A stretch of DNA of 64,000 nt from a virus (taxonomy: Duplodnaviria > Caudoviricetes): the IMG/VR virus record IMGVR_UViG_3300010362_000015, positions 1-64,000 of that record; one strand, given 5' to 3'. The notes beneath the pieces were generated by a model. That model did not search any database, was not told where the DNA came from, and worked only from the letters and a program-made list of their open reading frames with translations. Both the position numbers and the translations under genes were made by a program. This document shows positions 1-64,000 of the stretch, piece after piece (the stretch's first letter is position 1; each line of letters opens with the position of its first letter).

Positions 1-2
1 CT

Positions 3-44
3 GCGGCCACCCCCGGGGAAGTTTCACCCGTACACTTAGGACCC
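3..44 (-). other. Lambda-like cos site (cosQ GGGTCCT plus predicted cosN with 12-nt end GGGGGTGGCCGC)
   Basis: The minus strand reads ACGGGTCCT, 23 nt, then GGGGGTGGCCGC. Lambda has ACGGGTCCT, 23 nt, then GGGCGGCGACCT. The head module is lambda-type and in the same orientation. Confidence 0.55.
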
Positions 45-333
45 GTGGATTTTGAAACCGAACGCGTTCAAAACCGATGGGTATAGACCATACCCCGGGC
101 TATAGGCGTGGTACGTGGTGCGGGCCGCGGGCCGCGTGGTACGGGCCGACGGCGGGCCGCGTGGTGCGTGGTGGTGGTGCGCGCGCGTTGGTACGGGCCG
201 CGTGGTGATAGCGCGTGGTGGGGCCGACGGCGGGCCGCGGGCCGACGGCGGGCCGCGGGCGGGCGGGCGGGCGCCGTTAGTCGCCGACGGGCGGGCCGAC
301 GCCGTGGTGGGGCTCTATTGCGCCGCGCGGGCC

Positions 334-359
334 ATTCTACGAGACGCGATGCATGCATC
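334..359 (-). promoter_or_regulatory. GATGCATGCATC operator with TAGAAT -10 pointing toward cos
   Basis: Perfect palindrome at 348-359; ATTCTA at 334-339; no canonical -35. Confidence 0.5.
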
Positions 360-436
360 TATCGGCTTCGGCTTCGGTGGTGGGCTTCGGTGGGGCCGAC
401 GGCGGGCCGCGTGGTGGGGCTTCGGTGGTGGGGCTG

Positions 437-475
437 AAAACACAACGGGCCCGACGGTATCAACCATCGGGCCCG
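437..475 (-). terminator. Intrinsic terminator after the GP88 gene
   Basis: 13-bp stem CGGGCCCGATGGT/ACCGTCGGGCCCG with one G-U pair, followed by TTGTGTTTT on the minus strand. Confidence 0.7.
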
Positions 476-656
476 CGTTAGTGTGGTGGGGCTCTATTGC
501 GTGGTGCGGGGTAATCCTAGACGCGCACTAGACGCGCGTCGCGGTATCGGGCCGCGGCCCGTGCGCGGGCCTTATCGCGCGCTATGTCCTCAAGCGCGCG
601 CTGCAGCTTGCAGTGTGCTACGAACCGACGGTAAGAACGCAGTATACGGCGGGCCA

Positions 657-1517
657 TTAGAGCACCACCACAAACGGGCCGACGGCGTCGCGGGCCGCGG
701 CGTCAACCGAAGCCATACGGGCCGCAACACGGCGGGCTTCGGAGAGCATATCCGCATGCGTCGGCGTCGGCGGGCCGACGGGCGCCACGGCGGGCGCCGA
801 CGCGCGCACCACAAAGGCCGAATCGGCCCCAATTGCGGCGCCTTTGGCTCGGAGCCCCACCACCACGCCGACGGCGTCGGTAAACCGCAAGTCGTGCAAG
901 TCGCCGTCAACCACGCGGTAACCGCGCCATTCTTCGGGCAGTTCATAACCGCGACGCGTATCAAACACCACGGCGACATTCACGCCGTTAGCAAGGGCGC
1001 CCATAGCGTCGGCGTCGTTATGGCCCGTGTATGAGAACGTCAAGTGATAGTTGGGGAGAACGCGTAATTCGGGCCGCGGAATTTTGGTGTAGTCGTAAAA
1101 CTGGACGTTGGGAAATTCGCGCGCCATAGTGCGCGCAATCTGCGGCAAGTCGCTTGTACCGTTGATGCGCACGGCGGGCTTGAGCCCCAATTTCGCGGCC
1201 CGCTTGATCAAGGCGCCGATATCCCACCGAAGCGCGTTCATGAACGCGTCGCGGTTATTGTGCAAGTACAGTGTCTTTGCCATTCGGCCCGCGCGCACGC
1301 TATCGAACCGACCGCGGCCCGCCGTGAATAGGCAAGCCCGACGACATTCTTCGGTGGCCATAGGGCACGTGTTCATTACCCCGGATTCTTCGGCGGGCGC
1401 CAAATAGAGAATGCCCGTCAAATAGCCTAAGGGCTGGCCCTTAGTTGTCTTTGCGTTCTCAACTGCCAATAAGGGCCGATATCCCGTCGGCTTGCGGTTA
1501 CTACGTGAAGTGTTCAT
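657..1517 (-). CDS. GP88-family phage protein (Cys-motif, radical-SAM-like fold suspected)
   Basis: Motifs LYLAPA..NTCPMATEECRRACLFTAGRG, RINGTSD, QFYDYTK, NYHLTFSY and DGDLHDLRF typical of gene-product-88 proteins. Confidence 0.75.
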   Translation of the reverse strand: MNTSRSNRKPTGYRPLLAVENAKTTKGQPLGYLTGILYLAPAEESGVMNTCPMATEECRRACLFTAGRGRFDSVRAGRMAKTLYLHNNRDAFMNALRWDIGALIKRAAKLGLKPAVRINGTSDLPQIARTMAREFPNVQFYDYTKIPRPELRVLPNYHLTFSYTGHNDADAMGALANGVNVAVVFDTRRGYELPEEWRGYRVVDGDLHDLRFTDAVGVVVGLRAKGAAIGADSAFVVRASAPAVAPVGPPTPTHADMLSEARRVAARMASVDAAARDAVGPFVVVL

Positions 1518-1523
1518 GCATTC

Positions 1524-1579
1524 AGCTTAACGGGCCGATTGCGATGCATGCAACTGATTTCGGAATTTTGTGGGTGAAA
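1524..1579 (-). promoter_or_regulatory. Cassette-type leaderless promoter for GP88
   Basis: TTTCACCCA-N17-TTGCAT (overlapping the operator)-N18-TAAGCT-6 nt-ATG. Confidence 0.7.
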
Positions 1580-1890
1580 TTCGCGGTATCCCCGCTTGAC
1601 TCTCAAGCGCCGACGCGCGCTATCGTGCAAGTAATCGGGCTTCGTTACCATCGGTGGTGCGGGCCCGAAGCGCGGGCCCGTAGTGAAGTGCGGAGCCCGC
1701 GCTATAGCCTATGTCCTAGTCCATGGACTATGGCGATGCTGTAGACACGGGCCGCAAAGCACCTACGTATCAAGCGTGCGTATCAGGGTGAAACGCGATT
1801 CGAGCCTTTTTTCCGGCTGCAATCAAATCCTGGGGAACTTTTTGGGATTTCAAATTTTCCCAGGCAATTTTGGATTCAGGAAAGGAGGGG

Positions 1891-2049
1891 TCACGCTGCG
1901 CCGCGCGCGAGCAGATACGCGATCACCAGAATAGCCAGACCCAGCGATGTCCAGTTGATGGGCTTAACGTTGGGGAACTGGGCCTGCACTGCGCCGACCA
2001 GAAAAAGAAGCATGGCCAGGACCAACAGAATCGTGCCGACGATTGGCAT
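1891..2049 (-). CDS. Small two-TM membrane protein (holin-like candidate)
   Basis: MPIVGTILLVLAMLLFLVG..WTSLGLAILVIAYLL; AGGAGG SD upstream. Confidence 0.6.
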   Translation of the reverse strand: MPIVGTILLVLAMLLFLVGAVQAQFPNVKPINWTSLGLAILVIAYLLARGAA

Positions 2050-2085
2050 ATTGACGGCCTCCTGCTGCGGTCCAGTGTACTCCAC

Positions 2086-2123
2086 AAAAAGCAAAAGCCC
2101 CGGATCGCCGAAGCGGCCCGGGG
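2086..2123 (-). terminator. Intrinsic terminator after the OMP gene
   Basis: GC stem with TTCG loop followed by TTTTGCTTTTT on the minus strand. Confidence 0.7.
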
Positions 2124-2170
2124 CCTGAGTTGTCTACCTAAGAAATTCGATCCAGAAGATTAGATCGATT

Positions 2171-2815
2171 CTACCGCGACTGGAAGAACACGCCGACGGT
2201 CGGCGCGATCACCCAGCCGCCTCCGTTCGAGCCGACCGTGCGCAGCAGAGCGAGCTGCGTATCGACGCCGACCTTGTGAGTGATGTAGGCGCGCACGCCG
2301 CCGCCGGTGATGATGGCCGGTGCGCTGGTAGCGTAGCTGTAGCTGCCGTAGGAGCCGCCGCCGCTCAGAGTGCCGCTCTCGGTTCCGCCTGCATATGCGA
2401 AGCCGAGCTTGCCATACGGTACGAAGCGGGACCGGTTGGTGCCGACGAACTCGAAGCCGCCGCCGAAGGTGTAGAGGTTGGAGTTGACGCTGGCCGAGGC
2501 GCAGTAGCCGTAGTAGCAGGCGCTGGCGCTCTGCCGCATCGGAACCCAGCCGCCCTGCATGAAGACGCCGACGTACTTGCCGAGGCCGACATCGAGCGAT
2601 CCGAGCGCGCCGGGGTGCAGGCCGTTGTTGCCGGTCAGGTGCGCGCCAGCCACTCCGATGGAGCCCGACACGGTGCCGAGGTGGAAGCCGTAGGGCTTGG
2701 CGTCAGCCGCCGGTTGAACAGCGGGCGCAACAGGGCCCGCGGGCGGAACCGCGGCCTGCTGAGCCGAGAGAATCGTTGCGAAGAAAAGAATGATGATGGT
2801 AACTGCCGTTTTCAT
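2171..2815 (-). CDS. Outer-membrane beta-barrel protein (Lom/Ail/OmpA-like moron)
   Basis: Signal peptide, alternating amphipathic Gly/aromatic beta strands (VPYGKLGFAY, GGGVRAY), and an aromatic C-terminal strand (TVGVFF). Confidence 0.75.
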   Translation of the reverse strand: MKTAVTIIILFFATILSAQQAAVPPAGPVAPAVQPAADAKPYGFHLGTVSGSIGVAGAHLTGNNGLHPGALGSLDVGLGKYVGVFMQGGWVPMRQSASACYYGYCASASVNSNLYTFGGGFEFVGTNRSRFVPYGKLGFAYAGGTESGTLSGGGSYGSYSYATSAPAIITGGGVRAYITHKVGVDTQLALLRTVGSNGGGWVIAPTVGVFFQSR

Positions 2816-2911
2816 ACTTGTATGTCCTAAATAGAAAGTTGCGAAGTTAGAGGGTTGAGGTTTAGGCGGCGCGGTTCAGGCGCCGCCGCTTCTGAAACGA
2901 AACTTGTGGTG

Positions 2912-3325
2912 CTAGACTTCTTCCGCGGGCAGGTCGGCGATGCACTCATGCACCAGCCGCAGGAAGATATCGGGCGCGTAGGCCCGCTCGCCGACGCGTT
3001 CTTCGAGATCGCGACCGACGCGCTGGATGGCCTGGACGATCCCGGCAGTCTCGGCGGTCTGCATTAGTTCGCCGCCGCGGACCTCGAAGTCGCGCTCGCC
3101 CTGCCAGCGTGTGGAGTAGGTGTAGACGCCGTACACGATCACCTTGTCCTCGGTGGCGTGGACCTTGCGCAGCACGATCAGCTTCCAGTTGGCGATGCGC
3201 CCGGCGTCATGCTCGTACTGGCCCTGAAACATCTTCTCCCGGGCTTCGGCCACCGAGGTCCACTCGCTGGTCTTGATGCGCACCGGCGGCCTGCCGGTGA
3301 GTGTGATTGTCAGATATTCGTTCAT
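2912..3325 (-). CDS. Hypothetical protein
   Basis: Clean ORF with phage-like composition; no family recognised. Confidence 0.65.
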   Translation of the reverse strand: MNEYLTITLTGRPPVRIKTSEWTSVAEAREKMFQGQYEHDAGRIANWKLIVLRKVHATEDKVIVYGVYTYSTRWQGERDFEVRGGELMQTAETAGIVQAIQRVGRDLEERVGERAYAPDIFLRLVHECIADLPAEEV

Positions 3326-3383
3326 GTTCGTTTTTCCGTCCTTGTGTCCGGTATTCGCCCGCCGGAACGCCGGGGCTTGGTTG

Positions 3384-3716
3384 TTAGTGAGCCTTGCTCT
3401 CTACCGCTACTCTGATGCGGTGGAGACTATCGATCACAGCTTTGAAGCCGAGCATGAGCATTCCCGAAATCATGCCCGAGACTCCACCGATTAAGACTTG
3501 CAGTCCCGTGGCGTCTCGTTCTCCAAGGGCTACGAATCCTAAAACGCAAAACAGTATCCCGAATATGATGGCCATGAATCCGATGAATTGAAGCCAGAAG
3601 CAGATCATCGGGCTTTCGGCGCTCGCGGCGCGCTGCGCGGCTCGATACTCTGCGACAGTGTCTGAGGTGACCGGAGACTGGGGAGTCTCAGGCGAAACGT
3701 TGGTATTGTCAGTCAT
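3384..3716 (-). CDS. Two-TM membrane protein
   Basis: Two hydrophobic segments (ICFWLQFIGFMAIIFGILFCVLG; VLIGGVSGMISGMLMLG). Confidence 0.7.
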   Translation of the reverse strand: MTDNTNVSPETPQSPVTSDTVAEYRAAQRAASAESPMICFWLQFIGFMAIIFGILFCVLGFVALGERDATGLQVLIGGVSGMISGMLMLGFKAVIDSLHRIRVAVESKAH

Positions 3717-3732
3717 GTTTTGATTTCCCTAG

Positions 3733-3996
3733 TTACTTGTCCAATCCGGCGGCCCGGCACTCCAGCCGCTCGACTTTCTTCCACTGCAAATACTTCTCCT
3801 GCTCTTTGGCCTGCAGATATCCCTGCGCCACCAGTTGCGCCTGGACGCATACGGACATCTGATCGCCCGACTGCTTCGATATGCGGTATTGCTGCTCGAA
3901 GTCGGTGGCGACCTTCTGCTCGGGGCCGCCGCTGAACAGCCAGATGAGAAAGGCCCCGGCGATGATCAGCTGAATGAGTGCGGCGAAGACTTTCAC
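3733..3996 (-). CDS. Membrane-anchored periplasmic protein with two Cys
   Basis: N-terminal TM, then QQYRISKQSGDQMSVCVQAQLVAQGYLQAKE..C. Confidence 0.7.
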   Translation of the reverse strand: MKVFAALIQLIIAGAFLIWLFSGGPEQKVATDFEQQYRISKQSGDQMSVCVQAQLVAQGYLQAKEQEKYLQWKKVERLECRAAGLDK

Positions 3997-4355
3997 TTGG
4001 CCCCCTTAGGCGGGTTCTGGGCGGCCTCTCTTGCCAGAACTCGCGCGCCGACCTTGTTCGCCAGCTTCAAGAACTGGACGGCCTTGACGTCGCCGTCCGA
4101 CGTGGCGGGTTGCTCCACGCGCACGCGGATCTTCGGTTCAGCTGGCCCCTTCGCCCATCGGATTGCGGTTGCGGCTGCCTGCGACGTGCAGCTGAGCTTG
4201 AAGCCGAGCCATTGCTCCGGCGATGTGTTGTGTTTGTCGGCGATGCCGTTGTAGTAGCCCAGCTGGCTGATGATGTACTCGCGCACTTCCTGCTCGGTCT
4301 GCTCGGTATCCGCCATGTAGGCCTTGACGGCCTTGGGCGGCAGCTTGCTTTTCAC
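3993..4355 (-). CDS. Hypothetical protein
   Basis: GTG start overlapping the upstream TGA; the ORF-track start at 4499 is likely too long. Confidence 0.6.
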   Translation of the reverse strand: MKSKLPPKAVKAYMADTEQTEQEVREYIISQLGYYNGIADKHNTSPEQWLGFKLSCTSQAAATAIRWAKGPAEPKIRVRVEQPATSDGDVKAVQFLKLANKVGARVLAREAAQNPPKGAK

Positions 4356-4507
4356 TTGGCCCCCAGTTCGATGAGGTTGTCGCAGGCCAGCTCCAGGTAC
4401 ACCGCGGCGTCGCGCAGCATATCGATGGAGCCCTGCGGCGTCTGGGCGTTGAGCGCGGCCTCGACCGAGGTCTGCAGCTTCGCCACGTTCTCTTTCCACT
4501 TGTCCAC
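4352..4507 (-). CDS. Small helical hypothetical protein
   Basis: 51-aa ORF from GTG with AGGAGA SD, coupled by a GTGA overlap; below the track cut-off. Confidence 0.5.
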   Translation of the reverse strand: MDKWKENVAKLQTSVEAALNAQTPQGSIDMLRDAAVYLELACDNLIELGAK

Positions 4508-4517
4508 GTTGGTTCTC

Positions 4518-4718
4518 CTATTGGTTGATCGGTTGCGGTTTAGCGCCGCCCACGCGGCGCGTTTTCTTCTCCTCGACGCAGGCGGTGCAGCTGATCCGTT
4601 TGCCTAAGAACAGCTGCTGCCGGTCGATGGTCACGCAGGGGCACTCGAAGGAGTGCCCGCAGGCGAGCTTGACGCTCCACTTCAGCCCGAAGCGAAGCAT
4701 GCGGGTAATCTCGGTCAC
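4518..4718 (-). CDS. Small Cys-rich hypothetical protein
   Basis: LACGH..C.C and CTAC motifs. Confidence 0.55.
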   Translation of the reverse strand: MTEITRMLRFGLKWSVKLACGHSFECPCVTIDRQQLFLGKRISCTACVEEKKTRRVGGAKPQPINQ

Positions 4719-4864
4719 TACGAGGCCTCGCCGAACGCGATAGCGTAGATGAACTTGAACATCTCGATCCCGGCCCAGATGAACAGCACCAGCTCGAACA
4801 GCAGCGGCTTGGTGATGTGCAGCGCGTGAGAGATGCCTTGAATCACTTCAGTGAATTTGGTCAT
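4718..4864 (-). CDS. Small membrane protein (48 aa)
   Basis: MTKFTEVIQGISHALHITKPLLFELVLFIWAGIEMFKFIYAIAFGEAS; AAGGA SD; follows a cassette promoter. Confidence 0.55.
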   Translation of the reverse strand: MTKFTEVIQGISHALHITKPLLFELVLFIWAGIEMFKFIYAIAFGEAS

Positions 4865-4892
4865 TTTGTATTTTCGTTTCCTTTATGATTCA

Positions 4893-4936
4893 AGCATCTC
4901 ATCACTTGCATGCATGAAGTCAAGAGATTTCACCCC
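4893..4936 (-). promoter_or_regulatory. Cassette promoter with inverted upstream element
   Basis: GGGGTGAAA-N4-TTGACT-TCATGCATGCAA; the -10 is uncertain. Confidence 0.55.
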
Positions 4937-5166
4937 TGCGTTCTCTTGACGTCGGTGGCGATGAACTCCTGCCCGGCGCTGTTGGCCAGCCGCCCGTTGG
5001 GCAGCTTGCACAGCGTCACGCGGCAGCGAAACATCGGGTTGGGCGCCGCATTGTCGATGGCCACGCCCGCCTCGGACTCCTCGATGACGTAGAACCGCAG
5101 CGGCTGCTGGGATACTACCCCGTCGGTCACGGCGCGCAGATCAATTGCCCGTGGGCCTCGCTTCAT
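4930..5166 (-). CDS. Hypothetical protein
   Basis: ATGA-coupled to the upstream gene; its stop lies inside GGGGTGAAA. Confidence 0.6.
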   Translation of the reverse strand: MKRGPRAIDLRAVTDGVVSQQPLRFYVIEESEAGVAIDNAAPNPMFRCRVTLCKLPNGRLANSAGQEFIATDVKRTQG

Positions 5167-5414
5167 GCGGCCTCCTCCTTCGCAGCGTTCTCTTTCGCGC
5201 GCCGGTCCATGCACTTGTGGCAGCGGCAGCCCGGCCATTTGGGTTTATGCTTGGCCCAGTAGATCCCGCCGGTGTACGACTTGCGCTTCTTCGCATTGCG
5301 GCGGGCCCACTCGCTCTTGAGCGCATCCTCGGGGATGGTGCCCAGGTCCCAGTTTTCGTTGTACGGGCGCAGCTTCACCGCGCCTTCGTCTTGTTTGGTC
5401 ATAGATTCTCCCAT
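5163..5414 (-). CDS. Hypothetical basic protein with CxCxxC
   Basis: ATG 6 nt after the -10; GCRCHKC motif. Confidence 0.6.
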   Translation of the reverse strand: MGESMTKQDEGAVKLRPYNENWDLGTIPEDALKSEWARRNAKKRKSYTGGIYWAKHKPKWPGCRCHKCMDRRAKENAAKEEAA

Positions 5415-5420
5415 ACCTTC

Positions 5421-5465
5421 AGTGTCACAGATACATGTAACTCAGTGCAAGAGGCGTTTCACCCC
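5421..5465 (-). promoter_or_regulatory. Cassette promoter with inverted upstream element
   Basis: GGGGTGAAA-N6-TTGCAC-18 nt containing TTACATGTATC-GACACT-6 nt-ATG. Confidence 0.65.
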
Positions 5466-5467
5466 TC

Positions 5468-5773
5468 CTATTTCAGCTCCATGCGGTTCTGCTTCATGGA
5501 CGCGAGCAGCACCTTGGACGGCGACCAGCCGGTGCCGTGGACATCCACCCCGAACCGGCGGCGGGCGGCGTCGCGGAACTCTGCAACGGTCTGGCCTTCC
5601 CGCATCAGATCGAACACCCGGCCCCGCATTCCGCCCATGTGGCCCGGCGCGGCCAGCAGGTGAATCCGCATCGTGTCGCGGATCTTACGGTGCATTTTCC
5701 GGTGGGCGCTTACCCAGCACTCGTCCATGCGAGTCGTCTTCTTCGTCACCGTATTCTTCGGCCTCTTCTTCAT
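5468..5773 (-). CDS. Hypothetical basic protein
   Basis: MKKRPKNTV start with AGGGAGA SD. Confidence 0.55.
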   Translation of the reverse strand: MKKRPKNTVTKKTTRMDECWVSAHRKMHRKIRDTMRIHLLAAPGHMGGMRGRVFDLMREGQTVAEFRDAARRRFGVDVHGTGWSPSKVLLASMKQNRMELK

Positions 5774-5800
5774 TGCGAATTGTCTCCCTAGATACATGGT

Positions 5801-5826
5801 AAAAGGAGGCGGGCGTTTCACCCGCC
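5801..5826 (-). terminator. Intrinsic terminator after the Zn-finger/OB gene
   Basis: GGCGGG-TGAAACG-CCCGCC followed by TCCTTTT; the loop contains the GGTGAAA element. Confidence 0.55.
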
Positions 5827-5853
5827 ACACATTTCACCCCATGGGGAGGCCCT

Positions 5854-6780
5854 CTAGGCCTCCGGCGTCTTCGGCTTGCGGGCCGTCTTGGCGGGCGCGG
5901 GCGCGTATTCCTTCGCGCCGCCGATCTCGCTGTCCCAGACGTACAGCTTGCCGTCGTCCTCGCGGTACGCCAGCACCTTGGGGCGGGCGATGATCGTCTG
6001 GTTCTCGTCCTTGTAGCTCTCGTGGCCGTCCACCGTCGCCTTCACCAGGACCGTGACGCCAGCGCTGGCGATGTGGCTGCCGCCCTTGTAGACCAGCCGG
6101 TTGCCGTTGTCGTCGCGGAGCAGGTAGATGCTGCGCGGGCCGAAGCAGTAGTGGCGCGTGCCCGAGCAGCCGCAGGGGATCGGGATGATCCGCTCGACGG
6201 TCACGATCACCTCGATGCGCTTGCCGACCTCGGCGACGAACTGGCTGGCGGCGCGCTCGGCGGCCCGGGCTTCCAGGCGGGCGATGGTGTTGCGGGCGGC
6301 CTCGACCTGCTTCTCGCTGAGCTTGCCCGCCTGCTCGAACTTGCGGAGCAGGTCGGCCAGGAACGTGTCGGCGGCCTCGTGCTTGCGCATGCCCTCGACC
6401 ACGTCGCCGTAGGCGGCCAGTGAGTCGGCCTTCACGGCTTCGGCGGCGGCGGCCTCAGCGGCCTGAGCGGCGGCCAGCTTGGCGGCCTGGACGGCGTTGC
6501 GCTTGGCCTGGGCGGCGTTCAGGGCGGCCAGCTTCTCGGCGGTGTAGACCGGCTCGGTGCGGATCGGGCCCTTACCGTTGCCGCGGCAGTCGAAGCAGAC
6601 GCGGCCCGTGAACATCCACTTGTCCGACGCGCCAGCGCCGCCGCAGCGCGAGCAGACATCCTGGTAGGTGTGCTTGGCGGTGCCCTTGGCCTCGTTGGCG
6701 TCGAAGATCCCGCGGGTGACCGGCGAACCGTAGCGGTTGAACCAGCTGCTCTTCGCGTCGCTCATGATTACGTTTTCCAT
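5854..6780 (-). CDS. DnaJ-type Zn finger, coiled coil and C-terminal OB-fold-like protein
   Basis: CSRCGGAG..CFDCRGNG, an Ala-rich coil, then VGKRIEVIVTVER..LLRDDNGNRLVYKG..VKATVDGH..QTIIARP. Confidence 0.7.
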   Translation of the reverse strand: MENVIMSDAKSSWFNRYGSPVTRGIFDANEAKGTAKHTYQDVCSRCGGAGASDKWMFTGRVCFDCRGNGKGPIRTEPVYTAEKLAALNAAQAKRNAVQAAKLAAAQAAEAAAAEAVKADSLAAYGDVVEGMRKHEAADTFLADLLRKFEQAGKLSEKQVEAARNTIARLEARAAERAASQFVAEVGKRIEVIVTVERIIPIPCGCSGTRHYCFGPRSIYLLRDDNGNRLVYKGGSHIASAGVTVLVKATVDGHESYKDENQTIIARPKVLAYREDDGKLYVWDSEIGGAKEYAPAPAKTARKPKTPEA

Positions 6781-6786
6781 GTCCTA

Positions 6787-6831
6787 AGTATGACAAGTTG
6801 CATGCATCTGGTCAACGGGTTTGGGGTGAAA
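6787..6831 (-). promoter_or_regulatory. Cassette promoter
   Basis: TTTCACCCC-N7-TTGACC-17 nt (GATGCATGCAAC)-CATACT-6 nt-ATG. Confidence 0.85.
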
Positions 6832-7045
6832 CCTTCGGCGGCTTGACCACTTCCGGCCCCATCTCGGTGATGACCCGCCGGATCACCTGATAGGCGCTGC
6901 CGCGGAATTCCTTCGACAGCCGCACGGCGTCGGCGCGGGCCTCGCGTTCGCTGGCCCGCCGCTCGCCCTCGTACCACTCCAGCATCTTGCCGTTTTCGTC
7001 CCGGCCACAAACCCGCACGGCCTCATACCATGTGTGCGTCGTCAT
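6812..7045 (-). CDS. Cassette hypothetical protein
   Basis: Ends VSPQTR at the TGA of the next -35 box. Confidence 0.65.
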   Translation of the reverse strand: MTTHTWYEAVRVCGRDENGKMLEWYEGERRASEREARADAVRLSKEFRGSAYQVIRRVITEMGPEVVKPPKVSPQTR

Positions 7046-7398
7046 GCCGCCTCCGGCTCGGGCTCGCGGATTGCGCCGACGGCGTCCGCGGCGCGGTTGA
7101 AGGTGCTGGGCCGCACGCCGTTCTCCCAGGCGTCCCTGATCGGCTTGGCGGGATTCTTCATGCAGGCCGGGCAGCCGTGGCCCCCGATGGTCAGCATCGA
7201 GCCGTCGGCGAAGTCGAAGCGGATCGACATCGGCGTGGAGAGGAAGGACGAGCGCACGGCGTGGAACTCGCCGCAGCCGTGGCAGACCAGAACGTGATCG
7301 TAGGCGTTGAAAGTCCTACCGTCGTCTTCGATCTGGACGAGCCGCTGCTTCAATGCGCTGATCGCGCTCTTTGCTTGGGTGACTGCTGTGTTGTTCAT
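7042..7398 (-). CDS. Cassette hypothetical protein with two CxxC motifs
   Basis: Starts MNNTAV at the promoter-adjacent ATG; CHGC and CPAC. Confidence 0.7.
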   Translation of the reverse strand: MNNTAVTQAKSAISALKQRLVQIEDDGRTFNAYDHVLVCHGCGEFHAVRSSFLSTPMSIRFDFADGSMLTIGGHGCPACMKNPAKPIRDAWENGVRPSTFNRAADAVGAIREPEPEAA

Positions 7399-7404
7399 GA
7401 GTCC

Positions 7405-7449
7405 ATTCTCTCGCGATGCATGCATCTGGTCAAGTACGTTGGGGTGAAA
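7405..7449 (-). promoter_or_regulatory. Cassette promoter
   Basis: TTTCACCCC-N7-TTGACC-17 nt (GATGCATGCATC)-GAGAAT-6 nt-ATG. Confidence 0.85.
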
Positions 7450-7675
7450 TGCGCACGCGCCCGCCGGGCCCGATGTCCTCGGCAGAGGCGCTGGGGGCGC
7501 CCTTGCGTTTGAGCAGGTCCCAGACCTTGTCACGCAGGCCGTTGTAGACCTCGGTGCAGTCCTCGGTCCAGTCGGCGTAGTCGCCCTCGCCCCAAGGGGC
7601 TGCCGCCGCGATAGCGCACATGTCGTTGATGAGCGCCAGCTCAGCGGCGGTGAAGGCGATACGCTTAGTCGGCAT
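7430..7675 (-). CDS. Cassette hypothetical protein
   Basis: MPTKRIAF start; ends ISPQRT at the -35 TGA. Confidence 0.6.
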   Translation of the reverse strand: MPTKRIAFTAAELALINDMCAIAAAAPWGEGDYADWTEDCTEVYNGLRDKVWDLLKRKGAPSASAEDIGPGGRVRISPQRT

Positions 7676-7925
7676 AGGCCTCGTAGTAGCCCAGCTCATG
7701 GAGCTTGTCGCAGGCCGCGGCGCAGGCATGGTAGACCTCGTCGCAAGCCTCGCAGTACAGCTCGTCCTCGTTGCCGGAGGAGATCACGTCCTCGCCGTGC
7801 AGGCCCGCGGGGCACTTGACGCCGAGGAGCAGCTCGGAGGCCTCCAGCAGGCCGTTGAGGAGGTCCTGCCGGTTGTCCAGCAGGGCCTCGATGGTCTTGG
7901 TGTTGATGAATTTGCTGATGTCCAT
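7665..7925 (-). CDS. Cassette hypothetical Cys-rich protein
   Basis: AAGGA SD; C..H..YCEAC motif. Confidence 0.65.
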   Translation of the reverse strand: MDISKFINTKTIEALLDNRQDLLNGLLEASELLLGVKCPAGLHGEDVISSGNEDELYCEACDEVYHACAAACDKLHELGYYEAYAD

Positions 7926-7935
7926 GGTCGTTTCC

Positions 7936-8319
7936 TTAGTCGTAGTAGCCGCAGGCGTAGTCGTAACCGGCGCTGTAGGTGCGGTCCTGCCAGGGATCGA
8001 CGCCCAGCTGGCAATGCATGCAGGTCATGCGCCCGTCGGCCTCCTGGCCGTAGGCGGCGCTGCCGCAGCGCGGGCAATTCTCGGCCTGCCGCTCGGCGGC
8101 GAGCAGTTCCGCGGCCCGCCGCTCGATGGTCTGGAGCCGGATGCCGATTGCGTGGTGGATGTCGCACAGCGCGTTGGCGATCTCGGTATCGTGGACCTCC
8201 TGATGGTTCAGCGTGGCGATCATGCGGATCGAGGCGGAAGCCCGGCGCGTGGGGTTCATGGTGTTCCGGCTGTAGCCCGACGCGGCCAGCTTCTGGATGT
8301 TGAGAAGTGCGTTGTTCAT
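7936..8319 (-). CDS. Cassette Zn-ribbon protein
   Basis: MNNALL start; CPRC..CMHC motif. Confidence 0.7.
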   Translation of the reverse strand: MNNALLNIQKLAASGYSRNTMNPTRRASASIRMIATLNHQEVHDTEIANALCDIHHAIGIRLQTIERRAAELLAAERQAENCPRCGSAAYGQEADGRMTCMHCQLGVDPWQDRTYSAGYDYACGYYD

Positions 8320-8325
8320 GTCCTT

Positions 8326-8371
8326 AGTATGCCGCACATGCATGCATCTGGTCAACTGGCTTGGGGTGAAA
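8326..8371 (-). promoter_or_regulatory. Cassette promoter
   Basis: TTTCACCCC-N7-TTGACC-18 nt (GATGCATGCATG)-CATACT-6 nt-ATG. Confidence 0.85.
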
Positions 8372-8375
8372 CCGT

Positions 8376-8687
8376 TCAGGCGTCTAAGCGCGCCGGGCAA
8401 CTGTCCAGCCGGGCATGCCGCTCACGATAGTAGTCGGGCTTCAGATAGAAGTCGCGGCCAGCCTCGGCGCACAGGCAGTCGCGGCCCTCGGGGTCCATGG
8501 CCAGCGCGTCGGCAGTGATCATCGAGGTCGGGTCGCCGGGCACGCGAATCTTGATGGCGACGTGGTCGCCGAGGATATACGGGTAGCTGATGAATTCCCA
8601 GAAGTCGCCGTTGAGGTCTTTGGCGAGCCGGTGCGGCTTGTGCGTATTTTTCAGGGCGAGCGTTGCGAGCTTTAGATCCAGGTCCAT
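8376..8687 (-). CDS. Cassette hypothetical protein
   Basis: Abuts the upstream stop codon; no family recognised. Confidence 0.65.
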   Translation of the reverse strand: MDLDLKLATLALKNTHKPHRLAKDLNGDFWEFISYPYILGDHVAIKIRVPGDPTSMITADALAMDPEGRDCLCAEAGRDFYLKPDYYRERHARLDSCPARLDA

Positions 8688-8888
8688 CTACTTGCCCTCC
8701 TGCGCCGCGATGTACTGCTTTACCACTCGTCGCGCCTCTTCCATCAAGGCGTCCTCGGGGCATTTCCGCTTGTGGTCGCAATTGGCGAGGTGCGACGCCA
8801 CTAGGTAGTAGAGGACCGCGGCGGTAATCCGCGCCTCCTCGTTGGCCAGGACCTCATCGGCCCTTTCCTTCCAGACGTTCGTCGCCAT
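8688..8888 (-). CDS. Cassette hypothetical protein
   Basis: AGGAGG SD with TAATG coupling. Confidence 0.65.
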   Translation of the reverse strand: MATNVWKERADEVLANEEARITAAVLYYLVASHLANCDHKRKCPEDALMEEARRVVKQYIAAQEGK

Positions 8889-9127
8889 TAGCGGCCTCCT
8901 TTCGCGGCCCGCACTTGGTCGGCGATGTCGCCGGTCGGGGCGATGAACCATACGCCGTGGAACGGCTCGAAGGTGTTGAGCATCGTGGCGCGGCGCCGGG
9001 CGCCCTCGATGGTCTGGTAGCCGAAGGCCTCCGCGGCGTTCGGCGAAACGAAGCCCGCGCCAGCGCGGCCCGTGTAGTAAAGCGTCGCGCCGCTCTTGGT
9101 GCGACCGACGATGGGGAAGAAGTTCAT
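8888..9127 (-). CDS. Cassette hypothetical protein
   Basis: ATG 6 nt after the -10. Confidence 0.7.
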   Translation of the reverse strand: MNFFPIVGRTKSGATLYYTGRAGAGFVSPNAAEAFGYQTIEGARRRATMLNTFEPFHGVWFIAPTGDIADQVRAAKGGR

Positions 9128-9133
9128 GTCTCT

Positions 9134-9179
9134 AGTTTGCCTCGGATGCATGCATCTTGTCAAGTAGTTTGGGGTGAAA
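9134..9179 (-). promoter_or_regulatory. Cassette promoter
   Basis: TTTCACCCC-N7-TTGACA-18 nt (GATGCATGCATC)-CAAACT-6 nt-ATG. Confidence 0.85.
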
Positions 9180-9207
9180 TGGGCCGCCGCGGCGGCCCGG
9201 GCGCAGT

Positions 9208-9579
9208 TCAGCCTGCCCTCTTTTTCACCAGGAACGCGGGCTTCTCGCCGCGGGCCATGCGGTCGGCGGCGGAACGCTTGGCCGACTTGCTGCGGTTTTT
9301 GGAGGTCAGCGATTCCCGTTGCCGGGCGATAGCTTCGGCCACCTGGGGCGGGATCGCGATGCGGATCGCGCCCTCGGCCCCGATGGTTTCGAGAAAGATC
9401 GTGTCGCCCTTGTCCGTCTGCCGGTAGGTCTGCACGATGTAGCTGCGCGCGATGCCGATCAGGGGCATCATGGCGCGGATGGTGGACGGCTTCGACTTGA
9501 CTACGTCGGGCAGCCCTTCGAGCGCCCCGACCAGCCGGTCGAATTCGCTCACAGTGGTAATTGCGTTGTCGTTGCTCAT
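9208..9579 (-). CDS. Cassette hypothetical protein with basic C-terminus
   Basis: GAGG SD; clean ORF. Confidence 0.7.
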   Translation of the reverse strand: MSNDNAITTVSEFDRLVGALEGLPDVVKSKPSTIRAMMPLIGIARSYIVQTYRQTDKGDTIFLETIGAEGAIRIAIPPQVAEAIARQRESLTSKNRSKSAKRSAADRMARGEKPAFLVKKRAG

Positions 9580-9597
9580 TGGTTTACCTCAAACTCG

Positions 9598-9789
9598 TTA
9601 TCGCGGGCCCCGCTTCCTGGCTTCGCGCTCGCGCTTGCGCTCGATCAGCTCGTCGTAGGCCTTTGCCGAGGCCTCCAGCCGCGGCAGGCCCGCGGCCTCC
9701 AGTTCGGCCATGCGGGCCGCATGCCACGCCAGGGCATTCCGCGCGTAGCGCTCGCGCGTCTTGTAGTCGCGGTTGCTGCCGAGGGCCAT
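9598..9789 (-). CDS. Cassette hypothetical protein
   Basis: TAATG coupling. Confidence 0.6.
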   Translation of the reverse strand: MALGSNRDYKTRERYARNALAWHAARMAELEAAGLPRLEASAKAYDELIERKREREARKRGPR

Positions 9790-10097
9790 TAGCGCACCTC
9801 CACGCCGCGCACGAGCGAGGTATAGGAGTTGACGTCCTCGGGCCGCACCGGCTCGACGGTGGCGCGCATGTCGGCGACGCCGGGCCGCGCGGCGATCCAG
9901 CGTTCGGCGCCCGCGCGCGTCTTCCAGTACTTGACCTGCGAGACTTCGTTCTCGGTGTACCAGACGCCGTCCCAGGTGCCCGCGCCGTCGTTCTTCGCGA
10001 CCCAGGCGTTGCGCTCGAACTCGGGGCCGTACTGCCGGGCGATGATCACGCGGATTCGGTAGACCGGCTTGGTTTCGATTACTGCTGTGTTGTTCAT
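9789..10097 (-). CDS. Cassette hypothetical protein
   Basis: Starts MNNTAV, with the first 17 nt identical to the 7398 gene. Confidence 0.7.
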   Translation of the reverse strand: MNNTAVIETKPVYRIRVIIARQYGPEFERNAWVAKNDGAGTWDGVWYTENEVSQVKYWKTRAGAERWIAARPGVADMRATVEPVRPEDVNSYTSLVRGVEVR

Positions 10098-10104
10098 ATT
10101 TCCT

Positions 10105-10149
10105 ATTCTGCCTGATGCATGCATCTGCGTCAAGAGGCTTGGGGTGAAT
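10105..10149 (-). promoter_or_regulatory. Cassette promoter
   Basis: TTCACCCC-N7-TTGACG-17 nt (GATGCATGCATC)-CAGAAT-7 nt-ATG. Confidence 0.85.
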
Positions 10150-10357
10150 TCTTCCAGGCCCAATCGCGCAGCCGGTCGGCGGCGTCGTTGCGGCGCTCGC
10201 CTTCGAGTTGCAGCAGCGTGCTCTCGCCGGGCCGGTTGGGATGCACCAGGACGTCGGCGACGGCGAGCGGCAGATTCTTGCCGCGGTAGCCGAGCGCCCG
10301 CGCGCCGCGGCGCAGGTGCTGGTCGGTGATGTCGCGCTCGGGCCGGGGCCGCCTCAT
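10130..10357 (-). CDS. Cassette hypothetical protein
   Basis: Ends NSPQAS at the -35 TGA. Confidence 0.55.
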   Translation of the reverse strand: MRRPRPERDITDQHLRRGARALGYRGKNLPLAVADVLVHPNRPGESTLLQLEGERRNDAADRLRDWAWKNSPQAS

Positions 10358-10614
10358 ACGTGGGCCGCCACGGCGTCAGCCAGCCTCTTCAGGCCGTCGA
10401 GCACGGTCGCGAGATGCTCCAGCCGCTCGGCGTGCTGGTTGGTCGCCTGGATGAAAGCGCCGGGGCCCTGCGGGTAGTAGTCCCGCGCGTTGGGGCCGTT
10501 CTCGGCGAGTACGCTGATCGCCTCGCGCACGGCGTTCATCGATTTGATGTAGCCGTCCAGCAGGTCACTGGCGGCGGTGCCGTTCAGGTGGATCGAGGGG
10601 GTAATGAGTGCCAT
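10354..10614 (-). CDS. Cassette hypothetical protein
   Basis: PSIHLNGT..PNARDYYPQG..QH.ERL motif, a recurrent small phage ORF type. Confidence 0.7.
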   Translation of the reverse strand: MALITPSIHLNGTAASDLLDGYIKSMNAVREAISVLAENGPNARDYYPQGPGAFIQATNQHAERLEHLATVLDGLKRLADAVAAHV

Positions 10615-10616
10615 GG

Positions 10617-10808
10617 TTAGTTGCCTTTCTCGGCCAGCTCCTCGAAGAGCCGGTCCAGTTCATCGTTCTGACGACGCCGGATGATCCGCTTGGTCGCCCG
10701 CCCGCAGCAGCCGCATTCCCATACCGGGCGCCCTTCGGCGTCCACGGTCGCAGTGTGCCGGGTCTGGCATCCGCAAGCTCCGTTGCACTGGCGTTTCGTC
10801 GTCTTCAT
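10617..10808 (-). CDS. Cassette Zn-finger mini-protein
   Basis: CNGAC..CGCC motif; ATG 7 nt after the -10. Confidence 0.65.
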   Translation of the reverse strand: MKTTKRQCNGACGCQTRHTATVDAEGRPVWECGCCGRATKRIIRRRQNDELDRLFEELAEKGN

Positions 10809-10815
10809 ACTTCCT

Positions 10816-10861
10816 ATTGTGCCGGATGCATGCATCTGCCGTCAACGGGTATGGGGTGAAA
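10816..10861 (-). promoter_or_regulatory. Cassette promoter
   Basis: TTTCACCCC-N7-TTGACG-18 nt (GATGCATGCATC)-CACAAT-7 nt-ATG. Confidence 0.85.
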
Positions 10862-11126
10862 CGCGCTCGCGCCTCGCAAAATACTGCTTGATCATCTCGT
10901 CCTCCGACCGCTCGCGCTCCAGCTCGTTCCAGACCTCGCGCAGCAGGCGCCCGATGCTGCGGCCATAGGGCAGCAGGTCGATGCGGTCCAGCTCGGCCAC
11001 GAGGTCGGGGTCGTCAATGCAGCCCATGACGCCGAGGGCCGAGGCCTTGAAGGCCTCCCAAGTCGTCGGGCCGTTCTTGCGCGCGACCACCATCAGGCGG
11101 AACTTGATGCGCTGGCGGGCGGTCAT
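10842..11126 (-). CDS. Cassette hypothetical protein
   Basis: Ends VSPHTR at the -35 TGA. Confidence 0.65.
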   Translation of the reverse strand: MTARQRIKFRLMVVARKNGPTTWEAFKASALGVMGCIDDPDLVAELDRIDLLPYGRSIGRLLREVWNELERERSEDEMIKQYFARRERVSPHTR

Positions 11127-11127
11127 G

Positions 11128-11319
11128 TTAGCTCACCCTTCCCATCAGCTTCAGGGCCCAGCGGGCGGCCAGCCGTGCGCAGCGACCGGCCTCAGCCGGG
11201 TTGTTGTCGCGAACGTGAAACTCGACCGCGTGGCCCCAGGCGGCAGCCTCGCCGCGGGCGTACTGCGTGTACTCCCGGTCCAGCATGTCTTTGCGCTCGG
11301 ATTTGATCAGCTTCTTCAT
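11128..11319 (-). CDS. Cassette hypothetical protein
   Basis: ATG 7 nt after the -10. Confidence 0.65.
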   Translation of the reverse strand: MKKLIKSERKDMLDREYTQYARGEAAAWGHAVEFHVRDNNPAEAGRCARLAARWALKLMGRVS

Positions 11320-11326
11320 ACTCACT

Positions 11327-11371
11327 ATCCTACCGGATGCATGCATCTGAGTCAATTGGTTTCAGGTGAAA
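11327..11371 (-). promoter_or_regulatory. Cassette promoter
   Basis: TTTCACCTG-N7-TTGACT-17 nt (GATGCATGCATC)-TAGGAT-7 nt-ATG. Confidence 0.85.
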
Positions 11372-11588
11372 TCTTTGCGAGCGCCGCCAGGGCCTCGGTC
11401 TTGGTCTTGAAGCGTCCATACTCGGGGGCCTCGACCCAGCCGCGCACCGGCGAGATCGGATCTTCGGGCCGCACGAGCGACGAGTCCCAGCGGGCGATGC
11501 CCCAGCTGGCTGCGGTGCGCCGCGCGTAGCTGCGCTGGGAGTGGAAGGCCGTGAGGCGGCGGCTGCCGTAGTTGCGGACGGAGAGCAT
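11352..11588 (-). CDS. Cassette hypothetical protein
   Basis: TAATG coupling; ends ISPETN at the -35 TGA. Confidence 0.65.
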   Translation of the reverse strand: MLSVRNYGSRRLTAFHSQRSYARRTAASWGIARWDSSLVRPEDPISPVRGWVEAPEYGRFKTKTEALAALAKISPETN

Positions 11589-11824
11589 TAGCGCACCTCC
11601 GCGGGCGTCATCCAGGCCCGCCGGGTAGCTACGCTCTTCAGCATCTGGCGCACGGTCGAGGCGCTGTGGATGTGGCGGCTGCCGGTGGGATATTCGAGCG
11701 TGACCAGAGAGCCGCCGGTGACCACGGTCGCGACCTCGAAGGCCTCAGTGTTGCGGTTCCAGTATTCAATCTTCATACCGGCCTCGAACTTCCGCGTGTG
11801 CTGAGTGACTGCTTTGTTCATCAT
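11588..11824 (-). CDS. Cassette hypothetical protein (SH3-like beta fold possible)
   Basis: MMNKAVTQ start resembling MNNTAVTQ. Confidence 0.65.
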   Translation of the reverse strand: MMNKAVTQHTRKFEAGMKIEYWNRNTEAFEVATVVTGGSLVTLEYPTGSRHIHSASTVRQMLKSVATRRAWMTPAEVR

Positions 11825-11831
11825 GTCTCTA

Positions 11832-11877
11832 ATCTTATCTGATGCATGCATCTGGAGTCAACGAGCAATGGGTGAAA
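11832..11877 (-). promoter_or_regulatory. Cassette promoter
   Basis: TTTCACCCA-N7-TTGACT-18 nt (GATGCATGCATC)-TAAGAT-7 nt-ATG. Confidence 0.85.
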
Positions 11878-12127
11878 CGCGCCGGGCCTCGCGGCGTTCC
11901 TGCTCCGCGGCCAGCACCTCCTCCTGCCCGTAGATCAGAGCCAGGATGGTGATGCGGCGCTTGTAGTAGAGGCCGAGCCAGCCCTGCGCGGCGACCTTGC
12001 CGTTGCGGTCGTAGAGCCAGCCGCCGTTCATACCGTTGGCGCTGATCTCGACCTTCGCTGCGTACCACTTGGCGAGGCGCACGCGCGCCTCGCTCCAGGG
12101 ATCTTGCCAGCACTTGGGAGTCTTCAC
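11858..12127 (-). CDS. Cassette hypothetical protein
   Basis: Ends VSPIAR at the -35 TGA. Confidence 0.65.
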   Translation of the reverse strand: MKTPKCWQDPWSEARVRLAKWYAAKVEISANGMNGGWLYDRNGKVAAQGWLGLYYKRRITILALIYGQEEVLAAEQERREARRVSPIAR

Positions 12128-12411
12128 TTACTTATCCTCCTTTGCACGCGGTAGCGGGCGACGATCTCGGCCCGGCGGGCGTGATCCTTCAGGGCGTCGG
12201 CCTCAGTGAGGTAGTAAACCCGGCGGCCCCTGGAGTCCTTATCCGGCCCCAGTTCGGCGAACATCCGGGTGCAGTGCAGGCAGCGCCATACCTTGTCATG
12301 CGTGACGCCGATCTCGGTCCCGGTCTTCAGGGCCGTCTTGCATTGCGGGCACTGTGAGTCAAACTTTGCCTTGATGGTTCGGATCTCGGCGGGCTTCATT
12401 GTCGTTTCCAT
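12124..12411 (-). CDS. Cassette Zn-finger protein
   Basis: AKFDSQCPQCK..WRCLHC motif. Confidence 0.7.
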   Translation of the reverse strand: METTMKPAEIRTIKAKFDSQCPQCKTALKTGTEIGVTHDKVWRCLHCTRMFAELGPDKDSRGRRVYYLTEADALKDHARRAEIVARYRVQRRISK

Positions 12412-12417
12412 GTTCTT

Positions 12418-12462
12418 AGTTTGCCAGATGCATGCATCTCACGCAAGGGGGAAGGGGTGAAA
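12418..12462 (-). promoter_or_regulatory. Cassette promoter
   Basis: TTTCACCCC-N7-TTGCGT-17 nt (GATGCATGCATC)-CAAACT-6 nt-ATG; an upstream GGGGTGA forms an inverted repeat with the element. Confidence 0.85.
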
Positions 12463-12465
12463 TGC

Positions 12466-12702
12466 TCACCCCTGTGTCAGCCGCATGTGGCGCCGCGTCA
12501 GCCGCGGATGCCGCCGGAGCCGGTGGCCCTGGCTCATGTTGGTCAGCTGCTCGGCGACGCATGCGACGCGGAACCGCATGGGCGTGTGATGCGCCGCGGT
12601 GGCGTCCAGGGCCGCCGACATCGGCGAGCGCCCGTCGGTTTCGTCGCGGGCGGCCCGGCGCGCAGCGCCCCAGGCCAGATGGAATAATTCTCGTGTCGTC
12701 AT
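12466..12702 (-). CDS. Cassette hypothetical protein
   Basis: AAAGAA SD-like sequence; MTTRELF start. Confidence 0.55.
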   Translation of the reverse strand: MTTRELFHLAWGAARRAARDETDGRSPMSAALDATAAHHTPMRFRVACVAEQLTNMSQGHRLRRHPRLTRRHMRLTQG

Positions 12703-12716
12703 GTTCGTTCTTTCCT

Positions 12717-12980
12717 TTACCCTTTGAGGGCCGCCTCCGCGGCGGCCCGGTTGGTGCGCTTCCACTGCCCGTTCTGCATGAGGTAGAAGGTCGCGCGGAA
12801 GTGTTCCCGCTTGGGCATCGTGCGTGCGGTCACCGGAACCACATAAGCCTGGACGACGCCGTTGTCGGCGCTGCCTCTCTTCCAGCAAGCCTGAAACGTG
12901 CTGCCGTCTTCCCGGGTAACGGTGCGGATCTCCAGGGCCTTCGCGATTGCCGCGTCGATCAGTTGTTCTAACGTGTTCAT
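12717..12980 (-). CDS. Cassette hypothetical protein
   Basis: ATG 6 nt after the -10. Confidence 0.7.
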   Translation of the reverse strand: MNTLEQLIDAAIAKALEIRTVTREDGSTFQACWKRGSADNGVVQAYVVPVTARTMPKREHFRATFYLMQNGQWKRTNRAAAEAALKG

Positions 12981-12986
12981 GACTTA

Positions 12987-13031
12987 AGTATGCCAGATGC
13001 ATGTATCTGGAGCAAGGGGCTTGGGGTGAAA
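12987..13031 (-). promoter_or_regulatory. First cassette promoter of the array
   Basis: TTTCACCCC-N7-TTGCTC-17 nt (GATACATGCATC)-CATACT-6 nt-ATG. Confidence 0.85.
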
Positions 13032-13033
13032 TG

Positions 13034-13062
13034 CAAAAAAAGAGGGGCCCATTGCGGGCCCC
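13034..13062 (-). terminator. Intrinsic terminator insulating the cassette array
   Basis: GGGGCCC-GCAAT-GGGCCCC then TCTTTTTTT, immediately upstream of the first promoter. Confidence 0.8.
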
Positions 13063-13113
13063 GAATTAATGGAGCTGTAAATGAAGCCGCGGGCCGGAAG
13101 GCCCTGGCAGCTG

Positions 13114-13344
13114 TCAGTCTATCGTTGATCGGGGCCGACGGGTGATGCCTTTCGAGCCCCACTGTTCGATACACCACTGGCGGGCCAATTCCCGCACCGT
13201 GCGCCCGCAGCGCGTGCAGAGGATGCGCTGGACGCCGTCCTGCGAGTTCTGCACCACCGGCAGGCCGCAACAAAACGGGACCGCGTGCCCCTCGGGCGTG
13301 GTGCGCAGTTCCTCGAATTCCAGCAGGGCCTCGGCGAGAGTCAC
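13114..13344 (-). CDS. Hypothetical Zn-ribbon protein
   Basis: FCCG..CTRC motif; GTG overlaps the upstream TGA. Confidence 0.55.
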   Translation of the reverse strand: MTLAEALLEFEELRTTPEGHAVPFCCGLPVVQNSQDGVQRILCTRCGRTVRELARQWCIEQWGSKGITRRPRSTID

Positions 13345-13637
13345 AGCGCCTCGATCTCGAAGTGGCCGCCGCCGCGGTGCTCGACCCACGGCCCCCACGG
13401 TCTGCCGCCGATCTCCTCGCGCATGGCCAGCATGACCAGCTTGCCCTCGTCGCGCAGCAGCGTCATGCCGCCCGACCTGTCGATCACAAAGGGCGGCTTG
13501 TCGTCGAACGCCACGGCAATCGAGCGCTGGTTTGCGGAGATGATCAACACAGCGCCGGGCGCCGCCTGCTCCGGCGAGCCGTGCGGGTAAACTCTCACGC
13601 GCTGGCCGGTGATCAATTTAGCCGATGGACCTTGCAT
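13341..13637 (-). CDS. Hypothetical protein
   Basis: GGAGG SD before MQGPSAK. Confidence 0.6.
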   Translation of the reverse strand: MQGPSAKLITGQRVRVYPHGSPEQAAPGAVLIISANQRSIAVAFDDKPPFVIDRSGGMTLLRDEGKLVMLAMREEIGGRPWGPWVEHRGGGHFEIEAL

Positions 13638-13807
13638 GCGCCAATCCTCCGCGCCCACTGCACCAGACTGTCGAGCGGCTGGCCCAGGAACCGGCGCACC
13701 ATCGGGGCCGCGAAGACGATCACGCCCGCATCGTCCACATCCACCTGCACGGTGAACGCGCAGCATGTCACCCAGTACTTCATCCGGCCAGCTTTGGCAG
13801 CCGCCAC
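13613..13807 (-). CDS. Small hypothetical protein
   Basis: V..DDAGVIVFAAPMVRRFLGQP motif. Confidence 0.6.
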   Translation of the reverse strand: MAAAKAGRMKYWVTCCAFTVQVDVDDAGVIVFAAPMVRRFLGQPLDSLVQWARRIGACKVHRLN

Positions 13808-14367
13808 TCCTCACCCAGAGCGGCGCGCAACCAGGGCAGCGCCTGCTCTTCCGATAGTTTCTCACCTCGCCGCCAGAATTCCTGAGCGAGGTAAGGCCGC
13901 TCGGGCCGCACCGCAGACATCAGCGCCACGTTGCCCGGCTCTTCGAGCATGACGGCGCTGGCGACGGCGACGAAGATGTCGGGCCGGTCGGGGATGTGGG
14001 TCGGATCGTAGAGCATCGAGTATTCGGGCGGCACGTTCTGCGGGTCCACATGGATCTCGCGCTTGTAGTGGCGCGCAACGAGGTACGGGCAGATCTGCAG
14101 TGCGAACTGGATGCACTCGTGGTGCCCGGGCAGATCGTAATACGCGCCGTGCTGGTGGTAGGCCGAGAGCGGTCCACCGGCGAACCACTTCCACTTGCCC
14201 AGGCGCTCGCCGCACATCGGGCAGAGCTGCTGCCGGATGGCCCGCCGCCGTTTCTCATCGTCATTGACCGTGAACAGCGGGTCGCCGTTGCGACCGATCA
14301 CCACGTTCCACGGGACCGGCAGGCCGCGGAACCGCGGCAGCGCAGCGATACGTGGCGGCATGGTCAT
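13780..14367 (-). CDS. Zn-binding hypothetical phage protein
   Basis: RGLPVPW..LCPMCGERL..HHEC..ALQICPYL. Confidence 0.7.
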   Translation of the reverse strand: MTMPPRIAALPRFRGLPVPWNVVIGRNGDPLFTVNDDEKRRRAIRQQLCPMCGERLGKWKWFAGGPLSAYHQHGAYYDLPGHHECIQFALQICPYLVARHYKREIHVDPQNVPPEYSMLYDPTHIPDRPDIFVAVASAVMLEEPGNVALMSAVRPERPYLAQEFWRRGEKLSEEQALPWLRAALGEEWRLPKLAG

Positions 14368-14972
14368 AGCTCGGGGATCGACCACTGAACGTGATGAACG
14401 ATCTCTTTGCATGTCTTCAACTCCCGAATCAGCGCCCCTGCGATTTTCATACGCCGGTTCAGGCTGCGCCAATCGGGGCTTCTCCGATACGCCTCATCCT
14501 CCATGCGCGAGTATTCGATGCGAACGCCAGCCATATTGCGTGCAGTCCACTGTTTTGCCCCGCTATACGGACCCATCAATCCCGGCCCGATGATGATGCC
14601 ATGTTGTGGCCGCTCGGCCTGCCAGATGGAGAAGTCCGCGAACACGCGGTCGGCGACCGCGATCAGATGGCCGTTCCACCTGCCGACGGTTGATCCGACC
14701 GGAGGATGACCGAATCCGATCCCGATGCTATAGGAGCCGTCAACGCTGATCCACTTGCGGAGGTCGTAGTCGCCCTCGTCGATATGCATCGCGAACGCGC
14801 GGTTGTAGATCGCCACTTGGCAGGCGACGGGTTGAACCTCGATGCCAAAATATCGCGCGACTTCCATGGCGACGCGCACGCCGAACACGCACAGGTCGCG
14901 CCGCTTCAGGTTCGTTTCAATCGCCGGGCCGATCCGCGGGACGAGCTGCTGGAAGAGTTCCGCGGCGGTCAC
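14364..14972 (-). CDS. Hypothetical protein (transglutaminase-like C/H/D triad possible)
   Basis: DLCV..WNGHLIAV..FADFS spacing. Confidence 0.6.
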   Translation of the reverse strand: MTAAELFQQLVPRIGPAIETNLKRRDLCVFGVRVAMEVARYFGIEVQPVACQVAIYNRAFAMHIDEGDYDLRKWISVDGSYSIGIGFGHPPVGSTVGRWNGHLIAVADRVFADFSIWQAERPQHGIIIGPGLMGPYSGAKQWTARNMAGVRIEYSRMEDEAYRRSPDWRSLNRRMKIAGALIRELKTCKEIVHHVQWSIPEL

Positions 14973-15466
14973 TCTCCGGCCTCCGTCTCGTAGATCACCT
15001 CAGCATAGGCGAAGCGCACAAGCCGGATCTTCTTGCCCATGGCGCTGGCTTGCGCCTCGAAGCGCTCCGCGAAGGGCTCGACCTTGCCGCGCTTGACCGC
15101 CACGATGGGAATGTAGCCCGCCGGGCAGAGGCCTTGCTTGATGCCCCATTCGCCGGTGCGTTGAGTGCGGTCGGGCTGATCGTCCTGGCCGATCCAGGCG
15201 TATAGCTCCATGTTCTTAATCCGTTCGGGTATGCGGTTCACGATCATTTCCTTGTCGATCACTCCCAGGTCTGTCGCCGCCCGCAACAAATCTTTCAGGT
15301 CATGCGCATCGAATTTTTCGTACAGGTGATACCAGTGGTTCCTCACGCTCTGAGAAGTTGTGCGCAGACGGCCTGCGATCTGCCGGGCGTTTCTTCCTGC
15401 GGCCAGCAGCTTGAGAATATCCAGCTCACGCGGAGTGAGGTGCGGCGGCTTTGCGGGCCCTGTCAC
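14969..15466 (-). CDS. LuxR/GerE-type HTH protein with C-terminal unknown domain
   Basis: LTPRELDILKLLAAGRNARQIAGRLRTTSQSVRNHWYHLYEKF. Confidence 0.8.
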   Translation of the reverse strand: MTGPAKPPHLTPRELDILKLLAAGRNARQIAGRLRTTSQSVRNHWYHLYEKFDAHDLKDLLRAATDLGVIDKEMIVNRIPERIKNMELYAWIGQDDQPDRTQRTGEWGIKQGLCPAGYIPIVAVKRGKVEPFAERFEAQASAMGKKIRLVRFAYAEVIYETEAGE

Positions 15467-15670
15467 TCAATACCTCCTGTGGTTCTTGACCTGATGCTGC
15501 GTCGCCTCGGCGCAGGTCGCATAGTGGCCGTCGGTAAAAAACTCGTCGCACTGGCGGCAGTAGTTCTTCCAGACGTGCGCTTCGCAATGCGGGCAGCGCT
15601 TGCGCTCAGTTGCGTCGCGGGCCTGATCGGCGCGCAGGTTGACGATATCGTGATCATTCAACAGCGGCAT
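15467..15670 (-). CDS. Small Cys-rich hypothetical protein
   Basis: CPHC..CRQCD..H..C. Confidence 0.6.
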   Translation of the reverse strand: MPLLNDHDIVNLRADQARDATERKRCPHCEAHVWKNYCRQCDEFFTDGHYATCAEATQHQVKNHRRY

Positions 15671-15863
15671 GCTTCTCTTCGGCCTCCGCGACCGAGCCGC
15701 GCTTGGCGTAGGAACGGTCGCATCGGAAATGGTAGTACCGCCCTTTCTCCGTGGTCACGCCCCAATTGTTGCCGCGTATCAAGCCGATCTCTTCCATGCG
15801 CAGCGCGATGGCCTTGAACTGGGAGTCGAAGAACTCGCGGTCGGCATTATCCATCGGCCTCAT
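15654..15863 (-). CDS. Small hypothetical protein
   Basis: Coupled ORF in the early operon. Confidence 0.55.
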   Translation of the reverse strand: MRPMDNADREFFDSQFKAIALRMEEIGLIRGNNWGVTTEKGRYYHFRCDRSYAKRGSVAEAEEKHAAVE

Positions 15864-16005
15864 GAATCCACTTCTTCCTCCAGCGCCTCGATGGCTCTCG
15901 TCAGATTGGCCGCGGCGTCGCGCAGGTGGCCGAGCGTAGCAAGCTTGTCCTGCCCGTGCGCGGCCTGCAGGTCGATCATGGCGGCGTCCATCAGTTGTTC
16001 CCAGT

Positions 16006-16347
16006 TCATTGCACGGTCCCCTTTTTGCGCAGCATCTCAGCCGTGGCCTTCGCCACCTTATCCGCCAGCCCCGGCTCTTGCATCGAGCTGGCCTCGATCA
16101 CCACGTCGGCGACCTGCCGCAGCCGCGCGGGCAGCTCCGCGTTGTCCGTCCCGAGCACCACCAGGGGTTTGTCGAGCAGTAGCGCCAGCCCCAATTGCAG
16201 CGCCATCCAGATGTCCTTGTCCTTGTCGCTGAAGATGGGGCAGAACACCATCGCCGAATTCGTCATCTTCGGGATGATGTCGCCGCGCGCCTTATCGCGC
16301 AGGCGTTGGAACACCTCGCGGATTTCGTCTTCTGTTGGCTCTTTCAT
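16006..16347 (-). CDS. Hypothetical protein (NDT/TIR-like Rossmannoid possible)
   Basis: LGLALLLDKPLVVL motif. Confidence 0.6.
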   Translation of the reverse strand: MKEPTEDEIREVFQRLRDKARGDIIPKMTNSAMVFCPIFSDKDKDIWMALQLGLALLLDKPLVVLGTDNAELPARLRQVADVVIEASSMQEPGLADKVAKATAEMLRKKGTVQ

Positions 16348-16937
16348 TGCGTGCGCCTCCGAATAAAATCATCGACGTCCGTCTTGCCGTCTCGCCGGTA
16401 CATTTTCAGCCTGCCGTCGAAGTGGGAGGCGTCGCTGAAATGTACGTCGGGTTTGCCGGTGAACACACCGCGCCCCATGATGTCCTGGGAGTACATGCAC
16501 ACGCGCTCGGGCGTCTGCGCGATGCAGGCGAGCGCGTCGCACATCGTCAGCAGGCCCTGTTTAAGCATCTCGTGATGGTGCTTATGGCCATCGGGATGTC
16601 GGTTGAGATGGTATTCGATCTCCTCGGGCGGCAACGTTTCCAGCGCTTTGGTCGGCCTGAATTTATTGACTACTGAGACGATCACGATGGCGTCAGGCGG
16701 CGACAGCGTACATGCATACTGGAGCATGCCGAAGCCAAGATCCTTCGATCCGCCGTGCTCCAGCCAATCCTCGCCCAGGCGTTCCTCGATTTCGCGCTCG
16801 AATTTGCGCATGCGGTACAGGGTTTCGCCCTCGTGATACGTCGCCAGCAGGATGCTGCGCCAGCGCTTCATTCGCAGATCGACTTTGGCCATGTTGGCGG
16901 CTTGATAGCAGAGGCCCTCCAGCACCCTGTCGGTCAT
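16344..16937 (-). CDS. Hypothetical protein
   Basis: ATGA coupled; AAGGA SD. Confidence 0.65.
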   Translation of the reverse strand: MTDRVLEGLCYQAANMAKVDLRMKRWRSILLATYHEGETLYRMRKFEREIEERLGEDWLEHGGSKDLGFGMLQYACTLSPPDAIVIVSVVNKFRPTKALETLPPEEIEYHLNRHPDGHKHHHEMLKQGLLTMCDALACIAQTPERVCMYSQDIMGRGVFTGKPDVHFSDASHFDGRLKMYRRDGKTDVDDFIRRRTQ

Positions 16938-17179
16938 TCCTTGTCCTGCTCTTTCCGCAGATCGTCGATGCGCGTCTCGCACCAGTCGATCTGCCGGTCG
17001 ATGGCCGTCGAGGTGCGCCGCAGAAATTTGATCTGCTCGCGCAGGAACTCGATCTCCTTCTCGATCAGCTCGCGTTTGGTCATCTCAGGGGGCCCGGCGC
17101 TCTCCATACCTACGGTTCTCTCTTTTACGACGATGGTAGCCGGGCCCCTTCCTCACCTTGCGGTGAAGCTCATCGAAAC

Positions 17180-17416
17180 TCATTGCCGATGCGTCCAATT
17201 CGTCCACGCAATCGCCGCCGCGCGCGCGGCCTGCCGCTTGGTCATCTGCGGCGGATCATTCTCATCCGAACCTTGCACGTAGCAGCCGCACCGGTGCTCG
17301 ATGTGCGCGACCGATCCGGCGATGCTGCGGAATCCGCACTCGCCATGCATCGGCTGCTGGAAGTGGGGATGCTGTTCTAGCGCACCGACCGGCTCTTTAC
17401 ACCACGTGCAGTTCAT
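17180..17416 (-). CDS. Cys/His-rich hypothetical protein
   Basis: CTWC..H.EC..GSVAH..RCGC. Confidence 0.6.
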   Translation of the reverse strand: MNCTWCKEPVGALEQHPHFQQPMHGECGFRSIAGSVAHIEHRCGCYVQGSDENDPPQMTKRQAARAAAIAWTNWTHRQ

Positions 17417-17754
17417 GACGTCGCCGCCATTTTCACCAGCTCCAGAATTCTCATGTGGCCCTCGACGGCTTTGTCGTAGCTGTCGTAGCGCCGCTGCTGG
17501 AGATCGTCGCGCCAGCGCCAGCCGCCGAAGACCATCGTTTCCCAAAGCACTGGCCCGCCGCGCCGCATCCAATTGTGGTCGATCCCCAAGAACACGGTCG
17601 AGACGACGTAGTCGCCGATCTTGTCCTGGCGCACAATGCGATCCGCGGACTCGAACCACGCGGCCCACTTGAGCGTGTCGCGCTCGATCACCGGCGTTCT
17701 GCCGTCAGGCGCGAGCACGTAGTTGTCGAGCACGCTGCGCCGCCGCCCTCTCAT
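17413..17754 (-). CDS. Conserved phage hypothetical protein
   Basis: VSTVFLGIDHN..PVLWETMVFGG..RY..A..GH motif. Confidence 0.7.
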   Translation of the reverse strand: MRGRRRSVLDNYVLAPDGRTPVIERDTLKWAAWFESADRIVRQDKIGDYVVSTVFLGIDHNWMRRGGPVLWETMVFGGWRWRDDLQQRRYDSYDKAVEGHMRILELVKMAATS

Positions 17755-18212
17755 GTCAAATTCGTGATGGGGAATTTTTCCCCCTCGCGGTATAGCGCCA
17801 GCCGTAGGGTAACGCCGGGGTAATACTCGCTGTCGGCGTCCACGCATACATCGAGCCCGGCGTCCAGCGCCCAATCCAAAAGCGTCTTCAGGGTGTCGCG
17901 GTCCAGGCGCGAGTAGGGATGAAAAATCGCCGCATAAGGCCGCCCGTTGCGGTTGTACAGTCGAATGTGGTCGAAGAGGTGTTCGATCTCCGACTTCAGA
18001 TCGAGGCCATGGTAATTGCCCCTCCGAAGACGCTCTGGGTGGGTCGCCAGACGGCGCAGAAAACTATCCACTGCGCGGTGACTGCGTTGCATTCCGGCCT
18101 GTCGATAGCAGTCGGTATTGATGCGGCTCCGCTCATTTGCCAGAACCTGTACGGCGCGATCACAATCGCTCTTTCCAAACGAACCGCCCGCCGGGGCCAG
18201 ATCGTCTCTCAT
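17751..18212 (-). CDS. Hypothetical protein
   Basis: LFDH..HPY..SEYYPG motif; GGAGGG SD. Confidence 0.65.
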   Translation of the reverse strand: MRDDLAPAGGSFGKSDCDRAVQVLANERSRINTDCYRQAGMQRSHRAVDSFLRRLATHPERLRRGNYHGLDLKSEIEHLFDHIRLYNRNGRPYAAIFHPYSRLDRDTLKTLLDWALDAGLDVCVDADSEYYPGVTLRLALYREGEKFPITNLT

Positions 18213-18225
18213 GCTTCCCTCCTTC

Positions 18226-19155
18226 TCAAATCTTGACCTCCACATCGCGTTCCTTCACGATCTTCTTGCCGCGGTTGCCGCGCACGGTCATGGGCGACCA
18301 GACCAACGTGTTGTATTTCCCGAACAGGCCTGCACCTTGTCTGTAGTCCCTGAAATGCCCGCGGCAGATATGCAGCGCGCGTGCGAGCCCGACCTTGTCG
18401 GAGCCGCCCTCACGCTTGAGAATCTGCTTGAGCGGCTCGATTACGAGCGTCTTGTAGCCCGACGGGCTCGCGCCCCCGTGCCGCTCGCGATAGCGCTTCA
18501 CCAGCTTCGCGTCGGGCTGGTTGTCGATCACGCGCACATTCTTACAGTGCAGGAACGAGATCGCCAGGAAGGTCGGGTTGAGATAAGTGATGTGCGCCTT
18601 GAGGATCTCATCGTGCAGCCCGCCGGTGTAGGTCTGTATCCATGGCCGCTCGATGATCGCGCCGTTCTCATCCACCATGAGAAAGACCGAGCCATGCGGC
18701 CCGTCGGCGACGATATCGCGCCTGATCCGGTAGTCGATGAAATACTCGCACCATAAGATCCACTTGCATGTATCAGGTGCGGCCTTGTCGGCGACGATCT
18801 GGCCCTGAGGATCGAGGGCGGATACGAGCACGCCCATGCGCCCGCCCGCGAAGTGGTCGGAGATATCCGTCAGCCCCTTCTCTTTCGAATAAACGTGGTT
18901 GGGCAGCGGATGCTCGAACCAGCACTGCGTCCACGGCGGCGCGAGGTTGGGCATGTCGGTGCGCAGATCCCAATACTCCTGATCGCTCTGGAAGAAATAC
19001 TCCGCGATGTTGGCGATATGGATCACCGGCATATCGGCCTGCAGGAAGTCGAGCACCTTCTGCGCGTACCGCTCCCACACGTCTTCCATGCTGGGCGCGA
19101 TGAACCACGGCATGCGCACCGGGCCGCGGCGAAGATCATCGAGGAAGCGGGCCAT
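18226..19155 (-). CDS. Hypothetical protein, paralog B of a tandem pair
   Basis: NLAPPW..FLHCKNV..HICRGHF..GLFGK shared with 19159-20094. Confidence 0.75.
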   Translation of the reverse strand: MARFLDDLRRGPVRMPWFIAPSMEDVWERYAQKVLDFLQADMPVIHIANIAEYFFQSDQEYWDLRTDMPNLAPPWTQCWFEHPLPNHVYSKEKGLTDISDHFAGGRMGVLVSALDPQGQIVADKAAPDTCKWILWCEYFIDYRIRRDIVADGPHGSVFLMVDENGAIIERPWIQTYTGGLHDEILKAHITYLNPTFLAISFLHCKNVRVIDNQPDAKLVKRYRERHGGASPSGYKTLVIEPLKQILKREGGSDKVGLARALHICRGHFRDYRQGAGLFGKYNTLVWSPMTVRGNRGKKIVKERDVEVKI

Positions 19156-19158
19156 ATG

Positions 19159-20094
19159 TCAGATGCGTACTTTGATCTCGGGCGGCGTTGCCTTGGCGCC
19201 TTCTGCCTTCGAGCCGCGGACGTGCATCGGCTGCCAGTAGATCCCGTGGTGTTTGCCGAATAAGCCCGGGCCCTCGCGGAAATCCATGAAGTGTCCGCGG
19301 CAGATGTGCAGCGCCTTCTGCAGGCCGATCTCGCCCGACCGGCCCTCCTTCTCCAGGATGCCCTTTAATGGTTCGATTACGAGCGTCTTGTATGGAGCCG
19401 GGCTCACGCCGCCATGGCGTTCGCGATAGCGCTTCGCCAGCTTGGGATCGGCGGTGTGATCGATAATTCGCACGTTCTTGCAATGCAGGAAGCATAGCGT
19501 TAGCAGAACAGGATTGAGCGACAGCTGTAGAGCTGCGCTCTCGCCAGGAACGGGCTTATCGCCGTAGGACGCCTGAAACCATCCGACCGGGCGCCCTTCT
19601 TTGCTTATGTCAACATAGATCGGAGGCGTTGGCCCCAATGGCTTCCAGCTGCGAACACCCCTGATCTGATAGCTCTCGCCGAAACTTAGGCAGAGTTCAC
19701 ACTGGAGAATCCATCTGGTTTCAGCGGACGGAGCTTGAGTTTCTGCGTAGTGGCCAACGAGAGCAGCGGGGTCAAGCGCTGTTATCAGAAAGCCGAAACG
19801 GGAGCGGGGACTTGCTACTGGTAGAAATTTACCCCAAGGCGGCTTGCGGAACTCGGCCCAAAACTGCGTGTAAGGTGGGGCGAGGTTCGGGAAGTCGCGC
19901 ACAATATCCCACTTGATTTCTTCGCCGCCATAAATATAGTCGGCTATATTGTCGATCAGAAATATTGGCAGATCGCCCATCAAGGCAGTGGTGAAGCTTT
20001 CCCGGGCCTTGAGCCAGTGCGGCGATGTCACCGGAACGGACTCGGGCCTTTCCAATCTGCTATCGGCGCGCAGATCATCGATGAACCGGCTCAT
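19159..20094 (-). CDS. Hypothetical protein, paralog A of a tandem pair
   Basis: NLAPPY..FLHCKNV..HICRGHF..GLFGK. Confidence 0.75.
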   Translation of the reverse strand: MSRFIDDLRADSRLERPESVPVTSPHWLKARESFTTALMGDLPIFLIDNIADYIYGGEEIKWDIVRDFPNLAPPYTQFWAEFRKPPWGKFLPVASPRSRFGFLITALDPAALVGHYAETQAPSAETRWILQCELCLSFGESYQIRGVRSWKPLGPTPPIYVDISKEGRPVGWFQASYGDKPVPGESAALQLSLNPVLLTLCFLHCKNVRIIDHTADPKLAKRYRERHGGVSPAPYKTLVIEPLKGILEKEGRSGEIGLQKALHICRGHFMDFREGPGLFGKHHGIYWQPMHVRGSKAEGAKATPPEIKVRI

Positions 20095-20101
20095 GACAAC
20101 C

Positions 20102-20428
20102 TCACGCCGCGGTCGAGCGCTTCTGCGGCTCTTGCAGCTCGGCCCTGGTCGGCATTCGATACAGCGACGGGTCGAGCCACGTCGTCAGCGGCGCGTAGAC
20201 GTTCTTGCGCGTGATGCTGGTGTGGCCGAACTGCTCCCAGGCCTCGACGCCCGCGCGCGTCGCGTGGAAGCCCTTGCCCGGCCTGTATGCGACCCAGCCT
20301 CGGATCAACATGCTCCTGAGCGGCCTCTGGTCGTAGCGCGCCGCATCTACGACGGGCATGTACCAGTTGGTGCCGTTCTGCGCGAAGATCTTGAGCATCG
20401 GGTGCTGCCGGTTGCTGAGGTTGATCAT
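20102..20428 (-). CDS. Winged-helix-like hypothetical protein
   Basis: LRSMLIRGWVAY..FHATRAG.EA wing motif. Confidence 0.55.
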   Translation of the reverse strand: MINLSNRQHPMLKIFAQNGTNWYMPVVDAARYDQRPLRSMLIRGWVAYRPGKGFHATRAGVEAWEQFGHTSITRKNVYAPLTTWLDPSLYRMPTRAELQEPQKRSTAA

Positions 20429-20784
20429 TCGCTCTCTCCTTTCTTCGGCTCGCGCAGGATAGCTTCGACGTCCATTTGGTCGGCAATCGAAAAAGTGCTG
20501 GGATTGCCGCCGGGATTCGCGTAACCAGACCGCTCGGCGAGCCGTATGCGGGCCGGTGTGACGACGTGCAGGTCGCAATAGGCGCAGCAGCGGCCATTGT
20601 TGACCGGCTCGGCGTTGCTGGAGAATTCGGGAAACGGCTCCTGGCAGATCGAGCAAATTTGACGCCGCGGTTTGCGCCTGCCGGTGATCGCGAAGTGAGC
20701 GTGAGTCGTCGGCATGACGACTGCGCTGGTGATGCCGTTCGCCGCCAGATATTCGCGGGCCTCTGCTGCGGATTGAAATATCAT
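20425..20784 (-). CDS. Zn-finger hypothetical protein
   Basis: CSIC..NAEPV..GRCC..C..V.PARI. Confidence 0.65.
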   Translation of the reverse strand: MIFQSAAEAREYLAANGITSAVVMPTTHAHFAITGRRKPRRQICSICQEPFPEFSSNAEPVNNGRCCAYCDLHVVTPARIRLAERSGYANPGGNPSTFSIADQMDVEAILREPKKGESE

Positions 20785-21209
20785 GCTGCGGCCTCCGGCG
20801 ATCCGTTGGTCTGCTTCGCCTTGCCGTTCATCTTGGAGATGAGGGCTTTCTGCTCCTTCGGCGTCATCCCGTCCCAGGCCTCGTTCTTTTTGGCCTTCTT
20901 GATTTTCACCGTCGGCTTCCACTTCGCCCTGCGCCGGGCCATCTCGGCCCTGCGCGCCTTCGGGTCCGCGGGCCAGCCGCTCGACAGCTTGGGCGGCCTG
21001 CCGCGGCGGCCTCGCACGGTGGCGGGCTTGACCAGCAGCTCGGTCGCAGCGTTCTGCGCGGCGTCGATCTCGTGCAGCTCGGCCTGTATTCTGGCCGCCA
21101 TGGCGTCCAGCATGCGCATCACGCGCTTGATGCTCTCCAGCTGGACCTCCAGGCCCATGCGCTCGTACTCCGATGGCACGCGTGCCTCTGATTCGGTGTT
21201 TTGCTTCAT
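20781..21209 (-). CDS. Coiled-coil plus AT-hook basic DNA-binding protein
   Basis: N-terminal heptad helix, RGRRGRPPK, Lys-rich tail; own promoter TTGAAA-18-TAGTAT near 21265-21294. Confidence 0.6.
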   Translation of the reverse strand: MKQNTESEARVPSEYERMGLEVQLESIKRVMRMLDAMAARIQAELHEIDAAQNAATELLVKPATVRGRRGRPPKLSSGWPADPKARRAEMARRRAKWKPTVKIKKAKKNEAWDGMTPKEQKALISKMNGKAKQTNGSPEAAA

Positions 21210-21383
21210 CCTCTGATCAGCTCCATTTCCTTAGTGGTCTAGCCGCCACTTTTTTTGCTATTGATACTACATCTATCGGGCGCGAAATTTCAAACCATTC
21301 CTATTAGTCAAACGTGTGAAATAAAACTGGCTCCATCGCTAATGTTATCCAAAAACGGCAAAGAGTTGCCGAATCCTGGATAA

Positions 21384-21728
21384 TCAGGCCGCGGCGATGC
21401 AGGCGCATTTCTTCACGCAGGAAAAGCCGCCCTTCTCCACCCAGATCCAACCGGAGCCGCCGCAGACCGGGCAGCCGGTATTCTTCGGTGAGCTGAGGTT
21501 GTAGTCGTCCGGTGGATGAAAATAGTCGAAGATGTCGCCCGGCTTCGGGCACTCCCGTTTTCTCTGCGTCAGCGTCCAGCTATCGACAAAGCCTTCAGCG
21601 GCCTCGCGCGTGGGCGCTTCCATCATGGCCTTGAGCAGCTGCCCGACGGCTCCTTCGTCCTGCGGGAAATAGCTCAAACCCGACAATCTTCTAACTAGCA
21701 CGTATGCGATTGCAGGATCTATCGGCAT
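21384..21728 (-). CDS. Replication accessory protein (helicase-loader position) with Zn finger
   Basis: Directly downstream of the initiator; CP.PGDI and CPVCGGSGW..CAC. Confidence 0.55.
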   Translation of the reverse strand: MPIDPAIAYVLVRRLSGLSYFPQDEGAVGQLLKAMMEAPTREAAEGFVDSWTLTQRKRECPKPGDIFDYFHPPDDYNLSSPKNTGCPVCGGSGWIWVEKGGFSCVKKCACIAAA

Positions 21729-22794
21729 ATAGCCTCAGCACCTCCTCCATCTTTGCGTCGGCTTTGCTCATGGGCTTGCGCACCACCGGCTCGATGCGCC
21801 ACTCGCCCTCGGCTATCCATCGCCACAACTGCGGAACGTACTTTTCCACCGGTAGCGTCGCCCAGTATTCGCACCACGCCGGATGATGCTCGCGCATAAC
21901 GTTGGCAGCTGACGGGTCGCGCCGCAGAACCTTGTCGATCTCCGCGGCGGCCTTGAGCGGCAGGCCCGGCTGTGGATGTTCCGCCATCAGCTCGAAGGCC
22001 AGCTGCTCGGCCTCGGAAACCTGTCGAACTTCGCCGTGCTCGCCCGGTATATAGTTCGGGGGCGGCGAGTCGGGTCTGGTCCCGGGCCGGTAGTCTGCAC
22101 CGTCAGCCACTCGTTGAACGGCGTCGCCCCCTGAGCACACCCCCTGGCTCACCGGCTGAGCCCGGGCTTGTAAATTCTCCTTCAATGAACCAGATCGAAC
22201 CGGTTCTGCTGCCGGTTCCACTCGCGCTCGGTGTTGCTCTATTTTCGACTCATCACACGCCGCCGCCGCCGCCGCCGGTCGCGCCTCGTCTCGCCCCTTC
22301 TTAACTTCAACAGGCGGCACGGCGGCGAGTGGTTCAGAAACAGATGGTTCAAAGACAGTTGGTTCATATATAGATAGCGGCAGCTCGAACTGTCGCTGGT
22401 GACAACTTGTCTTTGTCATCGGTGACAACTTGTCTTTGTCATCGGTGACAGTTCGGCTTCGTCTCGCCCGTGGCCGAGTTGCCCGGTTCTCGGCCTTCTG
22501 CCACTGGTCCTCGGTGGCGATTACGTAGTCACAGGACAAGCTGCCATGCTGCTGGACTCGGAGGATGCCGCGGGACCGCAGCAGGCCGGTCGCCCGATCC
22601 AATGTGCTGAGCGAAATCCCGGCACGCTCGGCCAGCTTCTCGCGCTTGGGATTACACTGGCCCGTCTGCCTGTTACGAAACGTCATTAAAGCGGCGAAAA
22701 CTCTTATCACCGAGTGCGTGACGGAATGATCACAAGCCAATACTTGAGGGATGCAAATGTAAGGGGTTGTGGGATAATAAGCAGCAGTGGACAC
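21691..22794 (-). CDS. HTH replication initiator (lambda O-like)
   Basis: N-terminal RVFAALMTFRNRQTGQCNPKREKLAERAGISLSTLDRATGLLRSRGIL; internal iterons; GTG start inferred. Confidence 0.8.
   Translation of the reverse strand: MSTAAYYPTTPYICIPQVLACDHSVTHSVIRVFAALMTFRNRQTGQCNPKREKLAERAGISLSTLDRATGLLRSRGILRVQQHGSLSCDYVIATEDQWQKAENRATRPRARRSRTVTDDKDKLSPMTKTSCHQRQFELPLSIYEPTVFEPSVSEPLAAVPPVEVKKGRDEARPAAAAAACDESKIEQHRARVEPAAEPVRSGSLKENLQARAQPVSQGVCSGGDAVQRVADGADYRPGTRPDSPPPNYIPGEHGEVRQVSEAEQLAFELMAEHPQPGLPLKAAAEIDKVLRRDPSAANVMREHHPAWCEYWATLPVEKYVPQLWRWIAEGEWRIEPVVRKPMSKADAKMEEVLRLYADRSCNRIRAS
22398..22450. repeat. Iteron-like tandem repeat (putative ori) inside the initiator gene
   Basis: GGTGACAACTTGTCTTTGTCATC twice, plus a partial GGTGACA. 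Confidence 0.75.
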
Positions 22795-22910
22795 CGGGTC
22801 ATCTCCCTGGCCTTTGCGGACCTGACTAAGTCGTTTGCAGCGACTAAGGTGTTCGATGGGTAAAAGTCTCGCGGCTCGCACCGGCGGGCCGCATTTGTTT
22901 TTTACGGTCC

Positions 22911-23267
22911 TTAAGGCGCGCGTTCGAGGCGTTCCAGCCAATCGCGGAGTTGCTCTCCGGCCTGCACGATGACGATGTCGAAGCCGTAGCCCATACGCAG
23001 TTCGGCGTGCCGCTTGCGCTGCACGTCGGTCGGCTGCTCGCCGGGCCGCTTCGCTTCCATGAAGACGGAGCCGGGGGCGGCCAGCAGCCAGTCGGGATCG
23101 CCGGGCGTGCCCATCGTCACCCAGTTCCCATTCGGCGTGCGGAACCGCCCCACATGTTGGCGCACCGGGTAATACCCGTATCGCCGCGCCAGCTTCAAGC
23201 ACACGCGCTCGACGTCGTTTTCGGAATACTCGACGCGCTCGGGGCGCAGTGCAAATCTGGAACTCAC
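22911..23267 (-). CDS. VRR-NUC domain nuclease
   Basis: SENDVE..GTPGDPD..FMEAKRPGEQPTDVQ. Confidence 0.85.
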   Translation of the reverse strand: MSSRFALRPERVEYSENDVERVCLKLARRYGYYPVRQHVGRFRTPNGNWVTMGTPGDPDWLLAAPGSVFMEAKRPGEQPTDVQRKRHAELRMGYGFDIVIVQAGEQLRDWLERLERAP

Positions 23268-23485
23268 GCCGCGGCTCCTTCGGGCGCAGGCGGCGGGACG
23301 TTGACGATCTCGAAGCCGCAGTGCATGAACTGCCCGGCCAGCGAAACCCACAGGCCGCGCTCGCAGCCGATCACGCCGACCGTCGTCCACTCACCCGAGC
23401 CGCGCTGCATCTCCATGCGACCGTGTACGCGATCCGGCACGCGCACGGCGTACCACATCACCCGATACTTGATGCTGGGGGTCAC
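23264..23485 (-). CDS. Small hypothetical protein
   Basis: Coupled on both sides. Confidence 0.55.
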   Translation of the reverse strand: MTPSIKYRVMWYAVRVPDRVHGRMEMQRGSGEWTTVGVIGCERGLWVSLAGQFMHCGFEIVNVPPPAPEGAAA

Positions 23486-23856
23486 GCTGCCACTGCGTCC
23501 TGCGCCGCGCGCCTCACGCGGATGCGGCAGTTGGTGCAGACATCAGCTTTGTCCAGCTCGTCCCATTCGAGGTAGCCCTTCTTGTGACTGGCCTTGACCT
23601 CGGTTTTGCACCACGTGAGGTCGAAGCCGAACATCGAGAGATGGCGCACGCGCGAGATCACCGCGGTCTTCAACGCGCCCTTGCCGCGAACGATCTGCGA
23701 CAGCGCCTGGAGCTGCCGCGCTTCGACCGCGGCGTTGGACTTCTTCTTCACGCAGTCCATGCACTCGGCCCAGGCCGGAGTCACGGTCTTGTGGATGTTC
23801 GGATCGGGATGCTGGCTCGCCTCAGGAATGGGGTTGCCGCACGTCTTGCAGATCAT
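23482..23856 (-). CDS. Zn-finger hypothetical protein
   Basis: CKTC..CMDC, H..TWC..CTNC. Confidence 0.65.
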   Translation of the reverse strand: MICKTCGNPIPEASQHPDPNIHKTVTPAWAECMDCVKKKSNAAVEARQLQALSQIVRGKGALKTAVISRVRHLSMFGFDLTWCKTEVKASHKKGYLEWDELDKADVCTNCRIRVRRAAQDAVAA

Positions 23857-24128
23857 CGGGCGACCTCCGGCGTTGTCATGGCGATGCGCAGCGCATCGAT
23901 GTCATCGGGGTACTTGTTCTTGAAGTCGGCCAGCGTGTACGTGAGGTCGAGTTTGGGCCGCTTGCCCCACGGGCACATCGGACCTTCCCAGTGATAGCGG
24001 ATGAGGTCGCCGTCGAGCTTGGCCCACTCGAACGATTCCTGCGTGATCGAACGGCGGAAGATCTCGATCATCGATTCCTCCCGAACGCAAAAAACCCGGG
24101 GGCGCGCGGCCCCCGGGTCGATTGGCAT
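23853..24128 (-). CDS. Hypothetical protein
   Basis: MPIDPG start chosen to avoid overlap with the recombinase. Confidence 0.55.
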   Translation of the reverse strand: MPIDPGAARPRVFCVREESMIEIFRRSITQESFEWAKLDGDLIRYHWEGPMCPWGKRPKLDLTYTLADFKNKYPDDIDALRIAMTTPEVAR

Positions 24129-24147
24129 CCAATATTGGCCGGTGATC

Positions 24148-25839
24148 TCACGCGGCCCTCTTCCTGGCATATCTGCCGGGAACACGTCCCTTTAAATTGA
24201 ACGGGATAGTGACGAAAGAACTGTTATCGCCGGGAACACCGCAATAACAGTTTCCAGCCGGTAAAACTACCCGCCCGATGATCTCGAACTCGCGGGTGCG
24301 GTCGTCGTAGATGACCTTCTCGCAGAAGCGCTTGAGGATCTCCACGCGGTCGGCGAACTCAGTCGGCTCGCCGGGCTCCACGATCTCGTCGCAGAAACTC
24401 TCGATGGCCGCATCCTCCGGCATAGCCACCACGTTGGCCTGCGCTGCGATGTCGGCCTTCACCACCTCGATCTGCGCCTTCACGGCAGCCAAGCGCTTCT
24501 GCGCCTCCGCATAGGGCACTGAGCTGTTCTGGTCGTACACCACGTCCACTGCGCGCTTCTCCTGCTTCAGGAGGGCCGCCAACTGGGCCTTCAGGTCAGG
24601 ACCGGCGGCGGGTTTGCCCTGGCATCCATAGTACGCCCGCACCCAGCCTTTGAGAGTAGCTTTGTTGGTGACTTCGGACCAGACCACGGTAAAGACCGAC
24701 CGGTCCAGGAGCTTCGAGGAAACGCCCCCGGCGGGACACAACCGGACGCAGTAATCCTTGCGGTCTATGTTGCCGCAACGATACGTCGGGCCGCCGCTGC
24801 CCGGGCTGGTGCTCAGGCGGCTGCCGCAGCGCTTGCAGACGGCCATCTTGGAAAGCTCGTACTGCTTCGACGGACGGCCTACGCGCAGGGCCTTGTTCCG
24901 CAGGTTGGCCTGCACTTTGTGGAAGACCGCCGCGGTGACGATGCTGGGGCATTTGGTGATCTTCTCTTCGCCGTCGATGGACTCATGAAAGTCGCCGATG
25001 TAGGCCGTGTTGGTGAGCATCTGGTACACAGTGGTGCGGCCCCAGCGACCGTCGTTCACGTCGCCCCTGGTGCGGCTCTTCCTGCTCAGTTTCTTTCCGG
25101 CGCGTGGGCTTGGGATGCCGAGCTTGTTGAGTTTCCGCGCGATCTCGGTCGGCCCGAGATGCGGATCGCAGGCCCACAGGAACACCATGCGGATGATCTC
25201 GGCCTGCGCATCGATGACAACCATGGTGCCGCGCGAGCCCTGCTTCTTGCCGACATACTTGTACCCGAAGGGCACACTGTTCGTCATGACGAATCCCTCG
25301 CGGGCTTTCTGGCGGCGGCAGCGCGTGGTGCGCTCGATGATCTTGTACTTCTCGTACTCGTTCATCGCGCCCTTGAAGTGGCGCATCAGGTTTCCCTCGG
25401 GCGAACGGGCGTAGTCCTCGTTGACGAATTCCAGGCGCACGTTGTGCTGCTCGCACAGATCTTCGAGAAAGAGCTGCAAGCTCAGCTTGCGGATCAGCCG
25501 GTCGAGCGAGAAGACCAGCAGCACGTCGATGAGTTCCGCGCGAATGATGTCGATCAACCTCTGGACGGCGGGCCGGTTGAGATCCTTGCCGCTGAAGTTG
25601 TCGTCGATGAACATCAGACTGTCATCGGTGTAGTAGCCGCGCTTCTTGGCGCATTCGAGCGTTTCGTAATCCTGCGACTTGATGGAGTAGTTGGCCCCGA
25701 CCTCGCTCTCTGGCGTCGGCGAGATCCGCGCGTAGCGCGCGCAGACCAGCAGCTTGGTGTCGGGCCGCTTGAACACTACCTGAAGATCAGATTTGGCGGC
25801 GGGCTGTTTAGGCCGCTTCGTTGGTCGCGGACTCATCAT
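24148..25839 (-). CDS. Large serine recombinase (integrase)
   Basis: YARIS catalytic motif, SGKDLNRP, SLDRLIR, PFGYK recombinase domain, Zn ribbon CKRC..RC..C, and coiled coil. Confidence 0.92.
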   Translation of the reverse strand: MMSPRPTKRPKQPAAKSDLQVVFKRPDTKLLVCARYARISPTPESEVGANYSIKSQDYETLECAKKRGYYTDDSLMFIDDNFSGKDLNRPAVQRLIDIIRAELIDVLLVFSLDRLIRKLSLQLFLEDLCEQHNVRLEFVNEDYARSPEGNLMRHFKGAMNEYEKYKIIERTTRCRRQKAREGFVMTNSVPFGYKYVGKKQGSRGTMVVIDAQAEIIRMVFLWACDPHLGPTEIARKLNKLGIPSPRAGKKLSRKSRTRGDVNDGRWGRTTVYQMLTNTAYIGDFHESIDGEEKITKCPSIVTAAVFHKVQANLRNKALRVGRPSKQYELSKMAVCKRCGSRLSTSPGSGGPTYRCGNIDRKDYCVRLCPAGGVSSKLLDRSVFTVVWSEVTNKATLKGWVRAYYGCQGKPAAGPDLKAQLAALLKQEKRAVDVVYDQNSSVPYAEAQKRLAAVKAQIEVVKADIAAQANVVAMPEDAAIESFCDEIVEPGEPTEFADRVEILKRFCEKVIYDDRTREFEIIGRVVLPAGNCYCGVPGDNSSFVTIPFNLKGRVPGRYARKRAA

Positions 25840-26219
25840 GAGCGCGCTTCTCCTCCTGCTCGCGTTTTCGCCGCCGTTGAATGCGCAGCAGCGCTTCGAC
25901 CAGATCGCGCGCGTTCTGCTCGGCCTGGGGGCTTGGCTCCGCGCCGGTGATCGTCCCCTTCAGTAACGGCTGCTTGGACGACGCCCGCCCAGGTGGCTTC
26001 CTGGCCATCAGCGATAGCCTCCACGGCGGCGAGCTTGGCCTTGAGCACCGGGGCCGCGTAGTGGGCGCAGATGCGCAGCGCCTCGACGGGATCGTCGGTC
26101 CTGGTATTGAGCTGCAGTACGTCGCCCCTGAGGTCGCGGTAGATCGCCCAGTAAACGACGCCTCGTTTGTGTATCGACCCGGCCCGAAACGGCAGCCGCG
26201 TCTGAATGGGTTTCTTCAT
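25836..26219 (-). CDS. Stand-alone Arm-type DNA-binding-like protein upstream of the integrase
   Basis: GSIHKRGVVYWAIYRD..NTRTDD..EA resembles the three-stranded arm-binding domain of tyrosine integrases. Confidence 0.55.
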   Translation of the reverse strand: MKKPIQTRLPFRAGSIHKRGVVYWAIYRDLRGDVLQLNTRTDDPVEALRICAHYAAPVLKAKLAAVEAIADGQEATWAGVVQAAVTEGDDHRRGAKPPGRAERARSGRSAAAHSTAAKTRAGGEARS

Positions 26220-26225
26220 GTCTCG

Positions 26226-26270
26226 AAATTAACATGATCCGTATTAAGCCTCAAGAGTTTTGGGGTGAAA
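26226..26270 (-). promoter_or_regulatory. Cassette-type promoter lacking the palindromic operator
   Basis: TTTCACCCC-N7-TTGAGG-17 nt-TAATTT-6 nt-ATG. Confidence 0.75.
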
Positions 26271-26565
26271 TCGGGCGCTTGGGCTCCTCAACCCGCCAGG
26301 GAGAATCTGGGCCCTGGGGCTCTCCCCGGTCGGCTGAATCGACTGCCTTTTCCTTTACGCGTTCCTGAGCGTCCCGCTGCCATACGCACGCCAGGATGTC
26401 TTCGGCCCACGTCACAGCCACCTCGATTTTCAACTTTCTTTTTCCGCCGATCTCGATGCCGTTGTATGTTTCTATCTGGCCTTGCAGCAGTAGCGTCGCC
26501 ATCAAGGCCAGCAGGCGATTGTCAAAAGCGTCCCACTCTTCCATGGTCATAACCTTCTCCTTCAT
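26251..26565 (-). CDS. Hypothetical protein
   Basis: Ends ISPQNS at the -35 TGA. Confidence 0.6.
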   Translation of the reverse strand: MKEKVMTMEEWDAFDNRLLALMATLLLQGQIETYNGIEIGGKRKLKIEVAVTWAEDILACVWQRDAQERVKEKAVDSADRGEPQGPDSPWRVEEPKRPISPQNS

Positions 26566-26864
26566 GGCTCCCACGGCGTCAGGGCGAACCCGTCGCCTTC
26601 CTCGGGCGGCTGATCCACCCACAGCGCCTCGTACAGCGACAAGCTGCGCGACACCACGCGATAGTCCAGCCTGCGCGCCTGCCGGAGCATGCGCAGAATT
26701 CGATCCGGCGAGCCCGGCGCGACCTCGCCCACAGCCACACGCACGTAGCGCCGGAGATCATCAGCGAAAAACTGGCGCCCGCGGGTTTGGCGCATGAACG
26801 CCAGCACCGCGCCGCCGATGCGCTCATTGACACGCTCGATGTTTTCCTGCTGCTCGGGGTCCAT
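26562..26864 (-). CDS. Winged-helix hypothetical protein
   Basis: PGSPDRILRMLR..RLDYRVVSRS.SLYE. Confidence 0.65.
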   Translation of the reverse strand: MDPEQQENIERVNERIGGAVLAFMRQTRGRQFFADDLRRYVRVAVGEVAPGSPDRILRMLRQARRLDYRVVSRSLSLYEALWVDQPPEEGDGFALTPWEP

Positions 26865-26868
26865 CGCG

Positions 26869-27123
26869 TCATTCCATTCCCAATTCCTGCCGCACTCCCG
26901 GCAGGTCCCTGAACCAGAACCGGCGCCCGTCAGCGGATTCGCCAGTCAGATGCATGCGAAGGATCGGGGAAGCCTTCCCGCGCAAGTGCTGGCGCAGCCA
27001 CTGCAGGCCGACCACAATAAAGCCATGCGGGCTGCGCGGATCGATCTGAGGCGGCATGGCGGCGACTTCGCTCCGCGAGAGCACGCCGTCCATTCCAGCC
27101 CAAGGATCGGGAAGGTCACTCAT
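26869..27123 (-). CDS. Small hypothetical protein
   Basis: Coupled ORF. Confidence 0.5.
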   Translation of the reverse strand: MSDLPDPWAGMDGVLSRSEVAAMPPQIDPRSPHGFIVVGLQWLRQHLRGKASPILRMHLTGESADGRRFWFRDLPGVRQELGME

Positions 27124-27328
27124 CGTTCCAGCGGTCCATCCATGCTTCCATCAGCCGGTCGGCGCATGCGACGGCTTCCTGCGCGTGTAGAACAGGATCA
27201 TGATGAGCACCTGGGGCGCCTACCAGCGCCGCCACCGCCGTGAGGACTGCGCGCACCCAAAAGTCCATCCGAACTGCAGTCTGGGCTGCAGGCGCGAGCC
27301 CCGTCGAAGTTGCGGCCTCTTGCTTCAC
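27116..27328 (-). CDS. Small hypothetical protein
   Basis: Coupled ORF. Confidence 0.55.
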   Translation of the reverse strand: MKQEAATSTGLAPAAQTAVRMDFWVRAVLTAVAALVGAPGAHHDPVLHAQEAVACADRLMEAWMDRWNDE

Positions 27329-27510
27329 TTGTCCTCCTCCGCGGCCAGCGCGATGGCCTCGCGCAGATTCCTGCCGGTGACCTCGCCCGGGCAGCCGGTC
27401 TTCTCGTAACAGAAGTTCAGGATCACTCTGGTCCCGGCGCTGAGGTCGCGCAGGATCTGCACGTCGTCAACGTGCTCTTCGGCCCAATCGAGTAGTTCCT
27501 TGTCGTTCAT
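27325..27510 (-). CDS. Small hypothetical protein
   Basis: DKELLDW..LREAI.A motif. Confidence 0.6.
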   Translation of the reverse strand: MNDKELLDWAEEHVDDVQILRDLSAGTRVILNFCYEKTGCPGEVTGRNLREAIALAAEEDK

Positions 27511-27797
27511 GGCTTGGCCTTCTTGAATAACTCCCTATCGACGCACGTTCCCCAGTGCGACGTGCCGTCCAGGTTGTAGATGCCGACGGCGCCGCTGACG
27601 TGCCGCACCATGTAGACGTTGGCCTTGCAGTTGGGCCCGCGACACACGCGCGGATCGCCGACCTTGCTCAGCAGCGCGCGCATGTTGGCCCGCCAGCGGT
27701 TCGCGGCGGCTTCGAGCGATTGGATCTCAGCAGCCAGCAGCTCGGCCCGTTCGGCCAGTGCGGAGGCCTGCGCCTCCAGAGCTTCGACGTCGGTCAT
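27507..27797 (-). CDS. Coiled coil plus Zn-binding hypothetical protein
   Basis: CRGPNC..DGTSHWGTC. Confidence 0.65.
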   Translation of the reverse strand: MTDVEALEAQASALAERAELLAAEIQSLEAAANRWRANMRALLSKVGDPRVCRGPNCKANVYMVRHVSGAVGIYNLDGTSHWGTCVDRELFKKAKP

Positions 27798-28015
27798 TCG
27801 AGACACTCCGTTCCTTCGCTGGTGATGGTCAGCTCGTGCAGCAGCTCGCGCGTCTTCGGGTTGCGCCACTCGATGCTGATGCCGCCGATCAAGTTGCACC
27901 GCACCTCGGGCGTCGCGTTCAGGACCTGTTCGGCGAACCAGATGGCCGCATCGGTCGGCGGCTGATCGCCGCAGCCGGGATCGACGCCGCGCAGGTGATC
28001 CAACTTTATGGTCAC
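27794..28015 (-). CDS. Small hypothetical protein
   Basis: Coupled ORF. Confidence 0.5.
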   Translation of the reverse strand: MTIKLDHLRGVDPGCGDQPPTDAAIWFAEQVLNATPEVRCNLIGGISIEWRNPKTRELLHELTITSEGTECLE

Positions 28016-28545
28016 GCCGCTCCCTTGTCTGAATCAGCCAATTGCTGCAAAGCTTCTTCGAGCATCAACTTGGGATTCGCATCCTGAAGCGGCTTAACAG
28101 CTCGGTGTACCCGATCAAATTCCACGCGCGAAGCGGCGACTTCTTCTTCGTGCTTCCGCAGTAAGTATGCATGAGAGTCCATCTGCCAGCCCACCGCTTT
28201 GTAGTTCGCGACGAACTTGACTTTGTTGGCGCCCGACATAAAGCTGATCGCCCCTGGCAGCTCGATGCCCTGGAGGTTCAGGGGCAGCGTCAGTTGCGCT
28301 TTGCCATTGCGCGAAATTTCCAACGCACCCGAAGTGCCCAGTATGTCGTCGGCCCATTTGACCAGTAGCCGCAGGATTGAATATGCAGCTATCCGACGCA
28401 GGAGGCGTTCCTCCTGGTTATAGAAGTCCTCGGCCAGGGCCTTGGTCGAAACGTCCGCTTTCACCTCCAGTTCGCCAGAGATGAAGCGCTCGAAACGCGA
28501 GCGCGCCTCCGTCTGTAGATCTTTGATGCTGCTATCTTTTTTCAT
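28012..28545 (-). CDS. Hypothetical protein
   Basis: Coupled downstream of the DUF3102 gene. Confidence 0.65.
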   Translation of the reverse strand: MKKDSSIKDLQTEARSRFERFISGELEVKADVSTKALAEDFYNQEERLLRRIAAYSILRLLVKWADDILGTSGALEISRNGKAQLTLPLNLQGIELPGAISFMSGANKVKFVANYKAVGWQMDSHAYLLRKHEEEVAASRVEFDRVHRAVKPLQDANPKLMLEEALQQLADSDKGAA

Positions 28546-29369
28546 AACCGTTCATCGAAAAGTTTGAGTAACTCGACGGCTGCGCGCCGGTCAGCCGCCT
28601 TGAAATCGCCCTTCCAGCGCCGGTCCTTGACTAAGTCGGCGAGAGTCTCGGGCGAATCGGATGTAGAGGCGGCCCAGCGTATGAAGTCGGCTAGCATGCC
28701 CACGCGCTTCCAGTCGGCTCGCCATTGGGCCTGATCCTCAACTGTCATGGGCGGTTGATATACGCCATTGCGGTCGAGCGTGTGAGCGCCGGTTTCTATG
28801 GCTACCTTGCGGGCCTCTGCTGGCGACGGCAGCATTCTCTTCTGCTCGATCTCGGCCTGCTTGGCCACTCTGACCGCGTCGAACAATTTGGCAACGGCCT
28901 TGGGGGCGTCGCCCGTTCTGTTGTATTCGGCTACGACACTCTTCACCTCGGAGTGCGTAACCTTCTCGCCCATGTCCAGGCGGTGGATGACTTCGGCGCG
29001 AACTGGCTCGGGAGTCTTGGGGGCGGCGATCAGGTAGAGGGCAGAGACATCGATTTCCAAATTCCCAAAATTTGGGAGTTTCACATTTTGATAAACCAGC
29101 ATGAAGTTTTCGGCGCTTGATTTCTTCCATTGAAATTCCGCCTTGATCCATGTCAGGAATCCCAACCGCTCTTGATCCTCGCGACTCCGGCCCTTGTTGT
29201 ACTCCCGCAGGCGTTCCTTCACTTCTGTCAGCCACTGTCCGATTCTTACGATGCCCGCAGCCGTCGCTCGCGCCGCTTGATGGATCTGCGCGGCCCGTTC
29301 TTTAACAAACTCGCGCGTGGATTTGTCCAGCGAGCCGTAATCGAAGGCCAGTTGTTCCGGCTGTTTCAT
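28542..29369 (-). CDS. DUF3102-domain protein
   Basis: IVRIGQWLTEVKERL..GFLTWIKAEFQW..SAENFM..SALYLIAAP.TPE. Confidence 0.75.
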   Translation of the reverse strand: MKQPEQLAFDYGSLDKSTREFVKERAAQIHQAARATAAGIVRIGQWLTEVKERLREYNKGRSREDQERLGFLTWIKAEFQWKKSSAENFMLVYQNVKLPNFGNLEIDVSALYLIAAPKTPEPVRAEVIHRLDMGEKVTHSEVKSVVAEYNRTGDAPKAVAKLFDAVRVAKQAEIEQKRMLPSPAEARKVAIETGAHTLDRNGVYQPPMTVEDQAQWRADWKRVGMLADFIRWAASTSDSPETLADLVKDRRWKGDFKAADRRAAVELLKLFDERL

Positions 29370-29665
29370 TCCTTCTCTTTCCTGAACTCGGCCCGCGCCT
29401 CCTCGATGGTCATGGGCTTCTCGAACTCCACGATCTCGACGCCCGCGCGCTCCATCTCTTCGGTGACGAGCTTCAGCAGGTCGCCGAACTCGTCGCTGTG
29501 CTCGTGGCCCAGCAGCCAGCACATGGCGTCGGCGTAGGCTTCGGCCCGCAGCCACTGCATGGGGTTCAGCGCATTACCGAGCGTCTCGGGGTGAAGGCAG
29601 TTCATCGCGAACATATCGTGCGCGTCTTGCACCTCGCGCTCGCTGCGGATGATCTTGCTTTCCAT
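29366..29665 (-). CDS. Hypothetical protein
   Basis: Coupled ORF. Confidence 0.6.
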   Translation of the reverse strand: MESKIIRSEREVQDAHDMFAMNCLHPETLGNALNPMQWLRAEAYADAMCWLLGHEHSDEFGDLLKLVTEEMERAGVEIVEFEKPMTIEEARAEFRKEKE

Positions 29666-29668
29666 CGG

Positions 29669-30172
29669 CTACAGGGGCTCCAGATACCGCACCGGCTTGC
29701 CCAGGCATTCCGCGTATGTGATTTCCGCCGCCGTCGATGCGCCGATGTAGCCGCCGACGTTCAGCACCAGAACTTCGTCGGCGAGATCAATCTTGCGCAG
29801 GTGCAACACATCGAGCCGCGCCTTTTCCTCAGCTGTGAGAATCTCGCAATGCGTCCCCATCAGCGGCTCATCGACCGGCCCATGAACGAAGAAGCCGACC
29901 GTCAAGACGATGCGCCCGGCCCGCGTCTCGTCGCGGTTGGCCTCCTGGTATGCGCGCCAGAAGCGCGTCGATCCGCACAGGCAGACCACCCGCGGCTTGA
30001 GCGCGGCGATCTGGCGGGCCAGTTCGGGATCTCTGGTCTTGACGTCGCCCAGCGGCGAGCTGACCGGGACCGGCAATTCTTCTCGGCTCATATTTCCACT
30101 CCTTTTCCAGGTATCGATCCACTCCCTGACGCTCATCGCCGGGCTGCTAAGGATCTGCTGCTTTGGGCTCAT
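29669..30172 (-). CDS. Nucleoside 2-deoxyribosyltransferase-like Rossmannoid protein
   Basis: VVCLCGSTRF..H.RKIDLADEVLVLNVGGYIG.ST..EI.YA...GKPV.Y. Confidence 0.7.
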   Translation of the reverse strand: MSPKQQILSSPAMSVREWIDTWKRSGNMSREELPVPVSSPLGDVKTRDPELARQIAALKPRVVCLCGSTRFWRAYQEANRDETRAGRIVLTVGFFVHGPVDEPLMGTHCEILTAEEKARLDVLHLRKIDLADEVLVLNVGGYIGASTAAEITYAECLGKPVRYLEPL

Positions 30173-30356
30173 ACACCCTCCTGAGGCCCGTCTGCTGTGC
30201 GAAGACCAGCAGCTTGTCGTACTCGACCGCGAAGCGTGCGCGTGTGCGCTTCTCGAAGATTTCCAGGTGCTGTGGAAACAACGTCACAACGATAGGCCGG
30301 TCGCTCGCGCACAACGTCGCCGTCTCGCGCGTCACCGGGTCGGTGATCCTGGTCAC
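30147..30356 (-). CDS. Small hypothetical protein
   Basis: Coupled ORF. Confidence 0.55.
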   Translation of the reverse strand: MTRITDPVTRETATLCASDRPIVVTLFPQHLEIFEKRTRARFAVEYDKLLVFAQQTGLRRVYEPKAADP

Positions 30357-30706
30357 TCAGCCTCCGGCGGCTCGGCCCCATCGAAGAGGCTGCGCTGCCG
30401 CTCGGCGGGCGTCATCCACTCGTCGCGGTACTCGCCGTTGTCCCGGCGCACGAGCCGCTTCTTGCCGGGCTCGGGCGTGTCGGGCAGGACATCGACTTCA
30501 ACATCGATCATTTCGTAGCCCGAGAAAATCTTCTGCTGGAGGTCGCCGCACTCGCGCGCCAGGATTTTGATCTGCCCGCTGAACACCGCGGTGGCGGCCT
30601 TCTTCTGCTCTTCCAGCCGTCCCTTCTCGATACCCTTTTCGCTCAGCTCGCGGCCCATCGCCAGCTTCTCTTCATCTGTGAATTTCCGCGGATATTGCTC
30701 GATCAT
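30353..30706 (-). CDS. Conserved phage hypothetical protein
   Basis: Coiled coil, then SGYE..V..RRD.GE..MTPAERQ.SLF. Confidence 0.65.
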   Translation of the reverse strand: MIEQYPRKFTDEEKLAMGRELSEKGIEKGRLEEQKKAATAVFSGQIKILARECGDLQQKIFSGYEMIDVEVDVLPDTPEPGKKRLVRRDNGEYRDEWMTPAERQRSLFDGAEPPEAE

Positions 30707-30873
30707 TCTTCCTCCAACGTTCCGCAGTCCAAACATCGGTGGCCCTTGTAGCTCCACGTCTCCGCATAGCCGTCAGGCGCATACACGCCGGTTTCGTACT
30801 CGCCCTCGACATACCGCAGGTTGGTCGAGCCGCAGTGCGAGCAGCAGGCCTCTACCTCCACCTCATCCGGCAT
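30703..30873 (-). CDS. Zn-ribbon mini-protein (56 aa)
   Basis: CSHCGS..CLDCG; below the track cut-off. Confidence 0.55.
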   Translation of the reverse strand: MPDEVEVEACCSHCGSTNLRYVEGEYETGVYAPDGYAETWSYKGHRCLDCGTLEEE

Positions 30874-31852
30874 TGGGCGGCCCCTGCTCCGATAGCGGCG
30901 GCTTGGAGAGAATCCTGTCCCGCACCTTCTGCCGGGGCTCCGGCTTCTCCTCGCCTTCGGCGGGCGCGTCCTTCATCCGCATGATGTCGGCCCAGCTATA
31001 CTCGCCGTCCTTCAGACCGTTCCAGAGCGTGCGCAGTTCGCCCACATCCTTGGGCGTCAGTGAATCGAGGGGCTGGCCCAGATACTCCAGCAGCATCGAC
31101 ACCGTCACGCCGACCTTGGCGAAGCCGTCGATCAGCCTGCGCTTGACGGCATCGGGATCTTGGGTAGTGGTAGCGGCAAGAGTCTCATCGATGACTTCGC
31201 GTGCGCGGTCCAGGATGTCGCGCGGCAGAAGCCGCTTGCCCTGGTCGCGGATCAGCTTGCTGCGCTCGGCCCCGATTAGCAGGCGAAACTCGTCCTTGGT
31301 GGCTTCGAGCAGATAGACGTCGTCGCCGTAGGTGTTCTGGCGCTGCCCGTGATGCTTGCGGCCCTCGGGCACAAACCTGCGCTCGACCAGCTTGTCCACC
31401 ACGCTCTCGGTCGAGTAGCCGACATTGTTCTGCACATCAACCACGCCTACGGTGAGCTTGGCCTTCTCGACGTCCTCGTAGGGTATCCGCGAGGTAACGT
31501 GGACGTGCTGGTAATGCTGGATGGCAGTCTCGACAAACCGGATCGAGAAATCGATGGCGAAGCTCTGCTCCATCTTGCCGGTTTCGGCGTTCTTTTTCTT
31601 CCCAACGGGCTTACGGAAAAGCGCGATGTCGGCAAAGCTCGACCGGCGGCAGTCCTTGATGATGGCCTGCTCGAAGAGATCGATGTTCCGCGGATGATGC
31701 AGCGCATGGACGATGCGGGCCTCGATCTCGGCCCTGGCTTCGGCAGCCGCGGCGGCCACCGCCATCTCATGCGAGACTGTGCTCTCCTGCGCCAGATCCT
31801 GGCGCACCGTGACTTGTGATCCGCCTCTGATGAGGTCGGTTGGTTCAGGCAT
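30863..31852 (-). CDS. Putative single-strand annealing protein
   Basis: Coupled directly to YqaJ; EARAEIEARIV.A...PR..SIRF.E motif and acidic flexible tail. Confidence 0.6.
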   Translation of the reverse strand: MPEPTDLIRGGSQVTVRQDLAQESTVSHEMAVAAAAAEARAEIEARIVHALHHPRNIDLFEQAIIKDCRRSSFADIALFRKPVGKKKNAETGKMEQSFAIDFSIRFVETAIQHYQHVHVTSRIPYEDVEKAKLTVGVVDVQNNVGYSTESVVDKLVERRFVPEGRKHHGQRQNTYGDDVYLLEATKDEFRLLIGAERSKLIRDQGKRLLPRDILDRAREVIDETLAATTTQDPDAVKRRLIDGFAKVGVTVSMLLEYLGQPLDSLTPKDVGELRTLWNGLKDGEYSWADIMRMKDAPAEGEEKPEPRQKVRDRILSKPPLSEQGPPNAG

Positions 31853-32862
31853 TACGCTGCGTCCTCCTCTTCCTTCTTCGCCGCGGCCCGGGCTTCCTTC
31901 AGCGCCGGAGCCGTCAGCATGAATTTCCGGTAGTCCTTGCCCTGCCGGGTGTAGAACTCCTCCAGCTCGGCGTGCTTGGCTGGCTCCAAGAATTGCTGTC
32001 TCAGGCCGATGGCCATGGACTTCCAGTCGGTGATCTTGCGGCCCTTGGTCGAGCGCCACGTGACCTTGCCGTCGGCCCATTCGATGCCCTCGCGATTCTG
32101 GATGGCCGACTGGATGTCGTACTCCAGCTTGTCGCGGCGCTGCTCCATCTCCTCCTGGTTCACGCGGAGCCACAGGTATTCCGTCAGCATCTCCAGCTCG
32201 CTCTCCTCAGCCGGTCGGATGTCGGGCTTCTTGTGATACGGGTATTCCAGGTTCAGCCACCGGCGCGTGATGTCGGTAGGCCGCTCGACCGGCACCGGCA
32301 CGCGCTCGATGATGTGCTGCCGCCACCAATATTGGCCGTCGGCGAGGAAACGCGCGAACAGCTCCTGGTCGGGCTTGAACCAGAAATAGTGCATGGTGCC
32401 GCGGTAGAAGACCGCCAGCAGCCAGTAGGCCCGCCCGGTGATGCCCAGGTAGGCCTGCACCTGAATGATCCACTGCCGGGGCAGGAGCAGCTCGTCATCG
32501 TCCACGAGCTTGATCGGGCTGAATTCGGAAACGAACTTGGACTCGACGCCGCCGCCGTCTTCGGTGAGTGCGTCGGGGCTGCCGACCAGCACGGTGTCCT
32601 GGTAGCGCAGCGTGCGCGGCTCGGGAACGATCAGCTTGAGCTGGTGATCGCGCGCGGCCATCTTGAGGATGGCGGGCTCGAAGATGTCGCCCATGTCGCG
32701 CTGGCGCTGCCTACTTGCGCTTACAGGGCCCTCCAGTGCGCCCGGCTCGCTGAGTTTGATGCGTTGCAGGTCGGCCTGCGGCAGGTCTGGATTCTCGTCG
32801 TACAGGCTGGACAGCTCGGTCGCAGCGATCCCCTGGTGGCGCACTTCCCGGTCGAACGGCAT
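31852..32862 (-). CDS. YqaJ-like viral recombinase / lambda exonuclease family
   Basis: GIAATE, G.IFEP.I, GSPDAL, VESK, QVQAYL motifs. Confidence 0.88.
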   Translation of the reverse strand: MPFDREVRHQGIAATELSSLYDENPDLPQADLQRIKLSEPGALEGPVSASRQRQRDMGDIFEPAILKMAARDHQLKLIVPEPRTLRYQDTVLVGSPDALTEDGGGVESKFVSEFSPIKLVDDDELLLPRQWIIQVQAYLGITGRAYWLLAVFYRGTMHYFWFKPDQELFARFLADGQYWWRQHIIERVPVPVERPTDITRRWLNLEYPYHKKPDIRPAEESELEMLTEYLWLRVNQEEMEQRRDKLEYDIQSAIQNREGIEWADGKVTWRSTKGRKITDWKSMAIGLRQQFLEPAKHAELEEFYTRQGKDYRKFMLTAPALKEARAAAKKEEEDAA

Positions 32863-33021
32863 AGCTCTTCCTCAGGACGGGACGTGCTACCTCCAGCTGC
32901 CACTCACGCAGTTCGATCCACCAGCAGGGCCAGCAGAGCCAACGGTGGACAAGCCACTCGTCGCCCAGCTGGTCCCTGCAGCGGTCGCATAGCAGACTGG
33001 TAGCTGCTTCCAGCCAATCCA

Positions 33022-33309
33022 TCAACCTCTCCCGTTGGCGGATAACGTCTCGTCGTCGATACTGTCGATCTCGTTTACAGCAGCATTCTCGTTGGGCGCG
33101 GGCTTCAGATGCTTCATGGCCAGATCGGTGATGATCGTGCCGATGGGGGGCTTGCCGCGGCCCTTGAGGTACTGCTGTTGAATCTCCCACTTGATCCGCC
33201 GCAGAGCGACTCGGGTGACGGTAGCGTTGATCTTCGCGAGCGCGGCGTCGATTTCGGCCTGAGGCAACGTAGCCTCGATGACTGGTACAGCTTTCTTGGT
33301 CTTCTTCAC
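33022..33309 (-). CDS. Ribbon-helix-helix repressor candidate (first gene of the early operon)
   Basis: KINATV strand, helix, G..P, IGTIITDL helix; AGGAGA SD and GTG. Confidence 0.55.
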   Translation of the reverse strand: MKKTKKAVPVIEATLPQAEIDAALAKINATVTRVALRRIKWEIQQQYLKGRGKPPIGTIITDLAMKHLKPAPNENAAVNEIDSIDDETLSANGRG

Positions 33310-33421
33310 ACAATTCTCCTGTCTGCGTTCAGGCCGTGGGAACGGTCGCCGCACCTGCTTGGTTAGTGAGTTAGCAACCCGCCAGGGATTCGCTGTCACT
33401 CAACAAATGCGGAACACCAAA

Positions 33422-33450
33422 AATATAAGCCGACACTTCGAGCGTGTCAA
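33422..33450 (-). promoter_or_regulatory. Near-consensus early promoter with GACAC-N7-GTGTC dyad
   Basis: TTGACA-17-TATATT; inverted repeat at 33432-33448. Confidence 0.75.
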
Positions 33451-34051
33451 GCCATTTAAGTGCCTGAACGCAAAAAACTTAGTTATGTTTTACGAACTAC
33501 TTTTTTCACCAATTAGCAGGTGTTAGTGAAGCCATAACTCACCTGCTTACTATCCAACTTTTTTTCTGAAGTAATGGACCTGATCGCGTGCGGTTTCAAC
33601 GGCGAGCTATGACTGCCAAAAAAGACGTGGCTAGAAGTGCTCAGCAAACAGCCGTGATCGTAGTGGGGGAGGTGGCAATAAAGGTGTGATCGCAGTGGTA
33701 TCGAAAGAGTCGTTGCGACCACCTGTTGCATGGTGGGAATTATCCTATAAAATGCAGAGACAATCACAGGAGAAAATCTGCCTAGATAGAGTTGACTGTA
33801 ACGTATGGTACATGGATCTGTCACAACCATTTCCACAAGGGAAACGCCCGTACCAGAACCACTTGGACTAATGGAATCAGAGGTTTGAATTGTGACTTGC
33901 GTTGTGGGTAATTCGGAACACTGTTACATATATTTCGGCGCAGCCAGGGCAGCCTTTAGCCAGGATTCATACCGGACATCCGGTAGGCCATTAATTATCC
34001 AAAAACGACATGTTGAAGTTGCCGTTTCTGGATAACTGACAAAACCGTAAT

Positions 34052-35059
34052 ATGACTGGATCACAGAACTCCGCGCGCTTTGTTACCGATGACCTGGAGC
34101 AAGCCTGCCGGTATTTCACGGGCGTCTATTGTAACCGCGTCGAGTCTATTGGCCGCAACCGGCATGAGTTCCACGTCACGGCGGAAACGATCCGGCTGGA
34201 ACTGCTCACGGTCCATATCCTGCACGGGACCGGCAGTATGAACTGCACCATCCACAACGATAAGTCGTACACGTTCATTCGCATGGAAGAGGGAGTATTT
34301 GGCCGGAGCTACGATGGCCGTCAGTTCTATGTGCCCGCGGGCCGGGCCATCCTCGTGCCCGAACAGAGTGAGGGACTCATCCAGTGGGAAGGCGACTGCA
34401 ATGGCGTCTCGATACAGATACCCGCCAGCGCGATCCAGCGCAAGGCCGAACGTCTGATCGCGGAGCCGCTCCCCGACCACCGCCGTCTCGAACTCGACGG
34501 GATGTTGAATTTGACGGCCCCCACTCTCCTGGGGCAGGAGCTTGAATTCCTCCTGGAGCAACTGCAGAGCAACGGCTCGCTGTTCGATGACAAGTACCGG
34601 AAGCTGCGCGAGGCGTTTCAGCGGGCCATCATCCAGGCTTTGATCGAGGACACGCCCAACAACTATCAATCGCTACTCGCGCACCGCTATGGCGGCGCGG
34701 CCCGGAGATATGCATCCAAGTTCGACGAGTACATCGAGGAGCATATCGAGCTGCCGGTCGGCATCGTGGACATCGCCGCGACCATCGGCTGCAGTGCGCG
34801 AACCCTGCGGAACGCCTGCTGGCGCGTGTATGACGAGTCGCCGGAAACGCGGCTCAGGCGGAAGCGGCTCCACCGGGCCCATGCGCGCCTCGAAAATCCT
34901 CTGCCCGAAGACACCGTCGATTCGATAGCTCGTGAATCCGGCTTCGTTCATCTGGGCCGGTTTGCACAGCGATACCAACAGGAATTCCAGGGTGAGCTGC
35001 CGCGCGAAACACTGCGCGAAGGACGCCGGAAGCGGGGCATCGTCATCGATAAGGGATGA
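34052..35059 (+). CDS. AraC/XylS family regulator with ligand-binding N-domain
   Basis: C-terminal double HTH (IVDIAATIGCSARTLRNAC..VDSIARESGFVHLGRFAQRYQQEF.GELPRETL). Confidence 0.92.
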   Translation: MTGSQNSARFVTDDLEQACRYFTGVYCNRVESIGRNRHEFHVTAETIRLELLTVHILHGTGSMNCTIHNDKSYTFIRMEEGVFGRSYDGRQFYVPAGRAILVPEQSEGLIQWEGDCNGVSIQIPASAIQRKAERLIAEPLPDHRRLELDGMLNLTAPTLLGQELEFLLEQLQSNGSLFDDKYRKLREAFQRAIIQALIEDTPNNYQSLLAHRYGGAARRYASKFDEYIEEHIELPVGIVDIAATIGCSARTLRNACWRVYDESPETRLRRKRLHRAHARLENPLPEDTVDSIARESGFVHLGRFAQRYQQEFQGELPRETLREGRRKRGIVIDKG

Positions 35060-35425
35060 CTAGCTCGGCTTGGCTTCAACGGGCTGCTTCTGCTCCAACT
35101 CCTGCAGCAGCGGCTCGAACCAATCCAACATTCCCGTCGCCAGCTCGACGCTGTCGCCCAGTTTGATCAGCCGCCGGATCTCGTCGTCACTGAGCGGCAC
35201 CTTGAGCGGAGTCATGCGCGCCGCGGCTGTCTCGTCGAAGAACTGCCCGTTGCCGTTCGGCCCGGGGTGCAGCAGCTGCTTGCGTTCCTCGGAGCCCAGT
35301 CTGATTTTGTTGCGGATGTTATACCAGACTCGCAAGTCTTCGCGCTTGCCCTTCTGCTCGCCCAGTAAGTTCTCCAGCCCGATCCTCTGGATCGCGCTAA
35401 ATTCGATAGAACGTTCTCTCGCCAT
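35060..35425 (-). CDS. Hypothetical protein after the tail fibre (chaperone candidate)
   Basis: Position directly after the fibre gene; MARERS start. Confidence 0.65.
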   Translation of the reverse strand: MARERSIEFSAIQRIGLENLLGEQKGKREDLRVWYNIRNKIRLGSEERKQLLHPGPNGNGQFFDETAAARMTPLKVPLSDDEIRRLIKLGDSVELATGMLDWFEPLLQELEQKQPVEAKPS

Positions 35426-35436
35426 ATGGTTTGATC

Positions 35437-38400
35437 TTACGTCAGATTCTTGAATAACCCACCTACAAAGTGCAAGGTCCCGACACCCGCAATTACGATA
35501 TCCGCGTTTCCGCCGACGAACGAGCCCAGAATGCCGAAATCGCCGCCGAACACATGGCCGGAAGTCTGCACGCTCTGCACCCAGAGCCGGTCGGAGCCCA
35601 CGCATTTGATGCCAGCGATATCCAACTCCTGGCAGGAGACGACGCCCGCGCGGTTGACCTGGAAGTTGACGCCGCCGGAATTCTGGAAGGTGATGCCGGT
35701 CGATGAGGATTGCAGCACGCCGTTGGCGGTGATGTTGTTCCAGGTCGGGCTCGCGCCCGAAGAGACATCCTGGCCGATGTTGATGGTGACTGCAGTTGTA
35801 CCGCTGACGGTGACGCCGGTGCCGCCCAGGATGCTGCTCACCGAAGTGGTAAGACTCACGCTCACCCAGACGCTGCCGTTGAACAGCCAGTAATTGGCGC
35901 CGCCCGCATAGGCGATGCCGCCCACGCCGCCGAACGCCGGAAGGTTGGCGCTGGAGGTGACCTGCGTCATCATGTAGGCCGCGCCGTTCGGATCGGCTGC
36001 CCGGAAATTGCCGTTGTTGAGCAGCACGCCGATGGACCGCGCGTTGTTGGCAGCCGTGTCGGTGGTCTGGCCGGTGATCTCCAGCTGGCCCGCGTGATGC
36101 AGCCACATCTTGGCGTAGCGCGTGAGCTGGCCGTTGGGCGTCACATTGAAGCTGATCTCGGTGCCGTTGGCGGCCAGCGTCCAGCCCTCGCTGGTAACGA
36201 ATGTCATCGAAGCGGTGGCGCTGCCGGTGAACCCGTTGGTGGTGGAGCCGCGCCCGCCCAATGACGCCAGCGTGACGCCGCTCGCCAGATTTTGAAAGTT
36301 TCCGATGCCCGGCGTGCCGGTGTAAGCCGCGCGCCTTCCGATGAAGCCCGTGACGACACTGGTTCCTCCGCTGGTGTCGTAGGCGTCAATCAGAAAAGCG
36401 TTGGTCGCATTCAGCGTGACGAAGAGGCCCGTCACGCCCGTCAGGCCCGACCCCAAATCGGGAGTGAGGGCCGGGAGCACGCAGATCCTTCCCAGCGCGA
36501 CGATGCCGCCTGACGTCTGGATCGTGTTGTAGGCCGTGTTAGTGGCGGTCACCAGATAGCCGCCGGTGGACTGTATGTAGCCGCTCGCCGCGCTAATGGC
36601 CGCCGTGCCCGCCGCCGCATTGACAGTCAGCAGGCGCGATGAATTGTTCCAGCTGAGATTATCGCTGCCCGCGAAGGTTCCCGGGCCGGTGTTGTATTGC
36701 ACGTTGCCCGCGTTGCCGCCCGGGACGCCGCCGGTGGCAGACAAATTCACGGTCGCCCAGCCCGTGCCGTTCCAATAGTAGTAAACAGCTCCGCTCTGCC
36801 AGCTGAGGCCGCCATAACCGTTCGGTGCATCGCTGAGGCCGGTGGTGTTGGCGCGACCGAAGAGATAGACGCCCTGCCCCAGAACCGCGCCGCCGGTGGA
36901 TGCGACGAAGGCCGCTGCACCGTTTACCTGAGAGATGAACGCCGCCGCCGCGGTGACGCCCGCGTTGGTACACAGCGTGTAGGCCGTTACGGGAGTTGTG
37001 GTCCCGTTGCTGGGTGCAGTCCACAGAAGCACGTCTCCGTTATTGGCGATGACGAATGAAGCGTTGTTGAGCGCAACCGGGAAGTTCTTGGCTCCTCCGA
37101 GCACCGGTATGTCGATGTAGCCGCCCTGCGATGCCGACGACGTGATCCCCAGGCCCATCGAGAACAGGCCGCCCGCGGGCGCCTGGATGGCCGTATAGCC
37201 GGTGTTGCTCGTGTAGTAACCGCCGTCGGAATCGATGTAGCCGGTCTGCACCTTGAGGCCGACCGACGGAGCCGGAGTCTTGGCGATGATCGTCATCGCC
37301 TGCGTGGTGTAGTTCCACTTCAGATTTGCGTCGCCGGTGAACGCGCCCGCGGCGTTGCGGTACTGGATGCTCTGATCGCTGCCGCCCGGGGCCAGACCTG
37401 CGACCGCGGTGAAGTCGATGGACTTCCACACCGCCGTATCCAGATACCAATAGGTGCTGCCGCTCTTGTAGGCGAACCCGCCATAACCGGCGCCCCCGGT
37501 GGCCGGGGCGGTGCCGTTGGCCGCCAGAAAGACGGACTTGCCCAGCATTGCGGAGCCCGGCGCGAAGAACGCAGCCGTGCCCCCCTCAGTGGTGATGAAG
37601 CTCGCGGCCGCGCGCACGCCTGCATTGATGCAGAGCGAGGAGCTGGTATTCGGCGTCGCGGTGTTGTTGACGCCCGACGCCCACAGAATCACATCGGTGT
37701 CGGGCAAGCTCGCGTTAGTCAGCGCCACCGGATAAGTGGCCTGCGGAGGCAGGTCGATATAGCCGCCCTTGCCGCCGCTGGTGGCGATGCCCAGCCCTGC
37801 GCAGTTCACGCCGCCGAAGGAAACCTTGACCGCCTGATAACTGCTATTGCTGGTGTAGTAGCCGATGTCCGACTCGACATAGCCAGCCTGGATCTTGAGC
37901 GCGAGGTTGGGCACCGGCGGCGTACCGGCGGCGGGCTTGGCGATGATCGTCATGACCTGATTGCCGTAGTCCCATTTCAAGTTGCCGTCGCCCTGAAAAG
38001 ATCCCCACGCAGGCGGCTCCTTGCGATATTGGATGGACTGATCGAAACCGCCCGGTGGGCTGGCCTGAGCCGCGGCGTTGAAGTCGATGATCTTCCATGC
38101 GCCCGCGCCCGCGGCGTCCCAATACCAGTAACTCGATCCGGCCTGGAATCCGAGCGCGCCGTAACCCGCAGGCGAGAGGTTCAAGCCATTGGCATTGCCG
38201 CTGTTGGCGTGACCTTTCAAATACACACCCATGCCCAGCGTTGCGCCGCCAGCATCCGATTGGAACGCCGCGACGCCGGTGTTGGCGCTGAGAAACGAGG
38301 CCTGCGACCGGATGCCTGCATTGCAGCAGAGTGCATAGGTCGTGATCGTGGTGTTGGTGCCGAGCGCCTGCGCCGACCATAGCAATATGTGGTCTGTGCC

Positions 38401-40014
38401 GAATGTGGCGGGCGGCAGACATATGGCGGTGTTACTCAAGCTATTGGGCGGAATGTCGATGTAGCCGCCAGCCCCGGCCGCGGTAGTAGTAATTCCGAGA
38501 GCGCAGGCGAACACGCCGCCCTTGGTCGCCTGGATGGCGTTGTAGTCGGTGTCGGTGGTGAGATAGCCGCCGTCTGCATCCACATAGCCGGAAATCACCT
38601 TGAGCCCGAGCGGAGCCCCTGTCTTGGCAGTGACGCGCAATACCTGATTGCCGTAGTCCCATTTCAAGTTGCCGTCGCCCTGAAACACGCCCGCGGTCGG
38701 AGGCTCCTGGCGGAACTGGATGCTCTGGTCGAAGCCGCCGGGATTGGTCGCGCCGCCGATGGGTACGCCGTTCACCCGATAGACGCCCGTCACATTGACG
38801 TCGCCGGTGATGTCGAGCGGATAGGCCGGATTAGCGCCGTTCAGCCCGATGTAGCCGTTCGAGCGTTTGACAAAGATCGGTTGGCCTAAGTAAGCGCCGG
38901 TGTTGTCGTAGCGACCGAGCACCCAGTCGGAGCCGCCAGCAGGCGCGGATTCCGCGGTCGGCGTCTTGCCCCAGAACCAGCGCGGTGAGCCGCCCTGATA
39001 GGCATAGTAGTAACCCTGATTCGAGTTGATCGCCGAGCCCTTCACTTGAACCGATGCGCACTGCACGCCGCCGCTGCCCGATACCGACAGATAGTCGGTC
39101 GTAAACACGATGCCGTAGCCTGCCAGCGTGTTGACCTCCAGCCCCTGGTCCGCATTGAAGATCGTCTCGCCCGTGCCGCGGATGAACGAGGCCTGTGTGC
39201 GGAGGAAGGTGCCGTCGTCTTTGTACGCGAAGAGATGCAGGTCGCTGCCGGTGTTGTTGACGCCCGACTCTGCGCCGACCTGCGCCAGCGCCCAGCGCAG
39301 GTTGCCGAGGTTGTACCAGACCACCTCGTAGGGCAGCATGGCGAGCGTCTGCTCGTGGCCCGCCGTGCCGTCGCCCGCCACCGTCACCAGCGTGGCGTTG
39401 TGCAGGTTGTGCTGCGCAGCGTCCACGTCGGTGAGCCAGGGGGTCTGCGATCCGCCGCCGCCGCCTGAGACATTCGTGGCTCCGGCTCCCGAACCGTGTA
39501 TGACTATCCAGACGCGGCTGCCGTCCTGCGGCGCGACGAGCGTGACCGGATGGCTGTCGGCCAGTACCATCGAAGTGCCGCCGCCGGGAAAGTGGTCGAA
39601 GTTTCCGCCGGTGTCCTGGGCCGCCAGGATCTTGACGTAATTCCCGTCGGCGGTGCTCTTGTGGACGATGGTCTTCTTGTTGGGCTGGTCGCTGATCAGC
39701 AGCAGCTGATAACTCACCGAGCCCGGCAGTGTGACGGCAGTGCCGCTGTTGTGCGGAGTCGCGCTGGCCGCGCGCACCACGATGGCGTCGGTGGCCGTAT
39801 GGGATTGTACGAGCACCTGCTCGGAAGGATCGGTCCCGTCGTCGGCGATGGTGAGGTAGGTGCCGTCCACCACGTTGCTCGTATCGGCCAGAGGGATGTC
39901 GGTGACCGTAGCATTGATATTCGAGGTCAGCGTCGTCGCAGCCGGGGTCGAGCCCGCCGGAGGACTGCCGGTGTCGATCTGGACGATGCCGTGCCGGATC
40001 TTCTGGAGGCCCAT
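35437..40014 (-). CDS. Long tail fibre / receptor-binding protein
   Basis: 1525 aa, Gly/Ala/Thr-rich, four GG.DQSIQY..LKW modules, downstream of the tail tip gene. Confidence 0.85.
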   Translation of the reverse strand: MGLQKIRHGIVQIDTGSPPAGSTPAATTLTSNINATVTDIPLADTSNVVDGTYLTIADDGTDPSEQVLVQSHTATDAIVVRAASATPHNSGTAVTLPGSVSYQLLLISDQPNKKTIVHKSTADGNYVKILAAQDTGGNFDHFPGGGTSMVLADSHPVTLVAPQDGSRVWIVIHGSGAGATNVSGGGGGSQTPWLTDVDAAQHNLHNATLVTVAGDGTAGHEQTLAMLPYEVVWYNLGNLRWALAQVGAESGVNNTGSDLHLFAYKDDGTFLRTQASFIRGTGETIFNADQGLEVNTLAGYGIVFTTDYLSVSGSGGVQCASVQVKGSAINSNQGYYYAYQGGSPRWFWGKTPTAESAPAGGSDWVLGRYDNTGAYLGQPIFVKRSNGYIGLNGANPAYPLDITGDVNVTGVYRVNGVPIGGATNPGGFDQSIQFRQEPPTAGVFQGDGNLKWDYGNQVLRVTAKTGAPLGLKVISGYVDADGGYLTTDTDYNAIQATKGGVFACALGITTTAAGAGGYIDIPPNSLSNTAICLPPATFGTDHILLWSAQALGTNTTITTYALCCNAGIRSQASFLSANTGVAAFQSDAGGATLGMGVYLKGHANSGNANGLNLSPAGYGALGFQAGSSYWYWDAAGAGAWKIIDFNAAAQASPPGGFDQSIQYRKEPPAWGSFQGDGNLKWDYGNQVMTIIAKPAAGTPPVPNLALKIQAGYVESDIGYYTSNSSYQAVKVSFGGVNCAGLGIATSGGKGGYIDLPPQATYPVALTNASLPDTDVILWASGVNNTATPNTSSSLCINAGVRAAASFITTEGGTAAFFAPGSAMLGKSVFLAANGTAPATGGAGYGGFAYKSGSTYWYLDTAVWKSIDFTAVAGLAPGGSDQSIQYRNAAGAFTGDANLKWNYTTQAMTIIAKTPAPSVGLKVQTGYIDSDGGYYTSNTGYTAIQAPAGGLFSMGLGITSSASQGGYIDIPVLGGAKNFPVALNNASFVIANNGDVLLWTAPSNGTTTPVTAYTLCTNAGVTAAAAFISQVNGAAAFVASTGGAVLGQGVYLFGRANTTGLSDAPNGYGGLSWQSGAVYYYWNGTGWATVNLSATGGVPGGNAGNVQYNTGPGTFAGSDNLSWNNSSRLLTVNAAAGTAAISAASGYIQSTGGYLVTATNTAYNTIQTSGGIVALGRICVLPALTPDLGSGLTGVTGLFVTLNATNAFLIDAYDTSGGTSVVTGFIGRRAAYTGTPGIGNFQNLASGVTLASLGGRGSTTNGFTGSATASMTFVTSEGWTLAANGTEISFNVTPNGQLTRYAKMWLHHAGQLEITGQTTDTAANNARSIGVLLNNGNFRAADPNGAAYMMTQVTSSANLPAFGGVGGIAYAGGANYWLFNGSVWVSVSLTTSVSSILGGTGVTVSGTTAVTINIGQDVSSGASPTWNNITANGVLQSSSTGITFQNSGGVNFQVNRAGVVSCQELDIAGIKCVGSDRLWVQSVQTSGHVFGGDFGILGSFVGGNADIVIAGVGTLHFVGGLFKNLT
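37955..38685. repeat. Identical 44-bp direct repeat within the tail fibre gene
   Basis: ACCTGATTGCCGTAGTCCCATTTCAAGTTGCCGTCGCCCTGAAA at 37955-37998 and 38642-38685. Confidence 0.9.
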
Positions 40015-40025
40015 AGTGTTCTCCT

Positions 40026-43000
40026 TCAGCTGGTGATTACGACAGTGCCCTGCGCGCCGGTGATGTAGATCATGCGCAGCGGCTCGTTGGGGAATCCCGC
40101 CTCGACGCCGTCCTGGTCCGCGGTCACGCCGCCGATCAACAGCGGCAGCTGGTTGTAGTTGTTGACGGTGATCTCTATCGAGGTCGTCTTGGTGGGGTCC
40201 GCATTGTTCACGCGCACCTGATTCTGGACCTCCCAGTCGGCGTGCGCCACGATCCAGAAGCTGGTCGCATCGATGGGCAGCGGCTGGTCGAGCGTGTAGT
40301 CGGTCGCGGTGTTCGAAACGATCTTGGCTGACATGCCGCGGGACTTACCCTGGATCACGATCACCATGTTGCCGATGCGATTGGGATCGTTGGGCGTCTC
40401 GCCCGCGTGCGGCGTCGGGTTGGTGGCGTTGGCGATGCCCGGGTCGCCGATCACATAAGGGTTGGCGGAATTGTCGTAGCCCTTGAACATGACTGCGAAG
40501 ACGTCGCCCACCTGCACGCCTGACAGGACCGGATCGCGGTCCAGCAGATACTCGCCGGTCGAAGGCACAAAATTGTTGATCATGAAATGCGCGAAGGGCG
40601 CCTTGCCCGGCGGATCGCCGCGGCCGATGATGGCCAGTGCGCGGCCGTTCCAGTTGTCGGTGCCGAGCGAATCGATGGTCGCGTAGCTGGTGATGATGGT
40701 GCCTGCGATTTTGTCGATGCCCGCGCCGACCGGCCCGCCGTGGATCAGGCGGCGGCCCTTCAGGTTGAGATAACCCATATCCGGGTCAGGCACTGCGTAG
40801 GTCGAGCGCTTGGGAACCGCGGTCACAGTGATGGCCGTCGGCGTGTAGCCGCTCGCGCCGCCGGTGAGTGAGCCGGTGAGCTGACCGCACACCAGATCCG
40901 GCTGATCGCTGAAGAACACTACATAGCCGGTGAGCCCGTCGATGGGCGGCCAGTGAATGTCCTGGATCGTGAACTGGTTGGTGTTGGTCCCGTTGGGCAC
41001 CTGGATGATCAGCACCTCGCTCGGCGGCGAGTAGCGGCCCTTGGCGTCGGTGGCGCAGATCTGCACGTAGTATGTCGCGCCGCCCGGCAGCGTCCCGCCG
41101 GTAGTCGAGCGGGTTACTTCGCCCACTTTGACATCCACCGCACCGCAATTGGGGATGAACTGATTGACCGGCAACCGGCCGGAGGCGACGACTTTGGGAA
41201 TCGGGCTGCCGTCGGTGGCGAACTCGTAGACCTGCGAGAGGTCGAAGGTCCACTCGTTGGGGAAGACCGCGTCGGCCGCGTTGGCCTGCACCTGATAGGG
41301 CGCCCACTGAGGAAGAGCCATGGGGTAATACATCACCGGCAGGGGCTGCTGCACTGCGCCGGTGGGCTGCGGCCCGACCTCGGTGTCGTACATCGAATCG
41401 ACCACGGAGTCGGCGACGATGGTGACGCTCCAGTCCGAGTGCAGCATCCACTTCTGAATGCGGAAGGGCCAAGTATTCGCCGGGAATGGTCCGTTCGAAC
41501 CGGGCCGCGAACCGGCGTGCGCGCCCGGGTAGGTCGGCACATCGGGATGCTGGATCGAGATCACCTGCCCGACTTCGGTCGAGAGCGCCAGCAGCGTCGA
41601 GCGAAAGGTCGCGCGCTTGTGGTTGTCCCACTCGATGTAGGGATTCGCGAGATCGGTGCGCATGATGCCGCCGATCTCCTCGCGCGTGCGCGAGACGGCC
41701 ACGCGCAGGCCTTGCGAGAGCGAGGGGCAGCCCACCGAGCGCATGCTGGAGGTCAGCGGGCAGCCGCCGCGCCCGTAGTAGAGTGCGTGATCCTTGTCCT
41801 GATACTCGGCCAAGTCCTGCTGGTATTGCAGCTCCATGTTGGCGAAGCTGACCTTCAGGTATTCGAACTTGGCCGGGATCGGCGTGAGCGCGAGCGACTG
41901 ATAGAGCATCGAGCCGAGGCCGAAGGTGTCGGTCGGCACCGCGGAATAGCGGATACCCAGCTTGAGTGCGCCGAACTCGAAGCAGTAGTAACCCATCGCG
42001 CAGTTCAGAATTTCCTGCAACCAGTCGCGAAACGGTTTGAATTCCGCGATGGTCCCCTGGAACATGAACTGCGGCTCCTGGCCGCCCGCGGCGGTCTGCG
42101 TGATGTAACCGGCGGCGATGGCCTGATCGATGGTCCTGGTGATCACGGTGGAGCCGGAGAGATAGGTGAAGGTGCCGTTCCAGTAATCGAGGTTGGGCTG
42201 TGTGAGCGCTTGGCCCGCCGACGTGAGTGCATAGGACGGGATCGGCGTTCCGACAATCGGCGGAACGAAGATCGCCGCGATATCGGCGCAGCCGGTGCCC
42301 GATGCGTTGGTGATCGAGTTGAGGACCAGATAGCTGACCTGCGTGGCTGCGTCGGCCTGATCGATGGCCAGCGCGCGGAAGTAGCAATTGGCTGCGACCC
42401 AGAAGGGATTGATGACTCCCGGCACCAGCGTGCGGTTGCCGCTCGCATCGAACGTCGCGCCGGTCAGGCCCTTGGCGATGGGCACCTGCATGTTGTGCGA
42501 TTCGGCGGTGGTCGGCGAGACGCCGCCTCCGGCGCTCTTGGTGTAGCGCATCTCGCACAGCGCCGTGCCCGCAGCGTAAGGGATGACGCGCTTGGAAACT
42601 CCGGGGATGTTCGACCAGTTGGCGTCGGGCTCGGACCAGTTCTGCGGCGTGCCAGCGCCCAACGAAAAGGCGTCCGCGCCGTCGGTCGGGGCAGTGCCCA
42701 GGTGCGCCGGGTCGTTGCCCGATGACTGACGCAGGCCCACGCCGGGCAGGTACATCGAGAAGTTGAGCTGCGTGTTGACCTTGAATCCCTGCGGGTAGAA
42801 TCCGTCCGCGGTGGGCGAGACGACGAACTTATAGCCGTCGGCGTTGGTCTGAATTGACGAGCCCTCGAACCCTCCGAGCGGGCCCGCGCCGATGATGCCG
42901 AGGATGTCCTCGAAGTCCGACTCGTCGCGCACCGCGGCGATCAGGCAGTTGGCCCAGAATGCGCGCTGCGCCGTGCCGCCGTGATTGCACCAGATCTCGG

Positions 43001-44216
43001 CGAGCGGCTTGCCGTAGATGCTGTCGGAGAGGATCGAGGTCGAAGTTATGGTCGAGCGGAAGAAGCCGCCCCAGATGCCGGTGCCGTTGTCCTTGATCAC
43101 TACGCCTTGCGGCTGCTGCGCGTGGCCGCCGAAGTAGTTGCTCATGCCGTGCGCGAGACAGCCGTTCGGCGAATTGAAGAAGTAGTCGCAGGTGGTCGGG
43201 TCGCCCGGGCCGGAGCCGTGCCCCGAATACGGACAGGGCTTGAAGCCGCTGGCGGTGACGGCCTTGTCGAAGGGCTTCCAGCACTGGCGCGAAATGCTGC
43301 GCGCGGGATACTGCTGCGTCACCGGGTAGAGGCCGTCCGAACACTCGACGGAGAACTGCGGCGAGCCGTCCACCTGCCAGGAGAGGATCAGCCCTTTCCA
43401 CAATTGCAGCAGCGCGCCCGAGTTGTAGTGCAGCAGCGAGAGATCAATCTCGGCGAATTCAAGCGAGCAGTCGTTCACCAGCTTGGCCATCACGCGGTCG
43501 GCGTTGCCGAATGTAAACCGCACATTGTCCGCGCGCCCGTCGATGGACTGCGACATGATGACGTCGCCGCCGCCGGGGATTCCCATGTTGATCAGCCGCG
43601 GCAGGAACGTGACGAAGCTCGTGCCCGGGAACCCGTACACATCGATGCGCCGGTCGGAGAGATAGATATCCGGCACCGCGGGATTGCGCACCTTGATGTG
43701 GATGAGCGGGACGATGGCCTGCACCTGCGACTGCAGCGCCGACGCCAGGGCCGTGGACGGGAAGCGCTTCGAGACGCTGGTGATGTTGCTGGTGGGCGCG
43801 AGTGAGGGGTCGAGGATCTCCAGAAACGTGATGCCGGTGGTCGCGCGGTTGGCCAGCTCGGTGATGGTGAGCGGCTGCGTGTCGAAGACCACTTGGTAAT
43901 TGGTGAAGGTCTGCCGGTCGGTGTTGGGCACCGGATAGGTGAAGGATTTGTAGCTGCCCTGCACGGCGTCGAAGAAGGCCAGCAGCGACTGCTGGTCGCG
44001 GTAGCTCAGGCTGCTCTTGACGAAATGAAACTTGCGCGCCCCGGCCCCCAGCGCATACCGCTGGATGGCCATGGTGGCCAGCTCGCCGAAGCGGTGCTCG
44101 ATGATCTTGTAGTCGCGGTCGAACCCATAGCCGTACTCGCTCACCAGCGGGAAGGGCTGCGAGGGCGGCAGCGGCGTCGGCACCGGCACCGGTATGCGAC
44201 CGATGGAATCGGACAC
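40026..44216 (-). CDS. Tail tip / central fibre protein (Dit-like, gpL-like Cys cluster and gpJ-like regions)
   Basis: After the distal tail gene; CWKPF..CPY..CDY..C..HG motif; GTG overlaps the upstream stop. Confidence 0.75.
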   Translation of the reverse strand: MSDSIGRIPVPVPTPLPPSQPFPLVSEYGYGFDRDYKIIEHRFGELATMAIQRYALGAGARKFHFVKSSLSYRDQQSLLAFFDAVQGSYKSFTYPVPNTDRQTFTNYQVVFDTQPLTITELANRATTGITFLEILDPSLAPTSNITSVSKRFPSTALASALQSQVQAIVPLIHIKVRNPAVPDIYLSDRRIDVYGFPGTSFVTFLPRLINMGIPGGGDVIMSQSIDGRADNVRFTFGNADRVMAKLVNDCSLEFAEIDLSLLHYNSGALLQLWKGLILSWQVDGSPQFSVECSDGLYPVTQQYPARSISRQCWKPFDKAVTASGFKPCPYSGHGSGPGDPTTCDYFFNSPNGCLAHGMSNYFGGHAQQPQGVVIKDNGTGIWGGFFRSTITSTSILSDSIYGKPLAEIWCNHGGTAQRAFWANCLIAAVRDESDFEDILGIIGAGPLGGFEGSSIQTNADGYKFVVSPTADGFYPQGFKVNTQLNFSMYLPGVGLRQSSGNDPAHLGTAPTDGADAFSLGAGTPQNWSEPDANWSNIPGVSKRVIPYAAGTALCEMRYTKSAGGGVSPTTAESHNMQVPIAKGLTGATFDASGNRTLVPGVINPFWVAANCYFRALAIDQADAATQVSYLVLNSITNASGTGCADIAAIFVPPIVGTPIPSYALTSAGQALTQPNLDYWNGTFTYLSGSTVITRTIDQAIAAGYITQTAAGGQEPQFMFQGTIAEFKPFRDWLQEILNCAMGYYCFEFGALKLGIRYSAVPTDTFGLGSMLYQSLALTPIPAKFEYLKVSFANMELQYQQDLAEYQDKDHALYYGRGGCPLTSSMRSVGCPSLSQGLRVAVSRTREEIGGIMRTDLANPYIEWDNHKRATFRSTLLALSTEVGQVISIQHPDVPTYPGAHAGSRPGSNGPFPANTWPFRIQKWMLHSDWSVTIVADSVVDSMYDTEVGPQPTGAVQQPLPVMYYPMALPQWAPYQVQANAADAVFPNEWTFDLSQVYEFATDGSPIPKVVASGRLPVNQFIPNCGAVDVKVGEVTRSTTGGTLPGGATYYVQICATDAKGRYSPPSEVLIIQVPNGTNTNQFTIQDIHWPPIDGLTGYVVFFSDQPDLVCGQLTGSLTGGASGYTPTAITVTAVPKRSTYAVPDPDMGYLNLKGRRLIHGGPVGAGIDKIAGTIITSYATIDSLGTDNWNGRALAIIGRGDPPGKAPFAHFMINNFVPSTGEYLLDRDPVLSGVQVGDVFAVMFKGYDNSANPYVIGDPGIANATNPTPHAGETPNDPNRIGNMVIVIQGKSRGMSAKIVSNTATDYTLDQPLPIDATSFWIVAHADWEVQNQVRVNNADPTKTTSIEITVNNYNQLPLLIGGVTADQDGVEAGFPNEPLRMIYITGAQGTVVITS

Positions 44217-44656
44217 TACGCGACCTCCACGAGCATGAGCCCGGGCATGACGTGGCGGCCCAGTTCGGTGCGCTGCGACCAATCGCCGCGGAAGATGCAG
44301 GTCACGCGCCCCTGCGTGCTGGCGCCCGATGAGTCGTAGTTGCTGCCCATGTGATGATTCGGCAGGACGTCGAAGGGATTGTAGAAGTAGAAGGGCCGCA
44401 GGCCGCCCTGCACCGTGACGTCGAAGAAGTTGTAGAGGGTGGCGAGCTGGCCGGAGTTGAGCCGTTTGGCCATCGTCCAGGTACGCAGCGCGCGCGGCGC
44501 GTTGACGCCGTCCTGGATGACGGAACGTTCGAGCGTCCCGTCGTTGTACATCATGACCAGCAGCGGGTAGGAGAGGGATTCGGCGAAGGAGGTGCAGAGG
44601 GATTGCGGCAGCACCGCACCAGCCGCAACTGACGCTGCAGCGAGGTTCCCGGGCAC
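44216..44656 (-). CDS. Distal tail protein (gpM/DUF2460-like)
   Basis: YNDGTLER..RTWTM..L.NFF..GG..PFYFYNP. Confidence 0.7.
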   Translation of the reverse strand: MPGNLAAASVAAGAVLPQSLCTSFAESLSYPLLVMMYNDGTLERSVIQDGVNAPRALRTWTMAKRLNSGQLATLYNFFDVTVQGGLRPFYFYNPFDVLPNHHMGSNYDSSGASTQGRVTCIFRGDWSQRTELGRHVMPGLMLVEVA

Positions 44657-44681
44657 GATGCTGCTATTTTAGCTGGGGTTT

Positions 44682-44873
44682 TTACGCCGGGCGAGGCCGG
44701 ATGGCAAAGATCTCGGCTGACGGATATACCCTGCGGATCGCTTCCATGTTCGATTCGTCCCGCCCGGGGAAGATATCATCCAGGCCGTGGTCGCACTCGA
44801 TTTTCTGAGTGCGATTGTTCCAGGAGGCATATACTGCGAGGTCCATCTTGGGAAAGTAGATTGTGTAATTCAT
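44682..44873 (-). CDS. Cassette hypothetical protein in the tail module
   Basis: ATGA-coupled to the 44870 gene. Confidence 0.55.
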   Translation of the reverse strand: MNYTIYFPKMDLAVYASWNNRTQKIECDHGLDDIFPGRDESNMEAIRRVYPSAEIFAIRPRPA

Positions 44874-45076
44874 CGGCCTTCTCCCCGGCGAGCGGTCATG
44901 CCGTGGTTGCCGTGGCTGTCCTCCACGCTGAGGCCGAGCGCCAGGGCCACTACGCGGAGCTGGCCCTTGGGGACGCCGCACTCGCGCGACGCCCTCGTCA
45001 GCGAAACCCAGCCGCGGCGACCGGCTGCCACTTCCTTCATCTGGTTGACCGCTTTGTCGTATGCTTCGTTCTTCAT
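44870..45076 (-). CDS. Cassette HTH-like mini-protein in the tail module
   Basis: WVSLTRASRECGV; ATG 6 nt after the -10. Confidence 0.6.
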   Translation of the reverse strand: MKNEAYDKAVNQMKEVAAGRRGWVSLTRASRECGVPKGQLRVVALALGLSVEDSHGNHGMTARRGEGR

Positions 45077-45082
45077 ATTTTC

Positions 45083-45127
45083 AGGATAGAGCAGATGCAT
45101 GCATGGCGCAACAGTCTTGGGGTGAAA
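45083..45127 (-). promoter_or_regulatory. Cassette promoter inside the tail module
   Basis: TTTCACCCC-N7-TTGCGC-17 nt (CATGCATGCATC)-TATCCT-6 nt-ATG. Confidence 0.8.
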
Positions 45128-45403
45128 TCAGAACAGGATGTCGTCGGGGTGAGGCGTCCACAAGTCGGGCCGTTCGGGGTGCTCGTAGGGTTCGTCCGCT
45201 GCCTGGGGGAGATCATCCGCCTGGGGCTCATCGGCCTCGGGCTTATCGGCCTGATGGCGGATGTAGGAGGCGTGGTCGAACCAGGGCAGCTGGACTGCGC
45301 GAAACATGGTGTAATCGGCGTTCCAGACGAACTCGAAGCGGTTCGGGTTAAAGTTCTCGCACTCGCTCGCCGGGAACCACTTGCTGTTATCGTGTGTGCT
45401 CAT
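45128..45403 (-). CDS. Cassette acidic hypothetical protein in the tail module
   Basis: ATG 6 nt after the -10; its stop abuts the next TTTCACCCC. Confidence 0.65.
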   Translation of the reverse strand: MSTHDNSKWFPASECENFNPNRFEFVWNADYTMFRAVQLPWFDHASYIRHQADKPEADEPQADDLPQAADEPYEHPERPDLWTPHPDDILF

Positions 45404-45409
45404 ATTCAA

Positions 45410-45455
45410 AGTCTAACGTCGGATGCATGTATCTGGCAAGAGGCTTTGGGTGAAA
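45410..45455 (-). promoter_or_regulatory. Cassette promoter inside the tail module
   Basis: TTTCACCCA-N7-TTGCCA-18 nt (GATACATGCATC)-TAGACT-6 nt-ATG; starts 1 nt after the tape measure stop. Confidence 0.8.
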
Positions 45456-45456
45456 T

Positions 45457-48400
45457 CTAGGCGGCGATGCTGCCCGGCTCGCTCATCATCAGCGCCTGGG
45501 GCACGCGGCCTGCAGATCCCGACATAGCCGAGGCATACTGCGCCTGCACCACGTCGGGCGTCACCACGTTGCCCTGCAGGAAGCTGGCGGTGTCCTGACC
45601 GGCGATGTTGAGGGAGAGGGACAGGTTGCCGTAGTTGCCGGTCGAGCCGCCGCCGTAGGTCGGCAGGTTGGACCGGTAGGTGTACGGGTTGCCGTACTGA
45701 TAGCTGGCCTGCTGATACATGGCACCGCCCGACTCCACCAGCGACGCGCCGTGAGGCGTCGAGAGGCCCTGCGGGAATTGAGCGGCCTGCCCGGTGCCCG
45801 CGGCATACAGGCCCAACATCTGGCGCACCTCGGGCGAACGCACGGCCACCGAGACGTGACCGCCGTAGGACTGGTTGGCGATGCTCACGATCTGGTCTGC
45901 CGACTGGTTGTTGATCGAGATGTGATAGACCTGCTGCACCAGCCGCTTGGCCTCATTGCGCGGAGACTCCACGCCGAAGATCTTCTCGCCGATTCCGATG
46001 CCCAGGCCTGCGGCCAGCCCGACGCCCGCGCCGATCAGAGTGCCGATGCCCGGCATGATCATGGTGCCGATGCCCGCGCCGGTGAGCATGCCGCCCAGGC
46101 TCGACTCCAGAATTCCACCGGCAGTCCCGCGGCGCTGGCCCAGGATGCCCGCCATGGCGAGCGGTATGCCAATGCCCATCTCCAGCTGCGCCCCGGCCTG
46201 CGAGGTCAGCACACCGGCGAATTTGCCGCCGATACCCATGCTCCCGGCAGCGCGCGTAACGCCCGATGCGAGGTTGATGTTCTCATTCCAGAAACTGGAC
46301 TTGAGCGCGTTCAGCCAGCCCGCCGGGTTGAAACCGCCGCCGCCACCACCGCCGCCACCTCCACCGCCTGCACTCCAGCCGATCCCTGCGGCCCTGTCGC
46401 CCCCGAGGTCTGACATATATCCGCCCAGCGCGGATGTGGAGAGGATGTCCAGCGGCCTCGTCGGCAGACCGGCGATCCCGGCGCTGGTGGTAATGCCGCT
46501 TGAATAGTCGCCCGGGCTGGGGCCGAAATACATGTTCGGCCCGGTCATGGCGGGACCTTGCAAGCTCGACGGGTACTCATCGTAAGCAGGAGGGAAATAC
46601 GTGGACGGAATCCCGTGCTGCGTAAGCCATTGCCGGGCCTCGTCAGGCCCGCTCAGAGTGACAGGATGCGCCGATCCCTGCGGCATCACGATGGGCTCGA
46701 CGCCCTTCGTCCAGTCAGGCATATGGCGGCTCGCGCCGCCGATGCCACTGCCGCCGCCGCCGTTAGTGACATGCACCGGCACCGATCCGTCGGGCGTGAG
46801 ATGCACGTCTTGCAGCTTGCCGCCGCCGAGGCCGAACATGTTGCGGAATCCGCCTGCGATGCCGCCGGTGCCGCTCTCGCCGAAGATCAGCGGATGCAGC
46901 GCACGCGCGGCCAGCTCGCTCAGGCCGCTGGTAATCGGTTTGAGCGTCGCCTCGGTGATGGTGCTGCGGAACTGCTGGCCGAACTTCGACGGGTCGGTGA
47001 ACAACGTATGGAACAAGGGCTCGACCGTGGATTTGATCTCGCCCATCTGCTGCTTCATTTCGGTGGCCCACGCTTCGGCGTATTTGTTCTGCGCCTCGGC
47101 CACCTCAGCCGCATGCGTGAGCCGCAGCTTCTTCAATTCGATTTCGCGGTTCCGCTCGTCGGTGTATTCATCGGCAATCTTCGCCCGGCGGTTTCGGAAC
47201 TCTTCGTCCGCGTCCTGAATTTTCGCGTCGCGGATGCGCGCCTCTTCCGCCAGCCGCGTCTCGATGGTCTGCGGGCCGAGCAAATAGTTCACGCGCGCGG
47301 CGCCCTCGGCCCGCGTGAGTTCGAGCTTGCGGTTGGCGGCCAGCATCTCCTCGCCCAGCTTGATGAATTCCGCAGAGGTTTTGCCGGTGGTTTCGGCCCA
47401 GATCTTCTGCTGCCGCTGGAAGGCCTGATTCTGCTCGTTGAGCCAATTGGCGGTCTGCCGCGCGAACTGCTCGGGCGTGACCGGCTCCTTATCCACGATC
47501 CCGGCGATGCGCTCGGATTCCGCACGCGCCGCGCCGACGGCCCGCTGAATTCTCAGCCGGTTCTCTTCGGCCAGCCGGGGCCCTTCGAGCGCCCGCTCGC
47601 GCGCGATCAAGTCGGGGAAGTTGCGATACTGAGCCGCAAAATCCAGCATCCTCTTCTCGGTTTCGGGCATGCCGTAGGGGTGCTTCCTCTTTTCCTCCTT
47701 CTCATATTCCAGGCGCGCGATGATCTCCTCCGCGGTCTTGCGGTCGGCCACGGCCTTGCGCATATCCTCAACGAGCTTTTTCTGCTCCCTCAATTCCTTG
47801 GTTATTTCCTTATAGTGGGTGACATCTCTGACCAGTCCTGCTGAGGCCTCCGTCCGGGCCTCGTTCCACTGCTTTTGGAGTTCCTGTAATTTCGCTTCCT
47901 GCTCTTCGAGCGTGGCGCCCTCGCGATGCATGTAGTCGATGGTCGATTGAAATACCATCGGCGGGCGCCCGGCGCGCTGCACATCATGCGACAGATCCTG
48001 TAACCGCTGGAGGCCTTGCTCCGCTGCCTGCCTCGCTCCCCGCATGAAGAATTCGTCGCCCTGCTTGCCGAGTGCGCCTCCTCCTACGGGCCGGTCGGGC
48101 TCCTCCTTCTCCATCACCATCCGCAGCGTGAAGATGAACGGCTTCGCGAGAGTCTCTTCGACGCGCAGGATGAACTGATCCCACATCGTCCCGGCCAGCT
48201 TGATTTCCTTGTTCACTTGAACGAACTGATCGATGGTTTTTTCGCCCATGAACTGGACGCCTTCGGTGCGCTTGATGCTGTCGCTCATCTCCGTCAGCAC
48301 CGGCAGCGCGTCGATACCGGCGCGTTTGAAGAGGTCGATAGCCTCCTTGTTCCGCATCCAGAGATTGGGCTGCCGTTCCAGGCCGGAGCCGACCTGTTTG

Positions 48401-49245
48401 AGCAGGTCCATAGTGCCGATATAACCCTGCCTCAGGGCGATCACATCCACGCCCATGCCCTGCAGGACTTGGCGGGCCTTCTGGCCTTTGGAGCCCTGGT
48501 CCTCCACAGCCTGGGTGAGCCCGCGCATCATGCGGTTGAGTACGCCGACATCCTGGCCGGTCACCTTGGCCGCATATTCAAACTGCTGCACCTCCTTCGC
48601 GCTCATGCCGGTGACGATTGCCGTGTCATGGATTTTCTGGGAGTAGTCGGCAACCGCCGTGGCGGCCTTCATCGAAGCGATTTCAATCGCAGCGAATGTG
48701 CCCGCCATCCCGGCCAGCGCTCCGGCTGCACCGGCGACTCCGGCGAACCCTCCAGTGCCTCCAATGGCCGACCACAGGCCCCTGCCGATCTGCATCTCAC
48801 CCGCACCGATGCGCCCCTGGAAGATATCGCGCGCGCCCTGAACGAACGGAGAAGCCCCCAGCCCCTTCTTGGCTTCGTCCTCGCGCTTCTTCTCGACGTC
48901 GATCATCTTCTGGTAGGCGGCGGTGACGCGCTTGATGGCCTCCTCTTCATTGCCCAAGCGCTTGATGTGCTGGTCGCGCAGTGCGATCAGTTTCTCGACG
49001 CCCGAGCGCCCATAGGCCGCCGCCGCTTTTTCGAGCGACTCGATGTGACGCTTCTGGGCCGCCTGCGCGCGGTCGGTGACGGTGACTACGGATTTCGCGA
49101 ACTCCTCGTAGCCCTTCTGCATGCGCTCCGCAGCGCCGGTCACGCCCTTGGCCACGTCCGCGGAGGCCGCCTGCATTTCTTTCATCGCGCGCAGGATCGC
49201 CGTGTTATCGAACTTATAAACGATGTCTACCGGCGAAGGACCCAT
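45457..49245 (-). CDS. Tape measure protein
   Basis: 1262 aa, helical Ala/Glu/Gln-rich with a Gly-rich hydrophobic C-terminal region; follows the tail chaperones. Confidence 0.9.
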   Translation of the reverse strand: MGPSPVDIVYKFDNTAILRAMKEMQAASADVAKGVTGAAERMQKGYEEFAKSVVTVTDRAQAAQKRHIESLEKAAAAYGRSGVEKLIALRDQHIKRLGNEEEAIKRVTAAYQKMIDVEKKREDEAKKGLGASPFVQGARDIFQGRIGAGEMQIGRGLWSAIGGTGGFAGVAGAAGALAGMAGTFAAIEIASMKAATAVADYSQKIHDTAIVTGMSAKEVQQFEYAAKVTGQDVGVLNRMMRGLTQAVEDQGSKGQKARQVLQGMGVDVIALRQGYIGTMDLLKQVGSGLERQPNLWMRNKEAIDLFKRAGIDALPVLTEMSDSIKRTEGVQFMGEKTIDQFVQVNKEIKLAGTMWDQFILRVEETLAKPFIFTLRMVMEKEEPDRPVGGGALGKQGDEFFMRGARQAAEQGLQRLQDLSHDVQRAGRPPMVFQSTIDYMHREGATLEEQEAKLQELQKQWNEARTEASAGLVRDVTHYKEITKELREQKKLVEDMRKAVADRKTAEEIIARLEYEKEEKRKHPYGMPETEKRMLDFAAQYRNFPDLIARERALEGPRLAEENRLRIQRAVGAARAESERIAGIVDKEPVTPEQFARQTANWLNEQNQAFQRQQKIWAETTGKTSAEFIKLGEEMLAANRKLELTRAEGAARVNYLLGPQTIETRLAEEARIRDAKIQDADEEFRNRRAKIADEYTDERNREIELKKLRLTHAAEVAEAQNKYAEAWATEMKQQMGEIKSTVEPLFHTLFTDPSKFGQQFRSTITEATLKPITSGLSELAARALHPLIFGESGTGGIAGGFRNMFGLGGGKLQDVHLTPDGSVPVHVTNGGGGSGIGGASRHMPDWTKGVEPIVMPQGSAHPVTLSGPDEARQWLTQHGIPSTYFPPAYDEYPSSLQGPAMTGPNMYFGPSPGDYSSGITTSAGIAGLPTRPLDILSTSALGGYMSDLGGDRAAGIGWSAGGGGGGGGGGGGFNPAGWLNALKSSFWNENINLASGVTRAAGSMGIGGKFAGVLTSQAGAQLEMGIGIPLAMAGILGQRRGTAGGILESSLGGMLTGAGIGTMIMPGIGTLIGAGVGLAAGLGIGIGEKIFGVESPRNEAKRLVQQVYHISINNQSADQIVSIANQSYGGHVSVAVRSPEVRQMLGLYAAGTGQAAQFPQGLSTPHGASLVESGGAMYQQASYQYGNPYTYRSNLPTYGGGSTGNYGNLSLSLNIAGQDTASFLQGNVVTPDVVQAQYASAMSGSAGRVPQALMMSEPGSIAA

Positions 49246-49724
49246 CAGGCGACCTGTGATTCGGACGTCTGTGTCTGGATGACCGGTCGGCGTTCCAGCA
49301 CGCCGCGGACAGCCGTCACCAGCGCTTCGTTATCGCTGGGCGACATGCCCCACATGTGATCCCACTTGTTGCGGATCTGGATGATGCGCAGCGCCTCCAT
49401 CGACACCGGCCCGACTGTTGCCATATCCTCGGAAACCGTCTTGACCTTGAGCGCTTGCAGCGTGCGCCCGCGCAGCGTCCAGTCGCGGTACGGCGCCCCG
49501 CTGTATTTGCGCAGGCCGCCCAGCGCCACATACCGGCCCTGGCGTTTCTCGACGGCGTACTTGTCCGAGAGCGGCCTCGCGATTCCGTCTTGGATATCAT
49601 GCACCGATTTGATGCGCTCGACCACATGGTTGAGCGTCTTCTGCGCGATGGCCATCATGTCCTCAGCCGAGAACGGGCTGAGCGTGAATTTCACCCGGGT
49701 GATCTTGGCCTGGAAAAACGGCAT
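49245..49724 (-). CDS. Tail completion / virion morphogenesis protein
   Basis: PLSDKYA..K..DWTLRGRTLQAL, a neck-1 (gpG/gpZ-like) motif. Confidence 0.6.
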   Translation of the reverse strand: MPFFQAKITRVKFTLSPFSAEDMMAIAQKTLNHVVERIKSVHDIQDGIARPLSDKYAVEKRQGRYVALGGLRKYSGAPYRDWTLRGRTLQALKVKTVSEDMATVGPVSMEALRIIQIRNKWDHMWGMSPSDNEALVTAVRGVLERRPVIQTQTSESQVA

Positions 49725-49821
49725 TTTGAGGCCTCCCGTGTCCCCTCCATTCTACTCGCGGGCAGGCCGTTTATCCCCTTGAAACTCTGGCCGGAGGCTC
49801 GATAGTTGTTACCCTGCCGGT

Positions 49822-50205
49822 ATGAGAACGGCCTCGGGCATTATTATCGGCATCATCCTGGCGTTCGGGGCGGTGATCGCGATCCACTACGCACTGCAAG
49901 ACCCCGACCCAGGACCTCGCACCGTATCAGTAACCTATGAGAGCGTCTACCATACTCCATCAGGCCGCCTCTGCGCCGATGACGACGTGGCGCGGCAACT
50001 CCTGCACGGCGTCCAGGCGGGCGAGGAACCTTGCGTGAGAGATGCGAAGCTGCACAAAACAGAGGTCGCGCTGCCCCGAAAAACCACCGAAGAACTGCGT
50101 GTGGAATATATGTGCGGCATGCTCCGTCGGAAGAAACTCGCCGATCTGACGGTGGACGAATGGCACACGGTGCAACTCTGCGAAACCGCGGGCGCCGGTC
50201 GCTAA
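49822..50205 (+). CDS. Membrane-anchored moron (superinfection exclusion candidate)
   Basis: N-terminal TM, four Cys, antisense to the tail genes, AT-richer upstream gap with TTGAAA. Confidence 0.65.
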   Translation: MRTASGIIIGIILAFGAVIAIHYALQDPDPGPRTVSVTYESVYHTPSGRLCADDDVARQLLHGVQAGEEPCVRDAKLHKTEVALPRKTTEELRVEYMCGMLRRKKLADLTVDEWHTVQLCETAGAGR

Positions 50206-50693
50206 CGCCGCTGCTGCATCTCGCGTAACCGCCGCTGCTCCTCGCGCCGCTGCTCGGCCTTCTCGCGCGTCTCCTTCTCCCACCGGAAGCGCTCGTTCCT
50301 GAAAATCTTGAGGCCCTCGCGAAGGTCGGCGGGCACCGAGCCGGGATCGACGCCGTAGTGCTCTGCGTCGAAGTCATGCTCCAGCACTCGCTCCAATAGC
50401 TGGCCGGTGGCCGTGTGCTCGCGGTAGTATTGCACCTCGTTCACTGCGCAGGACTCGCAGCGATTGACGGTCGCGGCCCGCTGGCGGCAGGAGGGGCAGG
50501 CCTCGACCACGGCCACATCTTCAGGCTTCCACTCGTGATCGCAGCTGACGCAGTGGACCGTGTCGGCCAGCGGGCAGCCCGATGCACCTTCCTCCTCGCC
50601 GCCGCGGCACATTTCTTCGGCGCGCAGCACGCGGAAGATCAGCAGCCGGAGAGGCAGAGGCTGCGGCCATTCATCCGGCTCTATAAGTTTGGG
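50202..50693 (-). CDS. Tail chaperone T segment (via -1 frameshift)
   Basis: The -1 frame opens at slippery C CCA AAC (50687-50693); CxxC motifs. Confidence 0.7.
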   Translation of the reverse strand, partial: PKLIEPDEWPQPLPLRLLIFRVLRAEEMCRGGEEEGASGCPLADTVHCVSCDHEWKPEDVAVVEACPSCRQRAATVNRCESCAVNEVQYYREHTATGQLLERVLEHDFDAEHYGVDPGSVPADLREGLKIFRNERFRWEKETREKAEQRREEQRRLREMQQRR

Positions 50694-51388
50694 TCGAGCG
50701 GCGGGTCGAGATTGAAGATCTCGTTGGAGACTTCGATGGCCACGTTGCGCTTGTGATGCGGCGGGATGTTGGGCAGCAGCGCCCTCATCTCAGCGGTCCC
50801 GGCCTTGCACAGATTGTGGTTGCCGTTCATCGAGGCAGCGGGAACGTTGAACACCGGCGCGTAGCCTTCAACCGACAGGATGATCGCGTCGTAGAACTGC
50901 ACCGGCACGTCGGGCGGGAAGCGCTGCTCCTCGACGTCATGCGGCAGCTGGCGCGTCTTGTAGAGATTGTCGCGGTAGGCCTGCAGCTCCGCGCGCGTGG
51001 GCATGCGCAGGCGATGCACGAGACGGCCCCCGATGCTCGCTACGGTGACCACGAACTCGTTGCCGTCCTGTTCGGTCGAGAGCGTCTCCTGCGCCAGGAT
51101 GCGGGTGAGCGCGTAGTCCACTTCCGCGGGGTCGAACTCCTCGCCCTTGTCGATGCGGATCTTCTGGAAGAGCTTGCGCTGCGACTCCTTGTTCTCGGCG
51201 TTCTGGCTCTCCGAGCGGCCCCGGCCCAGGCGGCGCGTGAGCAGGCGCACGGTCGAGACGTAGGCCGTGATCTCCTCCGACGTCGGCAGGCGCAGCACGG
51301 CGGTCTTGGGCGGATTCTGAATCACCACCGGAAAGCCGGGGATCTCCTCGCCCGTCTCCGTCTTGATCAGTGGCAGTTCACCGTACAT
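50681..51388 (-). CDS. Tail assembly chaperone G
   Basis: Lies between the tail tube and tape measure genes; slippery site just before its stop. Confidence 0.75.
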   Translation of the reverse strand: MYGELPLIKTETGEEIPGFPVVIQNPPKTAVLRLPTSEEITAYVSTVRLLTRRLGRGRSESQNAENKESQRKLFQKIRIDKGEEFDPAEVDYALTRILAQETLSTEQDGNEFVVTVASIGGRLVHRLRMPTRAELQAYRDNLYKTRQLPHDVEEQRFPPDVPVQFYDAIILSVEGYAPVFNVPAASMNGNHNLCKAGTAEMRALLPNIPPHHKRNVAIEVSNEIFNLDPPLDPNL

Positions 51389-51389
51389 A

Positions 51390-51647
51390 TCAGTCCACCG
51401 GCGCGATCAGGCCGCGGTTGAAGTCCCGCTCCAGCAGGTCGGGCCGGGAGTACAAGGTCGCAGTTGCGGCGTCGTAGGGAATGGTCGCGCCCTTGGCGTA
51501 AGTCGCACCGGCATAGTTGTAGTTGTCGCGCCGCGGCGCATACTGCTGCGTGCCGTTGACCTCGAAGCAGCGGTATTGCGCGGGCGTAAGGGTTTTGATA
51601 AATCGGCGGATGCCGACGTTAACCTTGCTAAAAGCCCCTGCGGGCAT
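51390..51647 (-). CDS. Small hypothetical tail-region protein
   Basis: GAGGAGG SD, MPAGAFS start. Confidence 0.6.
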   Translation of the reverse strand: MPAGAFSKVNVGIRRFIKTLTPAQYRCFEVNGTQQYAPRRDNYNYAGATYAKGATIPYDAATATLYSRPDLLERDFNRGLIAPVD

Positions 51648-51661
51648 GTGGGCCTCCTCGC

Positions 51662-52669
51662 CTATTGTGCAATGCCTGCGATCCCGCAGGCCGCGGTGAC
51701 CTTCAGGACGCCGTTGACCGGATCGCTCTTGCACGCCACGTTGACCGTCACGCTGACGATGCCGTCCTGCTCACCATTGACCACAGTCTCGTACTGAACC
51801 GACTCGAATAAGAAATTCACATAGTGGGTCGCATCGAAGGTGGCGTTGATGGCGGCTGTGCCGGTGGTTCCGGCGAGCAGCTTCGTATATTCGTCGCTGT
51901 TCTTCAGCAGGCGCGCGGTGAACGTCAGCGACGCAGCGCGCGGGCCGTATTCCAGGCGCCCGCGGATGGCCGCGCCGTTCTGCACGCCCGAGCCGGGATA
52001 GAAGCCGGGGCCGACCAATAAGTTGTTCTTCCAGCCGATGGAGCCCGAGAGCAGCGTCTTGGCAGCGATGTAGTCCTTGCCGTTGATGTTGATGGTCATC
52101 CCGGCAGACAACATGTAGTGCTCGGCCACTACCGGCGGGATCGTCACGCCCGAGGGCGTGGTCATCTTTCCCGAGCCGACCCAGTTGACCGTGACGCGCC
52201 CCGATTGGCGGCCCGGCCCGTAATTGAACTCGTACAGAAAGTCTTCGATGGCGCATCCCAGGAAGGCGTTGTCGAGCGCCATGCCGCCGCCTTCGCAGAC
52301 CTGCTCGGCTACAGTGAAGTACGGCAGCTCCAGACCGTTGAGGCAGGGATCGAGCGGCACGATGGTGTAGACGCCGGTGGCTTCGGTGACGCCGCCCAGG
52401 CCGAAGCACAGCGCCCAGGTCATGAACTCCGCGCTCGAATATTTGTCGATGCGGGCCGCGGGATTCCAGCTCACCGGAAAGACGCCCGAGGCCGAAATGA
52501 ATTCATCGCCCTTGCCGATCTCACCGGCGTCGTTCTCGGTCATGAAGCCGGTCGGCGCAAGCTCCGCATTCAATTGCCTAAAACGTAAGAAGGTGGTTGC
52601 GGCAGTGGCGATGTCGGTCTGCTTGCCCTTGCTCAGGCCGAGGATTTTATTCTGTATGCGTGTTGCCAT
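51662..52669 (-). CDS. Major tail tube protein
   Basis: 335 aa, beta-rich, canonical position after the terminator protein; GGGAGGA SD. Confidence 0.8.
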   Translation of the reverse strand: MATRIQNKILGLSKGKQTDIATAATTFLRFRQLNAELAPTGFMTENDAGEIGKGDEFISASGVFPVSWNPAARIDKYSSAEFMTWALCFGLGGVTEATGVYTIVPLDPCLNGLELPYFTVAEQVCEGGGMALDNAFLGCAIEDFLYEFNYGPGRQSGRVTVNWVGSGKMTTPSGVTIPPVVAEHYMLSAGMTININGKDYIAAKTLLSGSIGWKNNLLVGPGFYPGSGVQNGAAIRGRLEYGPRAASLTFTARLLKNSDEYTKLLAGTTGTAAINATFDATHYVNFLFESVQYETVVNGEQDGIVSVTVNVACKSDPVNGVLKVTAACGIAGIAQ

Positions 52670-52683
52670 AACTCCTCCCTCCG

Positions 52684-53223
52684 TTAATCAGGGCAGAGCA
52701 GATCCACGCCGGGCGGGCCGACGTCGCCTTTCTCTGCGAACACCATCATTGAGGACCAGAGATCCTGCCCCATCTCGTCGGTGCGGGGCATGCCGGTCGG
52801 CAGATCCATGAGCTGCAGATTGCCGTCGCACAGCTCGATGTAGCGGATGTTGTTGGCGGGCTCCGGCACGCTGATGGGATAGTTCATAGCCATCCACCAG
52901 AGATCGGCGGCGCTCAGCGAGCTGTGATTGGTGACGACGTCGGTGGCCTTGTTCCGGCTGCGCACATAGCAGCCGATCTGATGTTTCCAGACCGTCTGGC
53001 CGTCGAAGTTGCCGCCCAGGTAAGCCAGATAGCCGAGCAGGATACTCGGCTGCCGCATGGTCGCCAGATCCTTGGCCAGTGCGTTCTCCTCGCCCGAGTA
53101 GTAGTAGTGACCGTAGATCGTCTGAGTCGCCGGAACCGCCGGGCCGCCCAGCTCGGCGACCAGCTGCGGGATCGAGCGCAGCGATTCGAGGATCGCATCC
53201 AGCACTACGGTGGGTTGCAGCAT
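52684..53223 (-). CDS. Tail terminator protein (gpU-like)
   Basis: Position; P.ILLGY..W..QI..YVR pattern. Confidence 0.6.
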   Translation of the reverse strand: MLQPTVVLDAILESLRSIPQLVAELGGPAVPATQTIYGHYYYSGEENALAKDLATMRQPSILLGYLAYLGGNFDGQTVWKHQIGCYVRSRNKATDVVTNHSSLSAADLWWMAMNYPISVPEPANNIRYIELCDGNLQLMDLPTGMPRTDEMGQDLWSSMMVFAEKGDVGPPGVDLLCPD

Positions 53224-53226
53224 GAC

Positions 53227-53580
53227 TCATTGGCCGTATGGCAGCTCCCGGCGGCGCATGCGCAGGTGCAGGCCTCCCACGCGGTCGCCATCCGACTGCA
53301 CGATGTCGTAGTCCACGCCTCCGTAGGTCGCCGTATCGCCGCGCACTCCCATCAGGCCCTGACTCGCGGGGATGAAGAGGAGCAGCATGCCGGTCCCCTG
53401 CGGCGAGCCGGGCACGTAGTCTTCTTCCATGAACGGGTTCTTGACCACGCAGTGCGCCGATATATCGAGCGAACCATCGTTGAAATGGATGGTCACCGGC
53501 AACACGTCGCCGCCCTCGTACTTCTCGAAGGTGGCGGTGACGATGTCGTCGGCGATGGCCATGAGCGAATCGAAGTCCAT
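53227..53580 (-). CDS. Head-tail joining protein (gpFII-like)
   Basis: GDTATYGGVDYDIV..DG..G..L.M beta-barrel motif; GAGGAG SD. Confidence 0.7.
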   Translation of the reverse strand: MDFDSLMAIADDIVTATFEKYEGGDVLPVTIHFNDGSLDISAHCVVKNPFMEEDYVPGSPQGTGMLLLFIPASQGLMGVRGDTATYGGVDYDIVQSDGDRVGGLHLRMRRRELPYGQ

Positions 53581-53587
53581 GGGCTCC

Positions 53588-53953
53588 TCAACGCTTGCGC
53601 GGCTTCGGCCTGGGCGAGTCCTCTTCGCCCACCTCGACCGCGGGCAGATCGGCCACGATGCAGGCCGCCACCGGGGTGATGGGCGCGACGGGCGGCTCCA
53701 GGCCCTGCATGCGCGCGAAGCGCTCGCGATAGTACTGCCGCGTGTTGGGCTGCGGATCGACCGGCTCCAGCAGCCGCTGCTCATAGAACTGCCGCAGGCG
53801 CATGCGGCGGATCGCAGGCGCGAACAACTCGGGATCGAGCGTCTCGCCGACTTCCACCGTGACGCCCCCTACCACCAGCGCACGGCGGGCCACCTTCAGC
53901 GGCGGTACGCCGTTGCGCGTGAGCAAGGTCCAGGGTGTGAGATTGCGGATCAT
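53588..53953 (-). CDS. Hypothetical head-region protein
   Basis: Position equivalent to lambda FI. Confidence 0.6.
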   Translation of the reverse strand: MIRNLTPWTLLTRNGVPPLKVARRALVVGGVTVEVGETLDPELFAPAIRRMRLRQFYEQRLLEPVDPQPNTRQYYRERFARMQGLEPPVAPITPVAACIVADLPAVEVGEEDSPRPKPRKR

Positions 53954-54237
53954 GGCGTGGCAGGCGGCGGCGTGGTCGCGGGCGCCGCGGTTGCGGGCGG
54001 TGCAGCGGCGGCCGCCTTCATGGCCGCCTTCTGTTCGGTCATGAATTCGTCTACGGCGCGCTTGCAGTCGCCGGTCACGTAGTGCTCGCGCAGATAGCCG
54101 CTCATGATGTCATACAGGCATTCGGCCTTCACGCCCGGGTCGAGCGGCGGCTCGGCTGGCGGCGTGGTGGCCGTCGTCGTAGGACTGGCGGGCGGTTGCG
54201 GCGTCGCCGTGGGATCGGGTGTCGGTGTAGTCGCCAT
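53950..54237 (-). CDS. Pro/Thr-rich small head-region protein
   Basis: Central YLREHYVTG motif shared with the upstream gene. Confidence 0.6.
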   Translation of the reverse strand: MATTPTPDPTATPQPPASPTTTATTPPAEPPLDPGVKAECLYDIMSGYLREHYVTGDCKRAVDEFMTEQKAAMKAAAAAPPATAAPATTPPPATP

Positions 54238-54240
54238 GTA

Positions 54241-54957
54241 TCAGGCCCCTTTCACACTTAAGATCACAGAGCCGGTACGCAGGCTCTGGTTGATTTTGTA
54301 AATGAACTGCAAGCAGACATCCTTCTCGGGCCCTGTGACCAGATGCTCGCGGACATACGTATTGACGGCTTCGCGCAGCGTGATGGCTTTGAAGTCCGAG
54401 GGCATTACGGTGAAGATCGCCGCGCCGGTTGCGACCTCGTTATCGGTTGTCACGATCACGTCCGACACGCCCATCTGGGCGGCTGCATCGATGGTCAGGG
54501 TGGCCGAGAGATGGGTGGCGTCGATCAGCGTGATGTTAGACGCGGCGATTCCCGTGGAGCTGAATGTTATCGCCGACGTCGCCTTGAAGTTGGTGTTCTG
54601 CCCGGTGATCTCCACGTCTACCGTATCGCCCTGTGGCCCGCTGGCCGGAGCCACCGAAGCGAGCGCCGCGACCGGCTTTGCGCGAACCACTACGTGGAAC
54701 TGTCCAGCGCCGATTGCGACCTCGGCCCCGGTGGTCACCGTGACGTCGGATGCATCGAGCTGCGCCGCGGCGTCGATGGTGAGCGTGGCAGTCAGGTGCG
54801 TCGCGTCTACGAAAGCCACGTTACTGACGGCTATGCCCGTGTGGCTGAACGTGACCGTCGAAGTCGCGTCGAAAGTCGTCCCCGACCCGACGATCTCGAC
54901 GTTCAGCGAGTCGCCTTGCGAGGCGCTCGCCGGAGTCACGCTGGAGATCGATGCCAT
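54241..54957 (-). CDS. Tandem IPT/TIG (Ig-like) domain decoration protein
   Basis: Two repeats S.V.PAS..QGD...V.I.G..T.F..DATHL.ATLTIDAAAQ. Confidence 0.8.
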   Translation of the reverse strand: MASISSVTPASASQGDSLNVEIVGSGTTFDATSTVTFSHTGIAVSNVAFVDATHLTATLTIDAAAQLDASDVTVTTGAEVAIGAGQFHVVVRAKPVAALASVAPASGPQGDTVDVEITGQNTNFKATSAITFSSTGIAASNITLIDATHLSATLTIDAAAQMGVSDVIVTTDNEVATGAAIFTVMPSDFKAITLREAVNTYVREHLVTGPEKDVCLQFIYKINQSLRTGSVILSVKGA

Positions 54958-54965
54958 TGCTGCGC

Positions 54966-56045
54966 CTAGATGCAGTTCTGCAGGAATCCGCCCATGTCCG
55001 CGGAGATCACCTTGTGGACGTAGGCCGATTCGATTTCGACGTGCGTCGAGCGGTCGGGCTGGAAGTAGTAGGAGCTGATCCGCTCGCCCGCCTGCGTTGC
55101 GCCGAAGTAGCCCGACCATGCGAAGGTATAGCCGCAGGCCGGAGTGTTGAGGCCCGGCCGATCCGGGGTAAAGCCGATCCAAACGTGCGGGCCGGTCATG
55201 AAGGCGTTGGACTCACCGGCGTTGATCCCCGCGTTGTAAGTGGGCGGCGCATAGGCCGCGCCCGAATCGACGCCCGCGGCTTCAGCGGCGGTATTGTAGA
55301 TCGCCTCACTGACATGCACGCGATCCATTTCGAAGATCGCCGCGAGTACATCGAGCGTGACCTGGGCGGGCTTGGATGCAGTCTGCCCGTACTTCACGCG
55401 ATCCAGAAAGTCGGGATGATCGAGCAGCGCGTCGAACACCGGCCTGCCGATCACCATGCGATTCGGCCTGAAGGTGCAAGTCATCTGCACGATACGCTTA
55501 AGGGTGCGGATGTCCTGAATGGGATTGGAGTTCGGATCACTCCATTTCATGAAGGTGTAACTGCTGGCCGTCGAGGTCGCCGGTGCGCTCGGATAGGGTG
55601 GAACCGCCGCGGCCGCGCCCGACCACATATTCGACCAGACGCCCGGCTGGAAGAACGCCGCCATCCAGTTGTACTCGCGGTTGATGAGCGAGGCCGTGGT
55701 GAGCAGCTGCGTGGCTTCCATGTCGAGGTTGAAGACGCTGTCGGCGTTGCCGCGCACCTGATCGTCAATCGTCCTGCCGAGCGCCCAGACGTCGCATAGG
55801 TAATTGGGCACGGTATCGACGCGATAGCCTGCCGTCTTCACCAGCGTGCCGGGGGCGCGCTTCTGCATCAGGTTGCGGTTGAAGTCTGCGCGCGAGAAGA
55901 CCGTGTACCGGTCGGAGATCTTCGCCACCGGAACGATGGGAAACACGTCGCGGGCGATGAATCCCGCTGCGTCCTGCGCGTACATCGCGCTCATGTCGGT
56001 GAGCAGCGCATTGACGTGAACGTCACTCATTGTGGGTTGAGCCAT
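54966..56045 (-). CDS. Major capsid protein
   Basis: 359 aa after the cement gene; FIARDVFPIVPV, KWSD.NSNPIQDI, PNRMVIG. Confidence 0.85.
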   Translation of the reverse strand: MAQPTMSDVHVNALLTDMSAMYAQDAAGFIARDVFPIVPVAKISDRYTVFSRADFNRNLMQKRAPGTLVKTAGYRVDTVPNYLCDVWALGRTIDDQVRGNADSVFNLDMEATQLLTTASLINREYNWMAAFFQPGVWSNMWSGAAAAVPPYPSAPATSTASSYTFMKWSDPNSNPIQDIRTLKRIVQMTCTFRPNRMVIGRPVFDALLDHPDFLDRVKYGQTASKPAQVTLDVLAAIFEMDRVHVSEAIYNTAAEAAGVDSGAAYAPPTYNAGINAGESNAFMTGPHVWIGFTPDRPGLNTPACGYTFAWSGYFGATQAGERISSYYFQPDRSTHVEIESAYVHKVISADMGGFLQNCI

Positions 56046-56055
56046 AGTCGTTCTC

Positions 56056-56454
56056 CTAGAAGGCTGCGTTGCCCGGCAGCAGCATGGCGCTGATGATCAT
56101 GACCTGGGCTGTTGACGCCAGCGGTTCCATGGCCTGAGCCACAGCCGTCCCGGCGCCGTGCGGAAGCAGCGTGCCGCCCGTGTCCACGTCGAGCAGCCCA
56201 CCGGCCGCGACCACCTGCGAGGCCGAGATGGCCACCTTGGTGGTGCCCGAGCGCTGGATGGTGGCGGCCTGCCCACTCAGCGGATTGTTCTGTAAGACGC
56301 CCGCGCAGGCCTTGCCCGCGGCTGCGACGGCGGCCTTCACGCCCGGCGGATTGGCGGCGTCCGCAACGAGACTCACGGCGTAGAACTGCTTGCCGCTGAA
56401 GTCGGCGCCAGCGGGCGCGCTCACGGTATTGAGTAGTCCCTCGTTATAAGCCAT
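56056..56454 (-). CDS. Capsid cement / decoration protein (DUF2190-like)
   Basis: A.ADFSGKQFYAV..GVLQN.P..G.AA..GT.KV..A. Confidence 0.8.
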   Translation of the reverse strand: MAYNEGLLNTVSAPAGADFSGKQFYAVSLVADAANPPGVKAAVAAAGKACAGVLQNNPLSGQAATIQRSGTTKVAISASQVVAAGGLLDVDTGGTLLPHGAGTAVAQAMEPLASTAQVMIISAMLLPGNAAF

Positions 56455-56477
56455 TCAATCCTCCTTCCTCTCGCGCC

Positions 56478-57149
56478 TCACATCGACCGGCGCACCGGCA
56501 CGTCTTCCATGGCGGTGCTCAAGCCGAGGTTCTGCAGATAGCGCCGCTGGCTGTTGAGCACAAACTCGGTCAGCACCGGCCCGCGGCCCGACGGCGACCG
56601 CGCGATGGCCTCGTCGCGTTCGGCGTTGTAGCCCTCGTAGATCTCCGGGTTCGCGCGCAGGATGCGCTCCATGGCCTGCGACTGCGAGAGCTGGCCGCCG
56701 GAATTGGCGGCCATGGTCCGCGCCTGCTGAATGGCCTGATCGACCGTGGAGCGCGCCCTGCCCACTCCCGTATCACCCGAGACGAAAGACCGAACGGAAT
56801 TTTCCGCCGACATTTTCGCGCGCCGGTCGCGCAGGAACTTGCGGACCTGGGCCACGCTATATCCCTTCAAGATGTACTTGCCGGTGAGCTGCTCCATACC
56901 GGCGATCTCGCACAGCTCGGCGATCATCTGGGCCCGGGCTTCGGCGGCCACCGGCAGCTCGGTGACGTTGCCGCACTTGCCTTCGGCGTCGTCCTCGTCC
57001 TTGGCGGCCTTCTTGGTTTTCTTGTCGTCACCGGCCTGCTTGTCGTCCTGCTCTTCCTCTTCTTCTTCCTCGTCGTCCTTCGGTTCGGCGGCGAGCACGG
57101 CTTTGGTGTCGTCCTTTTCAGCCTTCTTCTCCTCGGCTTCCTTGGGCAT
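56478..57149 (-). CDS. Nested scaffold protein (Nu3-like internal start)
   Basis: In-frame ATG at 57149 preceded by AAGGAGGAATCC. Confidence 0.65.
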   Translation of the reverse strand: MPKEAEEKKAEKDDTKAVLAAEPKDDEEEEEEEQDDKQAGDDKKTKKAAKDEDDAEGKCGNVTELPVAAEARAQMIAELCEIAGMEQLTGKYILKGYSVAQVRKFLRDRRAKMSAENSVRSFVSGDTGVGRARSTVDQAIQQARTMAANSGGQLSQSQAMERILRANPEIYEGYNAERDEAIARSPSGRGPVLTEFVLNSQRRYLQNLGLSTAMEDVPVRRSM

Positions 57150-58121
57150 GGATTCCTCCTTCGCTGGGGTTTCGGCGCTCGCGCCGGGATTGAAATTGAG
57201 CTGAGGCTTGGTCACCTTGCGGGTCAGCTCAGCCAAGACTTCCTCGCAGGTGGCGACCTCGTCGGCCAGCAGGCCGAGAGCTTGATCGCCGTACTTGACG
57301 ATGGCTTCGGTGTCGCGGATCTGCGCCGGAGTCGCGCCGCGGTTGCGCGCCACGCAGGCGACGAACATCTCGTACTCGCGGTCCACCTCGGCCTGGATAT
57401 CCTTGCGCGCGCCCTTCGACAGCGGCTCGTGCGGGTTGCCGTCGATCTTCTTGCCGCCCGCGTACAGATACGTGAACTTCAGGCCCGCGGCCTCGTCGCT
57501 CGCCGACTGATCGACGTGCAGCGCGAACACTCCGATGCTGCCGACGCCGCCGGTGCGCGTCACGTACACCCGGTCGGCTGCGCTGGCCAGAGCGTAGGCC
57601 GCACTCGCAGCCAGATCGTTGGCGCAGGCCCACATGGGCTTGTCGCCCGACCGGCGCATCTGGAAGAGCGAGTCGGCCAGCTCGAAGCAGCCGTGCGTGG
57701 TGCCGCCCGGCGAATCCACATCGAGCAGCAGCGCCTTCACCTGGGGATCTTCGAGCGCCGCCGTACTCGCCCGCCTGACGCCCTCATAGGTGCTCAGGCC
57801 GGAGTACGCAGCCAGCCAGGAGTAGCGCTTCATGAGTGTGCCGCGGATAGGAATTACCGCCACACCTTCGGGCGTCAGCTTGTACGGTTTGGCCGCAGCG
57901 TCGTCGTCATCATCCATCTGCGCCTGGATGCGCGCCGCATGATCCGCCGGATGCGCCCCTGACTGCAGGGCTCCGCTGTCGATCAGATCGCACAGCGCAG
58001 CCTCATCCAAACCCAGCCGCGGGCCCACCGCACGCAGTATGACTTCTAATTTTTCGGGGAAGATGGCCAGCGGGGTATTAAACACCAGAGATGCGACATG
58101 AATTAGCGGACTCTTTGCCAT
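56478..58121 (-). CDS. S49 prohead protease with C-terminal scaffold
   Basis: GVAVIPIRGTL, LLDVDSPGG, AASAAY..ASAAD, GSIGV, K.DGNP. Confidence 0.92.
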   Translation of the reverse strand: MAKSPLIHVASLVFNTPLAIFPEKLEVILRAVGPRLGLDEAALCDLIDSGALQSGAHPADHAARIQAQMDDDDDAAAKPYKLTPEGVAVIPIRGTLMKRYSWLAAYSGLSTYEGVRRASTAALEDPQVKALLLDVDSPGGTTHGCFELADSLFQMRRSGDKPMWACANDLAASAAYALASAADRVYVTRTGGVGSIGVFALHVDQSASDEAAGLKFTYLYAGGKKIDGNPHEPLSKGARKDIQAEVDREYEMFVACVARNRGATPAQIRDTEAIVKYGDQALGLLADEVATCEEVLAELTRKVTKPQLNFNPGASAETPAKEESMPKEAEEKKAEKDDTKAVLAAEPKDDEEEEEEEQDDKQAGDDKKTKKAAKDEDDAEGKCGNVTELPVAAEARAQMIAELCEIAGMEQLTGKYILKGYSVAQVRKFLRDRRAKMSAENSVRSFVSGDTGVGRARSTVDQAIQQARTMAANSGGQLSQSQAMERILRANPEIYEGYNAERDEAIARSPSGRGPVLTEFVLNSQRRYLQNLGLSTAMEDVPVRRSM

Positions 58122-58199
58122 TTCGGAGCCACACTACGCGGCATCATAGCAGGTTTGTTTTGAAAAACTAACAACTTCTTTCGGCGCAGTTAGTTAATC

Positions 58200-58218
58200 G
58201 GGTATATAATAGATACCC
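58200..58218 (+). promoter_or_regulatory. TATAAT -10 flanked by GGGTAT/ATACCC dyad
   Basis: GGGTAT-ATAATAG-ATACCC upstream of the HTH gene. Confidence 0.6.
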
Positions 58219-58248
58219 AGAAGTTATGAGCAGTAATGAGATGTAACT

Positions 58249-58539
58249 ATGTCACTTACTGAGAAAGCCAAGAGTAATACCCGCACCAGACCGAGCCAAC
58301 GCGGCCTCGGGCCGGAGGGCGGCGCATGGAGCATTCAGCAGGCGGCGGCGTGGTGCGGGATCGGCGAGCACAACCTGCGGCGGATGGTGCAGGCCCGGCA
58401 GGTGCCGTGCGCGTTCTTCATCGGTCGGAGGATTTTGCTGCCGCGCGAGGGATTCAAGGCTTGGTTCAACGGCGGCGGCGTGGCGCCGCGGAATGCTCCG
58501 CGTAAGCCGGTGGGACGTTCGGTTACCCGGCCTTCTTGA
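58249..58539 (+). CDS. Excisionase-like (MerR/HTH_17) DNA-binding protein
   Basis: WSIQQAAAWCGIGEHNLRRMVQARQVP..IGRRILLPREGF.AW. Confidence 0.8.
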   Translation: MSLTEKAKSNTRTRPSQRGLGPEGGAWSIQQAAAWCGIGEHNLRRMVQARQVPCAFFIGRRILLPREGFKAWFNGGGVAPRNAPRKPVGRSVTRPS

Positions 58540-60229
58540 AGCCCGGTGCGGGGCCGTCTTCGGCGTCCTGCTGCTCTTCGTCTTCGACTGCCTCGGGCGG
58601 CCCCTCTTCGGCCACTTGGGGATTGGCTTCTTTGCCCACCAGAATCTTGCGCGGGTCGGAGTCGTACACCAGACCGGCAGCGTCGGCGCGCTCGTTGTCG
58701 CGCACCTGCTGCGCATCGATCTGGCTCGCGTCCTCGCCGGTTTCGGCGCACACGGCTTCACGCGATGTGAACCCGCAGCGCACCGCAGTCATCTTGGCTT
58801 CCACGTCCTTGGTGGGATCGAGCCACGCCCAGCCGGATGCGTTCCATTGAACATCGAGATACTTCTCGGGCTCCTGCGCGTAGCCCGGCAGCACCAGCCG
58901 ACCGCTGAGCACGGCCTCGTCCATCCACCATCGCAGGATCGGCTCGCAGAACTGCGTGACCAGCACATTGAAAATGAACTGCTCGCACTTGCGGTGCGCG
59001 TCCTGCACGCCCGAGCGGATCGAGGAGAGGTTGACGCCGCGGAGATCGCCGGTGATCTGCTCGTAGGTCGCGCCGATGCCGACCGCGAACTGGTGCAGCA
59101 TGGTGCTCATGAAGGTCCCGAGATCGTTGTTCTGCGGCAGGTTCGGAAACGTGATGTCCTCGCCGGGATACAGCTCGTTGAGCGAGCCCGGCTCGATGTG
59201 CGCGTTGCGGATGCCCGGCTGCGGGTAGCCGATGGCCGAAATATTCTGCGGCACGTTGGAGGGCAGGTCGGTGGGGATGATGTCCGACTCGGGCACCATC
59301 TTCTTGACGAAGCCCGCGAACATGGCTTGCACCTGACGCGCGACCACGGTGGCGTCGGTGTATTTGGCCAGCTCGTGCAAGAGCACCAGCACAACCGACA
59401 GATGCGGCTGCCCGCGCAGCAGGCCTGCGCGATAGGGCTTGTAGCAGTGGAGCATGTGATCCGAGGTAATGCGGATGAACCGCAGCGGCGAGCTGCTGGC
59501 AAAAAACATCGTTTCGCCGGGGTGCTCCTCGAACATGTGGAAGGCGGCCAGCCGCCCGTCCTTGTCGAACTCCTTGCCGGTGCGCACCACCGATCCCGCG
59601 GGCACCGTGGTCGAGCCTGAGCCTACCGCGGTGATGTTCAGCCAGATCGGGACCTGCTCGCTCTCGATCAATTGGAACTGGATAGGCACGCGCATGGGCC
59701 GCTTGAGGTTGGGGTTGGGCGACCATTTGTCGGGCCGCAGATGGCGACGGACGAACACTTCGCCGCCCTCGAAGATCTCGCGCGCGGCCAGCGCCTGCAG
59801 GCCGTAGAAGTCGCACAGCCCGGCCTGATCGATCTCGTTGGAGGTGGCCGACAGCGCGAACTCCGTCTCGATCTTGAGCTTCTGCTCATCGGGCAGGTTG
59901 CGCCATTTGGGCTTCACGCCGTTGCCGACGATCTGACTCTCGAAGTTATCTACGGCGCTCGCGGCCAGCGGGTTGTTCCTGATCTCATCGTGGCAGCGCG
60001 CCAGCATGAGATCGCGCGTGGCCCACAGCGACGTGGTCGGCCCCAGGCGAGTGGGATTCCAGGCGCCCAACCGGCGGCCCGTCTGGGAGGCGTCGTAGGG
60101 CGCCCCCGAGGCGCTGTAGCCGGTGTAGCTGCCGGGGAAGGTGGTGCCGTTGTCGGCCCGGCGCTGGACGACGCCCGGGGTCGAGCCCGATGGGTTGTGC
60201 AGGCGCGCGATGCTGCGTGAGGAAGCCAT
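58523..60229 (-). CDS. Portal protein, lambda family
   Basis: RCHDEIRNNPLA, FEGGEVF, QLIESEQV, H.Y...R.G..RG.P, YEQITGDL..VN.SS.R, W.W.DP.K. Confidence 0.95.
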   Translation of the reverse strand: MASSRSIARLHNPSGSTPGVVQRRADNGTTFPGSYTGYSASGAPYDASQTGRRLGAWNPTRLGPTTSLWATRDLMLARCHDEIRNNPLAASAVDNFESQIVGNGVKPKWRNLPDEQKLKIETEFALSATSNEIDQAGLCDFYGLQALAAREIFEGGEVFVRRHLRPDKWSPNPNLKRPMRVPIQFQLIESEQVPIWLNITAVGSGSTTVPAGSVVRTGKEFDKDGRLAAFHMFEEHPGETMFFASSSPLRFIRITSDHMLHCYKPYRAGLLRGQPHLSVVLVLLHELAKYTDATVVARQVQAMFAGFVKKMVPESDIIPTDLPSNVPQNISAIGYPQPGIRNAHIEPGSLNELYPGEDITFPNLPQNNDLGTFMSTMLHQFAVGIGATYEQITGDLRGVNLSSIRSGVQDAHRKCEQFIFNVLVTQFCEPILRWWMDEAVLSGRLVLPGYAQEPEKYLDVQWNASGWAWLDPTKDVEAKMTAVRCGFTSREAVCAETGEDASQIDAQQVRDNERADAAGLVYDSDPRKILVGKEANPQVAEEGPPEAVEDEEQQDAEDGPAPGFKKAG

Positions 60230-60588
60230 CAGAAGGTCCCGGCTATGTGCGGCACAGCCAACAGGAACCGCGGCGACTCGGCGGCCAGCAGCTCGTCGAT
60301 AGCCTCGCGCAGGATGGTGGCGGCCTTGCCGCCCTGCTCCTCGGCCATCATGGCGGCGATGTCGAGCGCGCGCTGGCGGGCGTCGTTGGCTGCGGCCATG
60401 TTGCCCCGCAGGGCTGCATCCTCGATCTTCAGCTCTTCGAGCGGATCGTCGGCCTCGACGCCCGAGACGAAGCTCCACAGCGCGTTGTCGCGGTACATCA
60501 TCCAGATGCGCAAGGTCGAGACGAGCGCGGCCTTGGGCGTGATGATCGTCTTGGCCCTGGCCGTCGCCACTACGCTCGGCTGCGTCAT
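60229..60588 (-). CDS. Hypothetical protein between gpW and portal
   Basis: TGATG coupling to the portal gene. Confidence 0.65.
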   Translation of the reverse strand: MTQPSVVATARAKTIITPKAALVSTLRIWMMYRDNALWSFVSGVEADDPLEELKIEDAALRGNMAAANDARQRALDIAAMMAEEQGGKAATILREAIDELLAAESPRFLLAVPHIAGTF

Positions 60589-60591
60589 CGC

Positions 60592-60813
60592 CTAGAGCCC
60601 CTTGGTGGTGTAGACGCGCAGCGTGCGATGCGCTCCGTTGGGGTTCTGCAGCAGATACGCGAATTGATAGGCCGCTATGCGGTCCTTGAGCGTCACATAA
60701 GTTACATCGCGATCCTGGAAGTGGACGCGCGCGACGCCGCCCGAGATCGAATCCTGGAGCGCAGCCAGCTGCAACTCAGCCGCGGTCGGAAGCGGATTGC
60801 CGGGTATGGCCAT
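60592..60813 (-). CDS. gpW-like head completion protein
   Basis: L.AL...I.SGV..V.F.DR.VTY..L..R, upstream of the portal gene. Confidence 0.85.
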   Translation of the reverse strand: MAIPGNPLPTAAELQLAALQDSISGGVARVHFQDRDVTYVTLKDRIAAYQFAYLLQNPNGAHRTLRVYTTKGL

Positions 60814-60845
60814 ATGCTCTCCTCCTGGCGCCTATTATGGCGCGT

Positions 60846-61136
60846 TCAGATTAACTTGTTGATCACAGCCTCGACGGCCCCCTGCAGGGCTGCGTCGGTG
60901 ATGCTGGCCCCTCCTCCGTTCTGGACAGCGGGGTCCATGACCACCGGCGGCTGCAGCTGCAGCGCAACAGCGTCGGGCTGCTGATACATGGTTTGCGCCC
61001 AGCGCATGCGCGCGTTGTGGGCGGTGACGGTCGGCTCTTCATTCATGATCGAGGTCGCAAATTGCATGGCGCTGACCTTGATGCGACCGCGGAAAGGGAC
61101 GTCGGTCATTAAGCTAGCGGATTCTTCGTAAGTCAT
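60846..61136 (-). CDS. Small protein following the fibre-like gene
   Basis: D..FRGRIKV..H..R..WA..TDA.LQ.AVE pattern; possible fibre chaperone. Confidence 0.65.
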   Translation of the reverse strand: MTYEESASLMTDVPFRGRIKVSAMQFATSIMNEEPTVTAHNARMRWAQTMYQQPDAVALQLQPPVVMDPAVQNGGGASITDAALQGAVEAVINKLI

Positions 61137-61140
61137 AAAA

Positions 61141-64000
61141 TTATTTCCATTCGGCCCAAGTAACGATATTCATACTGGTCGCATTGACCTTGTAGTAATA
61201 GTTCGGCAGCACGATAAATGTCACCGTGCGATACGCTGTCGTCTCTGCATACGTGCTCGTTTGAAGATTCGCTACCAACGTCGTCGGACTGGAAGAGGCG
61301 TCACAGTACCCGAAGAGGGCTTGCGAGCCGCTGCTAGTGGAGCCCTGCGCCACCACACTGACGAATATTGGCGTAGTGCCCGTGTTTTGATAAACCGTGT
61401 TGAATACGCGGCTGGCGCTAGTGTATGTCGCGAATGTGGTCGGCCCGCCGCTCGAAATTGCAACTCCGTTGATGCGGTAGACGCCTGAGATATTGCAATC
61501 GCCGGTCACATTCAACGCATAGTTGCCCGTGGTGTTGCCGATGCAAATGGCTCCACCCAGCGGATTCAGGCATAGTGCAAATAGAGTCCCTGCGCCGCTT
61601 ATGTATTGCCCCTGTATCCAACCTTTACCCGTCCCGTCCACGCCCATCAGCATTCCATAGGTACGGTCGCTGTTACTCACCAACATTGACGCGTTCGTAG
61701 CTGCGCCCGCAGTCGGAAAGCCGAACGCCGATCCGACCACATGAAGGCTGGTCGCCGGATTCGTTGTCCCGATACCGCAATTGCCGTTTTTATCGATCAC
61801 CCACCGTATCGGAAAGCCGCTTGCCACTAGATCCCGCAACTGAAAGCTCTTGGAAGCGCCGCCATCAGTGTCAATGCCGAGATCGTAGGTATAGGACGAG
61901 GTCCGATCCGCAACGAACTCCACCACAGCACGGCCATCTGCGGTGCTTCTATTCCAGATCCGCATTCCGGCTTGAGAGCCGAGATCCTTGTTGACATCGA
62001 GAGCGTAGGTTGGGGCCGCGCCGACGCCCACATTGCCGCCGAACGTGGCGTTGCCCGTCGAACGCGTAAACGTCAGCGCCGCGCCTAGTGAGCTTCCCGC
62101 GTCGTTGTAGCGAAGCAGCATCAAGTTGCTGCCGACGTTGGAGCCGGTTTCAGACGTGGCGTCCGTCAACCACACCCATCGGTTTGATCCATTGATCGAA
62201 AAGGCCAGTGAGCCCCAAGATGCCGTAGACGGTGCATCTGTTCTGATACCACCTGACGAGGAGGTGATCGCACCGGCAACAGCGAGATTGCCGCTCATCG
62301 TGACATTACCGGTAGAACGGGTAATGCTCAGCGGCGTGCTCAAATATACCTGCGTGTCGCTATAGCGGTTGATGTTGAAATCGGAGCCAGCATTGCTTCC
62401 AGATTCAGCACCACTGTTTTTGCCCACTGCCCAACGTACTTGGCTACCACTCGTTCTGTAATAAACATAAGATCCGCCGCCCGCAGTATCAAGAATGTTA
62501 ACGTCGTTCCCCGCTGTGAGGTTTGCATTTGACACAAGCGTCCCGGTGAACGTGGAGGCAGTTGAAGTGACCGTAAAAGACGGTAGCGTCACTGCACTAG
62601 GTCCAGAGATGGTTAGCGCCGCAGCCGCCGAACCTGTTGAATTGCCGCTCTGGATGTAATTCATACCGGGGGCGGCTATGATTCCAATTAATCCGTTCGC
62701 CGTTTGGACATATATCGTCGCGCCCACCGTTATTATGCCGGTTGCTCTAGCGATACTCAGCGCACTACCTAGAAACGCGCCAGCATCACTATACCGGCTG
62801 ATTTGCAGATCGGAGCCCGCGTTGGAGCCCGACTCCGCGCCACCCCTGAGTATGTTCCAGCGGGCCCCTGTCGTGTACCACGTGATCCCGTCAGCATCCA
62901 CATTTACGTTCTTGCCGGTGGCGTATAGGCCAACTGCGCCCAGCACGTTCACGGGACCGCCAAAGTAGGACAGAGCGTTACCGGCGTGATACATGGTGTA
63001 GCTGTTTGCCGCTGACGCTTGGTTGGTGTAGATGGCATAGTTACCGGAAGTGCCCGCCGTCTGCGGATCAATCACTAGTCCGAAAACAGTGGATATCTTC
63101 GTGCCAAAAGAGGAGTTCACAGTGCGCGCCCAGAAGGATCGCCAACTGGAGATCGTCGAGGTAGCACCACCGCCATACGCCCCAGCCTGCACCAGAAAGC
63201 CGGTCACATTGCTGACTGCTCCGCTGGCATTGTTCCAGAAATACGGGTTGGTCTGGAACCCAGTCATGTAACTGATCGCGCCCGAACCTTGCATATAGGG
63301 CCGATTCTCAGAAACACAGAAATCAGGGCACGTAGTAGTGCCCTGCATGATGACTAGGTTGAGGGTGCCGAAACAACTGCTGGTGACCGTACAGTTGTTG
63401 AAGTCGTGCTCGGTGTAGTTCCCTATCGGAACCGAACCAGAGGCCCCCGTAACGACCGATGTCGTATCGAAATTGAAGGGCAAGGCGTCCGTAAAGCTTG
63501 AAATCGTACGCTGGACAGAGAGCCTACCGTAAAAAAGAGCCCGGCCATCAGAACGCGAAATACCAAAATTGAGGCCTAGATTGGCCCCGGCATCGCTGTA
63601 GCGATATAGAGCAAAATCCGAACCGGCATTGGAGCCGCTTTCGGCTGAGTTATTCTTTCCTATTCCCCAGCGTGAAACATTACCGCTCGATCTCAGGAAC
63701 AGATAGGAGCCGCCGCCAGCCGTATCCACAACACTGACATTGTCGCCAGTGGTAGTTGCGCCGGTGACCGTCAATGTTGAGACGTTGCTTAATGAGAATC
63801 CGCCACCATTCACATTCTGTAGCCATGGCGTCTGCGCCCATCCCCGGATATCCACGCCGTTGATGCGATAGACAGAGCCGCTAGAGAGGTTACAATCGCC
63901 TGAGACGTCTAACTGATAATTCGGCTGCGCCGAACTGCCGATTCGCATGAAATGGTTGGAGCCATTGATTAAGACCAGCCCAGTGCCGCTGGTATTGTCG
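61141..64000 (-). CDS. Second fibre-like protein, 5' end beyond the window
   Basis: The frame is open to the window edge; four RW..AESGSNAGSD..RYSD repeats; C-terminal NTVYQNT..PIFVSV..FIV.PN..YKV tip domain; lower GC. Confidence 0.85.
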   Translation of the reverse strand, partial: DNTSGTGLVLINGSNHFMRIGSSAQPNYQLDVSGDCNLSSGSVYRINGVDIRGWAQTPWLQNVNGGGFSLSNVSTLTVTGATTTGDNVSVVDTAGGGSYLFLRSSGNVSRWGIGKNNSAESGSNAGSDFALYRYSDAGANLGLNFGISRSDGRALFYGRLSVQRTISSFTDALPFNFDTTSVVTGASGSVPIGNYTEHDFNNCTVTSSCFGTLNLVIMQGTTTCPDFCVSENRPYMQGSGAISYMTGFQTNPYFWNNASGAVSNVTGFLVQAGAYGGGATSTISSWRSFWARTVNSSFGTKISTVFGLVIDPQTAGTSGNYAIYTNQASAANSYTMYHAGNALSYFGGPVNVLGAVGLYATGKNVNVDADGITWYTTGARWNILRGGAESGSNAGSDLQISRYSDAGAFLGSALSIARATGIITVGATIYVQTANGLIGIIAAPGMNYIQSGNSTGSAAAALTISGPSAVTLPSFTVTSTASTFTGTLVSNANLTAGNDVNILDTAGGGSYVYYRTSGSQVRWAVGKNSGAESGSNAGSDFNINRYSDTQVYLSTPLSITRSTGNVTMSGNLAVAGAITSSSGGIRTDAPSTASWGSLAFSINGSNRWVWLTDATSETGSNVGSNLMLLRYNDAGSSLGAALTFTRSTGNATFGGNVGVGAAPTYALDVNKDLGSQAGMRIWNRSTADGRAVVEFVADRTSSYTYDLGIDTDGGASKSFQLRDLVASGFPIRWVIDKNGNCGIGTTNPATSLHVVGSAFGFPTAGAATNASMLVSNSDRTYGMLMGVDGTGKGWIQGQYISGAGTLFALCLNPLGGAICIGNTTGNYALNVTGDCNISGVYRINGVAISSGGPTTFATYTSASRVFNTVYQNTGTTPIFVSVVAQGSTSSGSQALFGYCDASSSPTTLVANLQTSTYAETTAYRTVTFIVLPNYYYKVNATSMNIVTWAEWK

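Follow-up and report, generated by a model that had tools for sequence, protein, structure and literature searches.

CCGG avoidance in a compositionally distinct GP88 module at the cohesive end of a lambda-like phage

We analysed a window of 64,000 nt, the whole stretch of DNA under study, from a lambda-like temperate siphophage of soil Acidobacteriota (the host lineage is presumed), using the complete genome of 73,592 bp (73.6 kb) as the reference for motif counts. The first 1.8 kb is poor in GATC, TCGA, CCGG and CCWGG, the four motifs considered throughout, and this terminal segment and its inner border are laid out as follows:

1-11, no strand: cos cohesive-end sequence CTGCGGCCACC, the same 11-mer at both genome ends
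12-110, no strand: cos-adjacent flank: A/T tracts, small hairpin (79-95) and motif GTTTCACCC, whose reverse complement is GGGTGAAAC
110-656, plus strand: short strand-polar G-rich repeat array, non-coding (~550 bp)
445-476, minus strand: intrinsic terminator hairpin of 14 pairs (10 G-C) followed by a T-rich tail, located downstream of GP88
657-1517, minus strand: GP88-family gene, 286-aa ORF (Pfam PF17338)
1518-1800, no strand: intergenic stretch upstream of GP88, without any of the four motifs, presumed promoter region
1800-1890, no strand: phased A/T-tract patch at the inner edge of the depleted zone, where sites resume
2097-2114, minus strand: terminator-like hairpin closing the upstream operon

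Position 1 is a real physical end of the genome. The 11-mer CTGCGGCCACC is repeated at genome positions 73581-73591, where one extra A follows it; contigs L007/L141 and L121 start exactly with its reverse complement, GGTGGCCGCAG, L140 starts one nucleotide in, L015/L136 start with the cos variant GGTGGACCCAG, and ten other contigs carry internal cos copies 340-600 nt upstream of the small-terminase gene. The large terminase, encoded at genome positions 70784-72901, is of the lambda gpA type (PF05876, 3.3e-62; PF20454, 1.5e-60). As at a lambda-type cos, the same short sequence lies at both ends, a gpA-type terminase gene adjoins it, and independent assemblies stop there; the 11-mer would represent a filled-in 5' overhang. 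In lambda, the right end, away from the terminase genes, is the last to be packaged and the first to be ejected. Because the terminase is gpA-type and position 1 lies far from the terminase genes, the analogy with lambda polarity is reasonable, and this end would likewise be packaged last and ejected first.

The cos flank (12-110) aligns with that of L012 (z 3.5) and resembles that of L005, and the A/T patch at 1800-1890 is similar to the cos-adjacent patch of L006 (z 4.7; 1 of 300 shuffles) and to a patch in L002. Within the array there are 18 copies of CGGGCCG (about 1 expected) and 8 of GTGGTGG (0.1 expected), with a G4-type run at 258-273; arrays of this kind adjoin GP88 in L006 (7680-8160), L011 (about 7000-7360) and L002. 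A 19-mer of the array also matches three viral contigs, but these are unrelated and the matches arise by chance. A Chi-like role for GTGGTGG or GGGCCG was set aside, for the G-rich strand has its 5' end here, which, judged from the known G-rich Chi sites, is the wrong way round for an entering exonuclease. We rejected an inverted pseudo-cos flanking the module: alignment of the end with the 1800-1900 patch is not significant (z 1.2), this end matches L006 upstream of its GP88 only weakly (z 2.6), and a repeat search shows no inverted repeat on either side. Since the hairpin at 2097-2114 ends the upstream operon, the GP88 unit sits between two terminators. A sigma-70 consensus scan of 1-2300 gave no promoter match (acidobacterial promoters may differ from this consensus), Rfam and tRNA scans of the module yielded nothing credible, and DNA searches of the phage collection, near and distant, with 1-4000 and 1-2200 as queries returned no match.

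The GP88 gene, transcribed toward the genome end both here and in L006, matches PF17338 with E 1.9e-43 (149 bits against a cut-off of 24.4; profile positions 2-229 of 230) and PHROG 1617 with E 2.3e-72; homologues span residues 9-238 of the 286-aa ORF. PF17338 homologues also lie near the genome starts of pelagiphages and HMO-2011-type podophages. We found no functional data in the literature on PF17338, GP88 or DUF5131, and we know of no protective function for GP88, nor of its being an anti-restriction protein. Its predicted structure (pLDDT 86) looks like a radical-SAM fold, suggesting an Fe-S enzyme of radical-SAM type: the top 12 VIA-align matches are all radical-SAM enzymes, with Z of only 5.6-6.8, a range in which shared arrangement alone may be meant. 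The likeness to QueE (Z 6.8 and 6.3, among the best matches), EpeE, viperin and the PFL-activating enzyme (Z 6.0-6.8 for this group) lies in the partial beta/alpha barrel predicted for GP88. Radical-SAM enzymes carry their cluster loop after the first strand, and three invariant cysteines of the GP88 alignment (C51, C58, C62) fall at the same place, but their spacing is C-x6-C-x3-C, and the CX3CX2C radical-SAM cluster motif is absent. Foldseek returned nothing at E<=0.001 for the model, and the Pfam and NCBIfam radical-SAM models do not match the protein.

An exact count of positions 1-1800 gives one GATC (1206), one TCGA at 1303 (a second begins exactly at 1800), three CCGG (13, 95 and 1381) and no CCWGG, where the rates in the rest of the genome predict about 13, 13, 17 and 5 (Poisson P = 2-4e-5 each for GATC, TCGA and CCGG). 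An earlier, sequence-only reading of this DNA had reported the same sites from a hand count, which the exact count matches position by position. Its further observations are borne out as well: the contrast with 6001-7000 (GATC 6, TCGA 8, CCGG 6, CCWGG 6), the abrupt return of the motifs near 1800 beside the A/T tracts (TCGA 1800, CCGG 1813, CCWGG 1829 and 1860, GATC 1921), and the abundance of GGCC (38), CGCG (52) and GCGC (37) in the segment. The first 1.8 kb holds 6 occurrences of the four motifs, where the median 1.8-kb window has 48 and no such window elsewhere in the genome has fewer than 20, and the interval 95-1206 (1,111 bp) is the longest site-free gap, the runner-up being 460 bp. The 283-bp intergenic stretch alone lacks all four motifs, of which shuffles give 4.2-4.8 (P 0.004-0.01). 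The remainder of the genome, with 675 CCGG, 528 GATC and 516 TCGA, shows no avoidance.

To correct for composition and codon usage, we used di- and trinucleotide-preserving shuffles, local Markov expectation (which can absorb a real signal) and synonymous-codon shuffles. This correction, which the sequence-only reading had itself named as the check on its claim, divides the four motifs: CCGG survives it, and the other three largely do not. In shuffles of 1-1800 the expected numbers are GATC 4.0-4.6, TCGA 4.6-5.1, CCGG ~21 and CCWGG 0.9-2.7; CCGG alone is clearly depleted (3 against ~21; P<0.002), GATC and TCGA keep a roughly fourfold, borderline deficit (P 0.01-0.06), and CCWGG shows none. Markov expectations summed over four related modules give 10 CCGG observed against 47.7 (rank 1 of 136 words, z -5.5), 19 TCGA against 29.1 (rank 19 of 136) and 17 GATC against 23.8 (rank 37 of 136). 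The claim that the depletion extends through the GP88 coding sequence stands for CCGG, which occurs 4 times in four clade GP88 genes against 17.3 by synonymous-codon shuffle (P<0.001), and lapses in the same genes for GATC (11 against 10.1), TCGA (12 against 14.1) and CCWGG (2 against 4.5). Across five related GP88 genes CCGG is found 4 times against 21 expected, in the very divergent gene of L011 not at all against 3.7 (P 0.005), and in the coding region of this genome alone once against 6.8-9.5. The null is calibrated on 21 other GP88 genes, which together hold 77 CCGG against 86 expected.

The failure of the other three motifs goes with a segment whose make-up is foreign as a whole. Its dinucleotide distance delta* of 228 is the genome maximum (median 66), and the strongest 4-mer deficits concern non-palindromes: CGAG (2 found, 24.7 expected), CAGG (1 and 21), CCAG (2 and 23) and CAGC (6 and 29.5). 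Codon usage of GP88 also departs from that of the genome (GAA 91% against 33%, TTG 42% against 10%, CTG 8% against 51%). Purine-purine and pyrimidine-pyrimidine (RR/YY) steps make up 0.39-0.42 of the segment, the genome minimum, against 0.475±0.027, and their share lies below that of the flanks in the modules of all five relatives; AG/CT and GA/TC steps are scarce in the module, TA, CG and GC are plentiful, and the codons GAA, TTG and TTT are favoured. The phage core, for its part, has a signature close to that of a Terracidiphilus MAG (TA 0.65 against 0.53, CTAG 0.38 against 0.29, TCGA observed/expected 1.27 against 1.26). Because the top depleted words are non-palindromic and the GP88 codons are foreign, most of the depletion is a by-product of an exchanged, compositionally distinct module. 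The deficits of GATC, TCGA and CCWGG are thus largely by-products of composition and not site-specific purging; some site-specific selection on GATC and TCGA may have acted in this genome.

The depleted zone, looked for in relatives, recurs at the same place in related phages and is sharply bounded; in L006, for example, 7 sites of the four motifs remain in 2.48 kb against ~64 at flank rates. In five related phages, the unique CCGG minimum falls in the 2 kb that border cos on the flank opposite the terminase genes. Terminal 2-kb counts in the five loci are 3, 1, 4, 3 and 3 against medians of 16, 17, 12, 20 and 21, and all 2-kb windows as CCGG-poor as the terminal one lie, in every locus, on the flank of cos that does not carry the small-terminase gene, starting 1.9-2.7 kb from cos. 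The deficit persists with GP88 identity down to ~22% and in both gene orientations, and the non-coding arrays and intergenic parts of the clade modules lack CCGG too. CCGG avoidance at this genome end is genuine, site-specific and common to several relatives, and because it is shared whatever the lineage or orientation of GP88, we infer continuing selection at this end position, a position that is inseparable from gene content, as the module is present in all five relatives with an assembled junction. The picture is not uniform: there is no avoidance in the GP88 gene of L005 (2 CCGG against 2.7 expected) or at the right end of L135, which carries a different gene instead of GP88; in the satellite-like element L002 the GP88 gene is normal (3 against 3.7) and the array is full of CCGG; L027-L029, the nearest GP88 genes from other viral contigs, are mildly CCGG-poor (5 against 10); short right-end pieces of five further relatives show only ~threefold depletion and low GC; and across 57 GP88 loci the four motifs are only mildly depleted (observed/expected 0.77). 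In this genome, L005, L006 and L011, a CCGG lies <=6 nt from the cos 11-mer, not in a fixed register across loci.

Among relatives, GP88 proteins share 52-61% identity (about 22% in the case of L011), far less than the 70-78% of the large terminase. Given this divergence, the presence of both gene orientations and a further occurrence in a satellite-like element, this class of module appears to have been exchanged horizontally. The element in question, L002, is a Bryobacteraceae integrative element and holds the closest GP88 gene among those whose DNA was compared (70%). GP88 genes stay near GC 0.5 regardless of genome GC and are compositionally foreign in most genomes; in the GP88 tree, metagenomic proteins fall between clade members, a topology that does not prove exchange. 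The module resembles a moron in having its own terminator and a composition that sets it apart from its surroundings. It would hardly be a sporadic one, as all five relatives whose junction was identified have a GP88 gene. In L009, neither cos, GP88 nor a depleted zone was found within the 3.1 kb upstream of the small-terminase gene, and L135 has a different gene.

On this evidence we consider 1-1800 to be probably a moron-like, exchanged accessory module whose composition sets three of the depletions and which in addition bears an end-linked CCGG avoidance. The module abuts cos at the end remote from the terminase genes; its oligonucleotide make-up, unlike that of both the phage core and the presumed host, would by itself remove most GATC, TCGA and CCWGG; and site-specific avoidance of CCGG at this end, maintained by continuing selection, would come on top of composition.

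As to what selects against CCGG, our leading candidate, put forward tentatively, is that the last-packaged, first-ejected 2 kb escapes a host nuclease recognising CCGG, the other depletions being compositional. The deficit outlasts all corrections, forms the unique minimum against cos in the five loci, holds for GP88 genes down to 22% identity and in both orientations, and is absent from the 21 other GP88 genes and from L002, all of which speaks for this explanation; against it, a survey of 151 genomes of the presumed host family yielded no RE_HpaII, no Bse634I (whose control genomes also gave no match) and an NgoMIV-type enzyme in 3, the presumed host lineage does not avoid these sites (host CCGG observed/expected 1.08), L005 GP88 and the L135 right end show no avoidance, and sparing 2.4% of 675 sites helps only if the remaining genome is protected in time. 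The sequence-only reading had gone further, proposing a first-injected 1.8 kb purged of all four motifs, so as to evade restriction or methylation-sensing defence until an early protein protects the rest. Parts of that inference hold, in that the segment adjoins a true cos end remote from the gpA-type terminase genes, the zone is sharply bounded and recurs in relatives, CCGG avoidance survives every correction, and CCGG, GATC and TCGA, uncorrected, rank 1, 2 and 4 of 136 words for consistency of depletion against genome rates; a single gene between terminators, and the position of GP88 in cluster A mycobacteriophages as second gene of a leftward block that starts at the right end, are also in its favour. 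In its full form, however, we judge it improbable. Three of the four motifs lose significance after correction, with non-palindromes depleted more; because the rest of the phage shows no site avoidance, delayed entry or very fast protection is needed; methyltransferases (PF00145, PF01555, PF02086) were not found in the phage genome, and forty non-structural ORFs gave only HTH-type matches against Pfam; the host lineage and enzyme surveys above count against it too; GP88 resembles a radical-SAM-type enzyme and no anti-restriction protein known to us; the cluster A phage Phontbonne has a right-end GP88 without depletion there; and since GP88 is read toward the end here and in L006, its promoter would enter last. 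Unlikely, too, is an arrangement in which the last-packaged 2 kb would act as a miniature first-step-transfer segment, entering first and kept free of CCGG because the host cuts there, with a radical-SAM-like GP88 enzyme disarming that defence or protecting the remaining DNA ahead of its arrival, and the array helping to pause or protect the entering DNA.

Other explanations do away with nuclease evasion. The module might carry a pure donor signature, imported from elements poor in these words, CCGG included, with no positional selection; its foreign codons and dinucleotides, the foreignness of GP88 genes in most genomes, their divergence relative to the terminase and the mildly CCGG-poor L027-L029 genes are what one would expect of an import. 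We nonetheless hold this to be doubtful, as mutually very different clade GP88 genes all lack CCGG and so do non-coding arrays and intergenic parts, the 70% identical L002 gene and its array do not share the deficit, and an inherited deficit should have decayed, because synonymous sites are saturated at 52-61% protein identity. Alternatively, the last 2 kb before cos could be shaped in cis for packaging termination, cos cleavage or DNA mechanics, for instance through terminase-slowing repeats, alternating purine-pyrimidine DNA suited to the most tightly curved layers, which are packaged last, or an avoidance of CCGG where the context resembles cos. A cos-adjoining array in every relative, whose C-rich strand keeps its polarity relative to cos in 3 of 5 whatever the gene orientation, the scarcity of RR/YY steps in all five modules, the CCGG close to the cos 11-mer and the presence of the same module in a satellite-like element fit such a constraint, which we rate as distinctly unlikely: the polarity of the array is only slight in L005 and reversed in L014, the cos-adjacent CCGG has no fixed register, coding sequence is affected as much as non-coding, and we know of no terminase requirement that extends 2 kb from cos. 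Chance or a low-complexity artefact is highly improbable; the array at 110-656 does have a restricted vocabulary that inflates the Markov expectation for CCGG, but the coding region by itself and the motif-free 283-bp intergenic stretch show the deficit, and the pattern is seen again in four further loci.

Our preferred reading, a foreign module with an end-linked CCGG avoidance, illustrates how foreign composition can, as a by-product, produce most of a conspicuous lack of restriction sites, and the controls used here tell which absences arise in this way. A cos-adjacent 2-kb CCGG deficit in uncultivated relatives would be a rare trace of selection that depends on position along the chromosome. 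If the segment is truly first-entering DNA, the T5/T7 principle would extend to lambda-like siphophages, and a testable role in early infection would follow for GP88, a widespread family found near the genome ends of mycobacteriophages and marine podophages.

Several known systems offer points of comparison. Gene 88 of cluster A mycobacteriophages belongs to the same family (PF17338) and also lies near the right cos end, ~1.4 kb from it, but the right end of Phontbonne lacks the motif depletion, and the 21 other GP88 genes carry CCGG at expectation. The first-step-transfer DNA of T5 reportedly lacks EcoRI sites, and the leading end of T7 and T3 carries gene 0.3 (Ocr or SAMase). The segment described here is similarly short and presumably first-entering, lacks a restriction-type site common elsewhere in the genome, and combines one early-looking gene with repeat or palindrome elements; it differs in that CCGG alone behaves as a purged site after correction, and in belonging to a lambda-like cos siphophage, in which ejection is normally uninterrupted. 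Closest in layout are the morons and accessory loci that are said to occupy the cos-proximal right end of lambdoid phages. As in those, a single extra gene lies between terminators, with composition and codons unlike the surrounding genome, adjoining cos at the end of the late or right arm of a temperate cos siphophage, and with apparent horizontal exchange. Unlike them, the module has no promoter detectable in the sigma-70 scan, is found in every relative with an assembled junction, is accompanied by a 0.5-kb polar repeat array, and shows a site-specific CCGG deficit beyond what its composition explains.

An exact recount of the terminal segment reproduces the hand counts of the sequence-only reading for all four motifs: positions 1-1799 contain one GATC (1206), one TCGA (1303), three CCGG (13, 95 and 1381) and no CCWGG. 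The abrupt return that it had placed at about 1800-1865, beside an A/T-tract patch, is likewise apparent, with TCGA at 1800, CCGG at 1813, CCWGG at 1829 and 1860, and GATC following later, at 1921; GGCC, CGCG and GCGC, which it had described as abundant, number 38, 52 and 37 in the segment. At the scale of the whole genome, the first 1.8 kb holds 6 of the four motifs, whereas windows of that length have a median of 48 and elsewhere never fewer than 20. The longest gap lacking all four runs from 95 to 1206 (1,111 bp; next longest, 460 bp), and, at the rates of the rest of the genome, the deficits of GATC, TCGA and CCGG each have a Poisson probability of 2-4e-5. The motif anomaly in the terminal 1.8 kb is thus real, and its boundaries are sharp.

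The window covers the first 64 kb of its source record, which is 73,592 bp long and rated complete by CheckV. Its genes lie almost all on the minus strand, and those recognised are portal, protease, major capsid, tape-measure and serine integrase genes. This layout and the position of a gpA-type terminase therefore make position 1 the conventional right end. The features of the two ends are as follows:

Window 1-11 and genome 73581-73592 (including one extra A at the far end): cos 11-mer CTGCGGCCACC, at both genome ends
Directly inward from the cos end: A/T tracts and one small hairpin, flanking cos
110-656: non-coding repeat array, 550 bp, of short G-rich repeats on one strand (CGGGCCG 18 times, GTGGTGG 8 times)
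476-445, minus strand: strong terminator
657-1517, minus strand: GP88-family gene (Pfam GP88, E 1.9e-43)
Inward of GP88, ahead of the A/T patch: intergenic DNA, 283 bp
1800-1890: phased A/T-tract patch, where the motifs resume
2114-2097: further terminator, ending the upstream operon
Genome 70784-72901: large terminase, gpA-type (lambda family), followed by the small-terminase gene

Judging from contig ends, the 11-mer end of the genome is a cohesive end, and by analogy with lambda the 11-mer would be a filled-in 5' overhang; the extra A after the far-end copy may be an A-tailing trace of the physical end. Independent related contigs start exactly at the reverse complement of CTGCGGCCACC (L007/L141, at L007:1-11, and L121, at 1-11), L140 starts one nucleotide into it (1-10), L015/L136 start with a variant (L015:1-11), and in 10 other contigs the 11-mer is internal, 340-600 nt upstream of the small-terminase gene. 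It is common to a clade of uncultivated soil phages, and several independent metagenome contigs stop exactly there. Given the terminators at 476-445 and 2114-2097, GP88 is bracketed by two terminators. Within the repeat array, a run of G-quadruplex form, GGGCGGGCGGGCGGGC, occupies 258-273. Elsewhere, a minus-strand ORF of 2,706 aa, which covers window 61141-64000 and extends beyond it to genome 69261, combines collagen triple-helix repeats with parts resembling tail spikes; its 3' portion (61-65 kb; low GC, 0.55, and unusually frequent CTAG and TATA) is the genome's second compositional outlier. The early region is almost wholly without recognisable families: 40 non-structural ORFs at 2000-34000 gave only a few Pfam matches (HTH, AraC, LuxR-type).

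The depletion in this genome is mostly not about restriction-type palindromes. The dinucleotide signature of the terminal segment is the most deviant in the genome (delta* 228 vs a median of 66), with few AG/CT and GA/TC steps and a surplus of TA, CG and GC steps. Its most depleted 4-mers are non-palindromes (observed vs expected: CGAG/CTCG 2 vs 24.7, CAGG/CCTG 1 vs 21, CCAG/CTGG 2 vs 23, CAGC/GCTG 6 vs 29.5); GATC, TCGA and CCGG rank only ninth to eleventh. Codon usage in GP88 also departs from that of the genome (GAA 91% of Glu vs 33%; for Leu, TTG 42% vs 10% and CTG 8% vs 51%). Correction for composition and codons, which the sequence-only reading had set as a check that could refute it, divides the motifs: the CCGG deficit clearly survives, and those of GATC, TCGA and CCWGG largely do not. 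Di- and trinucleotide-preserving shuffles of 1-1800 predict 4.0-4.6 GATC, 4.6-5.1 TCGA, 0.9-2.7 CCWGG and about 21 CCGG. The depletion said to hold inside the GP88 coding sequence does so for CCGG (6.8 expected from synonymous-codon shuffles vs 1 observed), with GATC (1.8 vs 1), TCGA (1.9 vs 1) and CCWGG (0.2 vs 0) close to expectation. A borderline residue is left for GATC and TCGA after correction (P 0.01-0.06).

Searching with the large terminase recovered uncultivated phages that form a clade (65-78% identity), together with a single contig from a Terracidiphilus (Acidobacteriaceae) MAG. In a 61-kb sample, the k-mer signature of this MAG almost equals that of the phage bulk, and GATC, TCGA and CCGG are not avoided; the phage core, unlike the terminal module, thus looks adapted to a Terracidiphilus-like host. 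All four relatives with an assembled cos junction (L005, L006, L011 and L014; with our genome, the five loci) have a short-repeat array and a gene of the GP88 family no more than about 2.5 kb from cos, on the side opposite the small terminase. The depletion recurs there: L006 5979-8457 carries 7 of the four motifs vs about 64 projected from its flanks. At each of the five loci, the 2-kb windows as CCGG-poor as the terminal one all begin at a distance of 1.9-2.7 kb from cos, again opposite the small terminase (terminal counts 3, 1, 4, 3 and 3 vs medians 16, 17, 12, 20 and 21). Over four related modules, the words most consistently low against genome rates were CCGG (10 vs 87 expected), GATC (17 vs 62), CATC/GATG and TCGA (19 vs 58). 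Under a local maximal-order Markov model of the same modules, CCGG alone stands out (10 vs 47.7 expected, rank 1 of 136, z -5.5), with TCGA at rank 19 and GATC at rank 37. Codon shuffles of four clade GP88 genes agree (observed vs expected: CCGG 4 vs 17.3, GATC 11 vs 10.1, TCGA 12 vs 14.1, CCWGG 2 vs 4.5), as does the very divergent GP88 of L011 (CCGG 0 vs 3.7), and the null is well calibrated, because 21 GP88 genes of other phages give 77 CCGG vs 86 expected. The CCGG deficit is real and conserved in the clade. In short right-end pieces of five further relatives, which are AT-richer, the four motifs are about threefold rarer, for which GC alone could account; L135 shows no CCGG avoidance. Where the others have GP88, L135 has beside cos a gene (173-913, minus strand) for a Cys-rich protein of 246 aa that matches no Pfam family.

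Strand-biased short-repeat arrays adjoin GP88 at window 110-656, L006:7680-8160, L011:7000-7360 and L002:6740-6860 (a Bryobacteraceae MAG contig), with units that vary from genome to genome and a C-rich strand polarity relative to cos that is consistent in 3/5. The A/T-tract patch, ending GGAGGG(G)T, is kept at window 1800-1890, L006:8380-8470 and L002:7060-7140 (z 4.7 vs L006); it sits directly beside cos in L006 and at the module's inner edge in our genome.

The GP88 protein has three invariant cysteines (C-x6-C-x3-C) directly after the first strand of a confident structure model (pLDDT 86), whose best structural matches are all radical-SAM enzymes, QueE first, at modest Z (6.0-6.8); literature and domain/family searches found no function for the family. 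Across 57 GP88 loci (L002-L105), GC of the gene stays near 0.5 irrespective of genome GC (0.30 to 0.68), which suggests either that the gene family is often transferred or that its composition is strongly constrained; the four motifs are only mildly low there (observed/expected 0.77).

Within the clade, GP88 identity is 52-61% (about 22% for L011) vs 70-78% for the large terminase, and the gene points toward cos in our genome and L006 and away from it in L005 (7433-8110), L011 (7416-8144) and L014 (2200-2868). These orientations indicate that the module has been inverted or replaced in the course of clade history. The five clade members are scattered in the GP88 tree; exchange is not thereby proven, since the genomic context of the metagenomic proteins that fall between them is not known. 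Among homologues whose DNA is available, the closest (70%) lies in an 11-kb integrative element of the Bryobacteraceae MAG (L002:4600-15500, JBAUMQ010000265.1). Besides GP88, the element has genes for a tyrosine integrase, a primase-like DUF3987 protein, TOPRIM and a small-terminase homologue (53% identity to ours), as well as an A/T patch and a repeat array, with no large terminase and normal CCGG. From its gene content, it looks like a phage satellite borrowing the packaging end of this phage clade. A palindrome, CAGATGCTAGCATCTG, which looks like an operator, occurs upstream of the small-terminase operon in a related contig (L009, 2690-2720) and beside GP88 in L002 (5690-5720). In a cluster A mycobacteriophage, GP88 is the second gene of a leftward block starting at the right end; in the one phage examined, that end shows no motif depletion.

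What maintains the CCGG deficit can be read in several ways. In lambda, the corresponding end is packaged last and ejected first, and a leading-end restriction model reduced to CCGG, in which first-entering DNA is spared these sites, would by that analogy fit the position. However, it requires timely protection of the other 675 CCGG sites, and there is no sign of delayed entry here; no methyltransferase of PF00145, PF01555 or PF02086 was found in the phage, GP88 is unlike known anti-restriction proteins, and no CCGG enzyme is common among 151 genomes of the presumed host family (HpaII 0, Bse634I 0, NgoMIV 3). A donor signature becomes less probable, since the deficit is common to GP88 genes of very different sequence yet absent from the closest homologue with available DNA, that of L002. 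Three features hint at a packaging or DNA-mechanics constraint: the repeat array beside cos in every relative, a CCGG no more than a few bases away from cos in four genomes, and the purine-purine or pyrimidine-pyrimidine steps, which make up 0.39-0.42 of window 1-1400 vs 0.475±0.027 genome-wide and are scarce, with alternating purine-pyrimidine steps rich, in all five modules (ours, L005, L006, L011 and L014). Against this, the cos-adjacent CCGG has no constant register, and only 3/5 arrays agree in polarity.

The best-supported explanation is that the terminal segment, beside cos at the right end, would be an accessory module of moron-like character, exchanged horizontally, whose foreign composition would produce most of the motif purge; the GATC, TCGA and CCWGG depletions are its compositional by-products. 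On top of this there would be a site-specific avoidance of CCGG, bound to this genome end in this clade; it persists across GP88 lineages and orientations, and so we read it as continuing selection. Of the earlier interpretation, then, CCGG avoidance at this end is retained, and a purging of GATC, TCGA and CCWGG gives way to composition. The first-step-transfer DNA of T5 is without EcoRI sites, and there is a modest chance that the terminal module is a leading segment of that sort. Accessory modules at the right end of lambdoid phages are themselves a known kind, to which this one belongs.

Follow-up and report, generated by a model that had tools for sequence, protein, structure and literature searches.

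A repeated promoter-like module with a common palindrome heads ORFan gene cassettes in the accessory region of an uncultivated phage

The accessory region of an uncultivated phage (genome size 73.6 kb), examined here in a window of 64,000 nucleotides, carried an array of short genes headed by ten copies of one compact module. The reading that we consider probable is that the module is a standardised promoter-operator-leaderless unit, and that one dimeric repressor controls the resulting multi-promoter regulon in a hyperplastic accessory region. Each copy would be a complete standard expression unit, made up of an upstream element, a promoter, an operator in the promoter spacer and a leaderless start. 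The phage belonged to a lineage without a cultured member. Its gene content, including a large serine recombinase encoded at 24148-25839, 11 kb from the array, suggested a temperate phage, and one MAG contig pointed to Acidobacteriota as a possible host.

Distribution and anatomy of the module

The module comprised, in order, TTTCACCCC, N7, a TTGAC-type -35 hexamer, a 17-18-nt spacer containing GATGCATGCATC, a -10 hexamer, 6-7 nt and the ATG, with a total length of ~55-60 bp. The upstream element TTTCACCCC is a GC-rich 9-mer located at about -52 to -44, and the -10 hexamer had the form (c/t)AnA(a/c)T. The copies found were as follows.

12978..13031, minus strand: module 1, running from the initial T of TTTCACCCC through the ATG, with GATACATGCATC as its operator variant; nhmmer E 1e-11
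12409..12462, minus strand: module 2, with extended palindrome AGATGCATGCATCT and -35 hexamer TTGCGT
11822..11877, minus strand: module 3, canonical
11317..11371, minus strand: module 4, upstream element degenerate (TTTCACCTG)
10806..10861, minus strand: module 5, canonical
10095..10149, minus strand: module 6, first six codons common with module 9
9125..9179, minus strand: module 7, canonical
8317..8371, minus strand: module 8, canonical
7396..7449, minus strand: module 9, ATG at 7398-7396
6778..6831, minus strand: module 10, heading a 308-aa gene that is the first gene behind a module in three genomes
45401..45455, minus strand: canonical module among tail-region genes, heading a 91-aa ORFan
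45074..45127, minus strand: canonical module heading ORFans of 68 aa and 63 aa
26217..26270, minus strand: operator-less module (upstream element, TTGAGG, 17 nt, TAATTT, 6 nt, ATG; nhmmer E 2e-8), heading a 127-aa ORF and then the serine recombinase
5412..5465, minus strand: variant module with the inverted upstream element GGGGTGAAA, N6, TTGCAC, a spacer of 18 nt whose palindrome is degenerate, GACACT, 6 nt and ATG
4862..4936, minus strand: degenerate variant (GGGGTGAAA, N4, TTGACT, ATGCATGCA; nhmmer E 0.026) with a poor -10 and a leader of ~30 nt, heading a hydrophobic 48-aa ORF
1515..1579, minus strand: variant whose palindrome overlaps the -35 (TTGCAT), with the upstream element 17 nt away; it heads a GP88-family gene, leaderless by geometry
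348..359, no strand assigned: a perfect operator standing alone in non-coding, repeat-rich sequence; no ORF follows it

An earlier note on this DNA had counted 12 copies between 4893 and 13031. Ten of these (6778-13031) were canonical, and the other two turned out to be variants with an inverted upstream element. The four outlying copies in that note were real, namely the variant at 1515-1579, the operator-less copy at 26217-26270 and the two canonical copies near 45 kb.

With a composite regular expression, 12 complete modules were recovered, each on the minus strand; an nhmmer profile added two matches, one without a palindrome at 26211-26272 and a weak one at 4885-4926. The element TTTCACCCC occurred 25 times at ≤1 mismatch, compared with 9.4 ± 2.8 in shuffled sequences, and none of 100 shuffles reached 25. 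For GATRCATGCATC at ≤2 mismatches, 39 copies were found against 11.9 ± 5.0 in shuffles. An independent scan for the sigma-70 consensus was passed by seven of the ten array modules (shuffles gave 2.4 sites). The -10 hexamers retained A2 and T6, as expected of a repeated sigma-70 promoter. The geometry was strict: across six genomes, all 31 modules had a spacer of 17 or 18 nt and a distance of 6 or 7 nt from the -10 to the ATG. This anatomy supported the identification of the modules as putative complete sigma-70-type promoters with a common operator, and from it we infer promoter activity.

The start codon lies where transcription should begin, and the first gene of each cassette would be read from a leaderless mRNA. 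The first ORFs lacked a Shine-Dalgarno site, which agrees with the leaderless start predicted from this geometry. GGAGG-like Shine-Dalgarno sites preceded most internal ORFs (about 11 of 13). The array thus poses the question why the first cassette genes would be leaderless while the internal genes use Shine-Dalgarno sites. Folding of the modules was no better than that of shuffles (z about 0), and a search of the modules against Rfam gave no match; a function as a DNA-level site is therefore favoured.

The cassette array and its turnover

The array lies in the interval that separates the recombination/replication operon from the late genes. Its limits and content were as follows.

13034..13062, minus strand: intrinsic terminator with an 8-bp stem (7 GC pairs), a 3-nt loop and a T7 tail, predicted to end the upstream recombination/replication operon and to insulate the array
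5808..5826, minus strand: intrinsic terminator with GGGTGAAAC in the loop, closing the ten-promoter unit
5854..12980, minus strand: 23 cassette ORFs of 63-308 aa, GC3 0.74-0.96

The first of these had been described in the earlier note as a strong terminator, which its stem and tail bear out. Terminator-like hairpins were found only at the two ends and none between cassettes. The ten tandem units could thus form one terminator-bounded multi-promoter transcription unit of 23 ORFan genes. Modules 1 to 10 were followed by 2, 2, 2, 2, 3, 3, 3, 3, 2 and 1 ORFs, respectively, in agreement with the one to three short, unrelated ORFs that the earlier note gave for each module. The statement that many of them carry Zn-binding motifs was too strong, since at least two CxxC-type pairs were found in only six of the 23. 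Searches of Pfam and PHROG assigned no function to any of the 23 array ORFs. No array ORF matched any family, so a role in anti-defence or host takeover is a guess. As co-regulated ORFans they nevertheless form a candidate list for host-takeover or counter-defence screens.

At least six related phage contigs from metagenomes had the module architecture as well. Most structural genes of the window phage were syntenic with those of its relatives at 50-82% identity. Of some 30 ORFs at 4500-13000, about a third had a homologue in the relatives, in changed order, and the array genes were ORFans that differed almost wholly between relatives. The region therefore appears hyperplastic, with the modules as the sole sequence common to otherwise unrelated cassettes. 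When the module HMM was applied to the related phages, as the earlier note had proposed, modules were found, the content and order of cassettes differed, and some homology breakpoints lay at the module.

The clearest case was the comparison of L099 with G001. Their sequences were ~78% identical as far as the first module and across it, and homology ended ~25 nt past the ATG, beyond which the modules were the only matches. One ORF of G002 that is missing from G005 immediately adjoins a module. Several other gene-content breakpoints between relatives fell at ordinary gene junctions, so that the tally was one clear module case, one abutting indel and the others at gene junctions. In the window genome, modules 6 and 9 preceded proteins that were unrelated apart from their first six codons. 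Exact identity between modules of this genome extended over 13-18 nt only, which makes them a poor substrate for ongoing homologous exchange. No relative with >85% identity to the window phage was present in three collections, and recent exchange events could thus not be mapped.

Taken together, the modules probably act as junctions for the gain, loss and exchange of cassettes, by a mechanism that we infer from these comparisons. A more tentative idea, which we rate as possible at best, is that the part which moves and is exchanged is a ~70-bp unit, reaching from the upstream element into the gene by about six codons. It would spread even across otherwise unrelated phages of one host, as with G007, its arms being re-specified by lineage around a fixed GCATGC and TTTCACCCC being read in either orientation. 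A seventh, more distant phage (G007) kept only TTTCACCCC-N6-7-TTGACA; the 195-aa and 309-aa proteins that it has in common with the window phage were also found on module-free contigs. If the mobile-unit reading is true, a single step would supply any captured ORF with transcription, translation and common regulation. In either case, the module offers a compact natural example of standardised viral parts, with promoter, common regulation and translation start in ~55-60 bp, and the array is a clean system for the study of how phage accessory ORFan regions are built and turned over.

The operator and alternative readings

The operator is a 12-16-bp palindrome with the core GCATGC and arms specific to the window phage. 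At ≤1 mismatch it occurred at 16 sites in the 73.6-kb genome, compared with 0 for the reversed control, and in 12 modules it was located inside the spacer. The N7 positions varied within a genome and the neighbouring operator was uniform. A site that is present in many copies, uniform within the genome and overlapping promoters has the properties of a dispersed operator. The relatives retained the promoter together with its upstream element, and also the GCATGC core of the palindrome; the arms fell into three types that tracked phage lineage across six genomes. The window phage had GATGCATGCATC, G001 and L099 carried the AACTGCATGCGGACG type, and G002, G003 and G005 shared the AAACnGCATGCnGTTT type. 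Such a pattern would be expected from co-divergence of repressor and operator specificities around a retained scaffold, in a manner resembling heteroimmunity, and the array offers a system in which to study such divergence around a fixed core.

Most likely, a single phage-encoded dimeric protein bound to the palindrome between the hexamers would shut 12-14 operator-bearing promoters together; one switch over all modules, as the earlier note had proposed, is plausible. Three candidate repressors were found, with no link of any of them to the operator.

14969..15466, minus strand: candidate operator-binding protein with an N-terminal LuxR/GerE-type HTH (Pfam GerE 2e-11) resembling NarL/GerE/EsrB DNA-binding domains; no homologue in the relatives compared
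20102..20428, minus strand: candidate DNA-binding protein, predicted winged helix (AF2 core pLDDT 83-91); Foldseek top matches MntR/MarR/DtxR winged-helix domains, E 0.05-0.3; conserved in G001, with an almost invariant recognition helix in the alignment
34052..35059, plus strand: AraC-family regulator (Pfam HTH_18 2e-13 and AraC_binding_2), on the strand opposite to nearly all other called genes; homologue in G001 at 42% identity

A classical CI/Cro-type HTH was found in the relative G001 only. The main early promoter (~33415-33450) was of the consensus type and had neither upstream element nor operator, so the operator-binding protein may be distinct from the lysogeny repressor.

The position of the array is also what would be expected of activator-dependent middle (delayed-early) promoters, with TTTCACCCC as the site of an early-operon activator and the palindrome fine-tuning the promoters or shutting them off later. 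We regard this alternative as rather unlikely, and it is the strongest of those considered. The array directly follows the terminator of an early operon, the recombination/replication operon, whose own consensus promoter is without the module; delayed-early timing of the array is for this reason equally possible as early timing. The first base of the -10 hexamers was mostly C or G, not T, and the upstream element was found in both orientations and at different distances from the promoter, like activator sites. Moreover, neither a set of 401 genomes from the candidate host family (12 matches vs. 19 for the control) nor the MAG carrying the closest portal gene showed enrichment of the element, which speaks against its being a general element of host promoters. 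However, a near-consensus -35 and optimal spacing leave no evident need for activation, no single phage protein was common to all module-bearing genomes, and the integrase operon has the same scaffold.

The cassettes might instead be moron-like lysogenic-conversion genes expressed from the prophage, with the palindrome serving autoregulation or a host regulator. The temperate gene content would suit this, as would self-contained units whose insertion places vary from relative to relative: accessory arrays, the tail genes in the window phage, and the terminase-portal interval in G002, G003 and G005. We nevertheless judge it improbable. There are no terminators between cassettes, the ORFs gave no hint of a host-benefit function, and the arms, constant in any one genome, change from one related phage to another, whereas a common host regulator should keep one site. 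That the modules are site-specific recombination sites (integron-attC-like or serine-recombinase pseudo-att) with a secondary likeness to promoters is very hard to credit: each module has a palindrome, the cassettes are laid out as in an integron and the phage encodes a serine recombinase, but the fixed -35/17-18 nt/-10/6-7 nt/ATG order in 31 of 31 copies reflects the need of a promoter and not of a crossover, the palindrome is short, the recombinase is distant and itself behind an operator-less module, no integron-type tyrosine integrase was found among the proteins scanned, and the arms differ between relatives though G001 has its own large recombinase (583 aa).

Comparison with known systems

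In lambdoid phages, moron and nin-type regions consist of small non-essential genes between the replication and late genes and are highly mosaic. Some of these genes have their own promoter, and morons usually have their own terminator. The present array is similar in its placement and in its mosaicism between relatives, but those regions lack a common standardised promoter or operator. Integron cassettes were rejected as a counterpart, given that no tyrosine integrase was detected among the proteins scanned, the cassettes are all preceded by promoters of their own and the palindrome spans just 12-16 bp.

The C1 operators of P1 and the conserved inverted repeats of phiC31 are dispersed repressor operators. 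In these systems and in the stoperators of L5 and Cluster A phages (PMC9283540, PMC6550527), as here, one short site is repeated 12-16 times, uniform in the genome and diverging between heteroimmune relatives, which suggests one protein acting over many transcription units. Stoperators are asymmetric, lie in transcribed regions and block elongation (PMC9283540, PMC6550527), whereas the site described here is palindromic and has a fixed place between the -35 and -10 of a standard promoter.

The SAS/ESAS elements of Cluster K mycobacteriophages are likewise conserved motifs just upstream of the start codons of a gene subset (PMC3203893). SAS is a 13-bp motif near the ribosome-binding position, 3-8 bp upstream of the start, with optional 17-bp inverted repeats upstream; it often stands behind these repeats, which vary slightly between subclusters, and its function is unresolved (PMC3203893). 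In our module, what stands next to the start codon is a -10 hexamer at leaderless distance, and the promoter spacer holds the palindrome. No sequence similarity to SAS was detected, and an identity with SAS/ESAS was rejected on both sequence and geometry.

A close parallel was with the PeSL cassettes of T4-type phages, which consist of a promoter, a terminator stem-loop and an AT-rich upstream region (PMC2839356, PMC4122927). In each case the repeated motif is composite, is built on a sigma-70-like promoter and is concentrated in hyperplastic regions rich in ORFans. PeSLs lie where insertions, deletions and replacements distinguish related phages; for the present module, one clear breakpoint and one abutting indel are comparable, and other breakpoints fell at gene junctions. 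However, the modules have no stem-loop inside the array, and the absence of a terminator adjacent to each element led us to reject their identification as PeSLs. They have a GC-rich 9-mer, a spacer operator and a leaderless start instead, the identity between copies within a genome is much lower, and the window phage belongs to an unrelated, apparently temperate lineage. We read the array as PeSL-like in function without being a PeSL.

Predicted promoter modules of the array

The module feature was real and highly non-random, and both of its halves, the upstream 9-mer TTTCACCCC and the palindromic operator inside the promoter spacer, were strongly over-represented in the window. A composite search found full modules at 12 sites, every one of them on the minus strand. 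Ten (6778-13031) headed the array of 23 small ORFan genes, numbered from module 1 (12978-13031) to module 10 (6778-6831), and the others lay at 45074-45127 and 45401-45455. In anchored alignments the similarity started exactly at TTTCACCCC and faded a few codons past the ATG. The earlier note had counted 12 copies between 4893 and 13031; ten of these proved canonical, and the remaining two were variants with an inverted 9-mer, one of them degenerate. A profile HMM built from 27 modules added an operator-less copy, which headed a 127-aa ORF and a serine recombinase. The non-canonical sites were:

26211-26272, minus strand: operator-less module (HMM match) with upstream element, hexamers and ATG, without the palindrome
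5412-5465, minus strand: variant module, 9-mer inverted (GGGGTGAAA), a good leaderless promoter by geometry, palindrome degenerate
4862-4936, minus strand: variant module, 9-mer inverted (GGGGTGAAA), degenerate, with a leader
At 1517, minus strand: variant module heading the GP88 gene, palindrome overlapping the -35
348-359: orphan perfect palindrome in a repeat-rich non-coding stretch

The inverted 9-mer was located 4-6 nt from the -35 in both variant modules. The stretch around the orphan operator (250-520) contained direct repeats of 15-28 nt, such as GGCTTCGGTGGTGGG (two copies), with a strong hairpin terminator at 445-476 after the repeats; it may serve for packaging, as an origin or in regulation.

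Six genomes together gave 31 modules, in which the -35 and -10 were 17 nt (21 modules) or 18 nt (10 modules) apart, and the distance from the -10 to the ATG was 6 nt in 26 and 7 nt in five. With this distance the start codon's A falls on the expected +1, and the module transcripts should thus be leaderless by prediction. The -10 occupied the place of the ribosome-binding site in all ten first ORFs of the array. GGAGG-like sequences preceded most internal array ORFs (~11 of 13), which indicated that the host uses Shine-Dalgarno initiation and that the leaderless start is characteristic of the module itself. Of the ten array modules, seven were recognised as sigma-70-type promoters by an independent consensus scan, where 2.4 were expected. 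In the same scan, the only minus-strand terminators in the array stretch were those at 13034-13062 and 5808-5826, plus a marginal 5-bp stem at 9055-9068. With terminators only at the array ends, the ten promoters and 23 ORFs constituted one bracketed multi-promoter unit. The TGA within the -35 TTGAC ended a frame of at least 40 codons in 15 of the 31 modules. An RNA element was rejected, as the module had no Rfam match and folding z-scores of about 0.

Lineage, related phages and possible cassette exchange

The window took up bases 1-64000 of an IMG/VR virus record, which was 73,592 bp in size and 100% complete by CheckV. The GC content was ~63%, and nearly all genes were on the minus strand. 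Recognisable genes encoded a lambda-family portal, an S49 protease, a large serine recombinase, a YqaJ-type exonuclease, a GP88-family protein and, on the plus strand, an AraC-family regulator. The same 11 bases (CTGCGGCCACC) occurred at both ends of the "linear" record (1-11 and 73581-73591), a sign that the assembly may be circular or permuted and these ends not genuine. A 2,706-aa ORF between the terminase and portal regions (61141-64000, continuing to 69261 of the record) had partly lower GC (0.54-0.60) and shared a ~95-aa segment at 47% identity with a 1,525-aa ORF at 35437-40014. Tandem paralogues at 18226-19155 and 19159-20094 (309 and 311 aa, 40% identical) belonged to a family conserved in the related phages G001, G003 and G007, and they matched only PHROG 20769, a group with no known function. 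Upstream of the large terminase gene, outside the window (record 69859-70704), lay a repetitive, Pro/Gly-rich ORF of 281 aa with repeats of the PPGGPPVVGGGPVYP type.

This phage lineage is essentially unstudied. Neither the array nor 20 kb of the window had a megablast match in 50,697 phage records, the best portal matches among these genomes were below 40% identity, and IMG/VR and JGI metagenome contigs lacked the exact full module. Among prokaryote contigs at one genome per species, the sole match lay in a Terracidiphilus sp. MAG, on a 24-kb contig whose portal was 66% identical. This portal offers Acidobacteriota as a possible host, as a lead and nothing more.

Related IMG/VR contigs were found by a portal-based search, and modules in further relatives by pattern and HMM scans. 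The HMM scan of relatives proposed in the earlier note did recover the module in related phages. By genome or contig, the findings were:

G001 (complete, 70,797 bp, terminal repeats): module architecture at least five times with another spacer sequence, window-type palindrome absent
G002, G003 and G005: module present, palindrome of the 16-bp AAACnGCATGCnGTTT type
L099 (metagenome contig): five module copies with the G001-type operator
L013 and L117 (contigs): a single copy each, that on L117 partial
G007 (complete, more distant): six copies of TTTCACCCC-N6-7-TTGACA, spacer repeat unrelated, leaders ordinary

A search via a conserved 202-aa protein added only the partial module on L117. The upstream 9-mer and the promoter hexamers were conserved across relatives, as were the GCATGC centre and the leaderless start except in G007. 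The palindrome arms varied between genomes and were uniform inside each genome, unlike the adjacent N7 positions. This pattern points to selection through a specific DNA-binding protein, rather than homogenisation by gene conversion, as what holds the arms. The serine recombinase gene of G001 was headed by a module variant with an inverted upstream element and an operator-like spacer (L018:19569-19607, G001 39569-39607), whereas the counterpart operon in the window phage had the operator-less module.

Pfam and PHROG scans assigned no function to the 23 array ORFs or to those behind the 45-kb modules (results empty or below cut-off), and the last array gene (308 aa) matched only PHROGs of unknown function. 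Most structural genes were collinear and 50-82% identical between the window phage and G001, G002, G003 and G007; about one third of the ~30 ORFs at 4500-13000 had homologues in these genomes, in a different order. The clearest junction was seen between L099 and G001, where ~78% nucleotide identity spanned the upstream gene and the first module of the array and ended ~25 nt past the ATG; beyond it, only modules matched. Among G002, G003 and G005, one small gene lay before a module in two genomes and after a module in the third, and one ORF was present or absent directly beside a module. The variable cassette content and order anticipated in the earlier note were thus observed, with some breakpoints at the module; other breakpoints between relatives lay at plain gene junctions.

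Modules 6 and 9 had their first six codons in common while their proteins were otherwise unrelated, indicating that the duplicated unit extends into coding sequence. The longest exact match between any two window modules was 13-18 nt, which counts against ongoing exchange in this genome; the phage does encode a YqaJ-type exonuclease. No close relative on which recent exchange could be mapped was found in the collections searched. The comparisons give partial support to module-associated cassette exchange, and the anti-defence role and recombination mechanism of the cassettes are hypotheses.

Candidate regulatory proteins

Three proteins of the window phage were candidates for binding the operator:

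14969-15466, minus strand: 165-aa protein, N-terminal LuxR/GerE-type HTH like NarL/GerE DNA-binding domains
20102-20428, minus strand: 108-aa protein, predicted winged helix, conserved in G001
34052-35059, plus strand: AraC-family protein, two-HTH domain fitting a 12-16-bp palindrome poorly

A 7-2-7 inverted repeat can be discerned in the extended operator, an arrangement of the kind to which NarL-type dimers bind. The LuxR-type protein had no homologue in the relatives compared and only two partial homologues were found; its AF2 model was poor (pLDDT 54) and was left unused. The recognition helix of the 108-aa protein was almost invariant, which would suit a conserved target, such as the GCATGC core or the 9-mer, more than it would the variable arms. 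Next to its AraC gene, G001 also encoded a small HTH_3 protein, and no counterpart was found in the window phage, in which no CI-like repressor was recognised either. The first ORF behind a module in G003 (L084:6833-7057, 74 aa) gave a sub-threshold winged-helix match (HTH_45, E 0.17) and is possibly a regulator encoded inside a cassette.

Neither module element was present in the main promoter of the recombination/replication operon (TTGACA, 17 nt, TATATT; ~33415-33450), so the operator protein may serve this regulon as a dedicated regulator and not be the master lysogeny repressor. The timing of the array could be delayed-early, as opposed to immediate-early. This consensus promoter, with a long leader, lay in a 740-bp intergenic gap between the AraC-type gene and the operon (33310-34051), which is probably the lysis-lysogeny control region.

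TTTCACCCC might be read by RNA polymerase itself, by a specialised host factor or by an activator that the phage encodes. A general host promoter element was rejected, since neither the Terracidiphilus MAG nor the 401 genomes of its family showed enrichment of TTTCACCCC; TTTCACCCC-N6-7-TTGAC had 12 matches in the latter against 19 for the reversed control, and the MAG was at background level. By these counts, TTTCACCCC is not a general promoter feature of the candidate host group, and no module-bearing prophage was seen in that group. A 195-aa Zn-motif protein shared with G007 was also rejected as the reader, because the contigs bearing its homologues (L112-L114) had no modules within 10 kb. 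This Cys/His-motif protein was 89% identical between G003 and G007 (L084:2750-3337, L078:18501-19091), which had few other genes in common, suggesting a recent exchange between two lineages, each of which uses TTTCACCCC as a promoter element.

Comparison with known systems

In functional terms the PeSL of T4-type phages came nearest to the module array; it is a recurring early-promoter motif that flags both ORFan cassettes and the points of their exchange (PMC2839356, PMC4122927). The stem-loop terminator that defines the PeSL was missing from the modules, and an operator and a leaderless start were added; the module is thus not a PeSL. The dispersed operators of temperate phages are alike in that one operator is repeated across the genome (PMC9283540, PMC6550527); however, the operator here was palindromic and held a fixed place in a standard promoter, and its binding protein was represented by candidates only. 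The start-linked repeats of Cluster K mycobacteriophages are a looser parallel (PMC3203893). The feature combines PeSL-like cassettes with dispersed operators, and is best read as a regulon of repressor type, in which standardised leaderless promoters head a hyperplastic array of ORFans.

Follow-up and report, generated by a model that had tools for sequence, protein, structure and literature searches.

A repeated sigma-70-like module that supplies in-frame stop codons and six-residue C-terminal tails to seven unrelated genes of a temperate acidobacterial phage

The closest known kinds of element to the repeat described here are the PeSL cassettes of T4-type phages and the phage morons, the latter reportedly described by Juhala, Hendrix et al. 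in 2000. PeSL cassettes are repeated sigma-70-like promoter units that occupy short gaps between small ORFan genes in T4-type phages, and these units have been identified as sites of both gene gain and gene loss (Arbiol et al. 2010, PMC2839356; Comeau et al. 2014, PMC4122927); morons have been covered in a review (PMC3594210). Repeats in mycobacteriophages include the Cluster A stoperators, the Cluster K start-associated sequences and the Cluster O promoters, with palindromes and leaderless starts (PMC9283540, PMC4351075). A survey of cellular genomes describes highly similar promoters in front of unrelated genes within one prokaryotic genome as promoter reuse or putative mobile promoters, and its abstract contains no description of a promoter serving as the stop of the upstream gene (PMC3575422). 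Phrase searches of the literature retrieved nothing usable on stop codons that overlap a -35 box. Compact genomes have stop and start codons that overlap as ATGA, as well as promoters inside the 3' end of the upstream gene, and the -35 consensus TTGACA has a TGA in one frame. While such ordinary signal overlap, in which one stretch of DNA serves two purposes, is also found at the locus described here, the overlap recurs seven times in register, because the putative promoter is a repeat with fixed internal spacing.

The window analysed here, a stretch of 64,000 nucleotides (positions 1 to 64,000 of IMG/VR record IMGVR_UViG_3300010362_000015), belongs to an uncultured temperate phage of 73.6 kb whose host is a soil acidobacterium. 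Among its genes are those for a serine integrase, an S49 protease and a portal of the lambda family, and the closest relative is a contig from a Terracidiphilus MAG. The array gave no megablast match among GenBank phages, searches of IMG/VR for relatives of a 303-aa protein and of the tape-measure protein found none, and module scans of IMG/VR and JGI metagenomes returned single chance matches only and no second carrier genome.

The module is 54-56 nt long, occurs in 13 copies in the phage and consists, in order, of R-TTTCACCCC, 7 nt, TTGAC (-35), a 17-18-nt spacer with the palindrome AGATGCATGCATCT, a -10 hexamer, 6 nt and ATG. The -35 reads TTGA in nine modules and TTGC, which holds no TGA, in the other four; the distance from the -10 to the ATG is 6 nt in 13/13. 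With up to one mismatch, the 9-mer TTTCACCCC occurs 25 times, versus 9.4 occurrences expected. A consensus scan of 4.5-13.5 kb identified seven sigma-70-like sites, compared to 1.3 expected, all of them within modules, and the remaining six module copies have weaker -35 (TTGC, TTGAG) or weaker -10 hexamers. An SD-like motif is found for 2 of 13 module-led genes versus 30 of the 37 other genes (p = 5e-5). Judged by these signals, the modules appear to be sigma-70-type promoters and should give leaderless mRNAs. Gene callers mis-start such leaderless genes in this phage, with starts called at 6765, 8343 and 12399 as opposed to 6780, 8319 and 12411. Module folds are no more stable than those of shuffled sequence (z -0.95 to +1.4), a separate terminator stands in front of only the module at 13031, and the 14-nt palindrome in the spacer is more likely to be an operator than a terminator stem-loop. 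The 9-mer, which is specific to the phage and is separated from the downstream -35 by 7 nt, probably serves to bind a protein; TTTCACCCC-N7-TTGA is not enriched in the Terracidiphilus MAG, and the 9-mer is thus no general host promoter element in that genome.

As in PeSL cassettes, a sigma-70-like early promoter appears to lie in gaps between small ORFan genes; by contrast, the stop is located inside the -35 hexamer here and in an AT-rich stretch upstream in PeSLs, the module mRNAs are predicted to be leaderless, with no Shine-Dalgarno sequence, and the modules have no stable terminator stem-loop but a spacer palindrome and an extra upstream 9-mer instead. The carrier also differs, being a temperate, GC-rich, lambda-portal siphovirus-type acidobacterial phage and no T4-type myovirus. 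With the mycobacteriophage repeats the module shares many copies of a short motif in short intergenic spaces, oriented with transcription, and, with Cluster O, SigA-like promoters predicted to give leaderless mRNAs. Cluster A stoperators, however, are asymmetric 13-14-bp repressor sites that block elongation, whereas the operator-like element here is palindromic, 14 nt long and placed in the promoter spacer; moreover, it is the whole putative promoter that is repeated here and that overlaps coding sequence, and the host phylum differs. Integron cassettes are promoter-less and end in a folded attC, whereas each cassette here would have its own promoter, with no stable fold at the junctions.

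An earlier note on this DNA had described seven ORFs that stop on the TGA of TTGAC or TTGAG, and all seven are present as described, with coding support. These minus-strand ORFs end in (V/I/N)-S-P-x-x-x, and the stop falls six codons past the last gene-specific codon. The module at 6778..6831 (minus strand, as are all module copies) ends gene 6812-7045 (tail VSPQTR) with the TGA at 6812-6814 and starts a 308-aa gene with the ATG at 6780, while the module at 7396..7449 ends gene 7430-7675 (tail ISPQRT) with the TGA at 7430-7432 and starts the MNNTAV... gene at ATG 7398. The modules at 10095..10149, 10806..10861, 11317..11371 and 11822..11877 end gene 10130-10357 (TGA 10130-10132, tail NSPQAS), gene 10842-11126 (TGA 10842-10844, tail VSPHTR), gene 11352-11588 (TGA 11352-11354, tail ISPETN) and gene 11858-12127 (TGA 11858-11860, tail VSPIAR), respectively; three of the seven read-through 9-mers are one- or two-mismatch variants, namely ATTCACCCC at 10095..10149, TTTCACCTG at 11317..11371 and TTTCACCCA at 11822..11877. 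Finally, the module at 26217..26270, which has no palindrome and a -35 of TTGAGG, heads a gene pair whose last gene is the serine integrase and ends gene 26251-26565 (TGA 26251-26253, tail ISPQNS); in its best reading this gene starts at an ATGA overlap with the upstream gene, and its coding pattern is weaker but consistent. A near-identical Logan contig has gene calls for six of the ORFs; GC3 in these genes is 0.83-0.90 up to the module edge, and a GC3 of 0.83-0.93 picks the read-through frame for six of the seven.

At the other six modules the upstream feature ends by itself. The TTGAC of the module at 8317..8371 is unused as a stop, gene 8376-8687 having its own TGA 4 nt before the 9-mer and in the same frame, and the gene upstream of the module at 9125..9179 stops at 9208, with a perfect 18-nt GC palindrome (9181-9198) adjoining the module. 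The four TTGC modules comprise 12409..12462, where gene 12466-12702 has a TGA of its own, contained in a partial reversed 9-mer (GGGGTGA), 3 nt before the module; 12978..13031, the first of the array, directly preceded by an intrinsic-terminator-like hairpin and T-run (13035-13062); 45401..45455, which starts 1 nt past the tape-measure stop TAG (45457-45459); and 45074..45127, which starts directly (0 nt) past the TGA of gene 45128-45403. Reversed 9-mers are also present at 4928..4936 (plus strand; GGGGTGAAA on the coding strand), where gene 4930-5166 terminates at the TGA within the 9-mer (4930-4932), with a -35 TTGACT 4 nt further on, and at 5457-5465 and 5832-5840, the stop at 5468 lying 2 nt before a reversed 9-mer. 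Six further gene ends are 0-4 nt from a 9-mer, and the near-miss stops previously placed at 4930, 5468, 8376, 12466, 45128 and 45457 are correctly positioned.

Each of the seven module-entering genes is in the frame that meets the TGA and none is in the other two, a bias with p = 4.6e-4 (1.4e-3 with any frame permitted) in the same one-genome data that suggested the frame. In 9/9 TTGA modules the frame in use stops at offset 17; the two alternatives have their stops at offsets 21-549, and in them translation would cross the operator and the -10 and continue into the following gene, over 13-180 codons. The TGA frame is also that of four of the six genes that carry a stop of their own (p = 0.10), a result that is unpredicted by fusion selection alone and that fits modules landing directly after stops. 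At all four TTGC modules the upstream gene or terminator ends independently (Fisher p = 0.02, with two neighbouring pairs that are non-independent), which could mean that TTGA keeps its A in part because it serves as a stop, a mild version of the adaptor reading. The suggestion of a two-sided module stands in that all seven tails and stops are module-coded, with a putative promoter and ATG on the other side; it does not extend to a designed adaptor, TGA being part of the -35 consensus. Insertion at an ATGA junction was rejected as the source of the frame, since it would yield one of the other two frames. TGA recoding was ruled out as well, since TGA is the commonest stop in the phage and terminates 28 of 47 called genes, conserved ones included.

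The left edge of the module is sharp and flush with the upstream feature in 13/13 copies, which bears out the proposal that modules sit right at gene 3' ends, as does an 800-nt, two-cassette block (44657..45456, minus strand) that fills precisely the space from the tape-measure stop to the GTG (44656) at which a 146-aa tail gene starts. In the Terracidiphilus MAG relative this block is absent and the flanking genes overlap (TGATG); the alignment of the tape-measure protein extends through its final residue and that of the following gene begins at residue 1, with the block exactly in between. The direct repeat GCAGCATCG stands on either side of the block (45465-45473 and 44656-44664), the insertion opens with a module 1 nt after the tape-measure stop codon, and the upstream gene kept its own stop at this one reconstructable junction. 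The block resembles a moron in being an independent transcription unit between genes that are adjacent in related phages, and a likeness in having an apparent promoter of its own and in being absent from the same position in a relative holds for the tape-measure block only. Unlike morons, the thirteen units here have one promoter-operator head in common, and overlap with the upstream ORF is frequent among them; most cassettes have no terminator of their own, the next module following directly. Compared to the gene exchange at PeSLs, there is one block insertion beginning with a module here, and shuffling is a candidate only.

With regard to the seven proteins, Pfam and PHROGs gave no match for any of them and each is a singleton at 90% identity; the genes in the cassettes are ORFans, and the array proteins have no paralogues in an all-against-all BLAST. 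Word-based homologue searches for P0004, P0006 and P0002 returned the queries only and are weak, the tool having missed a 38%-identical P0002 homologue, and the Terracidiphilus MAG has no homologues of P0004, P0006 or the 303-aa protein. Homologues were detectable for two of the seven read-through proteins, P0001 and P0002, and the tail is missing in the homologues of both. In the P0001 family the conserved core ends near residue 61-64 and is followed by unrelated tails of 1-37 residues, and the nearest homologue aligns through K71, the codon just before the module-coded VSPQTR. The P0002 homologue, found by tblastn, is 67 aa long, is approximately 15 residues shorter at its end and belongs to a promoter-less operon of overlapping genes. 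In another phage (L052), P0002-like and P0001-like genes form an overlapping operon without promoters. Since the conserved family core is complete in both testable proteins, these are, to judge from the alignments, extended or end-swapped and not truncated fragments. The proposed capture of stop-less fragments is thus not supported, both testable proteins being full-length and the reconstructed junction having retained its upstream stop.

We consider it likely that flush-packed promoter cassettes, together with compaction and selection, explain the in-frame stops, which would then be a side effect and no gene-capture device. The repeat would be the head of a self-contained early cassette with a host sigma-70-type promoter, with -35 TTGAC, 17-18 nt, a -10 ending in T and a putative transcription start at the A of the ATG; the palindrome in the spacer may be an operator, and both it and the 9-mer presumably have ligands. 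A cassette would comprise a module and 1-3 small ORFan genes, set flush against upstream gene ends in a genome whose module-less junctions are mostly 4-nt or 1-nt overlaps; at junctions with a module the stop-to-ATG gap is 31-36 nt. Because the 9-mer and the -35 are a constant distance apart, any ORF entering the module on a codon boundary (R|TT TCA CCC ...) would always reach the intrinsic TGA of TTGA after six codons. Only fusions in this frame would be tolerated, as other frames run into the next gene, and in the TGA frame the gene's own stop would be redundant and could be lost or deleted. Either insertion followed by stop loss or insertion a few codons into the 3' end may have been the order of events. 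With TGA inherent in TTGAC and a short tail possible in one frame only, the bias would be sufficiently explained by flush insertion, compaction and selection.

An alternative that we regard as unlikely is that the module evolved as a two-sided adaptor, i.e., a mobile junction with a selected in-frame stop that terminates, transcribes and translates any ORF or fragment between modules, with exchange by recombination between modules as with the PeSLs of T4-type phages. The flush left edge and constant phase in seven fusions, the retention of TTGA wherever it is used as a stop with TTGC only where it is unused, the insertion of a cassette block exactly at a gene junction, and the ORFan, non-paralogous cassette genes are all consistent with this alternative, and a YqaJ-type exonuclease encoded by the phage hints at a recombination system able to use short homology. 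Both testable proteins are, however, complete, the upstream gene's own stop was kept at the reconstructed insertion, relatives with swapped cassettes were not found in the IMG/VR and JGI metagenome searches, and gene order is unchanged on the near-identical Logan contig; furthermore, any TTGAC -35 has TGA built in, so that adaptation is unnecessary. Slightly less probable again is the specific form in which the module is a PeSL-like gene-shuffling junction in a temperate acidobacterial phage, with a selected phase (R-TTTCACCCC, 7 nt, TTGA, exactly seven codons). If this were true, cassettes recombining at any module would keep a correct left stop and a right leaderless start, and the module would be a universal in-frame junction able to domesticate incoming ORFs.

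It is quite improbable that the xSPxxx tail has a function of its own, for example as a common C-terminal signal for degradation, binding or modification, with the 9-mer kept partly for its Ser-Pro coding. While (V/I/N)-S-P plus three residues are common to seven unrelated proteins, and residues 61-77 in an AlphaFold model of P0001 have pLDDT >90 despite having no secondary structure, the homologues have no tail, the three variable residues track the DNA consensus of the spacer, and the six unread forward copies show the same conservation of the 9-mer, which also occurs reversed, and of the N7 spacer; the N7 consensus is identical in modules with and without read-through, and conservation is thus at the DNA level and not at the protein level. 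Least probable of all, and already largely refuted, is a chance or annotation artefact in which 63% GC gives common long open frames and the module-entering ORFs are not real genes. Several modules do have two or three frames open for >60 codons upstream, but GC3 marks the read-through frame to the module edge, an independent gene caller finds the same six ORFs, and two of the seven proteins have homologues.

On the preferred explanation of flush-packed cassettes, proteins with no relation to one another can have their C-termini rewritten by a regulatory repeat; seven carry a promoter-encoded six-residue tail here, and shared tails of such origin should not be taken for a protein motif by annotators or structure predictors. 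Phage gene regulation in Acidobacteriota is almost unstudied, and the array extends the cassette-style early-gene organisation of T4-type phages and actinobacteriophages to a temperate phage of this phylum. If relatives come to light, this array would lend itself well to asking whether gene exchange beyond the T4 group is driven by promoter repeats.

Thirteen forward copies of the module, a repeated promoter cassette head, are present in the window, all on the minus strand, with the first T of the 9-mer at 13031, 12462, 11877, 11371, 10861, 10149, 9179, 8371, 7449, 6831, 45455, 45127, and 26270. In addition, there is a degenerate copy at 1579; the remainder of the genome has none. Aligned, the 13 copies read as a purine and TTTCACCCC, a 7-nt stretch (consensus AAGCCnG), a -35 element (TTGAC, replaced by TTGC in four copies and by TTGAG in a single copy), a spacer of 17-18 nt that contains AGATGCATGCATCT (absent from the copy at 26270), a -10 hexamer with a final T, 6 nt, and ATG. 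The left edge is sharp, i.e., information content jumps 1-2 nt upstream of the 9-mer, with no conservation further upstream. The modules are best read as leaderless promoters with a putative operator in the spacer, because a consensus scan called sigma-70-like promoters in seven copies (1.3 expected), the ATG occupies the expected transcription start, and Shine-Dalgarno (SD)-like motifs precede only 2 of 13 module-led genes as compared to 30 of 37 other genes (p = 5e-5). Module RNA forms no stable hairpin. The TTGC modules (12409-13031 and 45074-45455) form two neighbouring pairs, the leading member of each carrying the palindrome variant ATACATGCAT; these may represent a separate sub-class or a pair that was duplicated. 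A perfect 18-nt GC palindrome, GGGCCGCCGCGGCGGCCC, lies at 9181-9198, 1 nt ahead of module 9179 and past the stop at 9208, and may form a hairpin or serve as a binding site. Candidates for the proteins that bind the spacer palindrome and the 9-mer are the GerE-type regulator (14969-15466) and the AraC-type regulator (34052-35059).

Most module-led genes start with ATG AAC or ATG AAG, and three otherwise unrelated cassette first genes open with MNNTAV or MMNKAV (7381-7398, 10080-10097, and 11801-11824, minus strand). Two of these three share 17 identical nt past the ATG, while their promoters have less in common; such common starts may have arisen because the 5' ends of leaderless mRNAs are under selection, or because the repeat unit extends into the gene. 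Start codons called on the public contig differ from the predicted leaderless ATG (6765/6780, 8343/8319, and 12399/12411), the start called at 8343 being an ATG within the operator.

Seven ORFs run through R-TT TCA CCC and three further codons to stop on the TGA of TTGA. These read-through ends, described in the earlier note, are borne out by the frames, by GC3 (0.83-0.93), which for six of the seven singles out the read-through frame as far as the module edge, and by a near-identical 31-kb Logan contig (SRR5215473) on which the same six are called genes; for the remaining one, the best reading is 26251-26565. The positions that the note gave for near-miss stops are also right. A gene ends within the module or no more than 4 nt away at 11 of the 13 forward modules, and the other two adjoin a putative terminator (13035-13062) or the 18-nt palindrome. 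The read-through frame meets a stop at offset 17 in all nine TTGA modules; in the two unused frames, the first stop comes at offsets between 21 and 549 (typically 40-66), beyond the operator and the -10 element and in many cases beyond the next start codon as well. The short frame is the one used by every one of the seven genes that enter a module (p = 4.6e-4), and four of the six genes that have their own stop are also in it (p = 0.10). The TGA is missing from all four TTGC modules, and no gene reads through them (Fisher p = 0.02), although these copies, as two neighbouring pairs, are not independent.

The 9-mer also occurs reversed, reading GGGGTGAAA on the coding strand, at 4928-4936, 5457-5465, 5816-5824, and 5832-5840 (plus strand). 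Reversed copies lie immediately past gene stops and 4-6 nt upstream of the -35 element of promoters whose genes are SD-led; a terminator-like hairpin has the copy at 5816 as its loop. The reversed motif provides the TGA stop of two genes, 4930-5166 and 12466-12702, both of which end in CAG GGG TGA, and at 12462 a partial reversed copy makes an inverted pair with a forward one.

With regard to homologues, searches of IMG/VR and JGI metagenomes with the module itself returned chance matches only, and relatives were not detectable for five of the seven read-through proteins. The product of gene 6812-7045 (P0001) has 34 relatives; the core of this family extends to about residue 61-64 and is followed by unrelated tails of 1-37 residues. 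Alignment with the nearest relative reaches K71, the last codon ahead of the module-coded VSPQTR, after which the relative has three different residues and ends; the AlphaFold model folds residues 3-60 into a beta-beta-alpha-beta core and leaves residues 61-77 without secondary structure. The relative of the product of gene 7430-7675 (P0002) has 67 aa and ends approximately 15 residues sooner. The phage that encodes this relative, L052, carries the P0002-like gene, one gene between, and a P0001-like gene in the order found in the window, with 4-nt overlaps and no promoters in between. The module tail is thus missing from homologues of both proteins, but the proteins themselves are complete and are not stop-less fragments, so that the capture of such fragments, which the earlier note thought the module would allow, is not supported.

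The virus record has 73,592 bp and 62.6% GC. Its first 64 kb, which make up the window, include genes for a lambda-family portal, an S49 prohead protease, a serine integrase, a YqaJ-type exonuclease, and the GerE-type and AraC-type regulators. No close relative was found among GenBank phages (top portal identity <40%), and the closest match found comes from a MAG of Terracidiphilus sp. (Acidobacteriota), on a contig of 24 kb (portal identity 66%); the host is therefore likely an acidobacterium. A 214-aa protein (2171-2815, minus strand) has a signal peptide, and its sequence is beta-barrel-like and rich in Gly, Ser, and Tyr; it resembles an outer-membrane protein, possibly moron-type cargo, consistent with a diderm host.

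In the Terracidiphilus relative, a 146-aa tail gene follows the tape-measure gene so closely that its ATG overlaps the tape-measure TGA. The tape-measure proteins of the two phages align through the final residue and the 146-aa proteins over residues 1 to 146, while the window has 800 nt extra (44657-45456) between the two genes; the first module of this block starts 1 nt past the tape-measure stop, and the second directly past the next stop. This comparison shows that cassettes do land flush with stop codons, the upstream gene's own stop being retained at the tape-measure site. A 9-nt direct repeat, GCAGCATCG (seven copies in the window vs. 1.75 expected), lies on both sides of the block (44656-44664 and 45465-45473, minus strand), its right copy contributing the G of the 146-aa gene's GTG start; this repeat could be microhomology or a duplication from insertion. 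The relative also has two promoter units of like design (TTGACA, a different palindrome, TATGAT, 7 nt, ATG), without the 9-mer and without abutting genes. These units (L059 2694-2741 and 4165-4212) are 90% identical, with palindrome TAAACCCCATGGGGTTTA, and the first appears to drive a homologue of window gene 10354-10614. At L074 2951-3763, between the 146-aa tail gene and a large tail protein, the relative carries a Cys-rich 270-aa ORF resembling an HNH endonuclease, with no counterpart at that position in the window.

The earlier note had viewed the module as a two-sided adaptor, and a stop and a promoter are indeed combined in one module that is inserted flush; the uniform frame use, on the other hand, can be explained without a designed adaptor. 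The genome is tightly packed: where no module intervenes, neighbouring genes mostly overlap (-4 or -1), and a 51-nt promoter has to fit between such genes. A module directly behind a stop codon is automatically in the phase where R-TT opens a codon, and in this phase the TGA intrinsic to TTGA comes seven codons later. The gene's own stop is then redundant, and losing or deleting it would add no more than six residues to the protein; the other phases would entail a long read-through over regulatory DNA and the next gene. Because of packing, module phase, and the intrinsic TGA, all seven genes would be expected to share one frame, and the A of TTGA may be under mild dual constraint.

The idea of a two-sided junction is already known from PeSLs, the promoter-early stem-loop cassettes of T4-type phages, for which a role in recombinational shuffling has been shown (PMC2839356). 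Unlike PeSLs, the modules described here place the stop within the -35 hexamer, are predicted to give leaderless starts, have no terminator stem-loop, and add a putative palindromic operator as well as the 9-mer; phage type and host type also differ. Morons, Cluster O leaderless promoters, and Cluster A stoperators each have a single feature in common with these modules. By analogy with PeSLs, the modules may take part in recombinational shuffling.
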